This document shows positions 1 through 50,015 of a stretch of 50,015 nt of DNA, in pieces (within the stretch, counting starts at the first letter, position 1; every line of letters begins with the position of its first letter). Where the stretch lies: IMG/VR virus record IMGVR_UViG_3300028595_000002, positions 1-50,015 of that record; one strand, 5' to 3'. Position numbers and translations under genes: made by a program. This DNA comes from a virus. Its lineage: Duplodnaviria > Caudoviricetes. The notes beneath the pieces were generated by a model, which worked only from the letters and a program-made list of their open reading frames with translations, had not been told where the DNA came from and ran no database searches.

Positions 1-52
1 GTGCCACTATCACTCCAGTCTGAACCAAGTTGAGAACCATCTAAATATGCCT
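1..52. repeat. Terminal 52-bp overlap (identical to 49964-50015); circular assembly
   Basis: gtgccactat...aaatatgcct is present at both ends, and the tail-fibre reading frame continues in frame across the join. Confidence 0.95.
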
Positions 53-1739
53 TTACAGTCCCTGAAGATCTAGATAGTCCAATATGTTTCCAAGCTCCAG
101 TTCCAACTGTGCCAAAATCGTGCAGTGTGTCATCTATTTCTACCAACAATCCATTCCCAGAACTTAATGCAATCCTATTTGAGTTTGGGGTTGAGCTATC
201 TGAAATAACCCCGCCGGCACTAGAACTGTTTAAATAAATCCAGAAATCTATTGCAAAATCACCAGAAAGAGAGAAATCTGTTGAAGTTGGTGCGGTTAAA
301 TAATATAAGTCGGAACTCCCTCCAAAATTCATCACTTGATCAATGCTCGTTCCTGTAACTGTTTCAGTTGTTGCCGTTACGTTGCCACCAACATTTGTGA
401 TAGTGTGAGGGGAGTCCGCCCCATTATAAGAATAATCAACAAAATCATTATCGTTCAAAGCCAAAACAGTGGAGTCGTTGATTTCACCTAACCCACCCAA
501 AAAATGCCCACTTGTATCTGCAGTATCAACTACAAATTTAGTAATAGTTCCTTTCGCATCTTCGAAGTCCCATTTAGCAGAATAGGCATCTGAAATTATA
601 TCAGTTGTATCTGCATTAGATATTACCACTTTCTCATCTATAGTTATAGTCTTTGCTTCTAATTCTACTGTTCAATCATCTACTACATCTTCAAAAACTT
701 CTTGACTTACTCAGCTTCCTCAACTAGCAGTAGACGATATTTCTATCTCATTATTTACTGTTGTTGTTACCGTTATATCTGTTCAAGCTTTTATTTTTTT
801 TAGTTCTAAATCTACTCAAGTCTTTTGTAGATATACTCATTCTCAACTTGTTCAAACATTGCTAGCAGTATTACTTTCTCAACTTCATCAAGTAACCCAA
901 GCTGTTCAATTATAGCTTCTTATTGTATCATCTGTAGAATTCCAATATATATCTCATTCTTGTCAAGCTCCGTTAGCTGTTTCATAAGCATTATCGTCTG
1001 CATACACTTCTAAAGAAATAGCAGCTCCACTTCATCAAGCACCTACTTCACTTTCTGTTCAAGTAGAGTCTTTGGTATAAATCTTAGTAGTTCATCAGTC
1101 GTTTTTAGCATATATTTTTATACTATCAGCAGTTGGGTTTGCAATTACGGTTTGTTCTGATAATTGAATTTGTCCATCAATATGTTTAACTCCTTCAATG
1201 GTTACGCCTGTATCTGTGTTTTCCTCTGAAATAGTGTCGGTCTTTACGCCTGCGGAAAATGTTTTTTCGCCTGTTAATGTTTCTGCTCCTGCCAAGTGAA
1301 CAACGCTTGTATCAATGGCTTTTTCTGTGTCTAACTCATCAATAGCCCCTTGTACTGTTGTCGCTACAATATTTCCTGCTGAGATATTGCTTACTTGTGT
1401 TGCGGTTACTGAGTGCGGATTTGTTGTGCTGTCAATGTGTGTTTGTACCTCTAGTGCGGTTTTCGCATTTCCTGCTCCATCATCAATGCTTTCGGCTTTA
1501 TCAACAATATTATTCGCTGTTGTATCATAAACCGCCTTCGTCATATCTCCACTACCTGAGCCGACTTCACTTTCCGTACCAGATGAATCTTTGCTGTATA
1601 GCTTAGTAGTACCGCCATCATCTTTAGCGTATATCTTTAAGCTATTGGCTGAAGGATTACTAATCGCTGTTTGTTCAGAGACTTGTATTGCTCCGTCTTC
1701 TACGATTAGCCCCTTCTTAATCTTAAATTCATTACTCAT
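1..1739 (-). CDS. Tail fibre/adhesin A, 5' part (joins 48256-49963; 1148 aa total), two LamG/ConA-like domains
   Basis: ATG at 1739; with TGA=Gly there is no TAA/TAG down to base 1 and the frame matches the 48544-49932 ORF; LamG-like motifs (DFAIDFWI, WKHIGL, YLDG). Confidence 0.85.
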
Positions 1740-1748
1740 AGTATTAAA

Positions 1749-4700
1749 TTACATTTTATAAACTTTTATATCTTGCGTAGAGCCAGTTTTATTAGTTACT
1801 ACCCAAGTTTGTACTCAATCTTGCCATCATGTGGCAGAGATATCAAATCCGTTTACCGCCCCTGACTCGTATACATTTGTTGAGTAATTCAAAACCCCAT
1901 CATAATTAAAGGAAAGAGCGGATACTTGAGGGCTTGAGCCTTCATTTGTTGTTTTTAATGAAACTGCAATGTCAATATCATCTGCTACACTCCAAGCATC
2001 GTTCCATATTGTGTCACTAATAGCGTTAAATTGTGTTCCTGTTTGTTGGTTAGCTGTTACAGTTACGGCTTCTGAGATTGCTGCGTTTTGTTCATTTATA
2101 TTTGCGACTGTCCAAGTCTCTGCTCCGCTTGCTCCTGTATTGTAGCACCAAACTCATTCTGTCTCTCAAGTTATTGCATTGCTATTTGAGGCGATATTTC
2201 TCCAGGCTGTATCAGAAGTATCGTAAATTTGGAAAGTTACTTTGTCATCAAATGAAACTGAATAAAAAGCACTTTGACCTGCTGTTGCTTCTGTTACTGT
2301 TCCTGAGTTTAAATCATCCCAAGCAGTAGTGTTAAATTGTCCTGTTGTGCTTGTTACTGCTGTGTAAGTTTGATTTTCTGGTGATGAACCTGCTGTGTAA
2401 GACTCGGTAGGCACTGTGATTGTTGCTCCTGTCCAGCCCCTGTCTGTTCCTTTGGAAATTCTAAACTCATCTATATATCCTAAAAAATCAGAAACGTTGA
2501 CAGAAGGAGAAGTCCCAATTTGTAACGGGTCACCTGAAAAGTGAACTGGTGTTGATACACCATAATCAGTTTTGTTATATGTTCTTGTCCCATTGATATA
2601 AAAATTAATACTCCCGCCATCTCTGACTAATACTAAATGATTCCAACTGTTAGCAATAGCTGTTCCTACATCTACTGCTGCTATTACAAAAGTTCCAGAG
2701 GTAGAAGCTATCCATAATTTAATTGTTGTGCCATCGTGCATTAATATGATTCCATCAGAGTCAGTATTATTTCTAAAATTAAAAAGAGAGTGTAAGCCTG
2801 CTGGGAAACTACTGTATACCAAAAAATCAATTACAAAATCATCAGTTCCCCAGTTGTAATCCGCACTATTAGCAACGCTTAAATAATCCCCAGTCCCATC
2901 AAAATACATTGAAGTTGCACCGAAACCGAATTTTTTTTGGTCTGTTGTGTGAATCGCACCGCTTCTTGTAATTGTGTGAATTGTTCCACCAACCGAAGTA
3001 TCTTCAAAATCAGTATCACCATCAAAAGTATCTGACTGAATTAAAAGTTTTGTGTAGCTATCATTTCCTGCTGCACCATCACTTGTCAATTTAATTACAT
3101 CATCAACCATATTTGCCCCTCGTATCCAGTCAACATCATACTCACCTGTTGCTAAGGTTGCAGTAGTTCCGTCGTTGATTGAAAAAGCTACTTCATCAGT
3201 TGCTTCTCCGTCGTCGGTGATTGTGTTGATTGTGTAGGTTTTGTTGGTGTCGCCATTGATTTGGAAGTTTACATTTTCAATTACACGAGGTTCTGTGTTT
3301 CCTGAGCCGAGGGTGACTGGTGCTGTTGAGGTGTATGCTTCTGTTGGCACTGTAATGGTTGCTCCTGTCCAGCCTCTATCTGTATTTTGAGATATTCTAA
3401 ACTCATCAATATAACCATTAAAATATTGAGTATATGTTGAGACAGTATTTTTCCATGCACCAAGTGTTACCCCGTAGTCTGCTAAACCAAAAACAGTGGG
3501 GGGGGTTGAATCAACATCTATATCCCCGTCTATGTATGTTTTAAAAGTTGTGGCAGTTTTTACAATTGCGTAATGATGCCAATTGGTGTCATTTATAGAA
3601 ATGCTTCCACTATAAGAAGACCAAGAACTTGCACCTAAACCATTCCCAAAATAAACATCTATCTCATTTGATGTACTGTCTAAATATGGAGTGAATGTTT
3701 GTCCTGTGCTATATCCAATACTGAACAATTGCTCACCTACTGAGGTTCTCGTCCTTTTAAACCAAAAGTCAATTACCCATTCGCTATTAGCATTTAAATT
3801 AAAATCTGCATTTGGGCTCACTGATAAATAGTCATCTCCGTCAAACTGTATTGAAGTCGCCCCAAAGTTAGCTGTATCATGTGCATTCGTTGTTTCGTGG
3901 TGTGTGTCTGTGCCTCATGCAGAAATCCCACTTGTATGATCAGTTCCTCCAACACTGGTATCAGTAAAAGCGGTTGAACCGTCAGTCGTGTCTGACTGGA
4001 TTAAAAGCACTGTATCGCTATCATTTCCTGTCCCTATTATTGCAAAATGCCCACTTGTATCTGCAGTATCAACTACAAATTTAGTAATAGTTCCTTTCGC
4101 ATCTTCAAAGTCCCATTTAGCTTCATCTGTATCTGATATAATATCATCTGTAGATGATGAAGATTCCAAAACTTTTTTAGTTACACCTACTACAAAATTA
4201 CAAGAAACACTAACAGAATCATCATTAGCAACTGAATTAAAAGTTTCTATCCCTGATAGCCCCCCTCCTGTTGTTGAGGCGGTTATCTCTATCTCATCAC
4301 CCGTGCTAGTAACTGTTGTATTTAGTCATGCCTTGATCTTTTTGAATTCTAAGTCAACACCGTTTTTTTGTTTAAAAATTCCTTCTCCTGCTGTTCCTAT
4401 ATTAGAAACAGTGTTTGCCTCTCCAGAACCACCTCCCCCACCGTTGTCATCTACATACCCTTGAGTGGCTATTTTGTCATTATTAGAAGTTCCTGTCGCT
4501 ACACTTGAAAGTAAATCAGAAGAATTTAGTTTTATTCATGATGTAAAATCTTTTTCCCCTGCGACTGCCTCATTTCATGTTAATGCGACTGCTCCTGCCT
4601 GTGTCGCCGTTACTGAATGGGGGTTGCTAGTACTATCTAAATGCCCCCTTAAATCTGAGGCTGTCACTTCATTCGCATTTCCAGTATCTAACGCCGTATC

Positions 4701-5960
4701 ACTTCCCTGTGTGTGTTTTTTAGATATGGCGTCCGCTAAGTCTGTATCTGCCTTGATGGTTGCTAAATCTAAATGAGTCGTTGTATCTTCTAAATGTGTT
4801 TTTATCTCTAAGGCTGTTTTAGTATTACCCGCTCAATCATCTACGCTTTCTGCTTTATCTACGATGTTATTCGTATTAGTATCGTAAGTAGATTGTAGCA
4901 TATCTCCTGCCCCTCATCCTCAAGCATTGTCATCAACATATTTTTTAGTGGCTGGGTGATTATCTAGGGTTGGGGTGTATACGTCAGTATTATCTAATTC
5001 TAGTACATTTGATTTGTCTGATTTTAGATCCAATGCGTTTTGTAGGTCTGTTTGAGATGATAGCGTTCAAGTTATGCCTCCCCAAGTCCCTCAAGTTGTA
5101 CCTCAATCTTCCCCATCTATTTTTATTCTCTTTACCTTAACTGACCGATCATCACTTAAAGTAGTAGCTAATAATCTAACATTATTTGAATCTATATCTA
5201 CAGAGAACGCCAAATCGCTTGTGTCTCAAATGTCTGTAGTTAATTGTTCGTTGAATTCAACTGTATCTCATGTCCCGTCCCAAGCACTCATTATTGTACC
5301 TGTTCTTAAATTTGCCCCTTTCTTTACAACATAAAGCCAATGACAAGCCTCTACGTCAGTGTCAGCGAAAGTGTCAATTATTTCTGTTCAAGTATCTATA
5401 TCTAAGTTTTTTGCTCCTTCTAATCAAAATCATGTAATACTTACTCCTCCTCCCCCAGAACCTATCTCTGTTTCTGTTCATGTAGAGTCCTTTTGATAAA
5501 GCTTCGTAGTCCCTCAATCATCTTTAGCGTAAATTTTAATATTGTCAGCTTGGGGAGTATCAATTGTAGTTTGTTCGGTTAGTTGTATCTGTCCATCTAT
5601 AATCTTAACTCACTCTATCGCCACCCCTGAATCTGTAGTTAGCTCATTAATCGTATCTGTAGTAATCGTTTCTGTATACAATCTCCAATCAGTAGGATTT
5701 GTACTAGGCTGTGAATTTGTATTGATTGTTAGTGATAAGTAAATTTCTCAATTATAATTTACCATATCTCAAGCAGAGTAGGATTCTAAAGAATCCCAAG
5801 ATCACATTCTAGTTCAACTAACTCAAACTGCTGTTATATTTGCTATTTCATATACTCAACTAGCATTTACCTTTACGTATTTTCAAGCATCAGCCGTGGT
5901 TGGTTTAGGTGTGTCCCCCTCTCTAAGTTTTCATAGTAAAGGATCAAATTTGCTTCACAT
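1749..5960 (-). CDS. Tail fibre/adhesin B (1403 aa): N-terminal CBM5/12-like motif, two LamG/ConA-like domains
   Basis: ATG at 5960, TAA at 1749; joins track ORFs 3915-4169 and 2166-3821 in one frame; motifs WDSLESYSAGDMVNYNG and FNGYIDEFRIS; paralogue of fibre A. Confidence 0.85.
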
Positions 5961-5969
5961 AATTTAAAT

Positions 5970-6215
5970 TTATGAATAAGATAAAATAGCCCTATCATCC
6001 CAAACATTATCCATGACAATATTTCAATCAGCATAATTTCATAAAGTCATATTCCCCGATATATCATAGGTAAATTTCTTAATCCTAAAAAGAGGTTCTG
6101 TCGTTTTTAAAGAATCTCAAGGCAAACACTCTCAAAAATATATAGCGTTATTGCTAGCATCATAATCGTACAATTGACAATATTTACTAGCATCTATCAT
6201 ATTATTTCAAAACAT
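5970..6215 (-). CDS. Small virion-associated protein (81 aa)
   Basis: Open with TGA=Gly; YFGECLPG...FRIKKF...VWDDRAILSY resembles small proteins that precede fibre genes. Confidence 0.65.
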
Positions 6216-6272
6216 ATTTAATTATTATTAATAATTTTAATGAAGCCCTCCTTAGAGGACTCTATAAAACTA

Positions 6273-6524
6273 CTAATCAGCGTTGGTTGAAGTTACTTTA
6301 TACCAATCTGCATCTGCTCAAGCATTCGCAATCTTTTGATACATTCTATCATCTGATAAATATAAACTTCCTACTGGAACATCGTCTCATAAATCAGCTC
6401 TTACATTTGCTCTTGTATCTCTACTTCAATAGTAGATATACTTACCATCTCATAAGATGAAGTAATTTGATTTATAATCCTTAGTTCCTCAAGCATAATT
6501 AGTGGAATGATCTATTGTGTTCAT
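6273..6524 (-). CDS. Small structural/decoration-like protein (83 aa)
   Basis: ATG 6524 to TAG 6273 with TGA=Gly; lies downstream of the capsid gene. Confidence 0.6.
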
Positions 6525-6703
6525 TTTCTCTTTTTAGTAGATATTTTCTTTTTCTTAGGCTCTTCGATAGCTTCTACATTTGGATTTCTACGTAATACCT
6601 CAATAATTTTTTCATCTTCTGTATTGAAATATCCAAACACATCAAACCTTATCATCTGACCCCTTATGTCAACTACATAAAACTCTTTAGCTTTAAACCT
6701 CAT
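6512..6703 (-). CDS. Small basic hypothetical protein (63 aa) after the capsid gene
   Basis: Track ORF 6521-6703 extended through TGA to TAG 6512. Confidence 0.65.
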
Positions 6704-6704
6704 A

Positions 6705-7838
6705 TTACATTGCTAAGTCTTTAATATAAACATGTGAATTACTAGCGTTCTTGATTTGTAGAGTATATTCTCAAAGGATTCTCTGACTCCAGTAATCTGA
6801 TCCATTAGGAGTAGCATCTTCTGATGAAAATTGTCTATTCTGTAAAGGTACTAGACTAATTTTTGTCGGATCTATTATCGATATCAAGTTCTTATCAAAG
6901 TTTCTGCTAACTACTATATTAGATAGATTACCTAAATCACTTACAAAAGAAGTTACATAAGCCCCTGCTGTTGTTTCTGATCTAGTAATTATTGGATTAT
7001 TACCACTGGTATTAAACGCACTTATTTTTCTTGCTTGTATAGGATGACAAACTATAGTAGATAAATTATCTGCTCCATTTCACATTCATAATTCTATAGC
7101 ATTGTTTATCATAGTCATAGTTAATGCTCATGATGAGCCATCTATCACATTTCAAGATCCTTGTTTCAAAAACCATAACCAACCTCACATGGTTCAAGCT
7201 GTCGTTGCATCTCTTTCAACCCTAGGCATATTCACAGTAGTGTTAACCATATCATATGCGAGATTCTGTAACTGCCTCATTATCTGATAATCCATAGCGG
7301 TATTAATACCGTATTTCTTTACTTCCAAAGAAGTTTTAGAAATCTTGGCTGTTCTGTCAAATATTTGAGTATAGTTATATTCCACACTTGGCTCATATCC
7401 ATTATCTGGGTCTGCATCAGTCGCCTCGTTCTTAGGTCTAGCCATTAAATATACCATAGTACCACTTAATAGGTTCTCATCACTTGAACCACCATAAGCA
7501 GTCACTGCGAACTTGTCATTAGTAGTTATAGCTCCAACCTTACCTATTAAGGTACTAGGTGCTCAAGTAGCCTTTTCAAATCTTACAATATCCCCTTCTT
7601 TTAATCAAGAAGTAGAAGAGATATCAATTTCTCCATCTGCTGCAGTATGGTCTTGATCCATAGTCCAGCTAGTGGGACTTACTACATCTTCTAACCATTC
7701 ATGTTTTGTGGATGTCGCTACTCATCCTGTTCCTATCAGATTTACTAGTATTGGATCATTCTTTATTACCATCTCAAAAGCATCTGATAAATCTCTTTTG
7801 ACATTAGAATAATCGTAACTTAATTGTTTACCTGCCAT
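6705..7838 (-). CDS. Major capsid protein (SU10/DUF5309-like, 377 aa)
   Basis: Motifs KRDLSD, ATSTKHEWLED, YNYTQIF, RILGEYTLQIKN; position after scaffold and portal. Confidence 0.85.
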
Positions 7839-7854
7839 TATTAAATTTTAAATA

Positions 7855-8400
7855 TTAATCTAATTTTTTAGCATTCGATATAAGATACATTAAATCCCCT
7901 CATTTTTTCGCCTTCTCAAAATCATCTGTTTTTATCTCCTTAGAAACCTCTTTAGTTCTAGTATCAAAATCTGGTTTCTCTATTGAAATTTTACTTAAGA
8001 ACTTAACTTGTTTCTCTAGGTTTAGATCATCGTAAATATCTCTATACTCATCTAAAGTTTTTCATAATTTACTCTCTAGTTCTTCTTTTGTCTTTTCTAG
8101 CTTCTCAGTCTTTGTTTGGATATAATTATCATATAGCTTTGCCTTTTCTGTTAATTCGTTAATTAATCATTCTTTTTCTTCTAATAACTTTTCATATTCT
8201 CATTTCTTTTTTCTTTCCTTATCTTCTAAGCCTTGTTTATACTTCCTTAATTCTTCTAATTCCTTCTGCTCTTGCTTCCTCTTATCTCTCTCTTGCTTAA
8301 TAGCAATCGTCTTATTTCTTTCTATTTCTTTTAATTTCTCATAATCCTCTTTACTAACTGTTGTTTCTTCTGCTACTTCTTCCTTTATTTTTTCATTCAT
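7855..8400 (-). CDS. Capsid scaffolding protein (181 aa, coiled coil)
   Basis: E/K-rich helical sequence directly upstream of the capsid gene; track ORF extended through TGA. Confidence 0.75.
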
Positions 8401-8580
8401 ATTATATAATTACATTGTAAATTTTACGTTCCACAACGGAAAACGTCTTAGTCCAATATAAAATATAATAAGTCTTTAGAGGATGTCAAGTTTTATAAGT
8501 ATCTAATTGCTATTAAAATAATCAAGAAAATATATAATACAATATTGGCAATGGAAAACAAAATAATTAAAAGATCAGTC

Positions 8581-9951
8581 TTAGTTTCGATTAGATTGCG
8601 GACTCTGTTCATCGTCCTGTCCTTGAATTGTATTTTTTGAGCCGGTTTGTTGATCTGTAATTTGTTCATTTTTTGTTATTAATTTTAAATCTTCATTAAT
8701 TCTAGATACTTCCATATCTGTATCTTGGTCTGTGAATCATAAATACCTTTGTATAGCTGTAAATCTACTTATTATCTTTGCTTCCCTTGCTGTCGCTAAC
8801 TCCTCTACTAGTTCGGTATCTGATTTAGGTATTACATCTTCAAAGAAAATCTTTAATTCAGTTTTATCTCATCTTAGGTTTAGTTGTCACTCTTCTATTA
8901 GTACTATAAGTATTTGCTCTAGGGTTTTTGTAAATCTATCTCTAATTTCTTTTATAGCCTTAATAAACGCACCTTGCAAGATACTTCTACTAGTTCAACT
9001 TATTGCTCAAGTGTCATGTTTGATACCGAAAAAATCTACAGGAATACCAGTAATTCACGCTATCTTTCTTATTTGTTTTTCCTCATATTCCAGAGCTTTT
9101 TCTATTAATTGATTTTGATTATTTACAAACTCTATCCCTCATACTTCGTCATTGGTTGCTACTATCCTTCCTACCTTATCTATATCAACCAGTCAATTAC
9201 TATCTATCGCATAATCTGGAATTGCTATATTTTTGAAAATAGTATATTGTGAAGTATGCTTTAAGAACTCCGACTCAAACATAGCTATCTTTCTATCTAC
9301 TGAATATGTTAATTGAACTATCTTCTCTAAAATAGACTGGGGGTAATGTATATTCTTAGCGGAGGTATCTTTAGTCACAAATAAGGTATTTATATCCAAA
9401 CCAGTAACCACCTTATCTTGTAGGTTCGATGTGTCTTTTAGTGTATTTAAAGGCACTCTATCTCACTTCTTGTAGTCGTATTGGTTAGGTAGTTTGTATA
9501 ACTCATTATCAATATATCATTCTCAATACACTTGCTTGAGGATATAGTAATTTTCATCCTCATTGTTCGTATCTAGATATAAAGTATATACCCTATGCTC
9601 TTGATTATAGTAAACATAATTATCAGATTGAATATATTCAACCTTTAATTCACCTTGATCTCTTATCAATACTAATAAAGAATAGCCAAAAATTACAAAA
9701 TCTTTTATGCTGTCACATAAATTAATTGAAAAATCTATTTTAGGGTCTCATACATAATTTGCTAAAGTATTAGGCACTACAGTAAAAATTCAACTTCCAA
9801 CATTCATTAATTGAGTCATTGAGTCAGTTTTGAAAAACTTATCTTTTAAATATTGGTAGTTCTCATCAGTCGTATCTTTTAGGTAATCTCAAGTATAATA
9901 ATTCCTTAACTTAGCATTGTTAGTTAGTATGTCTTGTTCATAAGAACTCAT
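8581..9951 (-). CDS. Portal protein (SPP1-like, 456 aa)
   Basis: Open from ATG 9951 to TAA 8581 with TGA=Gly; size and position between terminase and scaffold; ISGTSRSILQG-type motif. Confidence 0.75.
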
Positions 9952-10021
9952 AATAGTATTCATCTGCTTTGATTATTAATAATATCTAATAAATAATTTA
10001 TTTTGCTGTTTTGTCAAGTTT

Positions 10022-12430
10022 CTAAAAGTATTTGAAGATAATCTTAGGTCTTTTTAATTCAAATAACATCCTCATAGCCATACAGTCACTAAAATCTGGG
10101 GATCTTCATAATCTCTCCTTAACTAACTCTTTCCCTTCTATAGCAAACTTTCAATCCTTGTCTAGGTCTTTTATTTTAATCTGTAATAGCTCTTGGGTTA
10201 GTTGCTCCTTAACAAATTCATCACAATTCACATGAACTATTCATAGTTTTATTTGCTCACATAACTTAAAATAACATTGAGATTTTAGATTGGCATAATT
10301 AGCCCTTTTTGCTAAGTCTTTAGTTGCTCTCCTCTCTTCTATAGCTCTAGCATTATTGATAAAACCCCTACATCCTCTAATTTGATCTATTACTCAACCT
10401 CATAATCAATCCTCATCAATTACTATATGGTTTCTTGGGATATTATTTCACATAGAAATACGTATTATTTGCTGTGCCAACTCTTGTAAATCTGTTTTCT
10501 TTTGATGAAAAACCTGTAAAACAGTTAATCATCTCCAAAGCATTATTACGGTTTTGTCATTACCCTTTCTGGCAACATCACAAGATAGATAAAACTTCTT
10601 ATCCTCATCTATAGTAGAGTCTTTCTTGAAAATACTTGAAACTGAATCTATATCCAATAACAATCAATCTTCATCTGAATATTCAAAATTACCGTATAAT
10701 AACCTCTGAACTGTTACGTGATCTCATTTCTTTAAATTATCAACGTATTCTTTCTTGATACTAGGATTATCGGTTACTAAAGCAGGTACAAACGCTTTAG
10801 TGGGTTCTAAATTGCCTTCTTTATACGGTTTGTAGTAGTCATAATAAATCCAATTCCTCGCTGGATTACAAGTAAATAACATTTTAGGTATAGTTTCCCA
10901 ACCTTCACCAGATAAAACCGAAAGTCTTCATCTCAAAACACTGATACATTTGCTGTTGATCTCTTGGGCTTCATCTAAGAATACGCCAGTAAGTCAATAA
11001 CTTCATAATCTGTCGAAGTTAGGATCAGATGGTAAATTCTGTAGGTCAGTTAAAAATATTCGTGATCAATTTTGAAATTCTATTACTCAATCCAAAGCGT
11101 TATATTTGTAAAAAGGCTTCTTTAACCCTAACATCTTTATGATATCAAATAAAGTTATCATAGTTGTTAGTTTTAACCTCTTTAGCTCACATCTTCAAAT
11201 TAACCATTGCGAACCGTTGTACTCTAAGCACTTACTAACTACCCAAAAACATCAGATATAGCTATTATGAGTTACCATGAAATCGTTAGTTATATACAAT
11301 CAATCATCTTTAGAAACTGTAATACATTGTGCTTCTTGTTTTCATATATATTTAATGTTTTTTATAACTAAACCCATTCTACTTCTACCACCTTGATATT
11401 TTGTTCATCTATCTTTTTTTCTTGTTAAATTAAACAATAAAGATCTATCAGACAATGTAACAATAACTTCGTAATATACTCACCGTCTTTTCTTTCATTT
11501 ATAAGTACAAAATTTATTAACAGTAATTAAATTAGCCCTACCTCCTATACTTCTTATTAAATATTGAAAATCTAGTGCTAATTGTTTACTTTTTGCAGTT
11601 AAAGAACATCTTCAGTTTGTTCAAACAGTTCAATCTGTATCCATTAACCCTTTTATACATTGACTCCTAGTATATAGGTCTCCTTCCATTATTTGTCTAG
11701 GTATTTTTTTCTTTTCACATCTAACGCCTTTCATTCATAACTCATTCAAAATATCATTCATTTTCGATCATAAATATCACTTAGCTTTTCTATAACTGCT
11801 AAGGATTCTATAAGCATATTTACGTCAATTGTACTTTGATATAGAAATTCATTTTGGTAACAAACGTTTAAAGCTATCTATTAATTCTTGGTCTTCAGTT
11901 GTAAAAATAACTGCTCCAGTAGTAAGTCATCAATCTCATAATAAAGCACCTACTAAATAAGGATGTAATTTTGTATAAGGTTTTCAAAAATCTAATGCCT
12001 CACATGTTGGAATCTTTATTTTTATTCATCTATCAAAAAAATCCTTTATCTCCCTAAGACTTCTATTAGCTAATGTTTTTTGTCATCTTTTAGGTTTCCA
12101 ACTTAACCATAAATGATCCAAACAACACCTAACCTTAATTCAAGTATCAAACTCAACTTCGTAAATATCTTTTTTTCATTGAGGATGTATTGCTATTACT
12201 TTTGTTGTTCATCAACTTGGACTAATTAAAGATTGTCATATCTTAATCTCTCACATCCTGATCCATCAGTCGGGCGTTAGTATTTTACTATATAAAGGTT
12301 GTGCTTTTCAACCTCTAGCCCCACCTCAATACAATACCTCATTCGTTTTATTGTCATTTAGTAATTGCAAAGCTTGGTACTGCTTAGCAAAAGGCTTAAA
12401 TTCAACGATATGGTTTTCTTGTGATTTCAT
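10022..12430 (-). CDS. terL: Terminase large subunit with intein (802 aa precursor)
   Basis: Walker A LYGGGARGGK/S split by the intein, Walker B VFLDEA, motif III TCNP, nuclease SVDVARKGND and SPDFSD. Confidence 0.92.
11264..12304 (-). mobile_element. Class-3-type intein with LAGLIDADG homing endonuclease (347 aa) in the TerL P-loop
   Basis: Begins AQPLYSKILTPDGW, block B CCLDHLW, LAGLIDADG motifs LVGALLGDG and IKGLMDTDG, block F QCITV, ends DFMVTHN followed by Ser. Confidence 0.9.
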
Positions 12431-12440
12431 ATTAATTAAA

Positions 12441-12896
12441 TTATTCTTCTATCTTAGCATCCTCTACATCCTCTTTCTTATCTTGAGTAGGATTAACTAT
12501 CACAATCTTAGTAGGTGATATAGGCTCTCAATCCCTTCAAGTTACCTCTGAGCGTTTGCTAAACTGATCTTTCAATACCCTTTCCAGATACCATTTGGCA
12601 GTTTCTCCATCCGATAAGTTATCGTAAATAGTCTTCAAGGCTTTCAACATCGGCTTAGCCCTTAGTTGCTCCACCCTTACAGGATCTAGGTGTCAACTCC
12701 TTAGCCAATAATAATAAGTAGTCCTATCCACTCCTATATGCTGACAAGCAGTGGTTACGTTTGCTCAAATGGATAATGCTATTTCTAATTCTGCAATCTT
12801 CCTCTCCCTTGCTTTACTATCCATCCTGAATTTCTTTTGCTTCAATTTAGATTCTCCATCTCTTGATAAATTGGTTTCTTGCTTTTTTCTCGACAT
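12441..12896 (-). CDS. terS: Terminase small subunit (151 aa)
   Basis: HTH ACQHIGVDRTTYYYW, AKWYLER, EVTGRDGEPI; immediately upstream of terL. Confidence 0.8.
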
Positions 12897-12923
12897 TTTT
12901 GTGTTAAAAATAATAATATCTGT

Positions 12924-12952
12924 AATATATATAAGTTTAACTAAAATGTCAA
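12924..12952 (-). promoter_or_regulatory. Sigma70-like promoter for the packaging/structural operon
   Basis: TTGACA-17 bp-TATATT on the minus strand, about 30 bp upstream of the terS ATG. Confidence 0.6.
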
Positions 12953-12962
12953 TTTACTTATA

Positions 12963-13590
12963 ATGGTATGTGCAAAAAATGCACTTTCTAAACAAAAAAG
13001 TATCGATCATTTTGCCTACGCCAACAAAACGATAGAAATACCTAAAAATACACTAACCTATCAACTTGTTTTATTATAGCCTAGTTTTGCCTGTTCGGAA
13101 TTTTCCGCTCAGGCAAAAAATGCCATAACAAACAAAAAAACCCCTTGGTAGGGGAACTGGCTCAAAAAGACTTTCATTATATTAACCAGAAAACACATTT
13201 TCTATAAAAAGGTTTTACATAGCCTAAATCAACTATGTACCTTAATGATAATCTAAATAAATCAAAAATGCAAAACTTTTTACTAAATTAAAGTCAGACA
13301 TCGTCAGACAAGAAAACTACCTAGAAAATAATATAAGAACCCTTAAAAAAATTCATTCTCTACGGTGGGGAGACCTAATGAAAACCTTTGTGGGAGCTAA
13401 AGTATATTTTATAAAACCTAGTAAAACCACTAGCAAAAACAAAGAATCCTTTAAAATAGCAGTTTGGCGTTTTTAGAATTCATTCTCTACGATGGGAGAA
13501 CCTAATCGATTACGAATTCTAAGCGAAAGTTAAAATTACATAAGTAATCCTAATTTTAACCCCGTCGAATTCGACGGGTTTAAAAATATA
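12963..13590. other. Cluster of imperfect palindromes and short repeats
   Basis: Palindromes at 12970-12984, 13006-13033, 13085-13118, 13561-13578; 30-bp direct repeat at 13350-13379 and 13477-13506; GTCAGACA twice at 13293-13310. Confidence 0.8.
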
Positions 13591-13934
13591 TTTGCTCTAC
13601 TAGGGACTTAGCTTATCCATGCGGTTATATGTCGGAAATGGGGAAAAAATTATAGAGGGGGGTATATGGATAGTTCCAGTTATTCTCAATAGGGTATACC
13701 CCCCCCCTTTTTAGCACCTTATCACGTTGGTTGCCAGAATGCCAGTTCTTTAGATTTGGAAAGTATAATATTATGTGTGGTATTCTAAAACTCATTTAAA
13801 GGTTGTTTTTAGAAGACTTATAAATATCTTGGTGTGATTATACCAGAAACTTAAAAGAACCCCCTAAAAAACGATGTCAATACCTGTCTCGTTGTTGTTG
13901 ATGGATTTTTAATGAGTCGAAATGATAATAAAAT

Positions 13935-13962
13935 GGTTCACATAATATATGATATGTTAACC
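13935..13962 (+). other. dif-like (Xer recombination) site
   Basis: GGTTCACATAA-TATATG-ATATGTTAACC fits the 11-6-11 layout of E. coli dif GGTGCGCATAA-TGTATA-TTATGTTAAAT. Confidence 0.6.
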
Positions 13963-14049
13963 AACGACTAACAAGCCACTTAGAGCGAGGGGGAAAGTTT
14001 GACTATTGCTTATTTTATAGTGGTTGCTCCTCCGTTTTAGATTAGCACG

Positions 14050-14076
14050 TTGGCACCTCCGGTGATAAGGTGCTAA
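14050..14076. promoter_or_regulatory. CIRCE-like operator (second, inverted copy at 13711-13737)
   Basis: TTGGCACCT-N9-AGGTGCTAA versus CIRCE TTAGCACTC-N9-GAGTGCTAA. Confidence 0.4.
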
Positions 14077-14142
14077 TTTGTTGACTTTATGTATTTTATG
14101 GGATAATTTAGAATAAAAAAAGTTTTTATATATGTTTGAGAC

Positions 14143-14336
14143 ATCCTAAATTGTATCCTAAAGTATCCTAAATTGTATCCTAAAGTATCCTAAATTGTAT
14201 CCTAAAACCTATCCTAAAATATCCTAAAGTATCCTAAATTGTATTCTAAAGTATCCTAAGTTAACCTAAATCCTAACCTAATACATCCTAACTTCTACCC
14301 TAAAGAACCTTAATCAATATCCTAAAGTATCCTAAT
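14143..14336 (+). repeat. Tandem array of ATCCTAAA-core units (alternating 12 and 10 bp)
   Basis: ATCCTAAATTGT/ATCCTAAAGT units, about 11 regular copies followed by degenerate ones. Confidence 0.9.
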
Positions 14337-14497
14337 GTCTATTTTATAATACCTAATAGTTAATATAAGAAGTGTTGAAAGTATATTTATAGTTTATACC
14401 TTATTATGTAAAAAGTATTCTAAATTAATACTATTAAGTACTTAATAGTATTATATATAATATATTATAGTTTCCTCTCCTTCCTTCTTTATGGCTG

Positions 14498-14547
14498 ACA
14501 CGGACGTTTAGTAAGTGCTAATACACGGACGTTTACTAAGTACTAAT
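14498..14547 (+). repeat. 25-bp tandem duplication
   Basis: ACACGGACGTTTAGTAAGTGCTAAT / ACACGGACGTTTACTAAGTACTAAT (2 mismatches). Confidence 0.85.
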
Positions 14548-14672
14548 ACAAGGAAGATTCGCTCTCTGTTCCTAATCTATGACCTTTCGGAGTTTTCCTA
14601 AACCTCAAAACTTCCTTTGTTTATGCTATACTTAAGTAAAACTAAAAAAACTAAAAAAAGTATAATAAAAAC

Positions 14673-14701
14673 TTGTATTTACTAAAAAGATATATTATAA
14701 T
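14673..14701 (+). promoter_or_regulatory. Early sigma70-like promoter P1
   Basis: TTGTAT-17 bp-TATAAT with upstream A-tracts; near-identical to P2. Confidence 0.75.
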
Positions 14702-14751
14702 ACTTATGTATTCAAAATAAGAATACAAAATTTATATTTTAAAATTATATT

Positions 14752-15120
14752 ATGGAAGCTACAAAAATAAAAGAAGAAATTTCAAACTTAACTGTTAGAA
14801 AAAAGGAGACCCTAATGGGGCTTTTAGGATCGTATAAGATCCTAAAAAGACAAACGGGAGGGAGTAATTTTATTGTTCCCTCATTTAATGTTTGGTTATC
14901 CCAAATATATGGGATAGACCAAATAAAAACCAACACATTTAAAGGTTGGTTTAATGAAGGATATAAAGTTAAAAAAGGCGAAAAAGGGTATATGTTTTTC
15001 ACTAGACCCATAAAAGGGAAGGTGAAAGACAAAAAAGACGAAGAATACAGGTTCTTCAAAACTTGTTTTGTCTTCACGGAAAAACAAGTTGAAAAAAACT
15101 TAAAAGAAAAGAAGTCGTAA
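14752..15120 (+). CDS. ArdC-like N-terminal ssDNA-binding (anti-restriction-type) protein (122 aa)
   Basis: TFKGW...GYKVKKGEKG...FVFTEKQVE matches the ArdC N-terminal signature. Confidence 0.7.
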   Translation: MEATKIKEEISNLTVRKKETLMGLLGSYKILKRQTGGSNFIVPSFNVWLSQIYGIDQIKTNTFKGWFNEGYKVKKGEKGYMFFTRPIKGKVKDKKDEEYRFFKTCFVFTEKQVEKNLKEKKS

Positions 15121-15206
15121 GGCTTCTTTTTTTTTGTCTTAAATAAGCTATCTTTTAAGTAAAACTAAATAAAACTAAAAAAAACTAAAAAAACTATAAA
15201 AAAAAC

Positions 15207-15235
15207 TTGCATTTACTAAAAAGATAGATTATAAT
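15207..15235 (+). promoter_or_regulatory. Early sigma70-like promoter P2
   Basis: TTGCAT-17 bp-TATAAT; spacer ttactaaaaagatagat is almost identical to that of P1. Confidence 0.75.
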
Positions 15236-15240
15236 TGTTT

Positions 15241-15455
15241 TAGAAAGTTAGGAATTGAGAAATTCCTGACAAACTCCCAGAGGAGGCAAACCTCTCGGAG
15301 GTGTTCCTTAAAATCTTGCCGAAACACTAAGAAGGACTTAGTCTAGCGGCAAACCAGTTACTCTCGGCGGAGGGTAACACCATCCCAACAAATCAGTTTG
15401 GGGGTCTCCTTACAAGGAGGCTCTCAAATATTATTTTAGGGGAAACCCCTTTTAT
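15241..15455 (+). ncRNA. Putative structured non-coding RNA (about six hairpins)
   Basis: GC-richer than surroundings; starts just after P2; stems at 15247-15270, 15274-15300, 15316-15352, 15357-15378, 15397-15428; ends AGGGGAAACCCCT-TTT. Confidence 0.65.
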
Positions 15456-15473
15456 ATTTTTAAATTATTTATT

Positions 15474-15722
15474 ATGAATACAGAAATAAAAAAAAACCTT
15501 TTAGAGGTAAAGAAAACAAAGATTAATAATATGAAATTCTATGGGTGCAACCTGCACTACGCAAAAACCCTTAGAGTTAAATGGATTACAGAAGACATTA
15601 GACTAATAAAACTTATAAATGACTTGTTAGGGTGAAGGAGAAAAACCAACGCTTCAAAAAAGACAATAGAGGAACTAAAAATACAAATAAAAATACAATA
15701 CCGCATTAATAGAGTTTTTTAA
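15474..15722 (+). CDS. Early hypothetical protein (82 aa)
   Basis: ATG to TAA with one TGA; starts MNTEIKKNL. Confidence 0.6.
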
Positions 15723-15751
15723 ACTTAATTTTATTATTTAATAATTATATT

Positions 15752-15904
15752 ATGAATACAGAAATAAAAAACCTTGAGTTCCTAATTGATAGTAAACTAT
15801 CAGAGTTAGAAACTTTAAAGGATTTTGACGAGACTTTTAATCTTGTCAAAGAAATAAAGAGCTTGTCTGATACCTTAGACGCTCTTTATCGTAAGTTTGC
15901 TTAA
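15752..15904 (+). CDS. Early hypothetical protein (50 aa)
   Basis: Starts MNTEIKNL like the previous ORF; shares the leader motif. Confidence 0.6.
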   Translation: MNTEIKNLEFLIDSKLSELETLKDFDETFNLVKEIKSLSDTLDALYRKFA

Positions 15905-15925
15905 TTTATTATTTAATTATTTATT

Positions 15926-16582
15926 ATGAAAAATTTTAATGATATGACAGAAGACGAACAAATAAAGGAAGTTAAAAAGAATTGGTGCATCATGGAATTT
16001 ATAGCGAACCCAAGCAAAAAGGTAATTTTAGAGGCTGTAAAAAGGCACTGATACTCCATACAATGGATTCATAATCCTAGTGAAGAAGTGAAATTAGAAG
16101 CTGTAAAAAAAAATTGAGAAGCCATACAATGGATTCATAATCCTAGTGAAGAAGTGAAATTAATGGCTGTTAAAAAAAATTGATATTCCATACAATGGAT
16201 ACATAATCCTAGTGAAGAAGTGAAATTAGAAGCTGTTAAACAAATTTGATATTCCATACAATGGATTCATAATCCTAGTGAAGAAGTGAAATTAGAAGCT
16301 GTAAAACAAAATTGATGGGCTATACAACAGATACATAATCCTAGTGAAGAGTTAATGTTGGAAGCTGTAAAACAAACTTGATATTCCATACAATGGATTC
16401 ATAATCCTAGTGAAGAAGTGAAATTAATGGCTGTTAAACAAAATTGAGAAGCTATACAATATATACATAATCCTAGTGAAGAGTTAATGTTAGAGGCTGT
16501 TAAACAAAATTGAGAAGCTATACAACGGATTCATAACCCAACACAAAAAGTAAAAGATATGGCAAATTGAAAAAGTACTTAA
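15926..16582 (+). CDS. DUF4116-like 22-aa tandem repeat protein (218 aa)
   Basis: 66-bp repeats encoding AVKQNGxxIQWIHNPSEEVKLE; the conserved Gly is TGA. Confidence 0.8.
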
Positions 16583-16603
16583 TTTATTATTTAAAACTAC
16601 ATT

Positions 16604-16756
16604 ATGAATTATGAATTACAAACGATCGCTGTACAGATAGAAAAAGAAATTGTACAAAAGATCAAAGAAATAAATAGAGAAAAAGGAAGAACTATTACAT
16701 GACTTATAAGGACTTTATTAATACGTGAAATAGAGGAAAACAAAAAGGATGCTTAA
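16604..16756 (+). CDS. Ribbon-helix-helix (CopG/Arc-like) DNA-binding protein (50 aa)
   Basis: TIAVQIEKEIVQKIKE...GRTITGLIRTLL beta-alpha-alpha pattern. Confidence 0.6.
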
Positions 16757-16778
16757 TTTATTATTTAACCAAAAACTT

Positions 16779-16922
16779 ATGAACTATGAAGAAATAGATG
16801 AGGTTACCTTAGACTACAAGGAAAGATACCTATTAGCTTTAGAGGATGAGGAATTCTTAAAAGAAATAGAAGACCAAAGGGAGTTGGCTTTTATATTAGA
16901 CCCTAATACTGAAATATGGTAG
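16779..16922 (+). CDS. Small acidic protein (47 aa)
   Basis: MNYEEIDEVTLDYKERY...; D/E-rich; preceded by the shared leader motif. Confidence 0.55.
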   Translation: MNYEEIDEVTLDYKERYLLALEDEEFLKEIEDQRELAFILDPNTEIW

Positions 16923-17113
16923 AAGCTAATATTTATATATTTTCTTTCTTAGATATTGTAATTTGTTTATCATTTTACAATATCTTAATAGCTTTGCTAT
17001 TGTCAAAGTTTGGAGGTTTTAAGGCTTTCAATATATCTTTATTCTTGTTGATATATATGCTGATATTCCTTTTTCTTATCCATTGATTTTACGTTTTATT
17101 ATTAATGTATTAG
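16916..17113 (+). CDS. Small membrane protein (65 aa)
   Basis: Two hydrophobic stretches; overlaps the upstream stop. Confidence 0.5.
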
Positions 17114-17332
17114 ATGAAACTATTAAAACTAATAAGCTATATTGATTATGGCTTACGGATCTTGTATTTACTTGATATTGTTGATGTTTTGCAATATACA
17201 GATCCATTTGTAATAAAACTAGATTTAGTTGTTTATTGGAGCAATTGCGTATTCATTGGCGTATGAATAGGTGCTTTATTATGACAACTCCTAGTTTATT
17301 TAGAATTTAAAATAAAAACAAAAATATGATAA
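17114..17332 (+). CDS. Small membrane protein (72 aa)
   Basis: Hydrophobic; ATG directly follows the previous TAG. Confidence 0.5.
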
Positions 17333-17535
17333 ATACAGAAAGAGAGTTAATAATAACAATTTGAGATTTATTGATGTTTCAATTTGTAATATTATGAATA
17401 AATACATTGTTATTGTGTTTGGTAATGCATATTTACTTTGAAATAGATTTTCCCAACAGTATTGCATTATGATTTTTTGTATATGTGTTTATTACAAATT
17501 TATTATTCTACACTATACCTTATTTTAACTTATAA
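17326..17535 (+). CDS. Small membrane protein (69 aa)
   Basis: Two hydrophobic segments. Confidence 0.5.
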
Positions 17536-17544
17536 AAACAAAAT

Positions 17545-17694
17545 ATGAAAACAAAAAGAGGTACTAAAAGCAGGGTAAAAACATGCCCTTATTGTGGAGG
17601 TAAAACACTTAGGGCAGGTGTTTGCTCCTTATGTTATTATAATAACAAACTAAAAGGAAATTTAACTGATCCTTTATTTAAGGATATATTATAA
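17545..17694 (+). CDS. Small basic zinc-ribbon protein (49 aa)
   Basis: CPYC-x9-CSLC. Confidence 0.55.
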   Translation: MKTKRGTKSRVKTCPYCGGKTLRAGVCSLCYYNNKLKGNLTDPLFKDIL

Positions 17695-17709
17695 TTTAAT
17701 AAAAACAAA

Positions 17710-17976
17710 ATGAGAACTAAAACTTTAAACAATCCTAAAAAGGATTTTCTAAATCAAAAAGAATTGGAATACTTATTTTATATGAGTTGGAGAAGTATTT
17801 GAATCCATCTACAAAAATATATTCCAAACACCATAAAAAGTCATCAAAGGCACTATAAGAAAAAAGACCTATATGAATTTATAAAGAAATACAAAGATAA
17901 ACCTAGAATTAAAGCTCTGAACTGGGAGATGTTCAATAAAGAATTTGCAGATTTCCCAAAAATAGAAAAGAGCTAG
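17710..17976 (+). CDS. Excisionase/MerR-like HTH protein (88 aa)
   Basis: FLNQKELEYLF...RHYKKKDLYEFI pattern. Confidence 0.5.
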
Positions 17977-18188
17977 TACACCAACATACGTACTAGCCCT
18001 CTATAAGCATATGAACCAGATCACTGGCTCGACCAAACGTCTTGGTAAAGACAGTTCATTAAATTTGTTAATCTTTTCCTATGCGGTAATCAATTAACAA
18101 AAACAATATATCTAAGTAAGTTAAAGTAACAAGTGAATTAAATGTTTTTACCTTGCACGTTTGCTCGTTTATTTATTAATAACTAATT

Positions 18189-18287
18189 ATGAACACACTT
18201 AAAGTATTAAAAATCTTCTTACTTTGAATTTTTGGTTATTTCTTAGTTCTAACCCTAGCGTACATTATTACAGAGTTTATTTTTTAG
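18189..18287 (+). CDS. Tiny single-TM peptide (32 aa)
   Basis: MNTLKVLKIFLLGIFGYFLVLTLAYIITEFIF with A/T-rich leader. Confidence 0.4.
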
Positions 18288-18363
18288 TGGTTGCTCGTAG
18301 GAGGTTTTTTTAAGATCCTAACCGTAAAAAGTCAATGAAAAGTTTTGAATTTTTAGGAATTAA

Positions 18364-18470
18364 TGTTATAATAGAGTTGCAAACAATTTAAAGATAAGTT
18401 AAAATATTAGAGTCTTTTGACTAGGTATTGTTTGCAAAACTTATCGCCTAGTCAGAGGACTTTTTTATTT
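18364..18470 (+). promoter_or_regulatory. Extended -10 promoter plus attenuator-like leader of the replication operon
   Basis: TGTTATAAT at 18364; 15-bp stem 18411-18425/18447-18461 followed by a U-tract; loop complementary to 18377-18387 and 18393-18400. Confidence 0.6.
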
Positions 18471-18486
18471 GTTAATTTTGATTATT

Positions 18487-18945
18487 ATGGAAAATGAAAG
18501 GATGTTAAAGTATTACGAAAAGAAAAATTGCTTTAATGAAGTAATATCCAAAAAATATTATTTATTTAACAGGAGTTGGATTAATCCAACATTTCAAGAG
18601 TTAACAGGATTAGAGCATGTACTAAAAGAAGGTGCTAAAGTGCTACCTTGTATATATTGCTATTTAAAAAGCCTAGACATAGCAATAGAAACGAATAATG
18701 TTCCTTTTATTGAAGTGCCAAAAATATATTTGGAAAGTATGTTGGTGTATTATTATCATTTCGAAAAAAACAAGGCAAGAGTAACTTTAAAAAAATGATT
18801 AAAAATCCTAGTAGAAACAGGGTTAATAAAAACAAAAAGAATTTGGTTTGGTAAAAATATAAAAATTAAGATTTATAATGGTAAACTAAGGTCTTATATT
18901 GATAAATATCGGAAAGATGAAGAACCTATTAAATTTGATTTTTAA
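18487..18945 (+). CDS. Winged-HTH protein upstream of the initiator (152 aa)
   Basis: Track ORF extended through TGA; TLKKGLKILVETGLIKTKR wHTH wing pattern. Confidence 0.6.
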
Positions 18946-18981
18946 GGGGCGTTTGCTCCTTTTACTCCTTAATAATGAATT

Positions 18982-20175
18982 ATGAAATCTGATAACAAAA
19001 TAAAAGGTTACTGTGTAATACCAGTTGTAATACTAAATGATGAAAACCTAAAAGCAAAAGAACGCCTTCTTTATGGCAATATTTATAGTCTATGCCGTTC
19101 TTGTTGATATTGTCGGGCAACTAATAAATATTTAGCAGATCTAATAAATGACTATTCTTGATGAAAAAAAACACACAAAGATACAGTTTCTAAATATATA
19201 GCTAGTTTACAGAAAGCTTGATATATCAAGTGTGAGTATGTATACGAATGAAAGAAGATTAAAGGTAGAAAGATCTATTTAATGGGTGTAACAGACCTTG
19301 CAACATGAATATATTATGAACTATCAGAGGAAGAAGTAATGACCAGACTAACTACTAGGTCTACAGAGCTAGGGGGGTATAGCTCTACAGATCATGAGGG
19401 TATAGCTCTACAGATCAAAGGTAACAAGATAAACAATAACAAAATAAATAATAAAAAAGAAAAAGAGGTCTCTCTTTCAAAAGAAGAAGAAAAAACACTT
19501 GCTAATATTAATTCTAACCCTAGCAAAAACTCTAAAGAATCTAAGGAATCCCCCATCTCTCTGGATGTAGCAAACGTAGAAGAAGCTCAACAGTCTGTAC
19601 AGACTACAAGTAACCCCTTACGTGTGAACAAAGAAAAGAAAAATTGCGTTAAAAGAAAAGAAATAAAGTCATTGCTACCAGTAGGCACTACAGCAGAAAA
19701 CATAAGCGATGAACAATTTCAAGAGCTTTGTAGAAAATTTAGGACTCTATCAGAATGAGATAGAAAAATTTTGCAAGAAAAACTAAAAAGTGTTAGCATT
19801 AAATTAATAGAATACTGGAACGATAAATCAGATGAGTTTATACCTTGAACCAAAATAAAATATTGAATATGAAAAGTAAGATTATCCGCACCTTGAACAC
19901 AAAAAAAAGTATATGATGGATTATATACCTTGTTAATAAAAGAGAAATTTACGCTTAAAGACCTTAAACATTGTTTAGTTGTTTATTTGTCTGAATTAGA
20001 GAAATCCCCAGATAGGTTTCGTATTTGATGACTTGTAGCATTTATAACACAAAAAAACTGAATGAAATTAAAAGTCACAGAAAGCATAACAGATAAACCA
20101 AAGCAAAAATACTCACAATTCAAACAAGACACAAAAAACGACCCATATTGACGTGCAATCAGAATAAAAGGATAA
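18982..20175 (+). CDS. Replication initiator (HTH_36 / lambda-O-like, 397 aa)
   Basis: VIPVVILNDENLKAKERLLYG..GYC(CGG)ATNKYLA; internal iterons. Confidence 0.8.
19375..19417 (+). repeat. Iteron-like direct repeats inside the initiator (putative origin)
   Basis: GGGTATAGCTCTACAGATCA twice, 23-bp period, followed by an A-rich tract. Confidence 0.6.
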
Positions 20176-20245
20176 ATCATACCTAAGAGTTTCTAAGTCT
20201 TCTAAAAACACCCTTTAAATGAGTTTATAATATAAAAAAACAAAA

Positions 20246-20500
20246 ATGAAAAATACATATGAAGATTTTACAAAATGTATAGAATGTAAGAAGAAATATT
20301 TATTTTGAGAAGTTGATAAATGTAAGAAATGTGGAAGTACTAATTTTGTAGAATTTATTTACATCTGAAAATCCAGATACAATATTTATATCAGATCTGT
20401 TAAGTTAGATAAGGGAGTTTTTATTACAAAACTAACAGCAGAGCAATTATTCCCTAATAAAACCGACTATGTTCAAGGAACAACTAAAAAAAACTGCTAG
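20246..20500 (+). CDS. Zinc-ribbon protein (84 aa)
   Basis: CIEC...CKKCGS. Confidence 0.6.
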
Positions 20501-21542
20501 TTTACTAGAGAACTTACAGCAAACTAGCAGTATCTGAAAAGATATAAACTCATGAAAAAACCTAGAGGTTAATAACCTCAAAAGTATTATTAAAGATCCA
20601 TTAGAGCAAATCTTAAATAATACTCACAAGGAAGATATCTATTTTCTAGCGTGAGTCAAGCCTAATTTAAACAAAAGAGCTTGTGATAATGATATTTTAT
20701 TTAAAAACTATTTTTTAATAGATATCGATATTAGAAATAATATGCAAAGTTTAGGCTTAGAATGTACAAATAATGAGATTATAGAAGAAGGGAAGGATAT
20801 TTGAAAATATTTACAAAAACTCGAACAATTCAAAGATCGGCAAGCAATAGTGTTTTCTTGAAATGGTTTACATATCTATTATGTATGAAAACCACAACGG
20901 TTAGATATAGAGATAAGATCAGTTGAATATAAGCTAGGAGTACAGCAAATATACGAAGAGATAGAAAGCTATCTTTGAAACAACCCAGCTTATAAGATAG
21001 ATTATGCTTGCTCTAATGTATGAAGAATCGCCAGACTACCTTATACTGTAAATAGTAAGAATTTAGCAGTAACTAAAATTATAGAATTTAGAGAAAATAA
21101 GAAGTCTACACTATTAGAAAAACTAGTAGCAAAATCAGAGGTTCAATTATTTCGTCAGTTCAATAAAGATGTAAATAGGAGAAAAGAGGCATGGTTAGAA
21201 TATATAGGTAAGAATAAGAAGCTAGATATTACTAATAGAGATAAAGATAATTTTAAATATATAAATGAAAATATAGAAGCTTGGAGAGTAGCAGAAAAAA
21301 TACTCCCAAATTTTAAGTTTGACTGAAAAAAGAACTTCTTAAATGAGAAGCGTTGATATACTTGATACTTTTACTCTGAAAACCTTAATGCTATTATAAA
21401 TTGATGATCTAGGCATTTTGCTTGGTGATCTGATAGTAGTTGATGGAGTCCAACAAATATAATAAGAAATCAATTTGACTATTCTTGGTGAGAGGTATTG
21501 AATTGGTTTGATAAGGAATTCAAAAATTTAAAACTAAAATAA
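20469..21542 (+). CDS. Archaeo-eukaryotic primase (AEP) family primase-polymerase (357 aa)
   Basis: IDIDIR (DxD), VFSGNGLHIYY, IDYACSNVGRIARLPYTVN. Confidence 0.8.
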
Positions 21543-21546
21543 AAAC

Positions 21547-22551
21547 ATGGAAAATATAAATCAAGACTTAAATAACCTATCTAAAAATGTAGATAGGAAT
21601 ATAGAGAATAAAAACTTTATGAGTTTAATGGATCTATTCGAGAAAACTAAACTTGAAAGAAGGTCTAGGAACATAAATAATATCATAAGGTATTGAATAG
21701 GTTTGTTAGATGATTATTTATGATGAATATTAGAAAATGAATTAGTAGTAGTAGGAGCTTGAACAGGAATTTGAAAAACAGAGATAGCAAATTCTATTGC
21801 TATCCATAACGCTAAAAGAGGGTTTAAAGTAAACCTATTGGCTCTTGAATGAGACCCTTGAGAAATCTATTATAGATATATTCAATGAGAGATAAATAAG
21901 AAGTTGGCTTGAATGAAGTATATCAAGCCACAAGAATTTAGATTAAATCTAGTGGATATAGAGGCAATAGAAGATGAAGTGGTAGCAAATACTCCACAAT
22001 CCTTAAGAGATAACTTAAAGATATATTGAAAAAAAGAAATACCTAATCAATCAAGGTTAGAAGATATTTTTACTGAATCCGTAGAAGATTGTGATTTAAT
22101 AGTTTTAGATCATCTGCATTACCTAGATTATAATTGAGAATCAGAGGCTAGAGGTATTACAGGAATTATGAAGATGGTTAAGATGGCAACAGAAATTTTA
22201 AGAGTACCAGTGGTGTTAATATCACATCTATCAAGGAACTTATCATGAAGACCTAAGATATCAGACCTTCATTGAAGCTCAAATATAGAAAAAAACGCTA
22301 ATACTGTAATTTTACTTAACCCTTGTGATTCATCTGAACTAGTCAATAATTTAGAAGATTGAAAATATTATCGATGAACTGAAATAATAGTTGCTAAGAA
22401 CAGAACAGGTGTGCCAGTACCCGCAGTTTTTGAGACTCATTTTAACTTAAAAACTAAGGAATATATGAATTGAGAAGACTTTAATTTACTATCCCCAGAT
22501 GAGACTAACAGGGTTTCTATAGATGATAAAATAGACTCTATAGTATTTTAG
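21547..22551 (+). CDS. dnaB: DnaB-like replicative helicase (334 aa)
   Basis: Walker A VVVGAGTGIGKT, IVLDHLHYL, ISHLSR, DLHGSSNIEKNA, IIVAKNRTG. Confidence 0.88.
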
Positions 22552-22682
22552 GAATAAACAAGGTATTAGTCACTTTAGTATTTTTTTAATGTTTTTTCAT
22601 TAAAAAATTTGCTCTAATTATAAAAGTATGAGATAATATACTTACTCAATTAGAGTTTTTTTATTATTTTAACTAAGTAAGT

Positions 22683-22895
22683 ATGAAAAAAGATTTTGTG
22701 TTTTATAGGAAATATTTCAATCTTTTCTATCAAACAAAAAAAGAGGTTAAGGATTTGAAAAAGGAACTAGAGAAGACTAAAGCAAAATTAGAAGAGGCTA
22801 GAAAAAGCTATAGAGAGGCTTTGGCAAGCAATAAGGAATTTGCCGAAAGTATTATAAATATTTTAAATTCTAACAAAGAAAAAATATGAGTTTAA
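22683..22895 (+). CDS. Coiled-coil hypothetical protein (70 aa)
   Basis: Track ORF extended through TGA to TAA. Confidence 0.6.
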
Positions 22896-23122
22896 ATATA
22901 GGTTTTTATGGTAAGTATTTACAACAAACTTACCCATGAAGTAGTGTAAGAATATATGCTAACCATCATGAACTACAGTTACGATTAAAGTGACCAGATC
23001 AAGGATGTTATCAAATAAGATGAACAGAGGAGGCAGTAAAAGATGAGGTTTATAGGTTATTGGTTAGGAATGGTAGAGATTTTAAAGAATTTTTACCTTA
23101 TTTAAAAGAACAAAATGATTAA
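22886..23122 (+). CDS. Hypothetical protein (78 aa), paralogue of the next gene
   Basis: LQQTYPGSSV...IRGTEEAVKDEVYRLL. Confidence 0.55.
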
Positions 23123-23348
23123 TTATAAAGATATATACTCTTTGTATATAGACCACAAAAAAGCAGATGATTTTTTTAGAACTATACAAGAAGCATATCC
23201 TTGAACTGATGTAATTTGAGATTGACCAGGAAGTTTAGCTATGAACTTAAAAATGTGAGATAAAAGATTTTTAATAACCTGAAATTACTGGAAGGTAAAG
23301 GATCAGGTTTTCCAGTTATTGAAAAACCAAAAACAATTTAAAAATTAA
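23115..23348 (+). CDS. Hypothetical protein (77 aa), paralogue of the previous gene
   Basis: IQEAYPGTDV...ITGNYWKVKDQVFQLL. Confidence 0.55.
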
Positions 23349-23364
23349 ATCTTTAAAGAAAACA

Positions 23365-23781
23365 ATGAAATTACCTATAGAGATACAAATAAGTAAGAAA
23401 AAAAGAATAAATCTATCCTTAAATTGGTATAGAAATGCTTACTTTAGGATTCTTAATCAAGTTAAGAAAAACTATTGTAATTTATTAGAGGAGCAAATAT
23501 CAAAAGATGAACTAGTAAGGATAGATTGACCAGTAGAAGTAACCTATAAGGTATTTTATAACAATAAAAGAAGAAGGGATATTATGAATACTATATCAGT
23601 TATTGATAAATTCTTTTTAGATTGGTTGGTAGATAAAGAGATAATAGAAGAGGATAACTGGCAAATAGTTAAAAAGGTTTCTATTGAATTTTGATGAATT
23701 CTAGATAGAGAGCAAAAACCTTATGTAGAAGCTAATATAACTAAATATGATAATGAGGATCAGGATAATTGAGAGGCTTAG
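23365..23781 (+). CDS. rusA: RusA-like Holliday junction resolvase (138 aa)
   Basis: SLNWYRNA, RRRDIMN, DKFFLDWL, IIEEDN. Confidence 0.75.
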
Positions 23782-23908
23782 TAAGATAGATGAATTACTA
23801 GGCAAAGACCTTAGTAAATATAAAAATGTTGGGATGATACGTATTTGACTCACTCACCTAAGGAAAAGGCTAATAACCTTATTGATTTTAATAAATAATA
23901 TTTAAAAA

Positions 23909-24460
23909 ATGGAAAAAACTAAATTTATAAATTTCTCATGAAAAACAGGTAAGTTTGACTTTTATAACTTCGATGAGAAAACAAACGAAGAATTTAACTT
24001 CGATAAAATACATATAACTTGACTAGGTTTTCAAATAAAGGGATTTACTAAACCCTTTGGCGGTACTAGTCCTAGTCGTTTCTGATGGAGTAATATCGTT
24101 AGTAGTTTCGCAGAAAAGTTTATAGTAAAAGATAAAGAATGAATAGAGTTGATGGTTTGTGAATGATCAGAAGCGAGTGAAAGAATAAAAGGTACAGGAT
24201 TCGAAATATTTCTTTGTATAGATGCTTTAGTAGATTGAGTTGAATGTTCTTTTAGGATCAAGGGAACAGGTGCTAGACAATTCTACAAAGACTTTAAATT
24301 AAACGACTGAATAGAAGAAGCAATTTGATATGAATGTGAAGTTAAAATTGAGGAGGTGAACTGACAATACCATTATTTTGTACCTAAGTTTATAAAGCTA
24401 GAAAAGAAGCCTATACCAGAAAAAGAACCAGAATTAGATATGGCGGATGTGCCTTTTTAA
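23909..24460 (+). CDS. SSB-like protein (183 aa)
   Basis: Acidic C-terminal tail ELDMADVPF; located in the replication module. Confidence 0.55.
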
Positions 24461-24475
24461 AAAATAAAAACTATT

Positions 24476-27400
24476 ATGGAAAATAAAATAAAATCTAAAA
24501 AACAGATACAAAACGAAAGAGACCTCTTAACAATTGGGGAGGTTTCGGAAACTACATGAGCTACCACTAAACAAATTATAAAGTGGTGTAGAGAAGGTAA
24601 AATTACTAAAAAGTTCGTTAGTCAGAAGGTTATGTTGTTACCCTCGGCGATACAAGAAGTTTGTCAACTAATAACAGAGGATTTAAATTGAATAGATAAT
24701 GAGACCAATTTTTCCTCCTATATGACATACGAAGAAACACAAAAGTTTCTAGATATATCTATTGATGAAGTTTTACTTCTAATAAATCATAAGTTTTTAA
24801 AATATCATGAAACATGATTAATATGAAAAGAGAGTGTATTAAGATTATCAGGCAAAATATATCGTAGAAGCCAATATTATGATTATTTTAATATCTCCGA
24901 AGCATCCAGACATCTTACATTAACAAAGCCAGAAATTAATGTATTATTAAAAGATAATATTATAAACAAAACAATTAAATGATATTTCTTACGAAAACAG
25001 GACGTAGTATATGAGGTATTAATATATCCAGAGGATATTGTGAAGCTAGAAACAGCAATTAAATATATAAAAAAAATTAAAGATTTTGATAAATTAACAC
25101 CTAAAGAACGATTAGATAGTATTAAAAGCTTTTACAAACAATCTTATAATAAATGAAAAGAATTACTAGAAGATTGAGAGGAGACAATAACCCAAGCGGA
25201 GGCAGCGGAACTTTGTCGAGTTTCAACGACTTTAATTTCGAGAGCGATTAAAGATAAAAAAATAAAAACAAAAAAGGTAGGTAAATGTGTAAAACCCTTA
25301 AGGAGTTCTGTTTTAGAATTTAAAAAAACTTTAAAATTTAAAAAAGATTACCCTGGTTATTTAACTCTAACAGAGGCTAGTAAAGAATTAGGTTTTAGTG
25401 ACAATTCTATAAATAGTCGAATAAAATCATGAGAAATAAAAGGAGCTATAAAAAATGCAATTCGTGATACTTGAGGTTCTTGTACCCTAATCCCCCTATC
25501 AGAAGTAGATAAACTTAAAAAGACCTTAAAATTTCAAAAAGATTACCCTGATTATTTAACTATAACAGAGGCTAGTAAAGAATTAGGTTGTAGTGACAGG
25601 GCTATAAAAACTAGAATAAAATCATGAGAAATAAAAGGAGCTATAAAAAATGTAATTTTTGATACTTGGGGTTCTTGTACCCTAATCCCAAAATCAGAAG
25701 TAGATAAGCTAAAAAAAACCTTAAAATTTCAAAAGGACTATACTAATTATTTAACTTTAAAAGAAGTTAGCAAAGAATTAGGTTGTAGTGGGTGAACTAT
25801 AAATAGGCGAATAAAATCATGAGAAATAAAAGGAGCTATAAAAAATGTAATTCGTGATACTTGAGGTTCTTGTGTTCTAATCCCCCTATCAGAAGTAGAT
25901 AAACTTAAAAAGACCTTAAAATTTCAAAAAGATTACCCTGATTATTTAACTCAAATAGAGGTTGGTGAAGAATTAGGTTGTAGTGGCTGGACTATTGGTA
26001 ATAGAATAAAATCATGAGAAATAAAAGGAGCTATAAAAAATGTAATTTTTGATACTTGAGGTTCTTGTACCCTAATCCCCAAATCAGAAGTAGAGAACCT
26101 TAAAAAACAATGGCAAAAAAATAAAACAGACCACACAAGAGACAATCAAGATAGTATTAAAAGCTTTTACAACCAATCTTATAATAAATGAAAGGGATTA
26201 CTAGAAGACACGGAAGTTACTTTGACACTGCAAGAAGCCGGGGATCTTTGTTGAGTTTCATGTACCTATATGTTTGAAGTAATTAAAAATAAAAAAATCA
26301 AAACAAAAAAGGTAGGTAGTTGTAGAAGACCCTTAAAAAGTTCTGTTTTAGAATTTAAAAAAACTTTAAAATTTCAAAAGGACTATACTAATTATTTAAC
26401 TTTAAAAGAAGTTAGTAAAGAATTAGGTTGTAGTATAGATGCTATTTCTGAGAGAATAAAATCATGAGAAATAAAAGGAGTTATAAAAAATGTCATTTCT
26501 AATAATTGAAAGTCTTGCACACTAATTCCCAAATCAGAAGTAGAAAAACTTAGAAAGACCGTAAAAACTCAAAAGGACTATACTAATTATTTAATTACAA
26601 AAGAAGTTAGTAAAGAAATAGGTTGTGGTACAACGTATATTTATAGTAGAATAAAATCATGAGAAATAAAAGGAGTTATACAAAATGTCATTTCTAATAA
26701 TTGAAAGTCTTGCACACTAATTCCCAAATCAGAAGTAGAAAAACTTAGAAAGACCGTAAAAATTCAAAAGGACTATACTAATTATTTAACTTTAAAAGAA
26801 GTTAGTAAAGAAATAGGTTGTGGTATAACGTATATTTATAGTAGAATAAAATCATGAGAAATAAAAGGAGTTATACAAAATGTCATTTCTAATTCTTGAG
26901 GTTCTTGTACCCTAATCCCCCCATTAGAAATAGAGAAGTTAAAAAAACAATGGCAAAAAAGCAAACAAAAACCTATAGAAGACAATCAAAACACTGTCAA
27001 ACCATTATTAATTGACAATGAGGAACCTAAAAAAGAAGAAGAAGAAATCAGAATACCGAAAGAAGCAACAGAAAACCAAAATAAAATACCAATTAACCAA
27101 GTAGATATGGATAAAGAAAGTAAAGAAGAACTAGAAAGTAATATAAAGTTTTTCTTCAAAGAGATCGAAGAGAAGTACCAAAATAACATATTTATACCTA
27201 ATAGTTTAGAATGAATATTTAATTTACGGAACAGTAGGCTTAAAGGTATGGGAGAGATAGACAATATAATAGACTTAGCAAATGAAAAACAAATAGAAGA
27301 AACTAGACAAGTTATTAGACCTTTTACAGACAAAGCTTTGTCTACTTGAATCACTAAATACCTTAAATGGATTAAAAATATAAAGAAGAAAGGTAGGAGT

Positions 27401-28072
27401 TTTTACATAAAGAGTCTTGTCGACTTTGTGACTTCTAGGAATGGACTGATAAAGTTTTTAAGGGGATCTGAAGGGATAGATAAGATATTTACTCCAGATT
27501 TCCAAGATAGAGAACCTTTGTATACATCAGAGCCTCAGATAGCAGGTAAGAAGATAGAGCAAATGCTTTGTGATGTCTTAGAGGGTAAACTAGATGTCGA
27601 CAACCCAAAAGACGAGTACGAGACATTAATAAAACAGGTTGTCAATAATAAACAGTTCGACAAATTGTTGACAAGAGGACTGTTTTGGAAAAGATATAAA
27701 AACATAGACAGACAAAAAGAGTATATCAATAAAGCAGGTAAGAAGTATGCGATTACTGATATAGAGCTAAAGGATACTGTAATAGATGTAAAAGCCACTA
27801 GGTCGTACACTATAGAAGAAGTAAAAGCTAAGTATTACGATCAGATGTTGAAATACTTTAATTGCTCTTGAGGTAAGAAGGTAGTGATCGTTTATATTAA
27901 TATGAGACATCCTTATTGAGTTGATATAATCGAATATGACTTTTGAATTAAGGAGCGTTTACAATATTTTTGGAACTACATTAAGTTTATTTTTTTAAGT
28001 TATTTTATTAAGAAGAACTGTAATAAGAATTGTAGGAATTGTAAAAATTACCATTGGTGTAACTCGAAATAG
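24476..28072 (+). CDS. Tandem-HTH array protein fused to a C-terminal PD-(D/E)XK (Cas4/RecB-like) nuclease (1198 aa)
   Basis: Single frame with TGA=Gly joining track ORFs 26270 and 27428; seven 65-aa repeats plus about five divergent HTHs; TDIELKDTVIDVK, YYDQMLKY, C-terminal CNKNCRNCKNYHWC. Confidence 0.85.
25322..26941 (+). repeat. Coding 195-bp tandem repeats (4 + 3 copies) within a ~1035-bp higher-order duplication
   Basis: tcatgagaaataaaagga at 25427, 25622, 25817, 26012, 26462, 26657, 26852; leader gatagtattaaaagcttttac at 25115 and 26150. Confidence 0.95.
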
Positions 28073-28074
28073 AC

Positions 28075-28178
28075 CACTCCCCTATCGAGTCCCCTGGATA
28101 GCAAAAACCTTATTTATCCACGGTTCACCACGGTTGACTTTACGAAAATAGTACTTTTTAGAACTTAGTAGGGGAGTG
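28075..28178 (+). ncRNA. Possible small structured RNA/element downstream of the HTH-nuclease
   Basis: 10-bp perfect closing stem CACTCCCCTA/TAGGGGAGTG with inner hairpin 28095-28120. Confidence 0.35.
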
Positions 28179-28201
28179 CTTTTAATAACTAATATAAAAT
28201 T

Positions 28202-28792
28202 ATGAATGATGAAATTAAGATACCAATAAAACTAGTCAAGCGAGACAAAAATTGACAATTTAAAGACTCTAGGGTTGTCAATGTTGACAAGCGTTGGCTT
28301 GATAGAGAAGCCCAAATACAAGGTTTTGTCGAGGAACTAAAAGATATCCAAGATTTGAGCAAATGTGGTTTGGATCTGTCCCCAACAGAGGAAAGCCATG
28401 AAGATATTCAAGATCAAGAGGAATCTCTTGATAATACCGAACAAACTAATTCTTTTTTTGATACCCATAAGAAGAGATTAGAAATTATTAGTTGAATAGG
28501 AGTATTCGCAGTACTTCTATTGTTACTAATAATACAGAAACCAAGTGAAAGCTCCAAAAGTTCTGCTATGGACTTAGAAGAATGATCTTGAGCAGGTATA
28601 AAATTTGACATTTTAAAGCAGGAATTAAACACGCTTGATGATGAGATAATTAAGGAAATAGAACTACAGAAAAAAATTAGAGAGAAGAAAAAGGAATTAA
28701 ACTTAATCATAGATGATAGCAAGAGAAGAGTCAACGATATTCAAACCAAAAAAAGAGGGGTTGAATCTAAAATTATTCTTTTATGAAATTAA
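28202..28792 (+). CDS. Membrane-anchored coiled-coil protein (196 aa)
   Basis: Single TM ISGIGVFAVLLLLLII followed by an E/K heptad region. Confidence 0.65.
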
Positions 28793-28793
28793 T

Positions 28794-29324
28794 ATGAAAA
28801 CAATTTTGATGTTGATTTGAATACTGATAGCTGTATTGATAATATCATTATTCCCTTTACAGGATAGCCAATGATCTTATAGAGAGCCTCATGATATACA
28901 AAGGGCTTTTATAATAAGAGAGACACAAGATCGGTTGGAAGTGTCTAATATGCTTACTATTTTGAATATGGAATGTGGACGTGAAGATTGATTTTGTATG
29001 TCTAAAACTAAAGATTGTTGACCTTTCCAAATTAATGTTGTCCATAAAGACTTATATAAAAGATGTCTAGTTAAAATAAAGAAATGAAAGAAAATAGAGC
29101 TTTTTAAGGAGCAATTAAAATTTGCCCTAAATTGGTATAGAAACTTAAAAAAGAAATACCCTAAAAAAAACACGAAAGAATTAGCTAAATTATTTTTTAA
29201 TAGATATAACGGTAGCTCTCGCTATGCAAAAAAAGCAATAAAGCTAAGAGAGATACACAAAAAGAACTTTAAATATCTTTATTACAATAACCAAAAACAA
29301 AAATGAATGATTTCGAAATGATAA
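28794..29324 (+). CDS. Signal-anchored lytic transglycosylase (SLT-like, 176 aa)
   Basis: N-terminal hydrophobic segment; TILNMEC (putative catalytic Glu), DCGPFQIN, RYNGSSRYAKK. Confidence 0.65.
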
Positions 29325-29509
29325 CCTTGCTTTTCTCTTCCCTAGCATCGTTATTTGTCTATGAATGTAAAATAGATAAATCAATAACTTCTATAATTTT
29401 TATTTGAATTCTAATAATACTTTATGGTAATATGTCTATATTACCATTTAGCTTAGTAGGTTTGATATTTTTTTATACTTTAATAATTATGAAATGAATT
29501 GAGTTTTAG
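29303..29509 (+). CDS. Small membrane protein (68 aa)
   Basis: Hydrophobic ORF open with TGA=Gly. Confidence 0.5.
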
Positions 29510-29769
29510 AGTTTACCGATTCTATTATAGAACCTTATGAGGATTATATCGCCTTTGTAAATATAGGAGAAGTAACTTTACAGTTGCCAGAAGAAAATGA
29601 ATGAGATTTTGTAACCTTAGAAACATTGTTTAAAAAAACAAAGAAAAACGTATTAAATGCTATGGCAGGTGATAAAAAAAAATTTAGAAGAGCTTTGTCT
29701 GATAATTTAGATATTAGCTCTGTCTTAGTTGATTGAAATTTATTTATTAACAAAAAAGCATGATATTAA
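29494..29769 (+). CDS. Hypothetical protein (91 aa)
   Basis: Open with TGA=Gly; overlaps both neighbours. Confidence 0.55.
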
Positions 29770-30332
29770 GTGATAGAACCATAAAAAGCCTGATAATCAA
29801 TAAAGAAATTTGATTATCTTCCCCAAAATTTGATATAGATTTTAAAACACAAATCTGACCGTGTAGCTTAGATTTAAGACTAATGGATATTATAAAAATA
29901 TACAAGGTAGATAACTATGTAATAGATACTAGAGAAAAGGGAGACTATACGACGAAAACTGCCTATATAGAAAATAAGGGATTTATATTAAAGCCTTGAA
30001 GGTTTATATTGGCTTCTACAATAGAAAAAATACGAATACCTGACTTTTTATGTGCTAAGTGTGAGGGAAGATCTTCTTTATGAAGACTAGGGGTTCAAAT
30101 TCATGCAACTGCTTGATTTATAGATGCTTGATTTAAATGAAATATTACTTTAGAGATTAGCAATATTTGATGTAGACCAGTTAAGATATTTGCTTGAATG
30201 AGAATTTGCCAAATAGTATTTTCTTTATTAGATAAGCCATCAGAAGTTCCTTATGGGGATAGGGAGGGAAGTAAATACCAAAACCAAACTTTACCAACTG
30301 CTTCAAAGCTATATTTAGACAAAGATTTATAG
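29760..30332 (+). CDS. dcd: dCTP deaminase (190 aa)
   Basis: MILSD, GPCSLDLRL, CEGRSSLGRLG, AGFIDAGFKGNITLEI, GMRICQI, SKYQNQ. Confidence 0.93.
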
Positions 30333-30407
30333 AAAGTCTTGTAGATAAAAAAAATATATGTTATAATTTAAATACCTTTCGAGGTATTTATTTTTTAACT
30401 TATTAAC

Positions 30408-30629
30408 ATGGAACAGGTTGACTCAATTACAAATCTCATAAGAGTTTTAAGAAGAACAGATTACGAGCAAGAGCTAAAAAAGGAAGTTATAAGTTTGGCG
30501 TGTAAACTTCCATCACATATTAGAAAAACATACATTAATAACGTCATAGGGACTATAGAATTCCAAAATAGGATATATCAATCCCTAGAAAACTTACTAG
30601 GTCTAAAACAGCCTAAAAATATACTTTAA
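30408..30629 (+). CDS. Hypothetical protein (73 aa)
   Basis: Track ORF preceded by a TGTTATAAT promoter-like element. Confidence 0.55.
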   Translation: MEQVDSITNLIRVLRRTDYEQELKKEVISLACKLPSHIRKTYINNVIGTIEFQNRIYQSLENLLGLKQPKNIL

Positions 30630-30638
30630 AACCAAATT

Positions 30639-31448
30639 ATGAACACAAATACAAATAAATACCCTATAGAACATTTAAGCCCTAGTTCTTTTAGATTGTT
30701 TTTAAATAATAGATTCGAGTTCTATAAAGCTTATATAAAAGGCGTGAAAAACTTTAAAACCTCTGAAGCTATGTTTACTTGAACTGTTTATCATAGTATA
30801 TTAGAGATGTTTTATAACCAAGAAAAAAGGGATAGTGCTTTTTTTGATATGGAAGAAGAACAAATTTTGTCTATAGCAAACGCAATAGAAGAAGAAAGAG
30901 AAAACAATATAGATAAAAAAGATGAAAAACGGATAGATAGGGTTGTTGCTAGTGTAAAAAAACTATTAACTTTTTATCAATCAGAGCTTCCAGACTATAA
31001 AGAGATATTAGGTATAGAATTGCTATTAAAAAATACCCCCAAGGGTATAACTATACCTTTTAAGGGTTTCGTGGATCTAGTAGTTAAGGAATGAGATGAA
31101 ATAATTTTAGTAGATCATAAAACAGTATCTAGATTTTCAAATAAAATCTCACCTTGATATATGATACAGGCTAATATGTACTATTTACTATACGTAACAG
31201 AATACAAACAAGCACCTAAATATATGTATTTCGATGAAATAAAGAAGTCTAAAAACAGAGACGGATCTCCTCAATTGAGAACTGTAAAATATAAATATAA
31301 TCAAAAAGATATGGTCTGATTTGCTAGGTTATTAGTATGAACCCTAAGGCAATTAGAGGTCTTTGGAGATAATCAAGATTTTTATTTACCTAACCCTTTT
31401 GATATGTTAAATGGAGAGCAATCGTTTCTTGAATATATAGAAATATAA
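30639..31448 (+). CDS. PD-(D/E)XK RecB-like exonuclease (269 aa)
   Basis: HLSPSS, GTVYHSILE, KGFVDLV, LVDHKT, IQANMY. Confidence 0.85.
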
Positions 31449-31482
31449 AAAAAGGAGACTATTCCAAGTCTTCCTTTTTTAT
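31449..31482. terminator. Bidirectional intrinsic terminator at the convergence of the two halves
   Basis: aaaaaggagact-attcca-agtcttcctttttt hairpin with A- and T-tracts. Confidence 0.65.
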
Positions 31483-31611
31483 TTTGTAATTCTTTCTAGA
31501 ATAGAATTCAGATTTTTTTCATTCGTTATAATAATCAACTGGTCTATAATATCACATTACCCTAGAGTAAACCTCGCATCTTTGCCTTTTAGGTGCTTCT
31601 TTACTATTCAT
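31459..31611 (-). CDS. Stand-alone NrdD-type glycyl-radical domain (50 aa)
   Basis: RCEVYSRVMGYYRPVDYYNEGKKSEFYSR; the radical Gly is a TGA codon (31552-31554). Confidence 0.8.
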
Positions 31612-31909
31612 CCTTGTTTAGATAAGTAAATAAAATAATAGAATAACAAGCTAGGTCTTTTAATGTATCCCCTACCTTTTCATTTTTTATTTCAGGATTT
31701 TTATTAATAAGATTACTGATCCTAGAAACCTTATCTAATAACCTTACCAAGATTCATTTCTCAGTTTTACAGATCCCTAGTTTTTCAGATAATTTAAAGT
31801 TACCAAAGACATCTTTACTTCAAGAATAGTCATGAGACTTTCAAGAAACTGTTTTATACATATCCTCTAAGGCTTTTCTAAACTCAATTAGAAATTTCTT
31901 TTTTTCCAT
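31604..31909 (-). CDS. DUF1599 / nucleotide-modification-associated domain protein (101 aa)
   Basis: KSHDYSG..DVFGNF, GILVRLLDKVSRI, EKVGDTLKDLACYSII. Confidence 0.75.
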
Positions 31910-31911
31910 AA

Positions 31912-31973
31912 AAAAATATAGGTTATTTTATAAAAGACTTATAAAGTATAACCTATATTTTTTACAAAAGCAA
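31912..31973 (-). terminator. Terminator hairpin overlapped by an internal promoter
   Basis: aaaaatataggttat...ataacctatattttt inverted repeat; TTGCTT-17 bp-TATACT on the minus strand; similar layouts at 33447-33492 and 45432-45478. Confidence 0.5.
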
Positions 31974-31977
31974 ATAT

Positions 31978-32571
31978 TTATTTTTCTAACTTAGTCCCTT
32001 GTTTATTTAATAATTTAACCAATCTTCCCATCATTATAGCAACTTCTTTTCTTGAAATTGGTTCATCTGCTCTTTCTCAATTCCGTAATCCTAGATCAAA
32101 CGCCAATTTATCACTTCATTTTTTTACCATCTCTTTTTTATTAAGATATATTTTAAAGTCCTCTACATTAAAGTTCTTTCAAGGACAACTCTTATAACTA
32201 GCAAATTTATTATGTCATTCTATTATTAATTTTCAAAACTGCTTTTGTAACTCTAAACAAATCCCTTTTAAGGACTGTAATTGCTCTTGTGAAGGTTCTT
32301 GTATATCTAGGTTACCACAAAGACAAATTCAAACTGATTCAGTATTGATCCTCCGATTACTAGCATGATAACCTATTTCATTTAGGCTTCTTGTATGTAG
32401 TATTTTTCAGTTTCTTCATATTATATAATGGTAAGCACAGTAGTTTCCCAAAACATTAGCTTTTTCATGTAGTCGTTTTCGATGAGATACATTACAAGAT
32501 TTTAATAACAGATCTGCGTTATCTTGAACGACTGCGGCGTGATGGATAACTACGTATTTAATGCTTCTCAT
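31978..32571 (-). CDS. Endolysin: N-acetylmuramoyl-L-alanine amidase (Amidase_2) with SLH-like C-terminus (197 aa)
   Basis: YVVIHHA, AYHYIIGRNG, GYHA, SVGICLCGN, EGHNKF, KSCPG. Confidence 0.88.
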
Positions 32572-32756
32572 TCTTTTTTATTAGATATTAAACTATCTTG
32601 AGTCCCTATTTTATTTCAATAGTAGAAAGCTATTACTATATTTACTATAGATACGAATTCACTACCCTTAACGACTCCTGTAAAGGTAAACACCAACAAT
32701 CACAAAACCAATAAAAGTAAAGACAGTTTCGTAACTGAATACATTACTCCTTTCAT
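32550..32756 (-). CDS. Holin-like two-TM protein (68 aa)
   Basis: Two hydrophobic helices ending IAFYYG; immediately upstream of the amidase. Confidence 0.6.
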
Positions 32757-32772
32757 AATATAATATTAAAAA

Positions 32773-33078
32773 TTATTTTATAATCAAAATTAAAAGTCCA
32801 CTCATTACAGCAGTAACTATTATCCAAGCAACCCTTGATATAACCTTCTCTGTTTTTAGGATTCTATCACGCAAACGTCATTCTATTTGTCATATTTGCT
32901 CTTTCGTTACGAATTTATCCATAAACATATCAATCTTTTGATTTAGTTTATCAAATTCTATTCTGTGGTTTTCTTTTAATTCCTTTATTTCTTGTGCCAC
33001 ATTAATTTGGTTAGCTTCTAAAACAGCTATTTCACGTTCCTTATAGCATCTTATATGCTCTTTAACATCTCTATTCAT
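32773..33078 (-). CDS. Coiled-coil protein with C-terminal TM (XhlA/holin-associated-like, 101 aa)
   Basis: Track ORF extended through TGA; ends VAWIIVTAVMSGLLILIIK. Confidence 0.6.
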
Positions 33079-33433
33079 AATTCATAAAATTTTTTAAATT
33101 TATTTTTATTCTTTTCATAATCATATAGATTCAACAAATTATTAAATATCATTCCATTGTATCTTGTATTAACCGTCCTTTGTCTATAGGTCATACTATA
33201 TTGGACATATTATCTTTAATCCGAAAGTACTCTAAACCCACATACAAACTAGACGTAAACAAAAACCCTACTAATAAAAATGAACAAAATTCTAATAATA
33301 TTATAAAATCATGCAAAAATTCATCTTTATTTTTTATATTAGAAACAGTCCTTAAAGACATTCTGGTATAAATTAATATTACAATGCCATAAAATAAAAC
33401 TACAGTATGTATATAACCAGGAAAAAACTTCAT
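33071..33433 (-). CDS. Multi-TM membrane protein in the lysis cassette (120 aa)
   Basis: Track ORF extended through TGA to TAG. Confidence 0.55.
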
Positions 33434-33502
33434 TTTTAAAACTAAAAAAATACTATCGATACTATATATACCGATAGTATTTAATATGTCAAGGGCATAA
33501 AA

Positions 33503-35008
33503 TTAAGCTGATATATCTGAATATTTTAAATTAATTTTTTCTCAATCTGTTCAAGAAGCTCCATTGGTAGATACTGGAGTTCCACCTCATCATCAAGTTC
33601 ATCAACTTCCTCAAGTACTAGTTAAAGTTCAAGAAAAATTATTAGTATAACCAACTAATATAATTGCTCCTCAACTTCCACCTCATCATCAACCACCTCA
33701 TCATCAAGAAGCCCCTCAATTAGCACCAGTTCATCAATCACCACCATCTCATCAGTCTTCTCAAACGGTAGTTAAGTTTCCAGTTCAAGCGAAAGTATTT
33801 GCTAATATAACAATCCCAGCTCATGCTCTTCAAGGTACTCATCATCAACCACCTCATCATCAAGCTACTCAAGTATCGACATAGGATCAATTAGTTCAAT
33901 TAGCACCCAAAAGTCATCAAGATCCTCAATTAGCCGAGTCTCATGTAGCGGTTCTAGTAGCACCACCACCTCAACCTCATCAGAATATTCATGGCATTCA
34001 ACACCTAAATAATCAAGAAGCACCGTTGGTTATATCTTGAACAGTACCTCAATCCCCACCTTGAGAAATATTGATAGTTCAAGCGTTTCATCATCTTCAT
34101 CAATCCGCTATTCAAGTACCTGCTCCACTACCTCATCATCAATATCAATAGGTGCTACCAGTTCATCAAGTGGAATTTCATCATCAATTACCTCAAGTTC
34201 CTACATTATTACAACTAGCTTCTATTCAGAGTAGATTAGAAGTGATGTAGCTTTTATCTAAATAAGCACCTGTTAAATCTATATCTCAATCAATAGTACA
34301 AGTTCAAGAACATTTTAATCTTAAAACTCCAGTAGTGTCAGTAGTAGATAAAACCGCACCTGCAGATATATTAATAGATGAATAATTATAATCAGTATCC
34401 AAACTTAGATTAGTCGTTCAAGAAGTTATATTTAAGACTCCATCACTACCATCTCAAAATAATGCAGGGGTAGAAGAAACAGATGTTAATCAACTTCAAT
34501 CTCAAGTAAAAGAATTTCCTATAAAGTCAGTTTGTCAAGCTGTTCAAATTGTATGAGAAGAGGTTGAATCAGTCGCTATATCTATATCTCATTTAATTTT
34601 TACAAATTCCCTTTCATCTGTAATAGATCAAGAACTAATACTAGCAAGTGGTATATAGTTACTGCTAGGGTAACTTGTATCTGTTTGTATAGTCCCTATT
34701 CAAGTTCAATCTGCATTATTTCAAGATCCATCATTTATATTAGCTTGAGTAACTTTTATAAACACTTTCTTAGTTCAAGAGGTATCGATAGTGACAGATG
34801 AAGTATTTTCATAGGTTACTAAAAAACTTTCTTCTGGACTAGTATTAGTTCTAGTGACTTCTATTATAGCTTTTCAAGCTGATACAGAGTTTGTCGTAAC
34901 TTCTAATCAAGTTATTACTCATTCTTTTATTACGGAACTTCAGGGAAAACTAAAATGTTTATCTTGATTAATATTCGTTCCGTTTAGTAGTCATATTATT
35001 TCTGTCAT
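33503..35008 (-). CDS. Glycine-rich tail/fibre protein (501 aa)
   Basis: Runs such as TGA TGA TGA GGT GGT TGA TGA TGA GGT give poly-Gly; LFGDGSDG motif. Confidence 0.8.
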
Positions 35009-35026
35009 ATTTGTTAATTAGTTTTA

Positions 35027-36844
35027 TTAAGATTGATACCGCTCTAACTTATGATAACCCGTATTTTCCCATTTTATATAAAAATTAGTTTGTCCTCCAA
35101 TAGAGATGAAACCATACTTTATTATCTCTAAATCAATTGTTCTATCAAGATTAGGTGTTGCATATACTCTACTAATTAATAGATCTGTATTGTAAGTGCG
35201 AATAACATCAAAATCTAAATAAAAATTATATAAATTACCATTTAATCAATTTACTTTTACTAGTTGCGTATTTGTTGCAGAGGATACCGTACTAGTTGCT
35301 GTACAATCATTAGCTTTATCTCTATGCCGTTCATGTATTGTTCAATCTGTCCAATCAGAACTTATTGATAATGTTACACTCCTTGTTCAATAAATACTAC
35401 CATACAATCTTACCCTAGTTCTTGAATGTTCTGCATAGCCTATAGGAATGGCACTACTAACGTAATCAGTCCCATAAGTGGCAGCTATACTACCACTATT
35501 AGTCCACATATTGACTCAAGAATAATCTATCTCAATATCACTTGCATTATTAGTAACCGTAATATTACTTCAAGCTTTGATAGTTTTTAATTCTAAATCA
35601 GTTCAAGTTTTTTGTTTGAACACATCTCAATCTCAAGTTCATACATTACTAGCAGTATTTACTTCTCAACTAGTCAATCAAGTGGTTGCTATCTCAATAT
35701 CACTTGCATTATTAGTAACCGTAATATTACTTCAAGCCTTGATAGTTTTATATTCAAAATCAATTCAAGCCTTTTGCTTAAAAACTTCTCAATCGCCAGT
35801 ACCTACATTTGAACCAGTATTAGCTTCTCATACAGAACTAGCAGCTGATATTTCAATATCACTTGCATTATTAGTAACCGTAATATTAGTTCAAGCTTTG
35901 ATGGTTTTTAATTCAAGATCAATTCAAGTTTTTTGCTTAAAAACCTCTCAATCTCAAGTTCATACATTACTAGCAGTATTAACTTCTCAACTACCACCTC
36001 AAGCTGAAATCCTATCATCTATTTCATCGGCACTTAATAAGTCAGTAGTTCATGTCCCAGAGTCATTCAAAGCTATTCAAGAGTCTTGTATATCTCATCA
36101 AGCATCTCTAGTTACAAAATTTCAGTTAGTTCATCATGTTATTATATTCGCTTTATCTGCAATTGTAGCAACTAGATTTTTATCACTAGTAGTATAGTCA
36201 TTAGTGGTTTTTACGTAAGTTGTACCATCGTCCATATTATCCATATCAAAAGCAGATACATTTTTACTCGTAGGATCATAGACTGATTTATCCATTTTCC
36301 CCCCTATTGTAGCAACTAAATTTTTATCACTAGTAGTATAATCGTTAGTAGTTTTTACATAAGTAGATCAATTTTCCATATTATCCATATCATAAACGTC
36401 TACCTGTTTATTTGCAGTATCGTAAGTAGTTTTAGTCATTTTTCATGAAATTGTCGCTACACTGCTTTTTTCTGAGTCTGTATAATTATTTTCTGTTTTT
36501 ACGTAAGTAGATCAATTTGTCATATTATCCATATCAAAAGCAGATACATTTTTACTGGTAGGATCATAGACTGATTTATCCATTTTGTCAGATATAGAAG
36601 CTATGGCATTTTTATCAGATGTAGTATAGTCGTTAGTAGTTTTTACGTAAGTTGTACCATCGTCCATATTATCCATATTATAAACATCTACCTCTTTAGA
36701 AGATGGATCATAGGTAGATTGCTCCATTTTATCATTATTTAGATTATCGAGATTTGTATTTATTTTTTGTCATCCCTCATATACTGTATCTCAACTTGCA
36801 GTATTAGGTCAACTTCCAAAATCTAAAGGTGTAATTGTAGTCAT
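35027..36844 (-). CDS. Repeat-rich tail fibre/baseplate protein 2 (605 aa)
   Basis: N-terminus SGDTVYEGGQKINTNL; four 48-aa KMDKSVYDP repeats (144-bp period); three ~53-aa NTASNVGTG repeats. Confidence 0.8.
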
Positions 36845-36866
36845 AAGATATTTTTATAATTATTTA

Positions 36867-38408
36867 TTATTGCCACCGAGTATATTTATGATATCAATCA
36901 CTTATCCAATGAATATAAAACTCACTAGATACAGAAGCTCAAAAATTTGCATAATGTAATATATAAGCGAATGTATTTTTAGCAACACCATGTACAAAAC
37001 TAACAAAGGCATGGTTAGCATCTATTTTCATCACTTCTATCTCTATTAATACGTCCCATAAACTTCATCATTGGGTAAATAATTTAGTATATGTTTGAGA
37101 AGCACCATAAGTTATATCCCTATCAGATAATCTTTCTAGTTTATAATCGTGGTCTGTGCTGTCAGTTCCTCAAGAAGCAAAAGAAAGTCTTAGTTCTGTT
37201 ATACCATCTCAATAAATTGAAACCCTAGTAGGTACATAACTAGCTAGAGGTATAGCAGATGAAGTATAACTGGTAGAGTGATAAGTTCTTGAAACAGATC
37301 CAGTAGAACTCCAACGAGAAGCGGAACTGCCTAGTCTTTGATCTATTCAATATAAATGAGATGTTAATTGGTCGGTTCAATCTACCTCTGTCGGAGTAGA
37401 AGCTGGTGTATAATTTGTTGGAGACCAAGTTATATTTAATTTATCTCAATCTATTTCATCAGTTCATCAATCTATATGAGAGCTACTATGAGTAGTAGGA
37501 GTTCTAGAATCTGATAATCTGGAATCATTTCATTGACAGATAGTTCAGGAACTAGTTCAGAAGTTTTTATTAAAAGCTGTATTAGGGGTAACTGCTTGTA
37601 TAGTTTTAGAATTAACTCAATCAAATACTGCTATATCGTTATTGGCGTTTGTAGTAGGTCAAAGAATATCTCATGCTCAAGTAGTAGAAATTTCAATATC
37701 ACTTGCATTATTAGTGATAGTAATATTACTTCAAGCTTTTATTGTTTTTAGTTCAAGATCAATTCAAGTTTTTTGTTTAAAAACTTCTCAATCTCAAGTT
37801 CATATATTACTAGCTGTATTGCTTTCTCATACAGATCAAGTCGCAGATATTTCAATATCACTTGCATTATTAGTGATAGTAATATTACTTCAAGCTTTAA
37901 TTGTTTTTAGTTCAAGATCCACTCAAGTTTTTTGTTTAAAAACCTCTCAATCTCAAGTTCATACATTACTAGCTGTATTATCTTCTCAACCTGCACTAGC
38001 AGATATCCTCGAGTCTATTTCATTAGAACTTAATAATTGAATGTTTGAACTGCCTGAATCATTAATAGAGTATAAAGAGTCCTGAATATCTCCACCACTT
38101 CAAATAGATACCAAATTTCACGAAATACCACCACTTATTTTATTTGCCTTATTATCTATGGTATCCACTAGGTTTTTATCTGTATCAGTATAATTATTAG
38201 CTGTTTTTACATAACTAACTCAATTATCCATATTATCCATATTGAAACAGTCAACAGATTTATTTCATGGATCATATACTAACTTTTCCATTTTGTCATC
38301 ATTGATAGCTTCAAAGTTATCATTAATTTTTTGTCATCAATCTCTTAATGGATCTCAAGTATTGGTATCTGGTCAGGTTCAAAGGTCTAAGTATTTTATT
38401 GTACTCAT
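36867..38408 (-). CDS. Repeat-containing tail fibre/baseplate protein 1 (513 aa)
   Basis: N-terminus TGDPLRDGGQKINDNF (T4 gp9/gp10-like); paralogue of the next gene. Confidence 0.8.
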
Positions 38409-38415
38409 AGTTTAA

Positions 38416-39768
38416 TTAAAATTCTAATTTCTTAATTCTATCCAAAGCATCCGATATTATATTTTGTGTATCTACTCTTTTTACGACTGTTTCTGCTATC
38501 TCTATATCGTTTATAATTTTTTGTTGGTCTTCTATAGTAATTTTTTGCTTTAATACAAATGTTTCTGTTTCAGTATTTAGATAATCATTAACTTCTTCTA
38601 TTCTCAAAGCCACTTTATCTCAAATATCTATATTTTGTATATTAGGATCTGTATAGTCTAATTTTAGATTTATAGTTTTTTGTGGATTTTTATATATATC
38701 TATATAAGCATCTGTGTTCGCTTGTAATCAAGTGGTTCTAAATCTTTTACCTTCTTGTAATAATCAATATTCTAATTGAGAAGCTGTATCTTGTGATATA
38801 TCGGTATAGTAATCATCTTTTCAAAAAACATAATTAGTAATAGATCAAAAGTTATTATTAGATATATCGATAATATTATTACTTTCAGGAGCTTTTTGAT
38901 TATATACTAATTCAATATAATTAGTTCCGCTTGTTTTGTCAAGTCATAGTATTTCATCGGCAACTAAAACTCAATTATTATTAACTTTCCAATAATAAGA
39001 AATTCATCAAAACAACTCCTCAAAAACTCAATAAACCGAGTCTCAAGGTTCACTTTGTAAATCAGTGGTGTTTGCTCCTAAACTACCTATTTCTAAACTC
39101 CAAGATTCAAGAAAATCTCATAAAGAAGATGTTCAAGAATTGATGGTAGCTAATATATTATTAGCGATTGTTTCTATCGCAGTACTGGAATAATTAAGTG
39201 TGATTGTGGTTTTTCTCTTAAAATAAGCCTTATAGCAACGACCTATAATTCTTATTGCGTTCTGGTTAGGTATTAATTCGTGGATATATCAACTGAACAA
39301 TATAGTATCTTCTCATTCTTCTGTTTCAACTAATTCGATCCTCCTGTATTCCTTTAATCAAGAGTAATTCTCATAGTTTATAGAGCCAAAATTATAAGTT
39401 TCAGTAGAAGTAAAAGAACTAGTACTCCATCTAATAAAAGAATCTGGATCACTATATCAACTTAGATATCAGTTATAATAAGAATTGTCATTATTATAAT
39501 ATAGTGTATCATTATTGGCTAAAATTGTATTAGAATAGACACTAGAATTATCTAAGTAAATCTTAGTGCTATCAAATAAGGCACTTGCTCATCAACTCGC
39601 TGTTTCTTGCCGATTATCATTAACATATTTGCTATAAGGTATATCGACTGTTAAAACAGAGAAATTTACTAAATCCTTCTGTATTTCTGCAAAACTTATT
39701 TCGGAACTTTGAAATATACAAGAAGAATTAAAATGTCATCAATATACCTTTACTATAAATTCACTCAT
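38416..39768 (-). CDS. Tail tip/hub (Tal-like) protein (450 aa)
   Basis: Open with TGA=Gly; position after the Dit-like gene; TAATG coupling. Confidence 0.65.
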
Positions 39769-40616
39769 TAGAAGTATTGATATCTATATAAAATATCTAT
39801 AGTAACTGTTCAAGATGAGTCATAATCATCTCATAAAAGTACTAAAGTATTTGCTCAAGGATCTAAGTATACAAAATTACTTCAACTAGTCCTATAAGAC
39901 ATTACATTTATTCATTCATCAGTTACTATAAAAGGTCTTTCTCTGTTATCTATTATTAGATTTGTGGTAGTTTTAGTTACTCAAAAGAATCTTCAATTAA
40001 CAGTATTTAATACTTTAGGATTAGTAATAGAACCAACTACATTTATTAAACAAGGACTTTTAAAATTTCAAGAATTAGTTATTTCTATCTCTCATATTAA
40101 ATCATTTAGAATAGTGCCTAATCTAGTACCTAAAGTTGTTCATCAAAAATAGCCTTGTAATCCATTAGAATATAATAGAGCTTGTCATGAATAACTTGAT
40201 TCTTCTGAATATAATTCAAACTTAAAATCTATTACATCATCTGATCTGGTATCTACTTGTAAAGGAGTATAAACCTTAGCCATACATCTAACATCTCTAC
40301 CACCTTCATCTGTCCAAAGTAACTCATAAAATCATCTATTGTCTAAAGTTGGTGTACCTTCTGGCTTTATTAGATTAGATAATTCGATATACGCCGTTTG
40401 TCTTTCTGCTTGAGTATCTCAAAATATACTTCAATTAAATGTAAATAATCTTCAAGAAGCTACAGTATTTCCAATATAAGATCAATGGTAGTTAACCCTA
40501 TCTGAAACGTTGCTTTTTAGTGTTGCGTTATATACAACAGTTGTGGCTGTGAGCTGAACAGTAACACTATCACTAGATAAATACGTTCAATTGTAGCTCC
40601 AATTTTGTGTTCTCAT
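39768..40616 (-). CDS. Distal tail (Dit-like) protein (282 aa)
   Basis: Directly after the tape measure gene (TAATG overlap); FVYLDPGANTL motif. Confidence 0.7.
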
Positions 40617-43600
40617 TATATAATATTAGTAATAGATCTATTAAAACCTTCCATATCAGCTATATTATTGATATTGTTATTTAATGAAACATTTTTTGTA
40701 CTATTATTGAAATTAGATATAGAACCTTGTCATGATTTTAGTGCTTGTTCCCTTGTTTTAGCTCATAGCTTTTGTAACTTAGTACCTAAACTTTCTACTA
40801 GATCTTGTTGAAATTTTATCTTTTCCTTAAATTCTTCTAAATATTTATTATCTAATTCTGATTTAGCATTTATATAATTCTCGTACAATTCTTTTTGCTT
40901 GTCTAAATTGTTTTTTGAAAGTTCTATCTCTAGTTGTAGCTTAGTATTCTTGTTATTTAGATCTCTAGCGTATTCTTGATTGTTAAAATCCGTTAGCTCA
41001 TCTAAGTTTACTTGTTCTCATTTTAAGGCTTTTCTTTGTATATTTAAACGCTCTCTCAAAGTTTGTTCCCTTTTAGCAAATTCTTCTTCTTTTTTACTGG
41101 CTTCTTCTTCCAATATTCTTGCTTTTTCTTTTTGTTCTAGTTCTATCTTTCTACTTTGGGTTAGTTCTCAATAAGATCTAGCATTTTTTATAATAGCATT
41201 ATCAACCTTTGCCTTTATCCTTTCCCCTTCTTGATCTAATCATATTTGCTTCTTTGAGAGTTCTTGTATTTCCTCAAAGGTTTGTATAGCACTAGAAAGA
41301 TCATCAGCTGAAATACCTTTAATACTAGATCATTTTAGTTTTTTTAAGGTTTCTATATCAATGGATCTAGCGAGTTTTATATCTACTCATTTGTTTTGTA
41401 ATTCATTTAATTGAGCTTCTAGTTCTATCTTTCTTTTTGCTATTTCTTCTTTTTCTTTTTCTATTTCTAAAAACCTACCTGCTAATCTATCAGAAGTTTC
41501 GGCTTCTATATCTTTTTTAGCTTGTCTTTGTCATTCTCTAAAATCATCTATTTCTTTGTTTAATTCTTTTAAAGAATTTTTATTAGCTCTTACTCATTTT
41601 TGTAATGTAGCTTGAAAGTCCTTACTGGCTTGAGTAGCCTTTTCAAGTGCTTTGGTTTCCTTATCAATAGCCTTTTTGGTTTCGTCTACATATTTAGAGG
41701 CTGTTTTGTATACATCTTTAAATATTTTTTTCTTGTTTTCTAGTCTTTGTTGTTCCTTTTTAGCATCTTCTTCGATAGCTTTTTCTAGTTCTTTTTCTAA
41801 TTTCAAGAAAAGCTTTTGTGCTTCTATTTTTGTTTTTTGTCTTTCTTCTTCCCTTTTTTTTAGTTTTTTATATTTTTTTTCTTCTATTTTTAATTGTTCA
41901 TCATTTAGATCTTTTAAAATTTCAAAGGTGTCTTTGCTTAATTTGCTTACATCTTTATCATATCTAGCGTAAGCCTCTTCTCTTGCTTGTAGTTTTTGAT
42001 AATAAGTTTTATCACTTTTGTCTATTGTTGATAACTCTCTTGCCAATTTTTCTTTTAGATTTTTGGTTATGAATTTTAATTGCTTTTCATCTAACTTTTT
42101 AAAGTTTTCCCTTTGTTTCTCGTAAGACTTCCTTTGTTTTTCAAGATTACTTAACCTTAGATCTGTCTTTTTTTCTTCTGCTTCATCGATTATATTTAAT
42201 ACCTTTTTATTAAGCTCTTTTTCGTTTTTTATAGTTTCCTCTGCTTGTTTTATTTTTAATAAAGCCTCTTTATCAATAGCTTCTTCTTTAGCTTTTAGTT
42301 CTTCCTCTATTAATTTTTTTGCTGATGTTCAACCTCCAGCTCATCCTCAACCGACTTCTCATCATCCTTTGTTTCACCAACTTCTTTTACCTGCTTCAGT
42401 TTTTCATTTTATTTCATCTATAATACCTTGTATAGTGTCATTCTTAGCTAATCTATCAACATCTGATATCTCTTTTCTTATTGCTTCTAACTGTGCTTTT
42501 TCTTTTCAATAAACTTCATTGTTTTTTCTTAATAAAGCATCTTTAGAGTTTATGATGTTATTAGTTTCCTTATCTACTGCTTCAAAAGATGTAACCGCAT
42601 TTTCTGTTAATGATTTTATATCATCTCATAATCAAGTAAAAACATCTGAAAATCCTTTTTGTTCATCTAATCATTGAGTTAGATTACCTAATATACTCCC
42701 AAATCTTCAGGTTATAGGGGTATAATCAAAATATTCTGGTATAAAGGTTTCTAGTGTTGGTGCTTTAAAATTAGTTCAAGCTACTTGATTTATACCTTGT
42801 ACCAGCTTCTTAACTGGGTTAGCAAAGCTTTCTAATACCCTAACATATTTTCTTAAAGCCCATAAAGCACCATTAGCTAGTGCTAATCATAAATTCTTTC
42901 AGGCATCAAAAAATAAGCCAACTCAATCACTAAATATAGTTCAAGCATTTTGAAAAGTATTCGCTATTATCTTTACAAAATTACCCATACCAGTGGCAAC
43001 GTAATCTACAAACCCACCTATCGCCTTTGCTCATATATGGAATACCCCCACCAGTATAGTAGCAAATATATTTAAGGTGTTTTTAACGTTTCCTATAGTT
43101 CAAGCCCATTCAACCGCAAAGTCTTTTAAATATTTCTTTACGTCTATATACATACTAAATACAGATATAGCCATTCAAGCTACTAGATCAACAAAAACCT
43201 TAGTGGTTTTAACTACTGTCGGCAAAAACCCTCTTCAAATAGCTTCCTGTAATCTCTGCCATCTATTTCTTTGTAGTTTTAATTTTGATTCAGTAGTATT
43301 AAATCTTTTTTCTGCTTCTTTTTGTAATGCATTATTATCTTTAAAGGCTTTATTAGCTCTTTCGATTTGTGTTCTTAATATATCTCCTGCTCAAGCCGCT
43401 TTTTGTAAGGCTTCTGTTAATCTTACATTTTTAGATATTAAATCCTCTATTACTATAGTTCATTCTTTCCCATATTCTCATACTCATTCTATAAATCTTG
43501 TAAAAGCTTCTGCGGCGTTTGTTTCCCACGCCTCTACGAACTGTTCAGAGGTCATATTAGCTACCTCTGCTATTTGTTCAAGGTTTTCTCATCAAGTTAA

Positions 43601-44872
43601 AACTTCTTTATTAATAACCTTGAAAGTTTTTCTAATAGCTGTACCTCAAGCCTCCGCCTCAACTCATAAAGAACTAAAAGCTGTTGCTATTCATAAAATA
43701 TCTTGTGTTGATACTCCTGCTATTTGTGATATAGCCGAGGTTCTATTGGCAAACTCTAGTATCTTAGATTCTGTAGTCGCCGAATTATTTCATAAGTCAA
43801 TTAAAGCCGCACCTAAGCGATCAAATTGATTTTTGGGTAGTTGTGTTACATTAGCTAATTTTGCGAATCATTCTGCGGCTTCTTCAGTAGTTAATCTAGT
43901 ACTAGCACCTACTTGTGCGATAACTCTAGTAAATTCTTTTAGATTTTCTATAGGAATATTTAATTGTCATCCCACTTCTGCGATACCTGCAATCTCTTCA
44001 AAAGTTAAAGGTATTTCTTTTGTAAGATCCTTTAGTTGTGATTTTAGTATTCCTAATTGTTCATTTGTAGCGTTTACTGTTTTCTCTACTCAAGCAAACG
44101 CCGACTCAAAAGATATAGCGGTAGTAATAGTTCAAGTAAAGAATTCTTTTATTTTTTGTAATCAAGTTGCAACTGCCACGAATGCCACGAATCTTTTTGT
44201 TGCCAGTCAAAGAGAACGTGAGAATTCTCTAATATTTACCTCTACTCATCAAAATAACTTACCTAAAACTGAAAGATCCTTTTTTCATGTCCTTAAAAAA
44301 TTTCTAAGCTCTCTTTTTGCTTTGGTAAGATCTTGCTTCAATAGGTTTATATCTGCCTTTATTTGTAGTTTTTTATCTTCTGATAATGTTTTGTCTTTTA
44401 ACAATTTCTTAGCTCGTTTTATTTTATCTTCTACATCTACTATATTTAATGATAACTTAATAGCTTGTGGGTCTTTTATCCTAGAAGTAAAACCCTCTAT
44501 ATCATCAGTGATTCTTTTTAAATCATCACTAGCTTTTTTGGTATCAAATCTAACCTTACTAGGTTCTCAAATTTTAGATTTTAATTTGCTTACCTGTTCC
44601 TCTAATTTTTCAAATTTTAGATTTAACTCTTCTGCTCCTCTATTTCTACCTAATCTAAGTAAGGTAGATTCTAGTTTACTAACTTCTTTATTGATTTTCT
44701 TAAACTGATCTTTTCCTAAAGTAACCCCTAAAGAGTTCAGTTTCTTAAAGGTTCATATTAGTTTCTCTAGTTTCTTTTTAAAAACTGATATTTGTTTATC
44801 TGCCTGATCTATTGAGTTGTTGAAGCTTTGGGTTTCAACCTCAAGTTTTATCTCAATCTTTTCCTCCTGCAT
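40616..44872 (-). CDS. Tail tape measure protein (1418 aa)
   Basis: TP901-type core AISFESAFAGVEKTV, GGQLNIP, LGVEAEAGGTA; long coiled coil. Confidence 0.9.
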
Positions 44873-45422
44873 TTTTCTTATGATAATTGCTAAGTTTACT
44901 TACAATATCATTTATAGAGGTTTTGTCAATAGACTTGATCTTTTCTTTGTTTATCATATCAAGATTTCTAGCCTTTCAATCTTTGGTTTCTAAATTTGCA
45001 TTATATATCAATCATTTCATATAGATTTCTAACATACAAAAAGTATAGTTATTTAAAATATATAAAGGTTCTGCATTGATTTTTCAAGCAATATGACAAA
45101 TATAAGATGATAATTCTATGGCTTCTAACTTCTTCCCTTCCTTATTATCTCAATCTCACCCAAAAACTCATTTAAAGTGCGTTTTTAGAAGAGTTTTATA
45201 TATCTTGGTATGATTAGTCCTAATCAATGTTTTAGGCGGCTTATTCGTTGAATTAGAGTATATAAAATTTTCCAACCATTCTAATAAATTAAAATCTTCT
45301 TTTTCTAGCAAAATTAAAAACTCTATCACCTCGCAAACTGTGGCTTCTTTATATTTTACTAGAAACTTTTTAGATTTTAAGGATAATGTCAAACTATAGT
45401 CTTTTCTTATAAATCTTTCCAT
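44796..45422 (-). CDS. Tail assembly chaperone-like protein (208 aa)
   Basis: Between tail tube and tape measure; track ORF 45168-45422 extended through TGA to TAA 44796. Confidence 0.6.
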
Positions 45423-45482
45423 ATAATAAAAATTAAGGATAATACCTAGATATTATCCTTAATTCAATTTATAGTCAAATTC

Positions 45483-46322
45483 CTATAGATCATCTGTATA
45501 ATAAATAACCGATCAGTTATTATTACATAAGATGTTTAAAGGAGAGTTAGGAAGATCACTTGCTCTATTTACATCTAAGAATCAAGTTATCAATTCTCAT
45601 TCAAATCAACAATCTATAAAGTAATATACCTTTACCTTGCTAGTTGCACTATCTATAGAAGTAATTCTTACCACTAGTCTTGGTATTTCTCTAGATTTTA
45701 CATTTACTCCGATGTAAGATGAAGCAGTTGGAACATAATCATAATCTGCATCTAATACTCAAGCCTGTGCGGTTATAGGAACGATATAAGTATATCCTAA
45801 TTCTCCATTTACTCAATTACCTACATAAGTAGCGTAATCAGTTCAAGAAACAAGAGCTACTGTATCGGCATCTATTACTATATTTGTTACTATAGTATCT
45901 GCTCCATTTTTATTTAATAGTTTTATTGGCTGTCATACTGTCCATCCAGTTCAAAGAGCCTCTCAAGTAACATTTACAGTTCATCAAGCTACTTGTAGAA
46001 TATTTTTACCTGTTAGCTTATTTATTGCATCTAATTCTAGTACTTCATACCGAGTTCATGAGATAGTCATCTCTGGTTTAGTGCTTGAATATATTACTCA
46101 ATTATCATCTGCCTCTATCTTTACAACATTAGCTCAATAATTTTCACTTACCTGTAAATCTATAATAGAAGCCAATCTCTCATAAGAAAGAGCGTCTAAT
46201 TCAGATCTAACAGTATCTGCATTAGTCATGTCATCTGCTAAAGTGGTTATGGAAGAAGAATAACTTGCTACTTCTATAATTCAAGGATTGACACTCAATG
46301 CTTTTGAATTTGTTGCTGTCAT
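45483..46322 (-). CDS. Major tail tube protein (279 aa)
   Basis: Open with TGA=Gly; position after the neck genes; followed by a terminator-like hairpin. Confidence 0.7.
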
Positions 46323-46396
46323 TTTTAATTATTTAATAAATATTATTAATTACAACTTACTTTTCTAATTGGACTAAGACTAGAAAATAAGAGGTA

Positions 46397-46558
46397 CTAA
46401 GTAACTATATTAAAACTAACTATTAGCTTTTCTTTTAATTGTTTTTGTATATAAGAGTTTGGTAGCTCGTAAATCTGTCACTTCTTATACAATATAGATC
46501 AAATTCTAGTATTGTTCTTAAACATTACCTTAGATCTTTGTGTATTCTTTCTTGCCAT
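46397..46558 (-). CDS. Small hypothetical protein (53 aa)
   Basis: ATG 46558 to TAG 46397. Confidence 0.45.
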
Positions 46559-46559
46559 C

Positions 46560-46943
46560 TTAATTTAAATAATATATATAATAATTCTTATCTATTAATG
46601 GACGATTTAAGGTGTCATAAGTATTAGCCACACTACCAGTAGAAAGTATTTTTATGACGTTGAATTCTCACCTAGCCTCTATCGTTAAAATATCGTTCAA
46701 TGTATTACTTATCTCGTCAAGATCAGCATAAGTAATTCAAGTCTCATGTCAAATTATTTTTACTGACACTATGTCATAACTATACACCTCTCTTATTTTT
46801 TGCCATTCACGCTCCATTACTATAAACACCCCTGATTGTTGTTCTGTAGGATATCAATAGTAAATTCTATTTCAAACCAAATCAGTTAATGTTGTCTTTG
46901 TATTTAAGTAGGTTATCAATGTACCTATATTTAAATAATTCAT
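46560..46943 (-). CDS. Tail terminator-like protein (127 aa)
   Basis: LTDLVGNRIYYGYP motif; neck gene order. Confidence 0.7.
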
Positions 46944-47302
46944 TTTTTTATTATATTATAGACATTATTAATGTTTTCCTTTACGGTTTTTCAATAAGTG
47001 TTACTTCAAATTCATTTATAGAAAACAGTGCTATCATCGGTAGGCGGTCATTTATGGTACTTAAAAGGTTTTGTTTGTCATTTATATCATTCTTCTAGTG
47101 TTTTAGCATAATCAACATCATTGCTAAGTGTACCTATTAATTTTCAATCCCTATATTCTATAGATTCTATCTTATGTTTTTTTATAAAGGTATGAGTATC
47201 TGTTGGAGATAGTTTTTCCGCTGTTTGCTTTAATAATAACAAAGCCTCTATGGTTCTGTCTTCTAAATTATCCCTAACTATTTTTTTATATTTACTAAGC
47301 AT
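46931..47302 (-). CDS. HK97 gp10-like neck protein (123 aa)
   Basis: LSPTDTHT, NDVDYAKTLEEG motifs. Confidence 0.7.
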
Positions 47303-47669
47303 CCTTTTCAAAAATTAATTCTAATTCTATAGAATCGTTAGTATTCCCACTCATCCTATTCATTCTAACTGATTGTATTTTGTATACTCATCAATTACTT
47401 AGGTCTGGATCGGATAATACAAATCTCATTCATTTAGTCACTAATGTTTTTTCTGGTTGTATTAAGGCAGTAATCCTTTCTTGTTGTTGTTCATCAAATC
47501 AACTTCTATCCCAATATAACTCTTGATATCAAGTGATCTTTTTATGGTAGAAGTGACAAGGGATACCTGCATATACATCTACATATGTTTTTTGCTCCAC
47601 CCCTGCTACTACCGTTATTGTTTTATTTTGTATAGTACAAGAATGGTCTAAATAATCTAATAAAGCCAT
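47295..47669 (-). CDS. Head-closure/adaptor protein (124 aa)
   Basis: LDHSCTIQ...VYAGIPCH pattern; neck gene order. Confidence 0.65.
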
Positions 47670-47670
47670 A

Positions 47671-48117
47671 TTAAGTCTTTTGTCTGTAAAATATATTCCT
47701 ATAAGGTTCTAAGTATATTTTAGCTTTATCTGGTATCGTTTTTAAGACGTTCCTAGTTCATGAGGTATATTTTATCCTTCTATCACCAGCGACCTCTTCA
47801 GTGACCTCTCAGTAGGTACTAGATACAGTATCTCAAGATTCAAATATTTGCTCGCACACATAGACGGTAGCAATTTTTATATCATTTGGGATAACCTCAA
47901 TATTTCAATCCTCATCTTGAGTGGGGAAGATAAAACTCTGGGATTCACTATATTTAGTTCAGTAATGTAGTATATAGTCATCTATCGCAAATTGTGCCTC
48001 ATAAATTAGTCTTTTTATTTGGTTATCCGTAAGGGAAGCTATTCAAGTTTTATTAGTGGAGTCCTTGAGATCCTGTATAGTTATATATATAGGATCTTCT
48101 ATGAATAGATTATTCAT
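47671..48117 (-). CDS. Head-tail connector protein (148 aa)
   Basis: YITIQDLK, AIDDY, IPNDIKIAT, LLEPYR. Confidence 0.7.
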
Positions 48118-48255
48118 TTTTCAAATTTTTTAATATAGCCTTAAGTTCTGTTATTTTATTTTCTATTCTAATGCTTATAGAATTAGGTTCTTTAAGTAAC
48201 CCTTGTAAGGTAGCGATCTTATGTTCTATCTTATCTATAGTGTTATTATACATAA

Positions 48256-50015
48256 TTAAAATTTATTAACAATAAAACTTTTAGTCTCTCAAGAGACATT
48301 TTTAACTGTCCAGGTCTTCGTCCCTATTCAAAATCAACTAGTGGTAGCTTCAAAACTTCAAGTAGCAATTCAATCATTGAAAGTAGCCGTTCTACCTAGT
48401 ACTCAATCGTAATTAAATACCAAAGATGAAGTTTGAGGATTTGAACTTGCACTTGTTGTTTTTAGTGAAACTGCAATGTCAATATCATCTGCTACACTCC
48501 AAGCATCGTTCCATATTGTATCGCTAATAGCGTTAAATTGTGTTCAAGTTTGCTGGTTGGCTGTTACGGTTACGGCTTCTGAAATCGCTGCGTTTTGTTC
48601 ATTTATATTTGCAACTGTCCAAGTCTCCGCACCGCTTGCCCCTGTGTTGTAGCACCAAATCCCCTCTGTCTCTCCTGTTATTGCGTTGCTATTTGAAGCG
48701 ATATTTCTCCAAGCTACGGCGGTTGTGTCGTAAATTTGGAAAGTTACTTTGTCATCAAATGAAACTGAATAAAAAGCACTTTGCCCTGCTGTTGACTCTG
48801 TTACTGTTCCTGAATTTAAATCATCCCAGGCAGTAGTGTTAAATTGTCCTGTTGTGCTTGTTACTGCTGTGTAAGTTTGATTTTCTGGTGATGAACCTGC
48901 TCCGTAAGCTGATGTGGGGGGGGTGAAATTAGACGTCCATCTAGCAGTCTTAGAAATGCGTATTTCATCCAGATAACCATTATATGCACCAACATCAGAT
49001 GCTGTCTTGTAGAATCGTCCTATTGTAAGCCCGTGGTTACCATCGTTAATTGTTACGTTTCCACTACTCCAATTAGTAATTTGACCATCTATAAATATTC
49101 CTAAATCAGATACTCCTGTTCCTTTTCTTACTATTGCAACGTGAGCCCATGTATTAACAGATAAATTAGTGTCTGAGGTTGCTATTGTTGACCCTGTTCT
49201 ATCCATTGTTAAACCAACAGTCCCAGAACTATTCGCATAAATAATCCAATTGCCATCATCATTGTCAGATGTTGACAAAAATCCGTTCAGTGAATTTAAT
49301 GCTGAAGGTCTTACCCAGAAATCAATAGTAAAATTACCAGTTCCAAAATCAAAATCAGTTGAGTTAGGAGCTGTTAAATAATCCCCAGTCCCGTCAAAAT
49401 ACATTGAAGTTGTACCTAATTGTTGTTGTGCAGTTGTGTGAATCGCACCGCTTCTTGTAATTGTGTGAGTTTCACTTTTACCAACCGAAGTATCAATAAA
49501 ATTTGTATCTCCATCAAAAGTATTCGATTGAATTAAAAGCACTGTATCGCTATCATTTCCAATCCTAACACCATCACTTGTTAATTTAATCACATCATCA
49601 ACCATATTTGCCCCTCGTATCCAGTCAACATCATACTCGCCTGTTGCCAAGGTTGCAGTAGTTCCGTCATTGATTGAAAAAGCTACTTCATCAGTTGCTT
49701 CTCCGTCGTCTGTGATTGTGTTGATTGTGTAAATATTTGTGTCGCCGTTGAGTTGGAAGTTTACGTTTTCAATTACACGTGGTTCGTCGTTTCCTGTTCC
49801 GATGGTGATTGGTGCTGTTGATGTGTATGCTTCTGTTGGTTTCCCAACAACTGAAAAATCAATTGCTTCGCCTTTTTGGATGCGTAGATTAGCAATTTTC
49901 CCATCAAGATAATAATATGCATTAGAATACATCCTACCAATATTTATATTGCCAAAATCTAATGTGCCACTATCACTCCAGTCTGAACCAAGTTGAGAAC
50001 CATCTAAATATGCCT
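48256..50015 (-). CDS. Tail fibre/adhesin A, 3' part (continues from 1-1739)
   Basis: Track ORF 48544-49932 extended upstream across the circular join and downstream through TGA to TAA 48256; LamG motif YNGYLDEIRISKTARW. Confidence 0.85.

What the first reader, a model, noticed from the sequence alone, without database searches (positions are those of the whole stretch)
1..50015. Complete phage genome using UGA=Gly genome-wide; candidate Gracilibacteria/Absconditabacteria virus
Seen: TGA occupies invariant Gly sites (TerL and DnaB Walker A, dcd RSSLGRLG, AEP SGNG, NrdD RVMGY). Paralogous fibres give an internal control: TGA at 2166 and 2154 aligns with GGA/GGG at 48673 and 48661, and TGA at 48544 aligns with GGA at 2037. 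Both early and late genes use it, and no suppressor tRNA or release factor is visible. Leaders are A/T-rich without Shine-Dalgarno motifs. Established: code 25 is used by these CPR lineages. Inference: the host natively uses code 25; few phages of such hosts are characterised.
Basis: partly seen in the sequence, partly recalled or inferred. Interest (0 to 1): 0.75.

Follow-up and report, generated by a model that had tools for sequence, protein, structure and literature searches.

The report
Phage that reads UGA as glycine
This is a complete 50-kb tailed phage genome in which the stop codon UGA encodes glycine, a known but rare kind of phage, and its tail-fibre genes carry UGA-free pieces shared with phages that use other genetic codes.

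Summary
The window is a complete IMG/VR virus record of 49,963 unique bases plus a 52-bp end overlap. Reading through TGA raises ORF cover from 33.6% to 87.6%. TGA means glycine, not tryptophan. Glycine scores best of all 20 residues against homologue profiles. In a TGA-free relative, 19 of 20 aligned fibre TGAs face GGN. No TGA faces TGG in 80 cells against standard-code relatives. TGA makes up about half of the glycine codons in both the early and the late modules. 55 of 63 ORFs contain it. No tRNA or release factor was found, and there are no Shine-Dalgarno motifs. The host is therefore most likely a code-25 patescibacterium (Absconditabacterales or BD1-5). That is an inference, because I could run no spacer or prophage test. 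Such phages are already described (Liu et al. 2023; RSA-ATP1, 2026), so this is a new member of a known kind. Two points are additional. Public protein sets hold this phage translated with Trp at TGA. Both fibre genes are mosaics: their TGA-free LamG cores are 85-100% identical in DNA to the fibre of a TGA-free phage, and related fibres occur in two other code-25 contigs and one TAG-recoded contig.

The parts
1..52 (.). 52-bp overlap, identical to 49964-50015. It marks a circular or permuted assembly, not physical ends, and it lies inside fibre gene B.
   Evidence: L037 is collinear across the junction.
1..1739 (-). Fibre gene B, 5' part. The gene is 1148 codons and continues at 49963 down to 48256. 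The N-terminal segment 1098-1739 has 0 TGA in 18 Gly codons. Segment 672-1097 has 19 TGA in 23 Gly codons. The core begins at 671.
48256..50015 (-). Fibre gene B, 3' part. The TGA-free LamG core is 48547-49963 plus 1-671, with 0 TGA in 70 Gly codons. Over B codons 400-700 (window 49603-49963 plus 1-539) it is 91-100% identical in DNA to L037, measured in 50-codon windows. The C-terminus 48259-48546 has 7 TGA.
1749..5960 (-). Fibre gene A, 1403 codons, with two Laminin_G_3 domains. The core 2169-4325 has 1 TGA in 69 Gly codons. The flanks carry 30 TGA.
6705..7838 (-). Major capsid protein (SU10_MCP, 188.4 bits). It has 10 TGA and 20 GGN.
7855..8400 (-). Lys/Glu-rich protein between the portal and capsid genes. 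A scaffold role is inferred from its position and from conserved synteny in L017-L019.
8581..9963 (-). Portal protein (phrog_533, 71.8 bits).
10022..12430 (-). Large terminase, 45 TGA, interrupted by an intein.
11273..12304 (-). Intein of 344 residues carrying a LAGLIDADG endonuclease. It sits between the K and S of the TerL P-loop and is absent from an intein-less homologue.
12441..12896 (-). Small HTH protein next to TerL. A small-terminase role is inferred from position only.
14143..14330 (.). Array of at least 13 ATCCTAAA-type repeats spaced 10-12 bp apart, in the non-coding gap between the divergent modules. It may be iterons or operators (inferred).
14752..15120 (+). ArdC-N-like ORF. It is the only ORF of at least 100 codons without TGA (10 GGN).
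15926..16582 (+). DUF4116 repeat protein. The conserved Gly of all 8 repeats is encoded by TGA.
18982..20175 (+). Replication initiation protein (phrog_270).
20469..21542 (+). ORF with DIDIR and SGNGLH motifs.
21547..22551 (+). DnaB-like helicase (95.0 bits with Gly, 76.4 with Trp).
24476..28072 (+). 1198-aa protein with repeated HTH_17 domains (170.2 bits with Gly, 74.7 with Trp).
29760..30332 (+). dCTP deaminase (150.4 bits), 9 TGA.
30639..31448 (+). PD-(D/E)XK nuclease.
31459..31611 (-). 50-aa ORF equal to the C-terminal glycyl-radical tail of NrdD. The Gly of RVMGY, recalled as the radical-bearing residue, is encoded by TGA.
31978..32571 (-). Amidase_2 endolysin.
33503..35008 (-). Glycine-rich tail-region protein. 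82 of its 501 codons are TGA. It is 25% Gly under table 25 and would be 16% Trp under table 4.
35027..38408 (-). Two paralogous tail-fibre-like genes (35027-36844 and 36867-38408), 35 and 40 TGA.
38416..40616 (-). Tail-tip genes: a 450-aa protein of unknown family and a Dit-like protein (SPP1_Dit, found only with Gly).
40616..44872 (-). Tape measure protein (PhageMin_Tail, 65.4 versus 58.8 bits).
45483..46322 (-). Major tail protein (phrog_807).
46560..48117 (-). Four small head-tail joining genes. Homologues sit at the same place in L017-L019.

Best explanation
The window is the complete genome of a tailed phage with a long, probably non-contractile tail. Its genes are written in NCBI table 25: UGA is a glycine codon and UAA and UAG are the only stops. 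UGA is the commonest single glycine codon, about half of all glycine codons, and it is used equally in the replication module and in the structural and lysis modules. The phage encodes no tRNA and no release factor. It therefore cannot impose this code on a cell. It must replicate in a host whose own tRNA-Gly(UCA) reads UGA and which lacks RF2. That points to Patescibacteriota of the orders Absconditabacterales (SR1) or BD1-5 ('Gracilibacteria'). What is shown: the reassignment, its identity as Gly, its spread across the genome, the absence of code-shifting genes, and completeness. What is inferred: the host clade. The two large fibre genes are recombinant mosaics. Their older segments carry UGA like the rest of the genome. 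Their LamG (lectin-fold) cores carry none and are near-identical to the fibre of a phage without in-frame TGA, so they are most likely recent imports from a gene pool that does not use UGA as a sense codon.
For: Coding density rises from 33.6% to 87.6%. Pfam scores under table 25 versus table 4 are higher with Gly in 9 of the 10 best-scoring families and equal in 1 whose domain has no TGA. The values are HTH_17 170.2/74.7, DUF4116 124.6/91.2, DnaB_C 95.0/76.4, SU10_MCP 188.4/171.7, PDDEXK_1 60.6/50.2 and PhageMin_Tail 65.4/58.8. LAGLIDADG_3, Terminase_3 and SPP1_Dit are found only with Gly. In the 20-residue scan, Gly is first for dcd (255.1, next 239.0, Trp 238.8) and for MCP (405.7, next 392.3, Trp 383.4). 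In 139 dcd homologues, Gly is the top residue in 7 of 9 TGA columns, with 113, 133, 137 and 136 of 139 in four of them, and Trp is at most 4 per column. MCP: in L001, L002, L017, L018, L019 and L020 the 10 TGA sites face GGN 7, 8, 7, 7, 6 (plus 1 TGA) and 4 times. None of the 60 cells is TGG. Against standard-code relatives there are 80 cells: 50 Gly and 0 Trp. Fibre B against the TGA-free L037 gives 19 of 20 TGA facing GGN. The related code-25 contigs L048 and L049 give 9 of 10 and 13 of 13. Composition: Gly is 7.75% and Trp 0.83% under table 25, against 3.80% and 4.78% under table 4. 55 of 63 ORFs, and 34 of 35 ORFs of at least 100 codons, contain TGA. The TGA share of Gly codons is 52.5% in the early module and 50.5% in the late module. 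All 63 ORFs stop at TAA (39) or TAG (24). No tRNA was found and no RF-1 domain (the control rang in 10 of 14 genomes). Three IMG/VR relatives, L017-L019, are recoded in the same way. Table 25 is restricted to GTDB class JAEDAM01, that is Absconditabacterales plus BD1-5 (passages of PMC13695967). Code-25 phages of these hosts are documented (PMC10746230 sections 6, 7 and 9; PMC13059738 passages). Mosaic fibres: TGA counts are 1 of 69, 0 of 70 and 0 of 18 Gly codons in the cores, against 59% elsewhere (binomial P about 1e-22). GGN usage also differs (chi-square P 0.0006). DNA identity to L037 is 85-90% over BLAST segments of up to about 890 nt, and 91-100% in 50-codon windows. The same junction between TGA-rich and TGA-free sequence is present in the independent contig L049, at 93.8% over 804 nt.
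Against: I obtained no direct host link. In the repeated HTH protein, two columns have TGA in some copies and TGG in one copy, which would be synonymous under table 4. In that same protein several secondary, overlapping HTH families score higher with Trp: HTH_23 49.3 versus 32.2, HTH_50 35.7 versus 22.2, HTH_69 31.8 versus 20.5, HTH_Tnp_ISL3 38.5 versus 32.5, and HTH_Mga 49.4 versus 46.5. In the low-identity DnaB alignment to PDB 2vye only 3 of 15 aligned TGA sites face Gly, and none faces Trp. Two of the 9 dcd TGA columns are mostly Val or Gln in homologues. In paralogue comparisons 8 of 28 non-TGA partners are Ser codons. The closest standard-code relatives of the capsid module lie on contigs binned with Bacteroidota MAGs. 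This shows that the structural module is not confined to phages of code-25 hosts.
Confidence: 0.85

Rival explanations
1. The phage uses table 4 (UGA=Trp) and infects a Mycoplasmatales-type host. This is how the public protein collection translated it.
For: The record's proteins are stored with W at every TGA: 9 of 9, 14 of 14 and 8 of 8 sites. Two TGA/TGG alternations occur in the HTH repeats. A few minor HTH families score higher with Trp.
Against: Trp ranks 3rd and 16th of 20 residues in the profile scans, 16 and 22 bits below Gly. 0 of 80 cells against standard-code relatives and 0 of 60 MCP cells face Trp or TGG. One protein would be 16% Trp, with runs such as WWWGGWWW. Proteome Trp would be 4.78% and Gly 3.80%.
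Confidence: 0.01
2. The phage recodes UGA itself while infecting a standard-code host, like the TAG- or TGA-recoded phages of gut bacteria, and uses the recoding to time late genes.
For: Its nearest standard-code capsid relatives sit on contigs binned with Bacteroidota MAGs and also lack Shine-Dalgarno motifs.
Against: No suppressor tRNA, release factor or tRNA synthetase was found in any ORF scanned. TGA is equally frequent in the replication and structural modules, so early genes could not be expressed in a standard-code cell. The Liu et al. 2023 discussion (PMC10746230, section 9) names only UGA=Trp and UAG=Gln for such phages. That UGA=Gly has never been reported for them is my recollection, not a search result.
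Confidence: 0.03
3. The host reads UGA as Gly but belongs to a lineage outside Absconditabacterales and BD1-5 that is not yet recognised as code 25.
For: The gTranslate paper reports a few Patescibacteriota genomes outside class JAEDAM01 that are predicted to reassign UGA (passages of PMC13695967). I have no host link.
Against: Those outliers sit next to JAEDAM01 and may belong to it (same passages). All documented code-25 phages are linked to these two orders (PMC10746230, PMC13059738).
Confidence: 0.08
4. The TGA-free fibre cores are not imports. They are native sequence kept free of UGA by selection, for example for decoding speed or accuracy.
For: In the relatives L017-L019 the capsid gene has 0, 0 and 2 TGA in 28-29, 25 and 28 Gly codons, and the major tail gene has 5 of 26 and 6 of 25, while genome shares are 48-64%. 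So strongly expressed genes do avoid TGA. In L048 even core segments with only 44-52% DNA identity to L046 have no TGA.
Against: Fibres are low-copy virion parts. The switch from 19 of 23 to 0 of 70 happens at a sharp boundary inside one ORF. The TGA-free stretch coincides with 91-100% DNA identity to a phage of an unrelated capsid type that has no in-frame TGA.
Confidence: 0.15

Closest known systems
Code-25 phages predicted to infect Absconditabacteria and Gracilibacteria (Liu et al. 2023, mBio, PMC10746230)
   Same: Dense in-frame TGA, almost no genes callable under table 11, and uncultivated contigs largely from IMG/VR. Host code and phage code match.
   Different: Those phages were linked to hosts by CRISPR spacers, and this record has no such link here. 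I could not see their supplementary tables, so I cannot say whether this record is one of their 547 scaffolds. In the sections I read (6, 7, 9) the paper does not describe TGA-free islands inside code-25 genomes or DNA-level exchange with TGA-free phages.
RSA-ATP1, Absconditicoccaceae tailed phage 1 (PMC13059738, passages read)
   Same: A complete circularly assembled tailed phage that can be translated only with table 25.
   Different: RSA-ATP1 is 39 kb, has internal UGA in 60% of its ORFs and carries four tRNA genes, including tRNA-Gly(TCA). This phage is 50 kb, has TGA in 55 of 63 ORFs and carries no tRNA. I did not compare the two sequences directly. MCP and portal searches of GenBank phages found nothing closer than 30.5% identity, or nothing at all.
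'Code 11-compatible' phages targeted by code-25 bacteria (Liu et al. 2023)
   Same: L037/L046, the partner in the fibre exchange, has the described features. It has no in-frame TGA. Where TGA is the first stop (3 of 17 ORFs), a TAA or TAG follows within 1-9 codons.
   Different: That description fits L037, not the window. L037's host is unknown, and it may simply be a standard-code phage.
Stop-codon-recoded phages of standard-code hosts (UAG=Gln, UGA=Trp; as summarised in PMC10746230 section 9)
   Same: In-frame stop codons are read as sense codons.
   Different: Those phages carry suppressor tRNAs and often release factors or synthetases, and they concentrate recoding in late genes. None of these features is met here.
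Standard-code phage-like contigs L001 and L002 (44 and 42 kb, binned with Bacteroidota MAGs)
   Same: Capsid 49% and 46% identical by tblastn. L001 also shares the portal, tape measure and major tail protein. TerL homologues are present in their genomes. Their leaders lack Shine-Dalgarno motifs.
   Different: They use the standard code. Their TerL has no intein.

Membership tests
NCBI translation table 25 (UGA=Gly) | UGA occurs in frame in most genes, and reading it through restores normal gene density | tested here: met
   33.6% to 87.6% cover. 55 of 63 ORFs contain TGA.
NCBI translation table 25 (UGA=Gly) | UGA aligns with glycine in homologues, not with Trp or another residue | tested here: met
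   Gly is the best of 20 residues, and 41 of 43 fibre TGAs in three code-25 contigs face GGN in L037/L046.
NCBI translation table 25 (UGA=Gly) | UAA and UAG remain stops | tested here: met
   All 63 ORFs end in TAA (39) or TAG (24). TAG or TAA read-through gives lower cover than TGA read-through.
NCBI translation table 25 (UGA=Gly) | The decoding cell has tRNA-Gly(UCA) and lacks RF2 | not testable with these tools
   The host genome is unknown. The phage has neither a tRNA nor a release factor.
Phages of Absconditabacterales / BD1-5 | CRISPR spacer match, integrated copy, or close protein sharing with such genomes | not testable with these tools
   The one genome-contig scan returned only genomes of 2.2-4.7 Mb for the 10 checked. 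Portal and amidase searches gave no named hits. The supplements of PMC10746230 are closed.
Phages of Absconditabacterales / BD1-5 | Shares the host's code without code-shifting genes | tested here: met
Tailed phage (Caudoviricetes), long non-contractile tail type | HK97-type capsid protein, portal, large terminase, tape measure, Dit and major tail protein | tested here: met
   SU10_MCP, phrog_533, Terminase_3 plus a TerL homologue, PhageMin_Tail, SPP1_Dit and phrog_807. No sheath protein appeared among the ORFs scanned.
Table 4 (UGA=Trp) phage | UGA aligns with Trp | tested here: not met
Self-recoding phage of a standard-code host | Phage-borne suppressor tRNA or release factor, with recoding biased to late genes | tested here: not met
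Intein (in TerL) | An insert inside a conserved host-protein motif that is absent from homologues, ends in His-Asn followed by Ser/Thr/Cys, and carries a homing endonuclease | tested here: met
   Residues 43-386 are absent from the G002 homologue, whose flanks align. The junction reads ...THN|S. LAGLIDADG_3 scores 38.8 bits and there is a weak PI-PkoII match.
Intein (in TerL) | N-terminal Cys or Ser nucleophile (class 1) | tested here: not met
   The first intein residue is Ala (alignment). I recall non-canonical classes without this nucleophile, but I did not test for them.
Archaeo-eukaryotic primase (ORF 20469-21542) | Match to an AEP/Prim-Pol family or fold | tested here: inconclusive
   No Pfam, PHROG or PDB match. 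Only the recalled motifs DxD and sGxGxH are visible.

The most novel reading that the evidence does not exclude
A LamG tail-fibre cassette that contains neither in-frame TGA nor in-frame TAG moves by recombination among phages written in different genetic codes. These are code-25 phages (this window, L048, L049), a phage without in-frame TGA (L037/L046), and apparently a TAG-recoded phage that uses TGA as a stop (L047). Five of these contigs (L046-L050) come from one metagenome assembly. Gene flow into code-25 phages is one-way for TGA-free DNA. After import, GGN to TGA changes accumulate, so TGA density would report how long a segment has resided in the code-25 lineage. Because recombination needs both DNAs in one cell, this would be evidence, independent of spacers, that phages with other codes enter the same CPR cells, or that CPR cells take up their DNA.
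Probability: 0.45. Interest if true: 0.7.

Novelty: new member of a known kind. Interest (0 to 1): 0.5.

Why it matters
The record gives a clean, complete reference for a code-25 phage that relies wholly on its host's decoding. It also shows that a large public protein collection holds this phage with Trp in place of about half of its glycines. Those entries misrepresent the proteins in homology searches and in fold prediction. The mosaic fibres bear on an open question raised by Liu et al. 2023: whether phages without in-frame TGA really enter code-25 bacteria. Near-identical DNA shared between a code-25 phage and a TGA-free phage makes that question testable by recombination analysis, long reads and proximity ligation. 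It also suggests that receptor-binding modules cross a genetic-code boundary in one direction.

Tried and rejected
Host linkage. The genome search draws no relatives for a virus record and does not accept a taxon name as its centre. I spent the single genome-contig scan on the capsid protein. It returned 16 loci, all readable under the standard code. The 10 genomes I checked are 2.2-4.7 Mb and no taxonomy is given for them. So I had no handle on a CPR genome and could run no spacer or prophage search.

Sequencing runs: none was listed.

Portal and amidase searches gave 3 and 1 non-self hits, without organism names. Of 10 clusters looked up, only two members carried any name and only one named an organism, an archaeal dCTP deaminase. 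GenBank phages: the best capsid identity is 30.5%, and the portal has no match.

Donor search for fibre A's core in the 5.8-billion protein set gave at most 48% identity by that query. The informative partner, L037, appeared only when loci were fetched and compared with fibre B.

The AEP label has no Pfam, PHROG or PDB support.

Codes considered and rejected: TAG or TAA reassignment, table 4, and a phage-borne suppressor.

The DnaB alignment to PDB structures is at too low an identity to be useful beyond the Walker A motif.


Full report
WHAT THE RECORD IS. The window is a single IMG/VR virus record of 50,015 bases with 30.7% G+C. Its first and last 52 bases are identical. The record is classed as having direct terminal repeats and has a CheckV completeness of 100. 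The 52-bp overlap lies inside a gene: one open frame of 1148 codons runs from 1739 down through position 1 and on from 49963 to 48256. An independent contig, L037, is collinear across this junction. Window 49366-50015 and 1-889 match L037 11371-9885, and the two matches overlap by 52 nt. The ends are therefore an assembly overlap of a circular or permuted genome of 49,963 bases, and the genome is complete.

THE CODE: IS TGA A SENSE CODON? ORFs of at least 60 aa cover 33.6% of the sequence under table 11 and 87.6% when TGA is read through. Reading through TAG gives 51.5% and TAA 75.4%. I worked with a set of 63 ORFs. To build it from the 68 ORFs, I dropped five short plus-strand ORFs lying antisense inside fibre gene B, and I replaced the partial ORF 48256-49932 with the full junction-spanning gene. 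In this set there are 609 TGA, 586 GGN and 128 TGG among 15,419 codons. 55 of 63 ORFs contain TGA, as do 34 of the 35 ORFs of at least 100 codons. All 63 ORFs end in TAA (39) or TAG (24).

THE CODE: WHICH RESIDUE?
- Composition. Under table 25 glycine is 7.75% and tryptophan 0.83%. Under table 4 they would be 3.80% and 4.78%. One tail-region protein (33503-35008) has 82 TGA in 501 codons and would read WWWGGWWW under table 4.
- Pfam fits. Among the best-scoring family of each protein, 9 of 10 score higher with Gly and one is equal because its domain has no TGA. The values are HTH_17 170.2/74.7, DUF4116 124.6/91.2, DnaB_C 95.0/76.4, SU10_MCP 188.4/171.7, PDDEXK_1 60.6/50.2, PhageMin_Tail 65.4/58.8 and Laminin_G_3 88.2/88.2. 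LAGLIDADG_3, Terminase_3 and SPP1_Dit are detected only with Gly. Against this, several secondary HTH families that overlap HTH_17 score higher with Trp, for example HTH_23 at 49.3 versus 32.2.
- Neutral query. I translated dCTP deaminase with X at TGA and searched 1.84 billion cluster representatives. Of 149 non-self hits I aligned the 139 that are at most 300 aa long. Gly is the commonest residue in 7 of the 9 TGA columns, with 113, 133, 137 and 136 of 139 in four of them. Trp never exceeds 4 per column. Two columns are mostly Val or Gln.
- Twenty-residue scan. I scored the query with each of the 20 residues at TGA against profiles built without it. Gly is first for dcd (255.1; next Gln 239.0; Trp 238.8). 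Gly is also first for the capsid protein against 14 standard-code homologues (405.7; next Ser 392.3; Trp 383.4, which ranks 16th).
- Codon-level comparison. The capsid gene's 10 TGA sites face GGN 7, 8, 7, 7, 6 (plus 1 TGA) and 4 times in L001, L002, L017, L018, L019 and L020. None of the 60 cells is TGG. Across all standard-code loci, 80 TGA cells in locally conserved context give 50 Gly, 8 Arg, 7 Ala, 4 Asn, 4 Ser, 3 Thr, four singletons and 0 Trp. The cells are not independent, because one site is counted in several loci.
- Internal paralogues. Over all between-gene paralogue pairs in conserved context, 53 TGA cells face 25 TGA, 17 GGN, 8 Ser, 1 Leu, 1 Thr, 1 Asp and 0 TGG.
- Counter-evidence. 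Among the seven near-identical HTH repeats, two columns have TGA in some copies and TGG in one copy. In the low-identity DnaB alignment to PDB 2vye, only 3 of 15 aligned TGA sites face Gly, including the Walker A Gly, and none faces Trp.

WHO DECODES IT? ARAGORN, Rfam at gathering thresholds, and the tRNA model at E up to 1 all find no tRNA. No RF-1 domain is present, and the control rang in 10 of 14 genomes. No synthetase appeared in any ORF scanned. TGA is 52.5% of Gly codons in the plus-strand replication module and 50.5% in the minus-strand structural and lysis module. The first genes expressed therefore already need UGA=Gly decoding, so the phage depends on a cell that decodes UGA as Gly natively. 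Table 25 is known only from Absconditabacteria and 'Gracilibacteria'. In GTDB terms that is class JAEDAM01, with orders Absconditabacterales and BD1-5 (passages of PMC13695967). Liu et al. 2023 (PMC10746230; abstract and sections 6, 7 and 9 read) linked phages from IMG/VR and GVD to these bacteria by spacers. They found 44 of 50 Absconditabacteria phages and 4 of 38 Gracilibacteria phages to be clearly code 25. PMC13059738 (passages read) describes a complete code-25 phage, RSA-ATP1, which carries its own tRNA-Gly(TCA). The kind of phage is therefore known. The host assignment for this record remains an inference, because none of my routes to host genomes worked.

OTHER POINTS OF THE FINDING. 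Leaders lack Shine-Dalgarno motifs. 0 of 42 contain GGAG, AGGAG or GGAGG between -22 and -3, and G is at most 5% at most positions from -21 to -6. The same holds for the code-25 relatives L017-L019, for L037, and for L001 and L002. It does not hold for five other capsid relatives, where 8-10 of 14-21 leaders have GGAG or GAGG. 'NrdD' is a 50-aa ORF that matches only positions 531-562 of 562 in PF13597 (33.6 bits, cut-off 26.2). The Gly of its RVMGY motif, which I recall as the glycyl-radical residue of NrdD, is encoded by TGA. The 'AEP' label has no family support.

GENOME MAP.
- Minus strand, 1-12896: two large fibre genes, the capsid protein, a scaffold-like protein, the portal, TerL and a small HTH protein.
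- About 12.9-14.7 kb: a non-coding gap with an ATCCTAAA repeat array.
- Plus strand, 14.7-31.4 kb: an ArdC-N-like ORF, a DUF4116 repeat protein, a replication initiator, the unassigned ORF 20469-21542, a DnaB-like helicase, a 1198-aa multi-HTH protein, dCTP deaminase and a PD-(D/E)XK nuclease.
- Minus strand, 31.4-48.1 kb: the NrdD-tail ORF, an Amidase_2 endolysin, the Gly-rich protein, two fibre-like paralogues, tail-tip genes including a Dit-like protein, the tape measure, the major tail protein and head-tail connectors.
- No integrase appeared among the ORFs scanned.
- TerL carries a 344-residue intein with a LAGLIDADG endonuclease between the Lys and Ser of its P-loop. An intein-less homologue aligns on both sides of the insert.

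RELATIVES. GenBank phages are distant. The best capsid identity is 30.5% among 204 matching records, and the portal has no match. The portal has 3 non-self homologues at E up to 1e-5 in the word-indexed 5.8-billion protein set. Three IMG/VR contigs, L017-L019, have capsids 54-59% identical. They are TGA-recoded too: cover by ORFs of at least 100 aa rises from 0.32, 0.28 and 0.19 to 0.93, 0.86 and 0.81. The nearest standard-code capsid relatives, at 51% and 48% in the best segment, are 44-kb and 42-kb contigs binned with Bacteroidota MAGs. The public protein collection stores this record's own proteins with W at every TGA: 9 of 9, 14 of 14 and 8 of 8 sites. Some relatives in that collection show the same signature, for example P0274 with 4.7% Trp and 1.8% Gly.

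TGA-FREE ISLANDS AND WHAT THEY ARE. TGA is not spread evenly.
- Fibre A's core (2169-4325) has 1 TGA in 69 Gly codons.
- Fibre B's core (48547-49963 plus 1-671) has 0 in 70, and its N-terminus (1098-1739) has 0 in 18.
- The 142 codons between them (672-1097) have 19 in 23.
- The rest of the genome has 552 TGA against 377 GGN (coordinates).
- The binomial probability of the core counts is about 1e-22. The cores are richer in G+C (0.38-0.40 versus 0.30) and use GGN codons differently (P 0.0006).

A viral contig, L037, is the same sequence as metagenome contig L046. It carries a 925-aa fibre that is 72% identical to fibre B. L037 has only 4 in-frame TGA in 5156 codons, against 3.0% TGA in the off-frames. 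Three of the four lie 1-9 codons before a TAA or TAG. Its capsid family is different (Phage_capsid_4, with an SU10 adaptor protein). DNA identity between fibre B and L037 is 91-100% per 50-codon window across B codons 400-700, and 64-74% in the TGA-bearing flanks. In those flanks B's TGAs face GGA (11), GGC (5), GGG (2), GGT (1) and AAC (1).

The same mosaic, including the junction between TGA-rich and TGA-free sequence, is present in two further TGA-recoded contigs. L049 is 93.8% identical to window 324-1127, and its TGAs face GGN 13 of 13 times. L048's TGAs face GGN 9 of 10 times. The cores are therefore best explained as imports from a pool that does not use TGA as a sense codon. Such transfer can only run one way for TGA-free DNA.

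Two alternatives remain open. One is selection against TGA: it is supported by TGA avoidance in the capsid and major tail genes of L017-L019. The other is repeated import from diverse sources: it is suggested by TGA-free core segments of L048 that share only 44-52% DNA identity with L046.

A FURTHER CONTIG WITH A THIRD CODE. L047 comes from the same assembly as L046 and L048-L050. It carries a fibre of this family with no TGA and no TAG. Downstream of the fibre lie tightly packed genes that hold 36 in-frame TAG, and four of them stop at TGA. ORF cover rises from 0.57 under table 11 (ORFs of at least 100 aa) to 0.92 with TAG read through (ORFs of at least 80 aa). L047 shares 96% DNA identity over 981 nt with L046, and its contig ends 231 nt upstream of the fibre. 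An assembly chimera at this shared repeat is therefore not excluded.

VERDICT. The phage is a new member of a known kind. Its added value is a clean, complete reference genome, a translation error in public protein sets, and DNA-level evidence that fibre modules cross the boundary between genetic codes.

Noticed in passing
L047:1-12847: This metagenome contig appears TAG-recoded. ORF cover is 0.57 under table 11 and 0.92 with TAG read through. It has 36 in-frame TAG, and four genes stop at TGA. Its 875-aa fibre of the window's family has neither TAG nor TGA. An assembly chimera is not excluded, because the contig ends 231 nt upstream of the fibre inside a stretch 96% identical to L046.
   Followed up: partly
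window 31459-31611 (-): A stand-alone 50-aa ORF equals the C-terminal glycyl-radical tail of class III ribonucleotide reductase (PF13597 positions 531-562 of 562, 33.6 bits). It could be a 'spare part' for an oxygen-damaged host NrdD, by analogy with GrcA/YfiD for pyruvate formate-lyase. That analogy is recalled, not tested.
   Followed up: partly
window 11273-12304 (-): TerL carries a 344-residue intein with a LAGLIDADG endonuclease between the Lys and Ser of the P-loop. Its first residue is Ala, not Cys or Ser, so it is not a canonical class 1 intein. It holds 28 of TerL's 45 TGA codons.
   Followed up: partly
proteins P0001, P0271, P0276 (public collection): The record's own proteins are stored with Trp at every TGA, that is, a table 4 translation. 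Relatives such as P0274 (4.7% Trp, 1.8% Gly) look mistranslated in the same way.
   Followed up: yes
L017:4030-5172, L018:5308-6450, L019:6010-7152 and the major tail genes of L017 and L019: In three related code-25 phages the capsid gene has 0, 0 and 2 TGA, and the major tail gene has 5 of 26 and 6 of 25, while their genomes use TGA for 48-64% of Gly codons. Strongly expressed genes seem to avoid TGA. In the window the capsid share is 10 of 30.
   Followed up: partly
window 14143-14330; 14620-14701 and 15154-15235: The first feature is an array of at least 13 ATCCTAAA-type repeats at 10-12 bp spacing, lying between the divergent modules. The second is an 82-nt repeat, 83% identical between its two copies, that ends in TTG(T/C)AT, a 17-nt spacer and TATAAT. 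These are candidate iterons or operators and early promoters.
   Followed up: no
window 14752-15120 (+): This ArdC-N-like ORF (22.9 bits, cut-off 22.6) is the only ORF of at least 100 codons without TGA. It has 10 GGN, and its GC3 is 0.34 against 0.21 for the other genes. It may be another import.
   Followed up: no
window 24476-28072 (+): A 1198-aa protein has seven near-identical 65-residue HTH_17 repeat units, further HTH copies, and a Cys-rich C-terminus. Its function is unknown. Two repeat columns alternate between TGA and TGG.
   Followed up: partly
L001, L002, L037: The standard-code or TGA-free relatives closest to this phage also lack Shine-Dalgarno motifs (0 of 22, 0 of 18 and 0 of 15 leaders). 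More distant capsid relatives have them in 8-10 of 14-21 leaders.
   Followed up: partly

Follow-up and report, generated by a model that had tools for sequence, protein, structure and literature searches.

Arginine codons read as tryptophan have been predicted for bacteria by Shulgina and Eddy (2021; PMC8629427) using Codetta. Both CGA and CGG were predicted to encode Trp in the Absconditabacteria (SR1), beside UGA encoding Gly, which agrees with what an earlier sequence-only reading of the DNA studied here had stated for that group. The same paper predicted CGG=Trp for a subset of the Gracilibacteria, and CGG=Trp together with CGA=Arg for Anaerococcus and uncultivated Bacilli (RFN20 in that paper, Onthovivens in PMC13092985, the text of which restates the CGG/CGA picture). 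It also predicted that AGG is read as Met in two phage assemblies, matching their Bacilli hosts. Reassignments of arginine codons so far lack experimental verification, as worded in PMC13695967. Phages using code 25 were described by Liu et al. (2023; PMC10746230) for TGA only, with 0 occurrences each of 'arginine' and 'CGG' in the text of the paper, and the available text of the KACI preprint (10.64898/2026.04.02.715157), which lists A20 of the tRNA among the identity elements for arginine, mentions no phage.

The window analysed here, the whole stretch of 50,015 nucleotides, holds a phage that can be set beside each of these systems. With the Absconditabacteria it shares UGA=Gly, CGG at conserved Trp positions, a low GC content and the rarity of CGG; it differs in that its CGA behaves as Arg, where theirs is given as Trp, and in being a phage without tRNA genes instead of a cell. 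The predicted Gracilibacteria subset, a UGA=Gly lineage with a change of CGG only, matches the phage best, although the published prediction concerns cells and the likeness is one of codon pattern. Anaerococcus and RFN20 (Onthovivens) likewise split the CGR pair, with CGG=Trp and CGA=Arg, but there only CGG is described as reassigned and CGA is presumably read by tRNA-Arg(ICG), whereas the phage belongs to a UGA=Gly lineage. The AGG=Met phages are comparable in having adopted a sense-codon reassignment of the host without a phage tRNA for it; codon, amino acid and host group are different, and their published description does not present them as stop-codon recoded. The code-25 phages of Absconditabacteria and Gracilibacteria have the same dense in-frame TGA and the UGA=Gly code of the host, but the text on them (PMC10746230) covers TGA alone. 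No description of CGG=Trp in a phage was found in the literature, subscription journals and supplements lying outside the scope of the search. A CGG=Trp code has thus already been predicted for cells, and the phage is apparently the first in which UGA=Gly is combined with a sense-codon change.

Genome of the phage and reading of TGA

IMGVR_UViG_3300028595_000002 is a complete phage record, of which the window is the whole IMG/VR entry. It is classed as having direct terminal repeats, and the start of the genome is repeated at its end over 52 bp. The G+C content is 0.307. Pfam and PHROGs assigned a large terminase split by a LAGLIDADG intein, a DnaB-like helicase, a primase-polymerase-like protein, a HTH_36-type replication initiator, a dCTP deaminase, a PD-(D/E)XK exonuclease, an Amidase_2 endolysin, a tape measure protein, Laminin_G_3 fibres and a DUF4116 repeat protein; most of the ORFs carrying CGG found no family in either collection. 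ARAGORN and Rfam detected no tRNA and no other known RNA family in the 50,015-bp window.

Codons were counted and tested in the 36 ORFs of at least 100 aa. The stretches 12897-15925 and 16583-18468, which hold short ORFs only (≤122 aa), were left out of the CGG and CGA totals. Long ORFs arise only with TGA as a sense codon, and 571 in-frame TGA codons occur across the 36 ORFs. Alignment to four or more distinct homologues was possible for 68 TGA codons, of which 47 fell in Gly-modal columns and none in Trp-modal columns. On this ground the code of the phage is UGA=Gly (NCBI table 25) and not UGA=Trp.

The codon totals were 113 for TGG, 282 for AGA, 110 for AGG, 27 for CGT, 7 for CGC, 19 for CGG and 16 for CGA. 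CGG is rare at this G+C content, with 1.39 per 1000 codons compared to 20.6 for AGA.

CGG codons and their alignment columns

The sequence-only reading had proposed a second recoding, with CGG read as Trp and CGA kept as Arg, and all the CGG and CGA codons that it quoted are present in the sequence with the contexts given. The 19 CGG codons are located as follows.

5145..5147, (-) strand: tail-fibre protein, ORF 1749-5960, aa272, SDD[CGG]SVKV
11483..11485, (-) strand: LAGLIDADG intein in the large terminase, ORF 10022-12430, aa316
16526..16528, (+) strand: last repeat of the DUF4116 protein, ORF 15926-16582, aa201
18910..18912, (+) strand: ORF 18469-18945, aa148, no homologue found
19114..19116, (+) strand: HTH_36-like replication initiator, ORF 18982-20175, aa45, GYC[CGG]ATN
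20838..20840, (+) strand: primase-polymerase-like protein, ORF 20469-21542, aa124
20898..20900, (+) strand: same protein, aa144, inserted or variable region where homologues have C, A, V, P, N and gaps, uninformative
27227..27229, (+) strand: ORF 24476-28072, aa918, site without a homologue in the search
28932..28934, (+) strand: ORF 28713-29324, aa74, homologue search empty
30930..30932, (+) strand: PD-(D/E)XK exonuclease, ORF 30639-31448, aa98, I in one distant homologue
32083..32085, (-) strand: C-terminal region of the amidase, aa163, GL[CGG]NGERAD
32353..32355, (-) strand: Amidase_2 endolysin, ORF 31978-32571, aa73, HASN[CGG]RIN
33173..33175, (-) strand: small membrane protein, ORF 33071-33433, aa87, homologue search empty
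33221..33223, (-) strand: same protein, aa71, homologue search empty
35039..35041, (-) strand: tail protein, ORF 35027-36844, aa602, four codons before the stop
35327..35329, (-) strand: same tail protein, aa506, TAT (Tyr) in the paralogue ORF 36867-38408, a weak site
36876..36878, (-) strand: tail protein paralogue, ORF 36867-38408, aa511
39610..39612, (-) strand: ORF 38416-39768, aa53, no match in the phage collection
46050..46052, (-) strand: major-tail-like protein, ORF 45483-46322, aa91, phage matches spanning aa101-240 only and missing the site

Because the collections hold no close relative of the phage, distant homologues and their alignment columns were used, with CGG masked as X in every homologue query. 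Homologues were fetched for the CGG-bearing proteins on purpose, and the control codons were taken from the same alignments; 1352 codons of the window were alignable to at least four distinct homologues. Queries with the portal and DnaB proteins in IMG/VR returned no close relative, and the amidase matched nothing more closely than at 42-49% identity in a set of 1.84 billion representatives. Word-index protein searches found one relative for the initiator, two for the primase-like protein and none for the tail C-terminus. In tblastn against GenBank phages, the primase-like protein, the exonuclease and ORF 38416-39768 had no match, and solved-structure alignments gave nothing useful for the first two. 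Five virus records with one or two genes in common were fetched whole; two of them (G004 and G005) are TGA-recoded but have too little in common with the phage to provide further sites. In all, 8 of the 19 CGG sites were informative, seven by alignment to at least four distinct homologues and 16526 by its sibling repeats, while nine sites had no homologue at all.

The fibre site 5145 had been read as a Trp position, and its column holds W in 14 and Y in 1 of 15 distinct contexts (34 loci, 33 of them from IMG/VR and one from an uncultured huge phage, which has W); judged from this column, it is a near-invariant Trp. The same assignment for the initiator site 19114 was borne out by 23 IMG/VR homologues (W15, Y5, F2, T1, R0). 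After deduplication to 20 contexts the column was W12, Y5, F2 and T1, that is, aromatic in 19 of 20, and the single database protein matching the initiator also has W. At 20838 in the primase-like protein, W was found in five of six homologues and P in the sixth. The codon at 16526, which had been aligned to TGG in sibling repeats of the DUF4116 protein, indeed faces TGG in five of seven siblings, the others having CAG and TAT.

An IMG/VR contig, IMGVR_UViG_3300002966_000052 (L149), also carries CGG at the initiator Trp column, in GYC[CGG]ASN at 11656-11687 on the (-) strand. This AT-rich phage contig (GC 0.32) has seven in-frame CGG in 13 kb and keeps TGA as a normal stop codon; its phage may infect a host with standard stops and read CGG as Trp.

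For the amidase, 149 representatives were aligned. The column of 32353 (column 73) is variable, yet W is its commonest residue (W40, L18, K12, Y12, R11 and others), as had been expected of a Trp site; in the alignment of amidases from the PDB this site lies inside a 2-residue insertion. The second amidase codon, 32083, had also been claimed as a Trp site, and here the claim failed: its column is mostly small or hydrophobic and variable (F17, S13, I12, with W6, R2 and 42 gaps among the rest), which makes it a weak site.

One site is contrary. In five phage intein homologues the column of 11483 holds K2, S1, Q1 and D1; judged from these, it is an Arg/Lys-like or variable site that fits Arg better than Trp. 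Matches to inteins of solved structure stop short of it. Recent acquisition of the intein from a genome with the standard code was ruled out, since it contains 26 TGA codons read as Gly and must therefore be long adapted to table 25. This intein, of the LAGLIDADG type (about aa 44-390 of the terminase ORF on the (-) strand), has an N-terminal splicing block like those of the gp41-1 and DnaB inteins. Counted by type, the informative CGG sites are mixed, with five Trp-type and one Lys/Arg-type.

Between the two tail protein paralogues, which are 44% identical, CGG 35039 is aligned to CGG 36876; no outside homologue was found for the C-terminus around 35039.

CGA codons

The CGA codons for which a comparison was made are listed below.

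11060..11062, (-) strand: large terminase, aa457, NGS[CGA]I
25418..25420, (+) strand: HTH_17 repeat, ORF 24476-28072, AGA in 5 sibling repeats
25808..25810, (+) strand: HTH_17 repeat, ORF 24476-28072, AGA in 5 sibling repeats
30033..30035, (+) strand: dCTP deaminase, aa92, EKI[CGA]IPD, variable column
32473..32481, (-) strand: two codons at 32479 and 32473, amidase aa31 and aa33, motif H-[CGA]-K-[CGA]-L-H

Over the 149 amidases, aa31 is a K85/R22 column and aa33 a R90/K30 column, which makes both of them Arg/Lys sites. The proposal that CGA sits at Arg-type positions held in part: it stood for 25418 and 25808, both facing AGA in their siblings, and did not for the dCTP deaminase codon 30033, where the column has T and E in solved structures and V and N in two viral loci. 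The homologues of the terminase at 11060 have E2, R1 and T1, polar or charged and not Trp, and for the codon at 28241 (K[CGA]DKNGQF) no homologues were found. Of the three alignable CGA codons, two occupy R/K-modal columns, and W-modal columns hold none of the three. Column log10 odds over background, summed in the manner of Codetta, were +2.53 for R and -3.58 for W. Given the K/R amidase columns, the AGA of the sibling repeats and these odds, CGA is Arg in the phage.

Amidase column 73 in other phages

Since the variability of column 73 bears on 32353, its composition was compared between homologues of different codes. TGA-recoded homologues were recognised by W at conserved Gly columns, as expected of a TGA=Gly source translated by the pipeline as table 4. 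Among 95 standard-code homologues the column was variable (W25, K11, L10, Y9, E9 being the commonest counts given), and R occurred in 10 of 41 TGA-recoded homologues vs 1 of 95 others (p = 2e-5). At a second Trp-rich column of the amidase, R was found in 0 of 21 recoded homologues, so the enrichment of R does not extend to all Trp columns.

A motif scan of IMG/VR and the JGI metagenomes for a codon of the Arg boxes at column 73 gave eight stretches from four distinct lineages, all TGA-recoded. Three of the four lineages have CGA there and one has AGG (L141/L143/L144), which shows that the position can also hold a genuine Arg. From these alignments, code-25 lineages appear to place codons of the reassigned type at column 73.

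CGA stands at this Trp-prone column in L138, L139/L140 and L142/L145, which are phage or metagenome lineages with a GC content of 0.24-0.27. The amidase ORFs of L138 and L139 contain no second CGA, the 10 other Arg codons all being AGA or AGG. By this codon usage, the CGA of the three lineages fits the CGA=Trp code of the Absconditabacteria and contrasts with the phage described here. This contrast suggests that the CGA/CGG pattern could tell apart phages of different host groups within code 25.

Two further IMG/VR records (G004 and G005, behind L032 and L030) are complete or near-complete TGA-recoded phages with a GC content of 0.25 and 0.33. The CGA and CGG codons of their amidases were uninformative on decoding. 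CGA is relatively frequent in both genomes, with 28 and 47 codons vs 75 and 80 of TGG.

Probable decoding of CGG

The CGG codons did not fall mostly in Arg columns, as they would if read in the ordinary way. W-modal columns hold 4 of the 7 alignable CGG codons (5145, 19114, 20838, 32353), 8 of 11 TGG codons, 0 of 60 canonical Arg codons (AGA, AGG, CGT, CGC), 0 of 3 CGA codons and 7 of 1334 of all other codons; the one contrary CGG site is that of the intein. By Fisher's test CGG differs from the canonical Arg codons (p = 4.6e-5) and is not distinguished from TGG (p = 0.63). The Codetta-like column analysis, in a run that predates the addition of the fibre site 5145, gave summed log10 odds for CGG of +5.82 for W, +1.62 for Y as the next residue and -3.1 for R. 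Together with the odds for CGA, this makes the doubly recoded phage of the sequence-only reading, with CGG=Trp and CGA=Arg, the best-scoring decoding. As far as alignment columns can tell, CGG=Trp in this phage is probably a real observation.

It is likely that a host of the UGA=Gly lineage reads CGG as Trp, while CGA, CGU, CGC, AGA and AGG stay Arg. Without tRNA genes of its own, the phage depends on host tRNA for decoding. Translation would take place in a member of GTDB class JAEDAM01 with its orders BD1-5 and Absconditabacterales, where CGG would presumably be read by a tRNA with anticodon CCG charged with Trp, and CGA by an Arg tRNA. CGG would then be a minor second Trp codon of the phage (19 CGG vs 113 TGG). 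A scan of genome contigs for the host gave matches to Actinomycetota only.

How such a host might manage the two codons is a more speculative matter. CPR bacteria are described as being without tRNA-Arg(ACG), with tRNA-UCG and tRNA-CCG serving CGA and CGG (PMC8629427). A change of CGG only would, for this reason, need a wobble-restricted tRNA-Arg(UCG) or leave CGG partly ambiguous. We consider it possible, though doubtful, that the host is a CPR lineage in which UGA=Gly and the CGR pair is divided between Trp (CGG) and Arg (CGA) with no inosine tRNA. This would call for a tRNA-Arg(UCG) restricted in its wobble, or for a cell that tolerates dual decoding of CGG; the one Lys/Arg-type CGG, that of the intein, would be a trace of such ambiguity. 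Should this be true, the phage would be the first virus shown with both a stop-codon and a sense-codon reassignment, and the code could be used as a marker of host range.

The intein site 11483 could indeed reflect ambiguity of CGG, although a single site is thin evidence. A reading in which CGG is decoded as both Trp and Arg, or was reassigned so recently that the incompletely adapted phage carries old Arg codons beside new Trp codons, is unlikely. It would account for the mixture of Trp-type and Lys/Arg-type sites, and a route is at hand: the tRNA-Arg(UCG) of the host, needed for a CGA that is clearly Arg in the phage, could wobble onto CGG and compete with tRNA-Trp(CCG), as a tRNA with U34 hardly separates CGA from CGG in the CPR use of tRNA-UCG and tRNA-CCG (PMC8629427). 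Its one site, however, lies in a variable surface loop, and frequent insertion of Arg would harm four near-invariant or dominant Trp columns.

That CGG is ordinary Arg, with the matches to Trp columns being tolerated W-to-R substitutions, is very improbable. Only one transition, T-to-C, separates TGG from CGG, the sites 11483 and amidase aa163 are unlike Trp sites, and 9 of the 19 codons have no homologue to judge them by; against this stand the absence of all 60 canonical Arg codons from the W-modal columns that hold four of seven CGG, the negative odds for R, the 14 of 15 Trp at the fibre site and the lack of any R among 23 residues at the initiator site, and T-to-C changes are disfavoured in an AT-rich genome. 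The full Absconditabacterales code, with CGA and CGG both Trp, has precedent in the published prediction for Absconditabacteria (PMC8629427) and in the CGA at column 73 of other TGA-recoded phage amidases, but hardly deserves credence for a phage whose own CGA codons occupy the two K/R amidase columns, face AGA in five sibling repeats, avoid W-modal columns and score for R and against W.

If CGG is Trp, translation with the standard code or table 25 puts Arg for Trp at 19 positions of this phage, among them near-invariant Trp residues in the fibre, initiator and primase-like proteins. A wrong protein would in that case go into homology searches, structure predictions and any expression in E. 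coli. The virus would then track both the stop-codon and the sense-codon changes of its host, a point of relevance to the view of code change as a protection of cells against phages. At defined sites in this phage, proteomics could put to the test a reassignment that is to date no more than a prediction.

Repeats and duplicated modules

Some proteins of the phage have an unusual composition. The protein encoded at 33503-35008 on the (-) strand has 501 aa and 82 TGA codons; the C-terminal half consists mostly of Gly runs, nearly all of them written as TGA. The repeat-bearing ORF 24476-28072 on the (+) strand (1198 aa) contains at least seven near-identical HTH_17 units with an IKSGEIKG motif and an uncharacterised C-terminal domain. 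A duplicated Laminin_G_3 module lies close to both ends of the genome, in the fibre-like ORFs 1749-5960 and 48256-49932. The two are 63% identical across the paralogous region and share the identical stretch GEYDVDWI[CGA]GANMVDDV at 3120 and 49615 on the (-) strand.

What the first reader, a model, noticed from the sequence alone, without database searches (positions are those of the whole stretch)
24476..28072. Giant modular DNA-binding nuclease: ~12 tandem HTH units fused to a Cas4/RecB-like nuclease
Seen: with TGA=Gly one 1198-aa frame carries three divergent N-terminal HTHs, a leader HTH plus four 65-aa repeats, a second leader HTH plus three repeats, an acidic linker, and a PD-(D/E)XK domain (GKKIEQ, TDIELKDTVIDVK, QMLKY) ending in a four-Cys cluster. 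It is invisible in the code-11 ORF track. Established: each unit resembles an excisionase/MerR-type HTH (YLTxxEVSKELG...IKSGEIKG), and the nuclease motifs are RecB/Cas4-like. Inference: a natural TALEN/ZFN-like architecture in which an array of DNA-reading modules directs a nuclease, possibly for host or competitor DNA cleavage, homing, or replication/packaging. I do not know a described family with this layout.
Basis: partly seen in the sequence, partly recalled or inferred. Interest (0 to 1): 0.9.

Follow-up and report, generated by a model that had tools for sequence, protein, structure and literature searches.

The report
Twelve-HTH array fused to probable nuclease
A phage that reads TGA as glycine encodes one giant protein made of twelve excisionase-type DNA-binding modules joined to what is probably a RecB/RecE-like nuclease, a layout found nowhere else in the searches made here.

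Summary
With TGA=Gly, 24476-28072 is one open 1198-codon frame. The window is a complete 50-kb tailed phage, and its Walker A GKT glycine is a TGA codon.

The protein has 12 excisionase/MerR-type winged-HTH units. Pfam HTH_17 scores 1.1e-50, and a repeat HMM finds 12 domains: 7 strong and 5 weak. A three-unit AlphaFold model (pLDDT 83) resembles TraN, BldC and Xis. Variation among the seven 65-aa repeats concentrates in the recognition helix and wing tip.

The nuclease is only probable. Cas4, PDDEXK_1 and DUF3799 Pfam models do not match, and the fold prediction failed. A RecE-like PHROG matches residues 1099-1167 at E about 1e-3. hhalign to a RecE family aligns the D-x-K motif and beats 100 of 100 shuffles.

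No homologue of the C-terminal region exists among 1.84 billion representatives, apart from the same phage with one repeat fewer.

A new lead is an array of 12 regularly spaced TATCCTAAA direct repeats, plus degenerate copies, at 14142-14336. It is a candidate target. I rate this a new variant of known kinds, with no experimental support.

The parts
24476..28072 (+). Whole ORF: 1198 codons plus stop, with 28 TGA=Gly codons
24521..24655 (+). N1, a divergent wHTH unit (residues about 16-60)
   Evidence: HTH_17 1.5e-6 on the N-terminal 215 aa, best stretch 17-60; repeat HMM iE 0.0066
24710..24850 (+). N2, the weakest putative HTH unit (residues about 79-125)
   Evidence: repeat HMM iE 0.41 only; a second HTH_17 stretch is reported in the N-terminal piece but its position was not given
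24872..25045 (+). N3, a divergent HTH unit (residues about 133-190)
   Evidence: repeat HMM iE 0.0048
25160..25336 (+). L1, leader wHTH with a short wing; it opens block 1
   Evidence: aligns to the repeat units with a 7-residue wing deletion; HTH_3 best stretch 232-280; repeat HMM iE 0.041
25337..26116 (+). A1-A4, four 65-aa (195-nt) tandem wHTH repeats
   Evidence: TRF period 195, 4.0 copies, 86% matches; repeat HMM iE about 1e-41 to 1e-44; AlphaFold pLDDT 83.2 for A1-A3
26192..26371 (+). L2, second leader wHTH; with its preamble it is 52/73 identical to the L1 block
   Evidence: repeat HMM iE 0.003
26372..26956 (+). B1-B3, three 65-aa tandem wHTH repeats; one unit (residues 720-784) is absent from a second assembly
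   Evidence: TRF 2.7 copies, 93% matches
26957..27145 (+). Charged, net acidic linker (17 D+E, 11 K+R in 63 residues)
27146..27535 (+). C-terminal region of unknown fold (residues 891-1020)
   Evidence: no family, PDB or database match
27536..27985 (+). Putative PD-(D/E)XK core: E1028, D1095, D1104-V-K1106, Q1123-x3-Y1127, PY..YD hairpin at 1145-1155
   Evidence: phrog_434 hit on residues 1099-1167; hhalign to a RecE family; motif positions
28019..28060 (+). Cys cluster C1182-x3-C1186-x2-C1189-x5-C1195, a putative metal (Fe-S or Zn) site
   Evidence: 4 of the 6 Cys in residues 880-1198 fall within 14 residues
14142..14336 (+). Candidate DNA target (inferred, not shown): array of TATCCTAAA direct repeats. 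Twelve consecutive copies lie 10 or 12 bp apart (14142-14270), followed by degenerate copies

Best explanation
A replication-module gene of a code-25 (TGA=Gly) tailed phage encodes a single polypeptide. In it, twelve Xis/BldC-type winged-HTH modules are strung head to tail and tethered by a charged linker to a divergent RecB/RecE-like PD-(D/E)XK nuclease that ends in a four-Cys metal site.

Shown: the frame, the code, the 12 units, their wHTH fold, and the concentration of repeat variation in the recognition helix and wing.

Inferred:
1. The array lies along more than 100 bp of DNA, one module per helical turn. This would be a covalent version of the cooperative filaments that free Xis, BldC and RdfS form on direct repeats.
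2. The array positions the nuclease to nick or cut next to that site.
3. The most likely site within the phage genome is the 12-copy array of 10/12-bp-spaced TATCCTAAA repeats at 14142-14270 (degenerate copies continue to 14336), in the gap between the late and early gene blocks. A nick or cut there could serve replication initiation or genome processing.

My odds are about 0.95 for the HTH array, 0.6 for an active nuclease, and 0.3 for the phage's own iteron array as the target. The overall confidence of 0.5 is for the core claim, an HTH-array-directed nuclease, whatever its site.
For: Frame and code.

Independent assembly. A second assembly (ENA contig of 33.7 kb) gives the same protein with 0 mismatches except for the loss of exactly one repeat unit. 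The array, linker and C-terminal domain are therefore one frame in two assemblies.

HTH identity. HTH_17 scores 1.1e-50 with 8 stretches, TIGR01764 3.2e-39, phrog_66 8.8e-46 and PADLOC mad1 3.7e-48. The repeat HMM finds 12 domains.

Fold. The AlphaFold model of A1-A3 has pLDDT 83.2, and each unit reads beta-alpha-alpha-beta-beta-alpha. Foldseek against PDB ranks TraN first (probability 0.99; I recall it as a two-HTH protein). It then gives BldC (6amk_B, TMt 0.77), Pukovnik Xis (TMt 0.75) and RdfS.

Variation. 29 of 65 repeat columns are invariant. The 15 columns of helix alpha2 plus the wing loop hold 26 of the 59 extra residue types (p 0.0018 for random columns; 63 of 2652 block placements reach this value). 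dN/dS is 1.25 in the recognition-helix columns and 1.88 in the wing columns, against 0.47 elsewhere.

Nuclease. phrog_434 (RecE-like exonuclease) matches residues 1099-1167 at E 7.5e-4 to 1.1e-3. It is the only place in the genome that this profile matches (E 1.3e-4). hhalign to a 28-sequence RecE-family alignment pairs VIDVKAT with IDDYKTS and HPYGVDIIEYD with PPYVVTPIQYD. The score is 27.8, against a mean of 13.5, sd 2.3 and maximum 21.9 in shuffles; 0 of 100 shuffles reach it. That family's profile hits RecE 3H4R at 9e-25. Four-Cys metal sites attached to RecB-type nuclease domains are described for Cas4, AddB and DUF3799 (PMC3466216, passages read).

Target. 9 of the 10 exact TATCCTAAA copies in the genome lie in 14154-14326, as do 15 of the 54 copies with at most one mismatch. 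All are on the + strand. Twelve consecutive copies are spaced 10 or 12 bp apart. TRF reports period 10 with 11.8 copies. BldC binds direct repeats head to tail, with one DNA turn between protomers on its long site (PMC5859096; PMC11963761).

Context. The gene follows a replication initiator, a DnaB-like helicase and a RusA-like resolvase.
Against: Nuclease.
- No curated nuclease model reaches significance. PF01930, PF12705 and PF12684 give nothing on this region at E<=10.
- Pfam, NCBIfam and PADLOC scans of the C-terminal piece show nothing relevant.
- PDB phmmer finds nothing.
- hhalign probability is only 11.7%, the alignment covers 57 columns, and it does not pair QMLKY with the family's Q..Y.
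- The shuffle control is lenient.
- The fold could not be predicted (pLDDT 34.5).
- Motif I has E where RecB-type proteins usually have H (recalled).
- The Cys pattern is four C-terminal Cys rather than one N-terminal plus three C-terminal.

Target.
- A 22-bp repeat array beside a replication module is the classical site of the replication initiator, encoded here at 18982-20175.
- The iterons are nearly identical, whereas the recognition helices of the 12 units differ. Five units are very divergent.
- The match of 12 units to 12 copies is post hoc.
- GC skew cannot place an origin here, because it follows gene orientation.

Other.
- No homologues exist, so no covariation test is possible.
- The repeat number differs between the two assemblies, and no reads could be examined.
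Confidence: 0.5

Rival explanations
1. The protein is architectural or regulatory and does not cut DNA. It would be a covalent Xis/BldC-like filament that coats a direct-repeat region (operators, origin or a centromere-like site) to switch transcription, organise the origin or compact DNA. The C-terminal region would be a degenerate ex-nuclease or a metal-binding interaction domain.
For: All the strong evidence concerns the HTH array only. The known relatives Xis, BldC, RdfS and TraN are non-catalytic DNA binders. Curated nuclease models fail on the C-terminal region. The iteron array sits between divergent gene blocks, where operators usually lie.
Against: D1095, D1104-x-K1106 and Q1123-x3-Y1127 are all present with canonical hydrophobic context. 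Two different RecE-like profiles pick out the same 70 residues.
Confidence: 0.25
2. The protein is a directed nuclease whose target lies outside the phage. The target could be host DNA, a rival phage or satellite (as with ICP1 Odn, which cuts a satellite origin at its iterons), or an empty allele, as for a free-standing homing endonuclease. The varied recognition helices would then read a long, non-repetitive or foreign site.
For: Recognition-helix and wing residues differ between units and show dN/dS above 1. That fits an arms race or a composite site better than near-identical iterons do. Odn is a precedent: its N-terminal part resembles the satellite's RepA DNA-binding domain, it cleaves the satellite origin, and it needs the iterons to do so (PMC8263062, passages read). 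HTH units of this kind also match PHROG families labelled HNH endonuclease (phrog_8446 at 4e-15). The gene is a singleton with no homologues, as mobile or fast-evolving genes often are. The nearest major-capsid-protein relative found (48% identity, standard code) shows no match to the protein in its genome with this query.
Against: No host or rival genome was available to search for a site. Twelve modules far exceed what specificity requires. The only large short-period repeat array seen lies in the phage itself.
Confidence: 0.2
3. The architecture is an assembly artefact. Repeat number or order would be wrong, or two genes would have been fused by mis-assembly across 195-nt repeats.
For: Two assemblies differ by exactly one repeat unit. 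The repeats are 75-91% identical at the nucleotide level. No reads could be laid, because no run was listed.
Against: Both assemblies share every junction: N-terminal units to block 1, block 1 to block 2, and block 2 to linker to C-terminal domain. There are 0 mismatches outside the indel. The indel is in register, as expected of unequal crossing-over or repeat collapse, and it does not affect the fusion.
Confidence: 0.05

Closest known systems
Xis / BldC / RdfS-type winged-HTH proteins (Pfam HTH_17, TIGR01764 excisionase family)
   Same: Same domain family and fold. These proteins assemble head to tail on direct repeats about one helical turn apart (PMC5859096; PMC11963761). That spacing matches the 10/12-bp array in this phage.
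   Different: They are free 50-70-aa monomers that oligomerise non-covalently and have no enzyme domain. Here 12 units are covalently joined and carry a C-terminal catalytic-looking domain.
TraN of Enterococcus plasmid pIP501 (PDB 4pm3/4p0z) and phage proteins with 2-3 tandem HTH units in BFVD
   Same: Tandem excisionase-like HTH domains in one chain. TraN is the top Foldseek PDB hit (E 2.2e-3, probability 0.99). BFVD hits of 117-188 aa align over 124-190 columns, which is two to three units.
   Different: Two or three units, not twelve, and no nuclease. That TraN has two HTH motifs is recalled, not taken from a call.
RecE / Cas4 / AddB-type PD-(D/E)XK nucleases with a four-Cys metal site
   Same: Order and spacing of D, D-x-K and Q-x3-Y, a PY..YD hairpin, and a Cys cluster at the C-terminus (PMC3466216). 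There is a weak profile match to phrog_434.
   Different: The region fails the Pfam models of these families. All four clustered Cys are C-terminal. The fold is unverified.
ICP1 Odn (Gp88), the origin-directed nuclease
   Same: A phage-encoded chimera of a site-reading DNA-binding domain and a nuclease that needs iterons to cleave (PMC8263062).
   Different: Odn has one RepA_N-like domain. I recall its nuclease type as different from PD-(D/E)XK; no call checked this. Its target is a satellite's origin. No sequence relation was tested or expected.
Modular 'beads-on-a-string' homing endonucleases (I-TevI type) and engineered TALEN/ZFN
   Same: A nuclease tethered by a linker to serial small DNA-binding modules. 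In TALEs, near-identical repeats differ at a few DNA-reading positions (recalled).
   Different: A different binding fold (wHTH of about 65 aa stepping roughly 10-11 bp, not a 34-aa TALE repeat per base pair or a zinc finger per 3 bp). A different nuclease. No recognition code is shown.

Membership tests
HTH_17 / excisionase family (PF12728, TIGR01764) | Profile score above the curated cut-off | tested here: met
   PF12728 scores 170.2 bits against a cut-off of 27, with 8 stretches. TIGR01764 scores 133 bits against 28.8, with 6 stretches.
HTH_17 / excisionase family (PF12728, TIGR01764) | Winged-helix fold beta1-alpha1-alpha2-beta2-beta3-alpha3, similar to Xis/BldC | tested here: met
   AlphaFold pLDDT 83.2 with this element order in each of 3 units. 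Foldseek gives BldC TMt 0.77, Pukovnik Xis TMt 0.75 and probability 0.99, although 0 matches reach E<=0.001 for the 3-unit query.
HTH_17 / excisionase family (PF12728, TIGR01764) | All 12 units are members | tested here: inconclusive
   7 repeats and N1 are clear. N2, N3, L1 and L2 rest on weak repeat-HMM hits (iE 0.003-0.41), on the alignment and on secondary Pfam hits.
Cas4 (PF01930) | Profile match | tested here: not met
   0 matches in the whole genome at E<=10; the control rang in 9 of 14 genomes.
Cas4 (PF01930) | Four conserved Cys, one N-terminal and three C-terminal, binding Fe-S | tested here: inconclusive
   The pattern is C1182-x3-C1186-x2-C1189-x5-C1195, with C1032 upstream. The arrangement differs from the one described in PMC3466216. 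The metal is unknown.
PDDEXK_1 (PF12705) | Profile match | tested here: not met
   The only match in the genome is a different gene at 30672-31355. A Pfam scan of the C-terminal piece at E<=10 shows only PA14, below its cut-off.
RecE-like exonucleases (phrog_434; DUF3799 PF12684; RecE family of Che9c gp60) | Profile match | tested here: inconclusive
   phrog_434 E 7.5e-4 to 1.1e-3, about 19-20 bits; genome-wide E 1.3e-4. PF12684 gives no match. hhalign probability 11.7%, with 0 of 100 shuffles reaching the score.
PD-(D/E)XK superfamily | Catalytic D ... (D/E)-x-K on adjacent strands | tested here: inconclusive
   D1095 and D1104-V-K1106 are present in a strand-turn-strand-like context, and D-x-K aligns with the family's D-x-K. 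The fold is not verified.
PD-(D/E)XK superfamily | Metal-dependent nuclease activity | not testable with these tools
   Needs biochemistry.
TALE/zinc-finger-like programmable arrays | One module reads one defined DNA sub-site through a few variable residues | not testable with these tools
   The only evidence is that variation concentrates in the recognition helix and wing.
Homing endonuclease genes | Presence/absence polymorphism at a conserved site, or residence in an intron or intein | not tested
   No related phage genomes with the locus were found.

The most novel reading that the evidence does not exclude
This would be a natural, covalently concatenated winged-HTH reader. Each 65-aa module would occupy one helical turn, and its few hypervariable residues at the start of the recognition helix and at the wing tip would set local specificity. 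The array would then spell out a target of about 130 bp and deliver a PD-(D/E)XK nuclease to it. That would be a third kind of modular DNA-targeting nuclease scaffold beside zinc-finger and TALE arrays, evolving by unit gain and loss, as the 6- and 7-repeat alleles suggest.
Probability: 0.15. Interest if true: 0.9.

Novelty: new variant of a known kind. Interest (0 to 1): 0.65.

Why it matters
If the C-terminal domain cuts DNA, this is a natural nuclease aimed by a very long serial array of winged-HTH modules. That architecture was not recovered anywhere else in 1.84 billion protein representatives or in 50,697 phage genomes.

It would show that the cooperative head-to-tail DNA coating known from Xis, BldC and RdfS can be fixed into a single polypeptide.

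It also offers a concrete protein-site pair to test: 12 modules against 12 iterons spaced one helical turn apart. The repeat variation sits exactly on the DNA-contacting elements, which makes the protein a candidate system for studying how wHTH specificity is encoded.

Finally, it illustrates that code-25 phage genes are mistranslated in public databases. The database copies of this protein carry Trp at all 28 Gly(TGA) positions in the full-length form.

Tried and rejected
TGA=Trp (code 4). Two repeats have TGG where the others have TGA, and the database copies are translated that way. I rejected this reading because of the Walker A GKT, the poly-Gly runs and the conserved glycines.

Fold of the C-terminal domain. 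A single-sequence AlphaFold run failed with pLDDT 34.5, so no Foldseek search was made on it.

Homologues of the C-terminal domain.
- phmmer against 1.84 billion representatives found only the same phage.
- PDB phmmer gave nothing meaningful.
- tblastn against phages gave no match.
- IMG/VR pattern scans gave no relative.

Homologues of the array.
- The long-protein search found only P0002 and a weak 979-aa protein, P0003. P0003 has several HTH_17-like units and a C-terminal part that matched no family in the Pfam or PHROG scans. I did not study it further.
- The single-unit search found nothing.
- tblastn of the repeats against phages gave no match.
- Nucleotide pattern scans of viral contigs gave 0 hits.
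- A degenerate pattern scan of metagenome contigs gave 11 single hits. None of the 11 encodes a relative by phmmer at E<=0.01.

Related phages. The helicase query found none. The major-capsid-protein query found one standard-code contig in a MAG labelled Bacteroidota. That genome showed no match to the protein and no iteron pattern with these queries.

Other negatives.
- BLASTP of the C-terminal region against the phage's own PDDEXK_1 protein gave nothing.
- Rfam gave 0 matches in the window.
- The promoter and terminator scan around the gene was not enriched over shuffles.
- Sequencing runs: none was listed, and no RNA holder was listed.
- Complex prediction was not used, because no protein-protein claim is made.
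- Supplementary files of the papers were not consulted.

Not in print, as far as these searches go. Searches with 'tandem helix-turn-helix / nuclease / phage / repeats' and 'phage / genetic code 25 / Gracilibacteria' listed nothing describing such a protein. I read only listings and the passages named above.


Full report
What the window is. The 50,015-base window is the whole record, a single contig that IMG/VR classes as a virus with direct terminal repeats and 100% completeness. Its two ends share 52 identical bases. It encodes a major head protein, a portal, a small terminase and a large terminase that carries a LAGLIDADG domain, most likely an intein. It also encodes a tape-measure protein, tail-fibre-like proteins, an amidase, a replication initiator, a DnaB-like helicase, a RusA-like resolvase, a dCTP deaminase and a separate PDDEXK_1 nuclease. 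It is a tailed phage.

The genetic code. TGA is read as glycine. The glycine of the Walker A GKT in the helicase is a TGA codon, as are conserved glycines of the dCTP deaminase and the amidase. One 501-aa protein has 82 TGA codons that produce long poly-Gly runs. TGA accounts for 4.4% of codons in 17 long ORFs, about as many as all GGN codons together. ARAGORN finds no tRNA gene in the phage. I infer that it depends on a code-25 host, Gracilibacteria or Absconditabacteria. Phages with this code have been described (PMC10746230, passages read).

Checking the observation. Under table 25, 24476-28072 is one frame of 1198 residues with 28 TGA codons. Under table 11 the frame falls into pieces of at most 173 codons. 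The chance of an open frame of this length at this base composition is about 1e-31.

A second, independent assembly also holds the protein. It is an ENA contig of 33.7 kb, and its copy was translated with TGA=Trp. That copy is identical to the window's apart from the in-register loss of residues 720-784, which is exactly one repeat unit. The fusion of array, linker and C-terminal domain is therefore reproduced. Only the repeat number (6 or 7 canonical units) is unsettled. No sequencing run was listed, so reads could not be examined.

The HTH array. Pfam HTH_17 scores 170 bits (E 1.1e-50, 8 stretches). TIGR01764 'excisionase family' scores 3.2e-39, phrog_66 8.8e-46 and PADLOC mad1 3.7e-48. An HMM built from the seven 65-aa repeats finds 12 domains in the protein:
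- Seven are strong: A1-A4 at residues 288-547 and B1-B3 at 633-827.
- Five are weak: N1 at 16-43, N2 at 79-98, N3 at 133-168, L1 at 238-264 and L2 at 583-631.

N1 also reaches HTH_17 on its own. L1 and L2 align to the repeat with a shortened wing. N2 is the least certain unit.

There is a higher-order duplication. A preamble plus leader plus repeats occurs twice, and the two preamble-leader blocks are 52/73 identical.

An AlphaFold model of A1-A3, made with a five-row alignment of the protein's own repeat segments, has mean pLDDT 83.2. Each unit reads beta1 (columns 8-10), alpha1 (11-18), alpha2 (22-31), beta2 (38-42), beta3 (48-53) and alpha3 (54-62). This is the excisionase/MerR winged helix. 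pTM is 0.53, so the relative placement of the units is not reliable.

Foldseek against PDB ranks TraN of pIP501 first. It then gives single-domain matches to BldC (TMt 0.71-0.77), Pukovnik Xis (0.75), RacA, GlnR and RdfS. Probabilities reach 0.99, but no E-value is below 0.001 for this three-domain query. In BFVD the best hits are phage proteins of 117-188 aa that align over two to three units. Short tandem arrays of this domain therefore exist in phages. A twelve-unit array was not found.

Where the repeats differ. 29 of 65 columns are invariant among the seven repeats. Columns 29-36 (IKSGEIKG) are identical even at the nucleotide level. The most variable columns are 22-24 and 26-27, at the start of the recognition helix, with 4-6 different residues each. 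The wing tip (columns 43-47) also varies.

I took the DNA-contacting elements from the model, not from the variation: alpha2 plus the wing loop, 15 columns. These hold 26 of the 59 extra residue types. The p-value is 0.0018 against random columns, and 63 of 2652 placements of two blocks reach this value. Pooled dN/dS is 1.25 in the recognition-helix columns and 1.88 in the wing columns, against 0.47 elsewhere. The column ranges for that calculation were chosen after seeing the variation, and seven related copies are few. This is suggestive, not proof of diversifying selection.

The C-terminal region.

Evidence against a nuclease:
- Residues 880-1198 match no Pfam, NCBIfam or PADLOC family.
- No PDB sequence matches and no phage record matches.
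- Among 1.84 billion representatives there is only the same phage.
- Cas4 (PF01930), PDDEXK_1 (PF12705) and DUF3799 (PF12684) give no match there even at E<=10 in a 50-kb search space. PF12705 does find the phage's other nuclease gene at 30672-31355.
- The single-sequence fold failed.

Evidence for a nuclease:
- phrog_434, labelled RecE-like recombination exonuclease, matches residues 1099-1167 at E 7.5e-4 to 1.1e-3 against the whole PHROG library. This is the only place in the genome that the profile matches (E 1.3e-4).
- I built a second, different RecE-type profile from 28 of the 120 listed homologues of Che9c gene 60. That gene falls in phrog_412, not phrog_434. Its profile hits RecE 3H4R at 9e-25.
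- hhalign of this profile against residues 969-1198 gives only 11.7% probability. It does pair VIDVKAT with the family's invariant IDDYKTS, and HPYGVDIIEYD with PPYVVTPIQYD. The score of 27.8 exceeds all 100 composition-preserving shuffles (mean 13.5, sd 2.3, maximum 21.9).
- The sequence shows D1095, a short turn, D1104-V-K1106, then Q1123-x3-Y1127. This is the RecB-family order as I recall it.
- Four of the six Cys in this region form C-x3-C-x2-C-x5-C at the extreme C-terminus. Four-Cys metal sites attached to RecB-type domains are described for Cas4, AddB and DUF3799 (PMC3466216), although with one Cys N-terminal of the domain.

I put a PD-(D/E)XK nuclease at about 0.6. I do not file the protein as a member of Cas4 or PDDEXK_1.

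A candidate DNA site. A 1.8-kb non-coding gap lies between the small terminase gene (12441-12896, minus strand) and the first rightward genes. It contains an array of TATCCTAAA direct repeats. Twelve consecutive copies with at most one mismatch start at 14142, 14154, 14164, 14176, 14186, 14198, 14210, 14220, 14230, 14242, 14252 and 14262, so each step is 10 or 12 bp. More degenerate copies continue to 14336.
- Nine of the ten exact copies in the genome lie here.
- Eighteen CCTAA cores lie in 14145-14352, all on the + strand and none on the other.
- TRF reports period 10 with 11.8 copies and period 22 with 5.3 copies.
- It is the longest short-period (under 30 nt) tandem array that TRF reports in the genome.

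Proteins of this fold bind exactly this kind of site. BldC binds direct repeats head to tail, forming an extended filament with one DNA turn between protomers. Xis and RdfS form comparable filaments (PMC5859096; PMC11963761). Twelve modules at about 10.9 bp would cover about 130 bp, and the twelve regular copies span 129 bp. I treat this numerical fit as post hoc.

Against this pairing, a 22-bp repeat array next to a replication module is the textbook site of the initiator protein, encoded here at 18982-20175. The iterons are nearly identical, while the recognition helices of the twelve units are not. GC skew follows gene orientation and cannot locate an origin here. I give the pairing about 0.3.

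Mechanism proposed. The array binds along one face of a long DNA segment, as a covalent Xis/BldC-like filament. The charged linker of about 60 residues lets the C-terminal nuclease reach flanking DNA. The position of the gene, after the initiator, helicase, resolvase and a 183-aa protein of unknown family, suggests a role in replication or recombination, such as a nick or break at or near the iteron region. Alternatively it may attack a foreign replicon, as the phage ICP1 nuclease Odn does at a satellite's iterons (PMC8263062). Binding, cutting and the site itself are all inferred.

Comparison and novelty. The parts are known: the HTH_17 winged helix and, probably, a PD-(D/E)XK nuclease. Tethering a nuclease to serial small DNA-binding modules is also a known principle, as in modular homing endonucleases and Odn. 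Tandem pairs or triplets of this HTH exist. What is new is the scale and the combination: twelve units in two recently expanded blocks, variation confined to the DNA-reading elements, and fusion to a nuclease-like domain that has no detectable homologue. The protein is a singleton, present in two assemblies of one phage. No evolutionary test is therefore possible, and everything beyond domain identity awaits experiment. I rate it a new variant of known kinds, with interest 0.65.

Noticed in passing
window 14142-14336 (+): An array of TATCCTAAA direct repeats. Twelve regular copies are spaced 10 or 12 bp apart, followed by degenerate ones. All are on one strand, in the 1.8-kb non-coding gap between the late and early gene blocks. 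It could be an origin, an operator region or a packaging site.
   Followed up: partly
window 10022-12430 (-): The large terminase (802 aa) is interrupted just after its GGARGGK Walker A stretch by about 350 aa that carry a LAGLIDADG_3 domain (1.2e-9) and end in THN|S. This is probably an intein with a homing endonuclease. The splice motifs were read by eye.
   Followed up: partly
window 15926-16582 (+): A 218-aa protein made of about eight 22-aa (66-nt) DUF4116 repeats (Pfam 1e-36; TRF period 66, 7.7 copies). It is a second repeat protein in the early region.
   Followed up: partly
window 33503-35008 (-): A 501-aa glycine-rich protein with 82 TGA codons. Its long poly-Gly runs are encoded largely by TGA. 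It has no Pfam family.
   Followed up: no
window 1-52 and 49964-50015: The two ends share 52 identical bases, and ORFs run off both ends of the window. The 'direct terminal repeat' may therefore be the overlap of a circular or permuted assembly rather than true genome ends.
   Followed up: partly
window 23909-24460 (+): The 183-aa protein just upstream of the finding has no family hit. It ends in ...DMADVPF, which resembles the acidic C-terminal tail of bacterial SSB (recalled, not tested).
   Followed up: no
window 30639-31448 (+): A separate, clear PDDEXK_1 (Cas4-like) nuclease without any Cys (Pfam 2.9e-16). The phage therefore has a conventional recombination-type exonuclease besides the gene studied here.
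   Followed up: yes
window 25532-25726 and 25922-26116 (repeats A2 and A4): At two variable positions one repeat has TGG (Trp) where its sisters have TGA (Gly). In code 25, Gly and Trp are one transition apart.
   Followed up: no
window 1-6000 and 48000-50015: The tail-fibre-like genes have a GC content of 0.37-0.39 against about 0.29 elsewhere. They share long near-identical segments between 1749-5960 and 48256-49932.
   Followed up: no
window 14498-14554; 14620-14701 and 15154-15235: A 25-nt direct repeat occurs 2.3 times. An 82-nt repeat (83% identical) lies ahead of two early ORFs, with AAAACTAAA runs and promoter-like hexamers. These may be duplicated early promoters.
   Followed up: no
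L015 5001-6173 (genome handle G001): The nearest major-capsid-protein relative found (48% identity over the full length) lies on a 41.6-kb contig of a MAG labelled Bacteroidota. It is open under the standard code, so a standard-code relative of this code-25 phage's head gene exists.
   Followed up: partly
P0003 (979 aa, database protein): This is the only other long protein recovered with several HTH_17-like units (E 3.8e-4 to the array). Its roughly 550-aa C-terminal part matches no family and contains a Cys-rich stretch.
   Followed up: partly

Follow-up and report, generated by a model that had tools for sequence, protein, structure and literature searches.

A phage protein with tandem winged-helix modules whose variation is concentrated in the predicted recognition helix

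The complete 50-kb genome of the phage IMGVR_UViG_3300028595_000002, which has terminal repeats and was analysed over its full length (the window, 50,015 nt), encodes a 1198-aa protein in which seven in-frame units of 65 aa (195 bp) keep a common winged helix-turn-helix (wHTH) scaffold and differ most at the opening of the recognition helix. The units are split into two arrays (4 + 3), and a diverged leader HTH precedes each array. The protein would best be explained as a chain of wHTH modules, covalently joined head-to-tail, by which one long and asymmetric site on DNA is read, an explanation to which we give about an even chance.

The array region is part of a single ORF on the + strand (24476-28072), in which 28 in-frame TGA codons are read as glycine under code 25. 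The use of this code was justified because it scored above code 4 in four of the five Pfam families tested and equalled it in the fifth. The gene starts 16 bp downstream of the preceding + strand ORF and lies in the replication/early module, with a DnaB gene among its neighbours. The window gave no matches when scanned for Rfam families and for tRNAs. The features of the gene are as follows.

24476..28072, + strand: whole gene, 1198-aa ORF, code 25.
24524..24658, + strand: N-terminal HTH_17 module A, aa 17-60 (Pfam HTH_17, 1.4e-6; six-frame match).
24701..25075, + strand: two degenerate modules that are candidate HTHs, aa ~76-200 (aligned with unit 2 at 24-26% identity).
25112..25312, + strand: leader 1, a diverged wHTH with a shorter wing, aa 213-279 (HTH_17 match at 25190-25327; alignment).
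25313..26092, + strand: array 1, units 1-4 of 195 bp each, starting at 25313, 25508, 25703 and 25898.
26093..26347, + strand: post-array tail (E-x-LKKQWQK...DNQ) and leader 2, a paralogue of leader 1, aa 540-624.
26348..26932, + strand: array 2, units 5-7, starting at 26348, 26543 and 26738.
26933..27112, + strand: second copy of the post-array tail (tail copies 71% identical in nucleotides), then a Lys/Glu-rich linker.
27113..28069, + strand: orphan C-terminal domain, aa 880-1198, related only to that of a twin protein.
27770..27979, + strand: weak RecE-like (PD-(D/E)XK) profile match to phrog_434, D1104-V-K1106 ... Q1123-x3-Y1127.
28019..28060, + strand: C-terminal four-Cys cluster C-x3-C-x2-C-x5-C, aa 1182-1195, read from the sequence.

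The whole protein was matched by HTH_17 (PF12728) at 170.2 bits (cut-off 27 bits; Pfam 1e-50) over eight stretches and by TIGR01764 ('excise') at 133 bits (cut-off 28.8) over six. With profile scores above the curated cut-offs and a winged-helix topology, it belongs to the HTH_17/excisionase family. The chain appears to hold 10-12 modules, of which eight are HMM-supported, two are recognised through clear paralogy and two are the candidates at 24701..25075, which on their own matched no HTH family and are confirmed by no profile. When single modules were searched with HTH_17, unit 4 gave E=0.19 and leader 2 gave no match. The AF2 model of a unit (pLDDT 78.9), for which the alignment consisted of this protein's own 12 modules only, showed the order b-a1-a2-hairpin-a3 of the Xis/BldC/MerR winged-helix fold (E16-18, H19-26, H30-39, E46-50, E56-61, H62-77), with alpha2 at columns 30-39. 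The nearest structures in Foldseek were Pukovnik Xis (TMt 0.74-0.75) and BldC-DNA (TMt 0.73 and 0.80, rmsd 1.7 A), and further matches were RacA-DNA, RdfS, MtaN-DNA, TraN and MerR-DNA; the probability was 0.9-1.0 for Xis, BldC, RacA and MerR-type structures, with E-values of just 0.04-0.5. The MerR profiles stayed below their cut-offs (PF00376, 23.5 vs 28.2 bits; PF13411, 20.6 vs 21.6 bits, profile positions 2-27 of 69), and the match to classical MerR proteins is limited to the HTH part, the coiled-coil dimerisation helix and effector-binding domain that follow their wHTH being absent here. The MADS defence label 'mad1' was rejected as HTH similarity only.

With TGA read as glycine, the seven helix strings listed in an earlier reading of the DNA letters (the sequence-only reading) were reproduced exactly: FSDNSINSR, CSDRAIKTR, CSGGTINRR, CSGWTIGNR, CSIDAISER, CGTTYIYSR and CGITYIYSR. 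The 195-bp repeat described there also held, but the statement that its copies are close to identical in DNA was overstated, since pairwise nucleotide identity is 0.74-0.92 (mean 0.82). The helix segment does differ in nearly every copy; however, units 6 and 7, which have the helix TYIYS in common, are one nucleotide apart over codons 28-36, so that there are in effect about six helix types. After alignment of the units, the substitutions were found to be unevenly spread. In the codons of the five hot columns (30, 31, 32, 34 and 35, within +87 to +104 from the unit start), 14 of 15 nucleotides are variable, compared with 57 of 180 elsewhere (Fisher p=3e-6, seven units), and mean nucleotide identity between units is 43.8% inside these codons and 85.5% outside. 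Similarly, the best 6-column window contains 19 of the 58 minimum amino-acid changes (column-shuffle p=0.0005). The variation is therefore concentrated in the recognition helix, as had been claimed, but it is not confined to it: columns 51-55 (the wing tip) and 14-22 (where helix 1 starts) are secondary hot spots. I33, R36, I37, K38, S39 and G40 are invariant across units. Exposure alone is insufficient to produce hot spots, because many of the exposed Lys/Glu columns (5, 8, 11, 25, 38, 41 and 43) are invariant. The differences in the hot codons show no adenine-specific pattern. A diversity-generating retroelement target was rejected, as the phage genome has no match to reverse transcriptase (PF00078) at E<=10.

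In the AF2 model, hot columns 30-32 and 34-35 form the opening of the alpha2 recognition helix. Pfam, AF2 and Foldseek together support the view that the variable segment is the turn and first two recognition-helix turns of an HTH_17/Xis/MerR-type winged helix. In BldC, a1 covers residues 14-21 and a2 residues 25-34; K26 and R30 make base contacts, and T27, T29 and K33 make phosphate contacts. With an offset of +5, in a register set by helix start and not by superposed coordinates, K26 and R30 correspond to columns 31 and 35, and T27, T29 and K33 to columns 32, 34 and 38. The two columns that vary most, 31 and 35, fall in this register on the two base-contacting residues of BldC. Furthermore, the lambda Cro profile alignment (E=0.39) placed columns 30, 31, 34 and 35 on Q27, S28, N31 and K32. 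These facts suggest that the units bind DNA and that they may differ in specificity. MerR/Xis/BldC-type domains make few base-specific contacts (one or two each for BldC/MerR-type), and RdfS and BldC use indirect readout in part, with no strict consensus. Per-unit specificity may therefore be low, and a code could be weak. It is improbable, in our judgement, that the modules bind no DNA and instead contact protein through the variable face, as binding or decoy repeats directed, for example, at a host factor. The C-terminal domain is an orphan, but nothing direct points to such a role, all family and fold matches are DNA-binding wHTH proteins, and the basic residues R36 and K38 are conserved where BldC contacts phosphate.

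The leader-plus-array block is duplicated, as had been noted, with 231 of 285 nucleotides identical (81%) between 25114-25399 and 26149-26434. The units are mosaics of sub-modules, which indicates gene conversion among them. This clear mosaicism, and a twin protein lacking exactly one unit, support the proposal that the repeats are shuffled by recombination. Diversifying selection on the helix, which had also been proposed, was not established: the helix has a pN/pS of 1.42, calculated from very few sites (~6 codons) and not significantly >1, and the N:S contrast between the hot codons (19:1) and the remainder (39:17) has p=0.03. A simple dN/dS is invalid because of the gene conversion. Since the helix exceeds the rest in synonymous divergence too (0.37 vs 0.21), the helices may simply predate the homogenised flanks, and relaxed constraint, or selection merely preserving old differences, fits as well as positive selection.

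The helix differences would be tolerated drift if the protein coated DNA with low specificity. It would then act as a pre-assembled architectural filament similar to those of Xis, BldC and RdfS, and would bend DNA, compact it or block promoters, mainly through indirect readout. Such coating is possible, though we lean against it. The nearest folds are indeed architectural or filament-forming wHTH proteins, the few base contacts and loose consensus of BldC and RdfS agree with such a role, and helix pN/pS is about 1, as under relaxed constraint. However, the variation is focused on 5 of the 65 columns while adjacent exposed charged residues are invariant, and all three DNA-facing elements vary together. 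The N:S ratio of the hot codons, and their low identity despite the gene conversion around them, also argue against mere coating.

The near-identical relatives are limited to the twin protein (P0002), which has six units instead of seven. When protein collections were searched by a word index for the C-terminal domain and for the array, in near and shorter length ranges, P0002, one distant protein (P0003) and nothing else were returned, and an exhaustive HMMER search with the C-terminal domain against 1.84 billion representatives gave a single match, the twin. Among viral contigs, no related locus was found with the C-terminal domain, with the array or with the DnaB encoded nearby, and none of 50,697 GenBank phages was matched by megablast or tblastn. 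A degenerate DNA pattern keeping the in-frame TGA had 1 viral, 4 metagenome and 7 genome matches, all rejected as chance matches lacking HTH context. The twin comes from another assembly, and its junction lies where units 6 and 7 are identical, as repeat collapse would give; the repeat structure or unit number might accordingly come from short-read assembly. We consider this very improbable. The 3.6-kb frame is intact, the units (74-92% identity) are different enough for assembly, and the JGI/IMG and ENA sources agree at every other residue; moreover, an artefact could alter the unit count but not create the variation pattern.

In the explanation that we favour, Xis/BldC/MerR-type winged-helix modules covalently joined head-to-tail in one chain would follow a DNA duplex, each helical turn being occupied by about one module. 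Given the fold similarity, cooperative head-to-tail binding of BldC/Xis type is made plausible by the covalent linkage of the modules. The scaffold of the seven 65-aa units, which includes a 16-residue helix bridging successive units, is kept alike through gene conversion, whereas the three DNA-facing elements (the beginning of helix 1, the initial two turns of the recognition helix and the wing tip) vary and are reassorted between units. The array would resemble the non-covalent Xis, BldC and RdfS filaments, but each module would read its own short subsite; the modules would jointly recognise one asymmetric target of ~70-120 bp and bring the orphan C-terminal domain to the site.

The phage also has an iteron cluster, with ~18 copies of ATCCTAA(A) at alternating 12-/10-bp spacing (14143-14340) in a 1.85-kb non-coding gap, and the array might bind it, with a role at an origin, at a packaging region or at a switch region. 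The helical periodicity, an iteron copy number similar to the module count and the place of the array gene in the replication module are consistent with this, and BldC-type wHTH proteins bind 9-bp direct repeats head-to-tail. Near-identical iterons, however, need identical readers, whereas the modules differ exactly at the contact residues. A homo-oligomer fits better, for example the product of the adjacent 151-aa ORF (12441-12896, weak HTH_17 match) or the HTH_36 protein (18982-20175), and we regard iteron binding by the array as quite unlikely. An excisionase or recombination directionality factor role was rejected as well, because the complete 50-kb genome has no tyrosine or serine recombinase (PF00589 and PF00239, 0 matches at E<=1).

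The C-terminal domain of about 310 aa, an orphan apart from the twin, may be a nuclease of the PD-(D/E)XK type that has a Cys4 site for metal. The PD-(D/E)XK family is defined by D...(D/E)xK core motifs on an alpha-beta-beta-beta-alpha-beta fold. The RecE-like phrog_434 matched the domain weakly (E=5e-4 and 1e-3, 15-20 bits), and in six frames this was its single match in the genome (E=1.3e-4, 15.4 bits). D1095, D1104-V-K1106 and Q1123-x3-Y1127 were seen by eye, post hoc, and such a motif occurs in 9% of shuffles; CxxCx5C, also post hoc, occurs in 0.13%. The domain was not matched by PF12705, PF01930 or PF09588 (PDDEXK_1, Cas4, YqaJ) in a genome search at E<=10, no match for the domain came from NCBIfam or PADLOC, nor a usable one from PDB, and BLASTP showed no significant similarity to the PDDEXK_1 protein that the phage itself encodes. 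Two other candidates were rejected: Plexin, the only PDB sequence match, had E=0.7, and the Pfam match to PA14 (17 bits) is under the cut-off and not credible. The single-sequence AF2 model of the domain (pLDDT 34.5) was unusable. The repeat-to-DNA recognition code raised by the sequence-only reading is hypothetical. Its fullest form would be a TALEN-like 'winged-helix code', in which each unit reads a subsite via columns 30-35 and the wing tip, recombination retargets the array and a nuclease is delivered to a long unique site in host or rival DNA; we think this unlikely.

If the module specificities were separable, the array would join zinc-finger arrays and TALEs as the third natural modular DNA recognition system. 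Its building block would be the DNA-binding fold most common in prokaryotes, and its source a phage whose hosts are candidate-phyla bacteria not yet routinely cultured; programmable scaffolds of a new type might be derived from it. The array would, in addition, clearly exemplify in microbes how concerted evolution goes together with diversity held at contact residues, and a fused nuclease would point to a novel sort of phage weapon or homing enzyme. On a conservative reading, Xis/BldC-type filaments can be hard-wired as a single polypeptide. A limited literature search, at the level of abstracts, found no account of arrays of near-identical wHTH units in which the recognition helices are hypervariable.

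Among known systems, BldC and RdfS form head-to-tail wHTH filaments on direct repeats, in which each protomer takes up roughly one turn of DNA. BldC, lambda and Pukovnik Xis and RdfS have the same fold as the units, and place the recognition helix into the major groove and their wing into the minor groove. However, they are single-domain monomers of 55-90 aa, MerR-like or of excisionase type, whose identical subunits assemble non-covalently, whereas the phage protein has 10-12 apparent modules fused in one chain, differing contact residues, an extra domain of ~310 aa and no recombinase partner. TraN of plasmid pIP501, also a Foldseek match, is an internal-dimer wHTH repressor of solved structure; as in the phage protein, tandem wHTH domains in a single polypeptide carry different contact residues in their recognition helices, and in TraN they bind asymmetric half-sites. 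TraN, however, has two diverged domains packed as a pseudo-dimer, and no long array of near-identical recombining units. The sole distant sequence relative found, P0003 (455 aa, E=1.4e-6), has zinc ribbons and ~5 tandem HTH_17 modules, and in its five-member cluster the differences pile up in modules 1-2, near helix and wing. It is likewise a multi-HTH_17 chain, of a kind that exists in standard-code organisms, but its modules are old and diverged, and it lacks the super-repeat and the C-terminal domain of the phage protein.

TALE repeats and C2H2 zinc-finger arrays such as that of PRDM9 are near-identical tandem repeats under concerted evolution, with variation at a few DNA-contacting residues and with unit number changed by unequal recombination. 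A TALE repeat is a 34-aa helical hairpin and a zinc finger has 28 aa, and for both a one-repeat-to-one-subsite code is proven. The phage units are 65-aa wHTH domains, not 33-35-aa helical repeats with a two-residue determinant and one base per repeat. The folds are unrelated, the hosts differ and the code is conjectured here, but the evolutionary pattern is common to the phage array and these systems.

The virus record of 50,015 bp is complete, with direct terminal repeats and a GC content of about 29%. Under translation table 11 the array region was split into short ORFs; when TGA was read as sense, a single ORF of 1198 aa was obtained, which runs over 24476-28072 (+) and contains 28 TGA codons in frame (the array gene, encoding protein P0004 of JGI/IMG). 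Judged by Pfam bit scores in this genome, code 25 (TGA=Gly) outscored code 4 (TGA=Trp) in four of five conserved families, and the Walker A motif of DnaB was regained under code 25.

Pfam bit scores of the conserved families under code 25 and code 4
DnaB_C: code 25, 95 bits; code 4, 76.4 bits
DCD: code 25, 150.4 bits; code 4, 116.7 bits
PDDEXK_1: code 25, 60.6 bits; code 4, 50.2 bits
Amidase_2: code 25, 78.8 bits; code 4, 57.2 bits
Laminin_G_3: code 25, 64.8 bits; code 4, 64.6 bits (tie)

The repeat strings of the sequence-only reading, which presupposed TGA=Gly, were correctly decoded by these scores. It has been reported that phages of Absconditabacteria and Gracilibacteria use code 25 too (PMC10746230), and given this common code the host is likely to come from these lineages. 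The heavy use of TGA for glycine is shown by a 501-aa ORF without a Pfam family (33503-35008, -), which has 82 TGA codons and a C-terminal half extremely rich in glycine under code 25.

Tandem Repeats Finder detected a period of 195 twice, with 4.0 copies at 25320-26107 (86% matches) and 2.7 copies at 26367-26893 (93% matches). In frame, these correspond to seven units of 65 aa starting at 25313, 25508, 25703, 25898 (units u1-u4, array 1), 26348, 26543 and 26738 (u5-u7, array 2), from which the seven strings quoted earlier after ELG/EIG were reproduced exactly. Both arrays have a diverged leader HTH in front and a conserved tail, E-x-LKKQWQK...DNQ, at the end, and the leader block is indeed duplicated (25114-25399 vs 26149-26434, 231/285 nt identical). 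The description of the units as close to identical in DNA was too strong, as their pairwise nucleotide identity is 0.74-0.92 (mean 0.82); 30 of the 65 codon columns are invariant in protein. The variation is concentrated in columns 30, 31, 32, 34 and 35 (the hot codons), where 4, 6, 4, 5 and 5 different residues, respectively, occur among the seven copies; I33 and R36-G40 are constant in all of them. Mean identity is 43.8% in the hot codons vs 85.5% elsewhere, variable nucleotides number 14/15 vs 57/180 (Fisher p=3e-6), and of 58 minimum amino-acid changes, 19 fall within a single window of 6 columns, the richest one (column-shuffle p=0.0005). Lesser hot spots lie at columns 51-55 (pN 0.345, pS 0.052) and 14-22. 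The Gly/Trp exchanges in column 31 (between units 3 and 4) and in column 54 (between unit 2 and the rest) come from single TGA/TGG transitions, an effect of code 25.

The array protein matched Pfam HTH_17 (1.1e-50, 8 stretches), PHROG 66 "excisionase and transcriptional regulator" (8.8e-46) and TIGR01764 (3.2e-39). In a six-frame scan the 8 HTH_17 places in the gene were u1, u2, u3, u5, u6, u7, leader 1 and an N-terminal module. Unit 4 alone scored E=0.19 and leader 2 alone gave no match to HTH_17; both were counted as modules by paralogy, and two more N-terminal HTH modules are candidates. Unit 2 with the next linker was modelled by AF2 from an alignment of the protein's own 12 modules (mean pLDDT 78.9), giving a strand (16-18), helices at 19-26 and 30-39, a hairpin (46-50/56-61) and a helix at 62-77. 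Foldseek matches in the PDB were, in rank order, Pukovnik Xis, TraN, CvkR, RacA-DNA, BldC-DNA, RdfS, MtaN-DNA and Tn916 Xis, with probabilities of 0.9-1.0 and, since the domain is so small, E-values of just 0.04-0.5; the BldC-DNA match had an rmsd of 1.7 Å and TMt of 0.73 and 0.80. From the model and these matches, the variable segment is the recognition helix, as had been proposed, with the hot columns forming its first two turns; columns 51-55 are modelled as the wing tip and columns 18-22 as the start of helix 1, and all three places are predicted to face DNA in this fold.

In BldC, helices a1 and a2 start at 14 and 25, five residues earlier than in the unit (19 and 30); its base contacts are K26 and R30 and its phosphate contacts T27, T29 and K33 (PMC5859096). 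By helix register, not superposition, the former correspond to columns 31 and 35 and the latter to columns 32, 34 and 38. A weak profile alignment with lambda Cro (E=0.39) placed columns 30, 31, 34 and 35 on Q27, S28, N31 and K32, residues that contact bases in Cro. By the model, the BldC register and the Cro alignment, therefore, the variable residues are not placed away from DNA.

The nearest neighbour of a unit changes from segment to segment. For example, u2 and u4 are identical in codons 1-13; in codons 14-27, u3 is 1 nt from u5 but 7-9 nt from u1, u2 and u4; u2, u3 and u4 are identical in codons 37-50; and u5 and u6 are identical in codons 51-65, yet 12 nt from u7. In codons 28-36, u6 and u7 are 1 nt apart. 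Similarly, helix-1 types (A, u1 and u2; B, u3, u5, u7 and nearly u6; C, u4) are reassorted against wing types (R, u1 and u3; F, u2 and u4; S, u5 and u6; S', u7). Mosaic segments of this kind are characteristic of gene conversion or of unequal exchange among the units, and they support the proposed shuffling by recombination. The only close relative of P0004 is P0002 (ENA, 33.7-kb contig), which, allowing for its code-4 translation, is identical at every residue except for the clean loss of one unit, u6 and u7 being fused inside their identical stretch; the loss is due to a true unequal crossover or else to a collapse of the repeats in assembly.

Diversifying selection on the helix had also been proposed. 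By Nei-Gojobori-type counts, pN/pS is 1.42 in columns 30-35, against 0.60 over the 57 codons outside columns 28-35, and the minimum counts of changes (non-synonymous:synonymous) come to 19:1 in the hot codons vs 39:17 elsewhere (p=0.03). These figures are suggestive only, because the sites are few, pS is higher in the helix too (0.37 vs 0.21) and gene conversion among units violates the assumptions of dN/dS. Relaxed constraint is a less likely alternative, since the invariant positions include numerous exposed Lys/Glu residues (columns 5, 8, 11, 25, 38, 41 and 43). Fast positive selection and selection that shields old helix differences from homogenisation are equally compatible with the data.

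Behind a Lys/Glu-rich linker, the array protein ends in a domain of about 310 aa, which had no relatives besides P0002 among 1.84 billion representatives and drew no sequence match from Pfam, NCBIfam, PADLOC or the PDB; its single-sequence model was useless (pLDDT 34.5). The domain carries D1095, D1104-V-K1106 and Q1123-x3-Y1127 and ends in C-x3-C-x2-C-x5-C, features reminiscent of RecB/Cas4-type nucleases with an iron-sulfur staple. In shuffles, a post hoc test, the nuclease-type motif appeared often (9%), the Cys motif seldom (0.13%) and both together at 8e-5. PHROG 434 ("RecE-like recombination exonuclease") matched just the stretch of the nuclease-type motif (E=5e-4 and 1e-3), its sole match in the genome (E=1.3e-4, 15.4 bits); the PDDEXK_1, Cas4 and YqaJ models gave no match in the domain, also when the scan was scaled to the genome. 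On these mixed results a nuclease is possible but less likely than not.

The array gene is the last of the + strand early/replication module. Annotated genes of the genome include:
18982-20175 (+), HTH_36 protein, early/replication module
21547-22551 (+), DnaB-like helicase, early/replication module
29760-30332 (+), dCTP deaminase, listed with the early/replication module
30639-31448 (+), PDDEXK_1, listed with the early/replication module
31978-32571 (-), Amidase_2
40616-44872 (-), minor-tail (tape-measure-like) protein

Some known roles were rejected for the array protein: it is not a classical excisionase, because neither a tyrosine nor a serine recombinase is encoded in the complete genome; not a DGR target, because the genome has no reverse transcriptase; and not a classical MerR regulator, because the match was limited to the HTH part and below cut-off.

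Between the - strand ORFs (end 12896) and the + strand early genes lies a 1.85-kb non-coding gap (12900-14750), for which Rfam and tRNA scans gave no hits. At 14143-14340 there are about 18 copies of ATCCTAA(A) with spacing alternating between 12 and 10 bp (by TRF, period 10 x 11.8 copies and period 22 x 5.3 copies). Further repeats are one of 25 bp at 14498-14554 (2.3 copies) and those of AAAACTAAA, found at 14638-14659 and at 15156-15208. The gap probably functions in replication origin, packaging or switching, and HTH proteins are candidates to bind it. Adjoining this iteron region, a 151-aa ORF (12441-12896, -) without a Pfam family has a weak HTH_17-like stretch (12672-12758, E=0.005) and, from its position, may be the small terminase subunit. 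The 802-aa ORF at 10022-12430 (-), whose sole Pfam-confirmed part is a LAGLIDADG_3 homing-endonuclease domain (aa 259-327, 1.2e-9), we read as a putative large terminase into which an intein-like sequence has been inserted. A 218-aa protein (15926-16582, +) with about 7.7 copies of a 22-aa DUF4116 repeat (66-bp period, 1e-36) is another recently expanded repeat protein of this phage. Paralogous ORFs at 35027-36844 and 36867-38408 (-), with internal repeats of 159 bp and 144 bp (e.g. NTASNVGTGDGEVFKQKTGIDLELKTIKAG) and no Pfam family, look like tail-fibre proteins. Two Laminin_G_3 (concanavalin-like) proteins (1749-5960 and 48256-49932, both -) share long near-identical stretches, lie at the higher-GC record ends (0.37-0.39 vs ~0.29) and are perhaps paralogous receptor-binding proteins that differ in origin; the second has 7 TGA codons in 558.

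RdfS forms head-to-tail superhelical filaments (PMC11963761), successive protomers in BldC filaments lie about one turn of DNA apart, and TraN carries two such domains in a single chain, with different contact residues and asymmetric half-sites (PMC6158623). By analogy, the array protein could be such a filament, hard-wired in one chain. In the AF2 model successive units are joined by a helix of 16 residues and, with a contact set of its own in each module, the chain would be expected to read one long asymmetric site. TraN has a solved structure, but of two modules only. P0003 is likewise an HTH_17 chain, but with about five modules, which are diverged. Between two sub-lineages of this group (P0003 and P0005-P0008, five distant five-HTH proteins at least 89% identical), differences are concentrated in the turn, recognition helix and wing of HTH modules 1-2, modules 3-5 being almost invariant, which may be a loose parallel to module-wise retargeting. 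A literature search at the level of listings and abstracts turned up no account of wHTH units that are near-identical, recombine and differ at DNA-contact positions; the array is a single natural instance. In other folds, this pattern of evolution is known from TALE and zinc-finger arrays. Among known HTH_17 chains, the array appears to be new in having near-identical recombining units whose differences fall on predicted DNA-contact positions.
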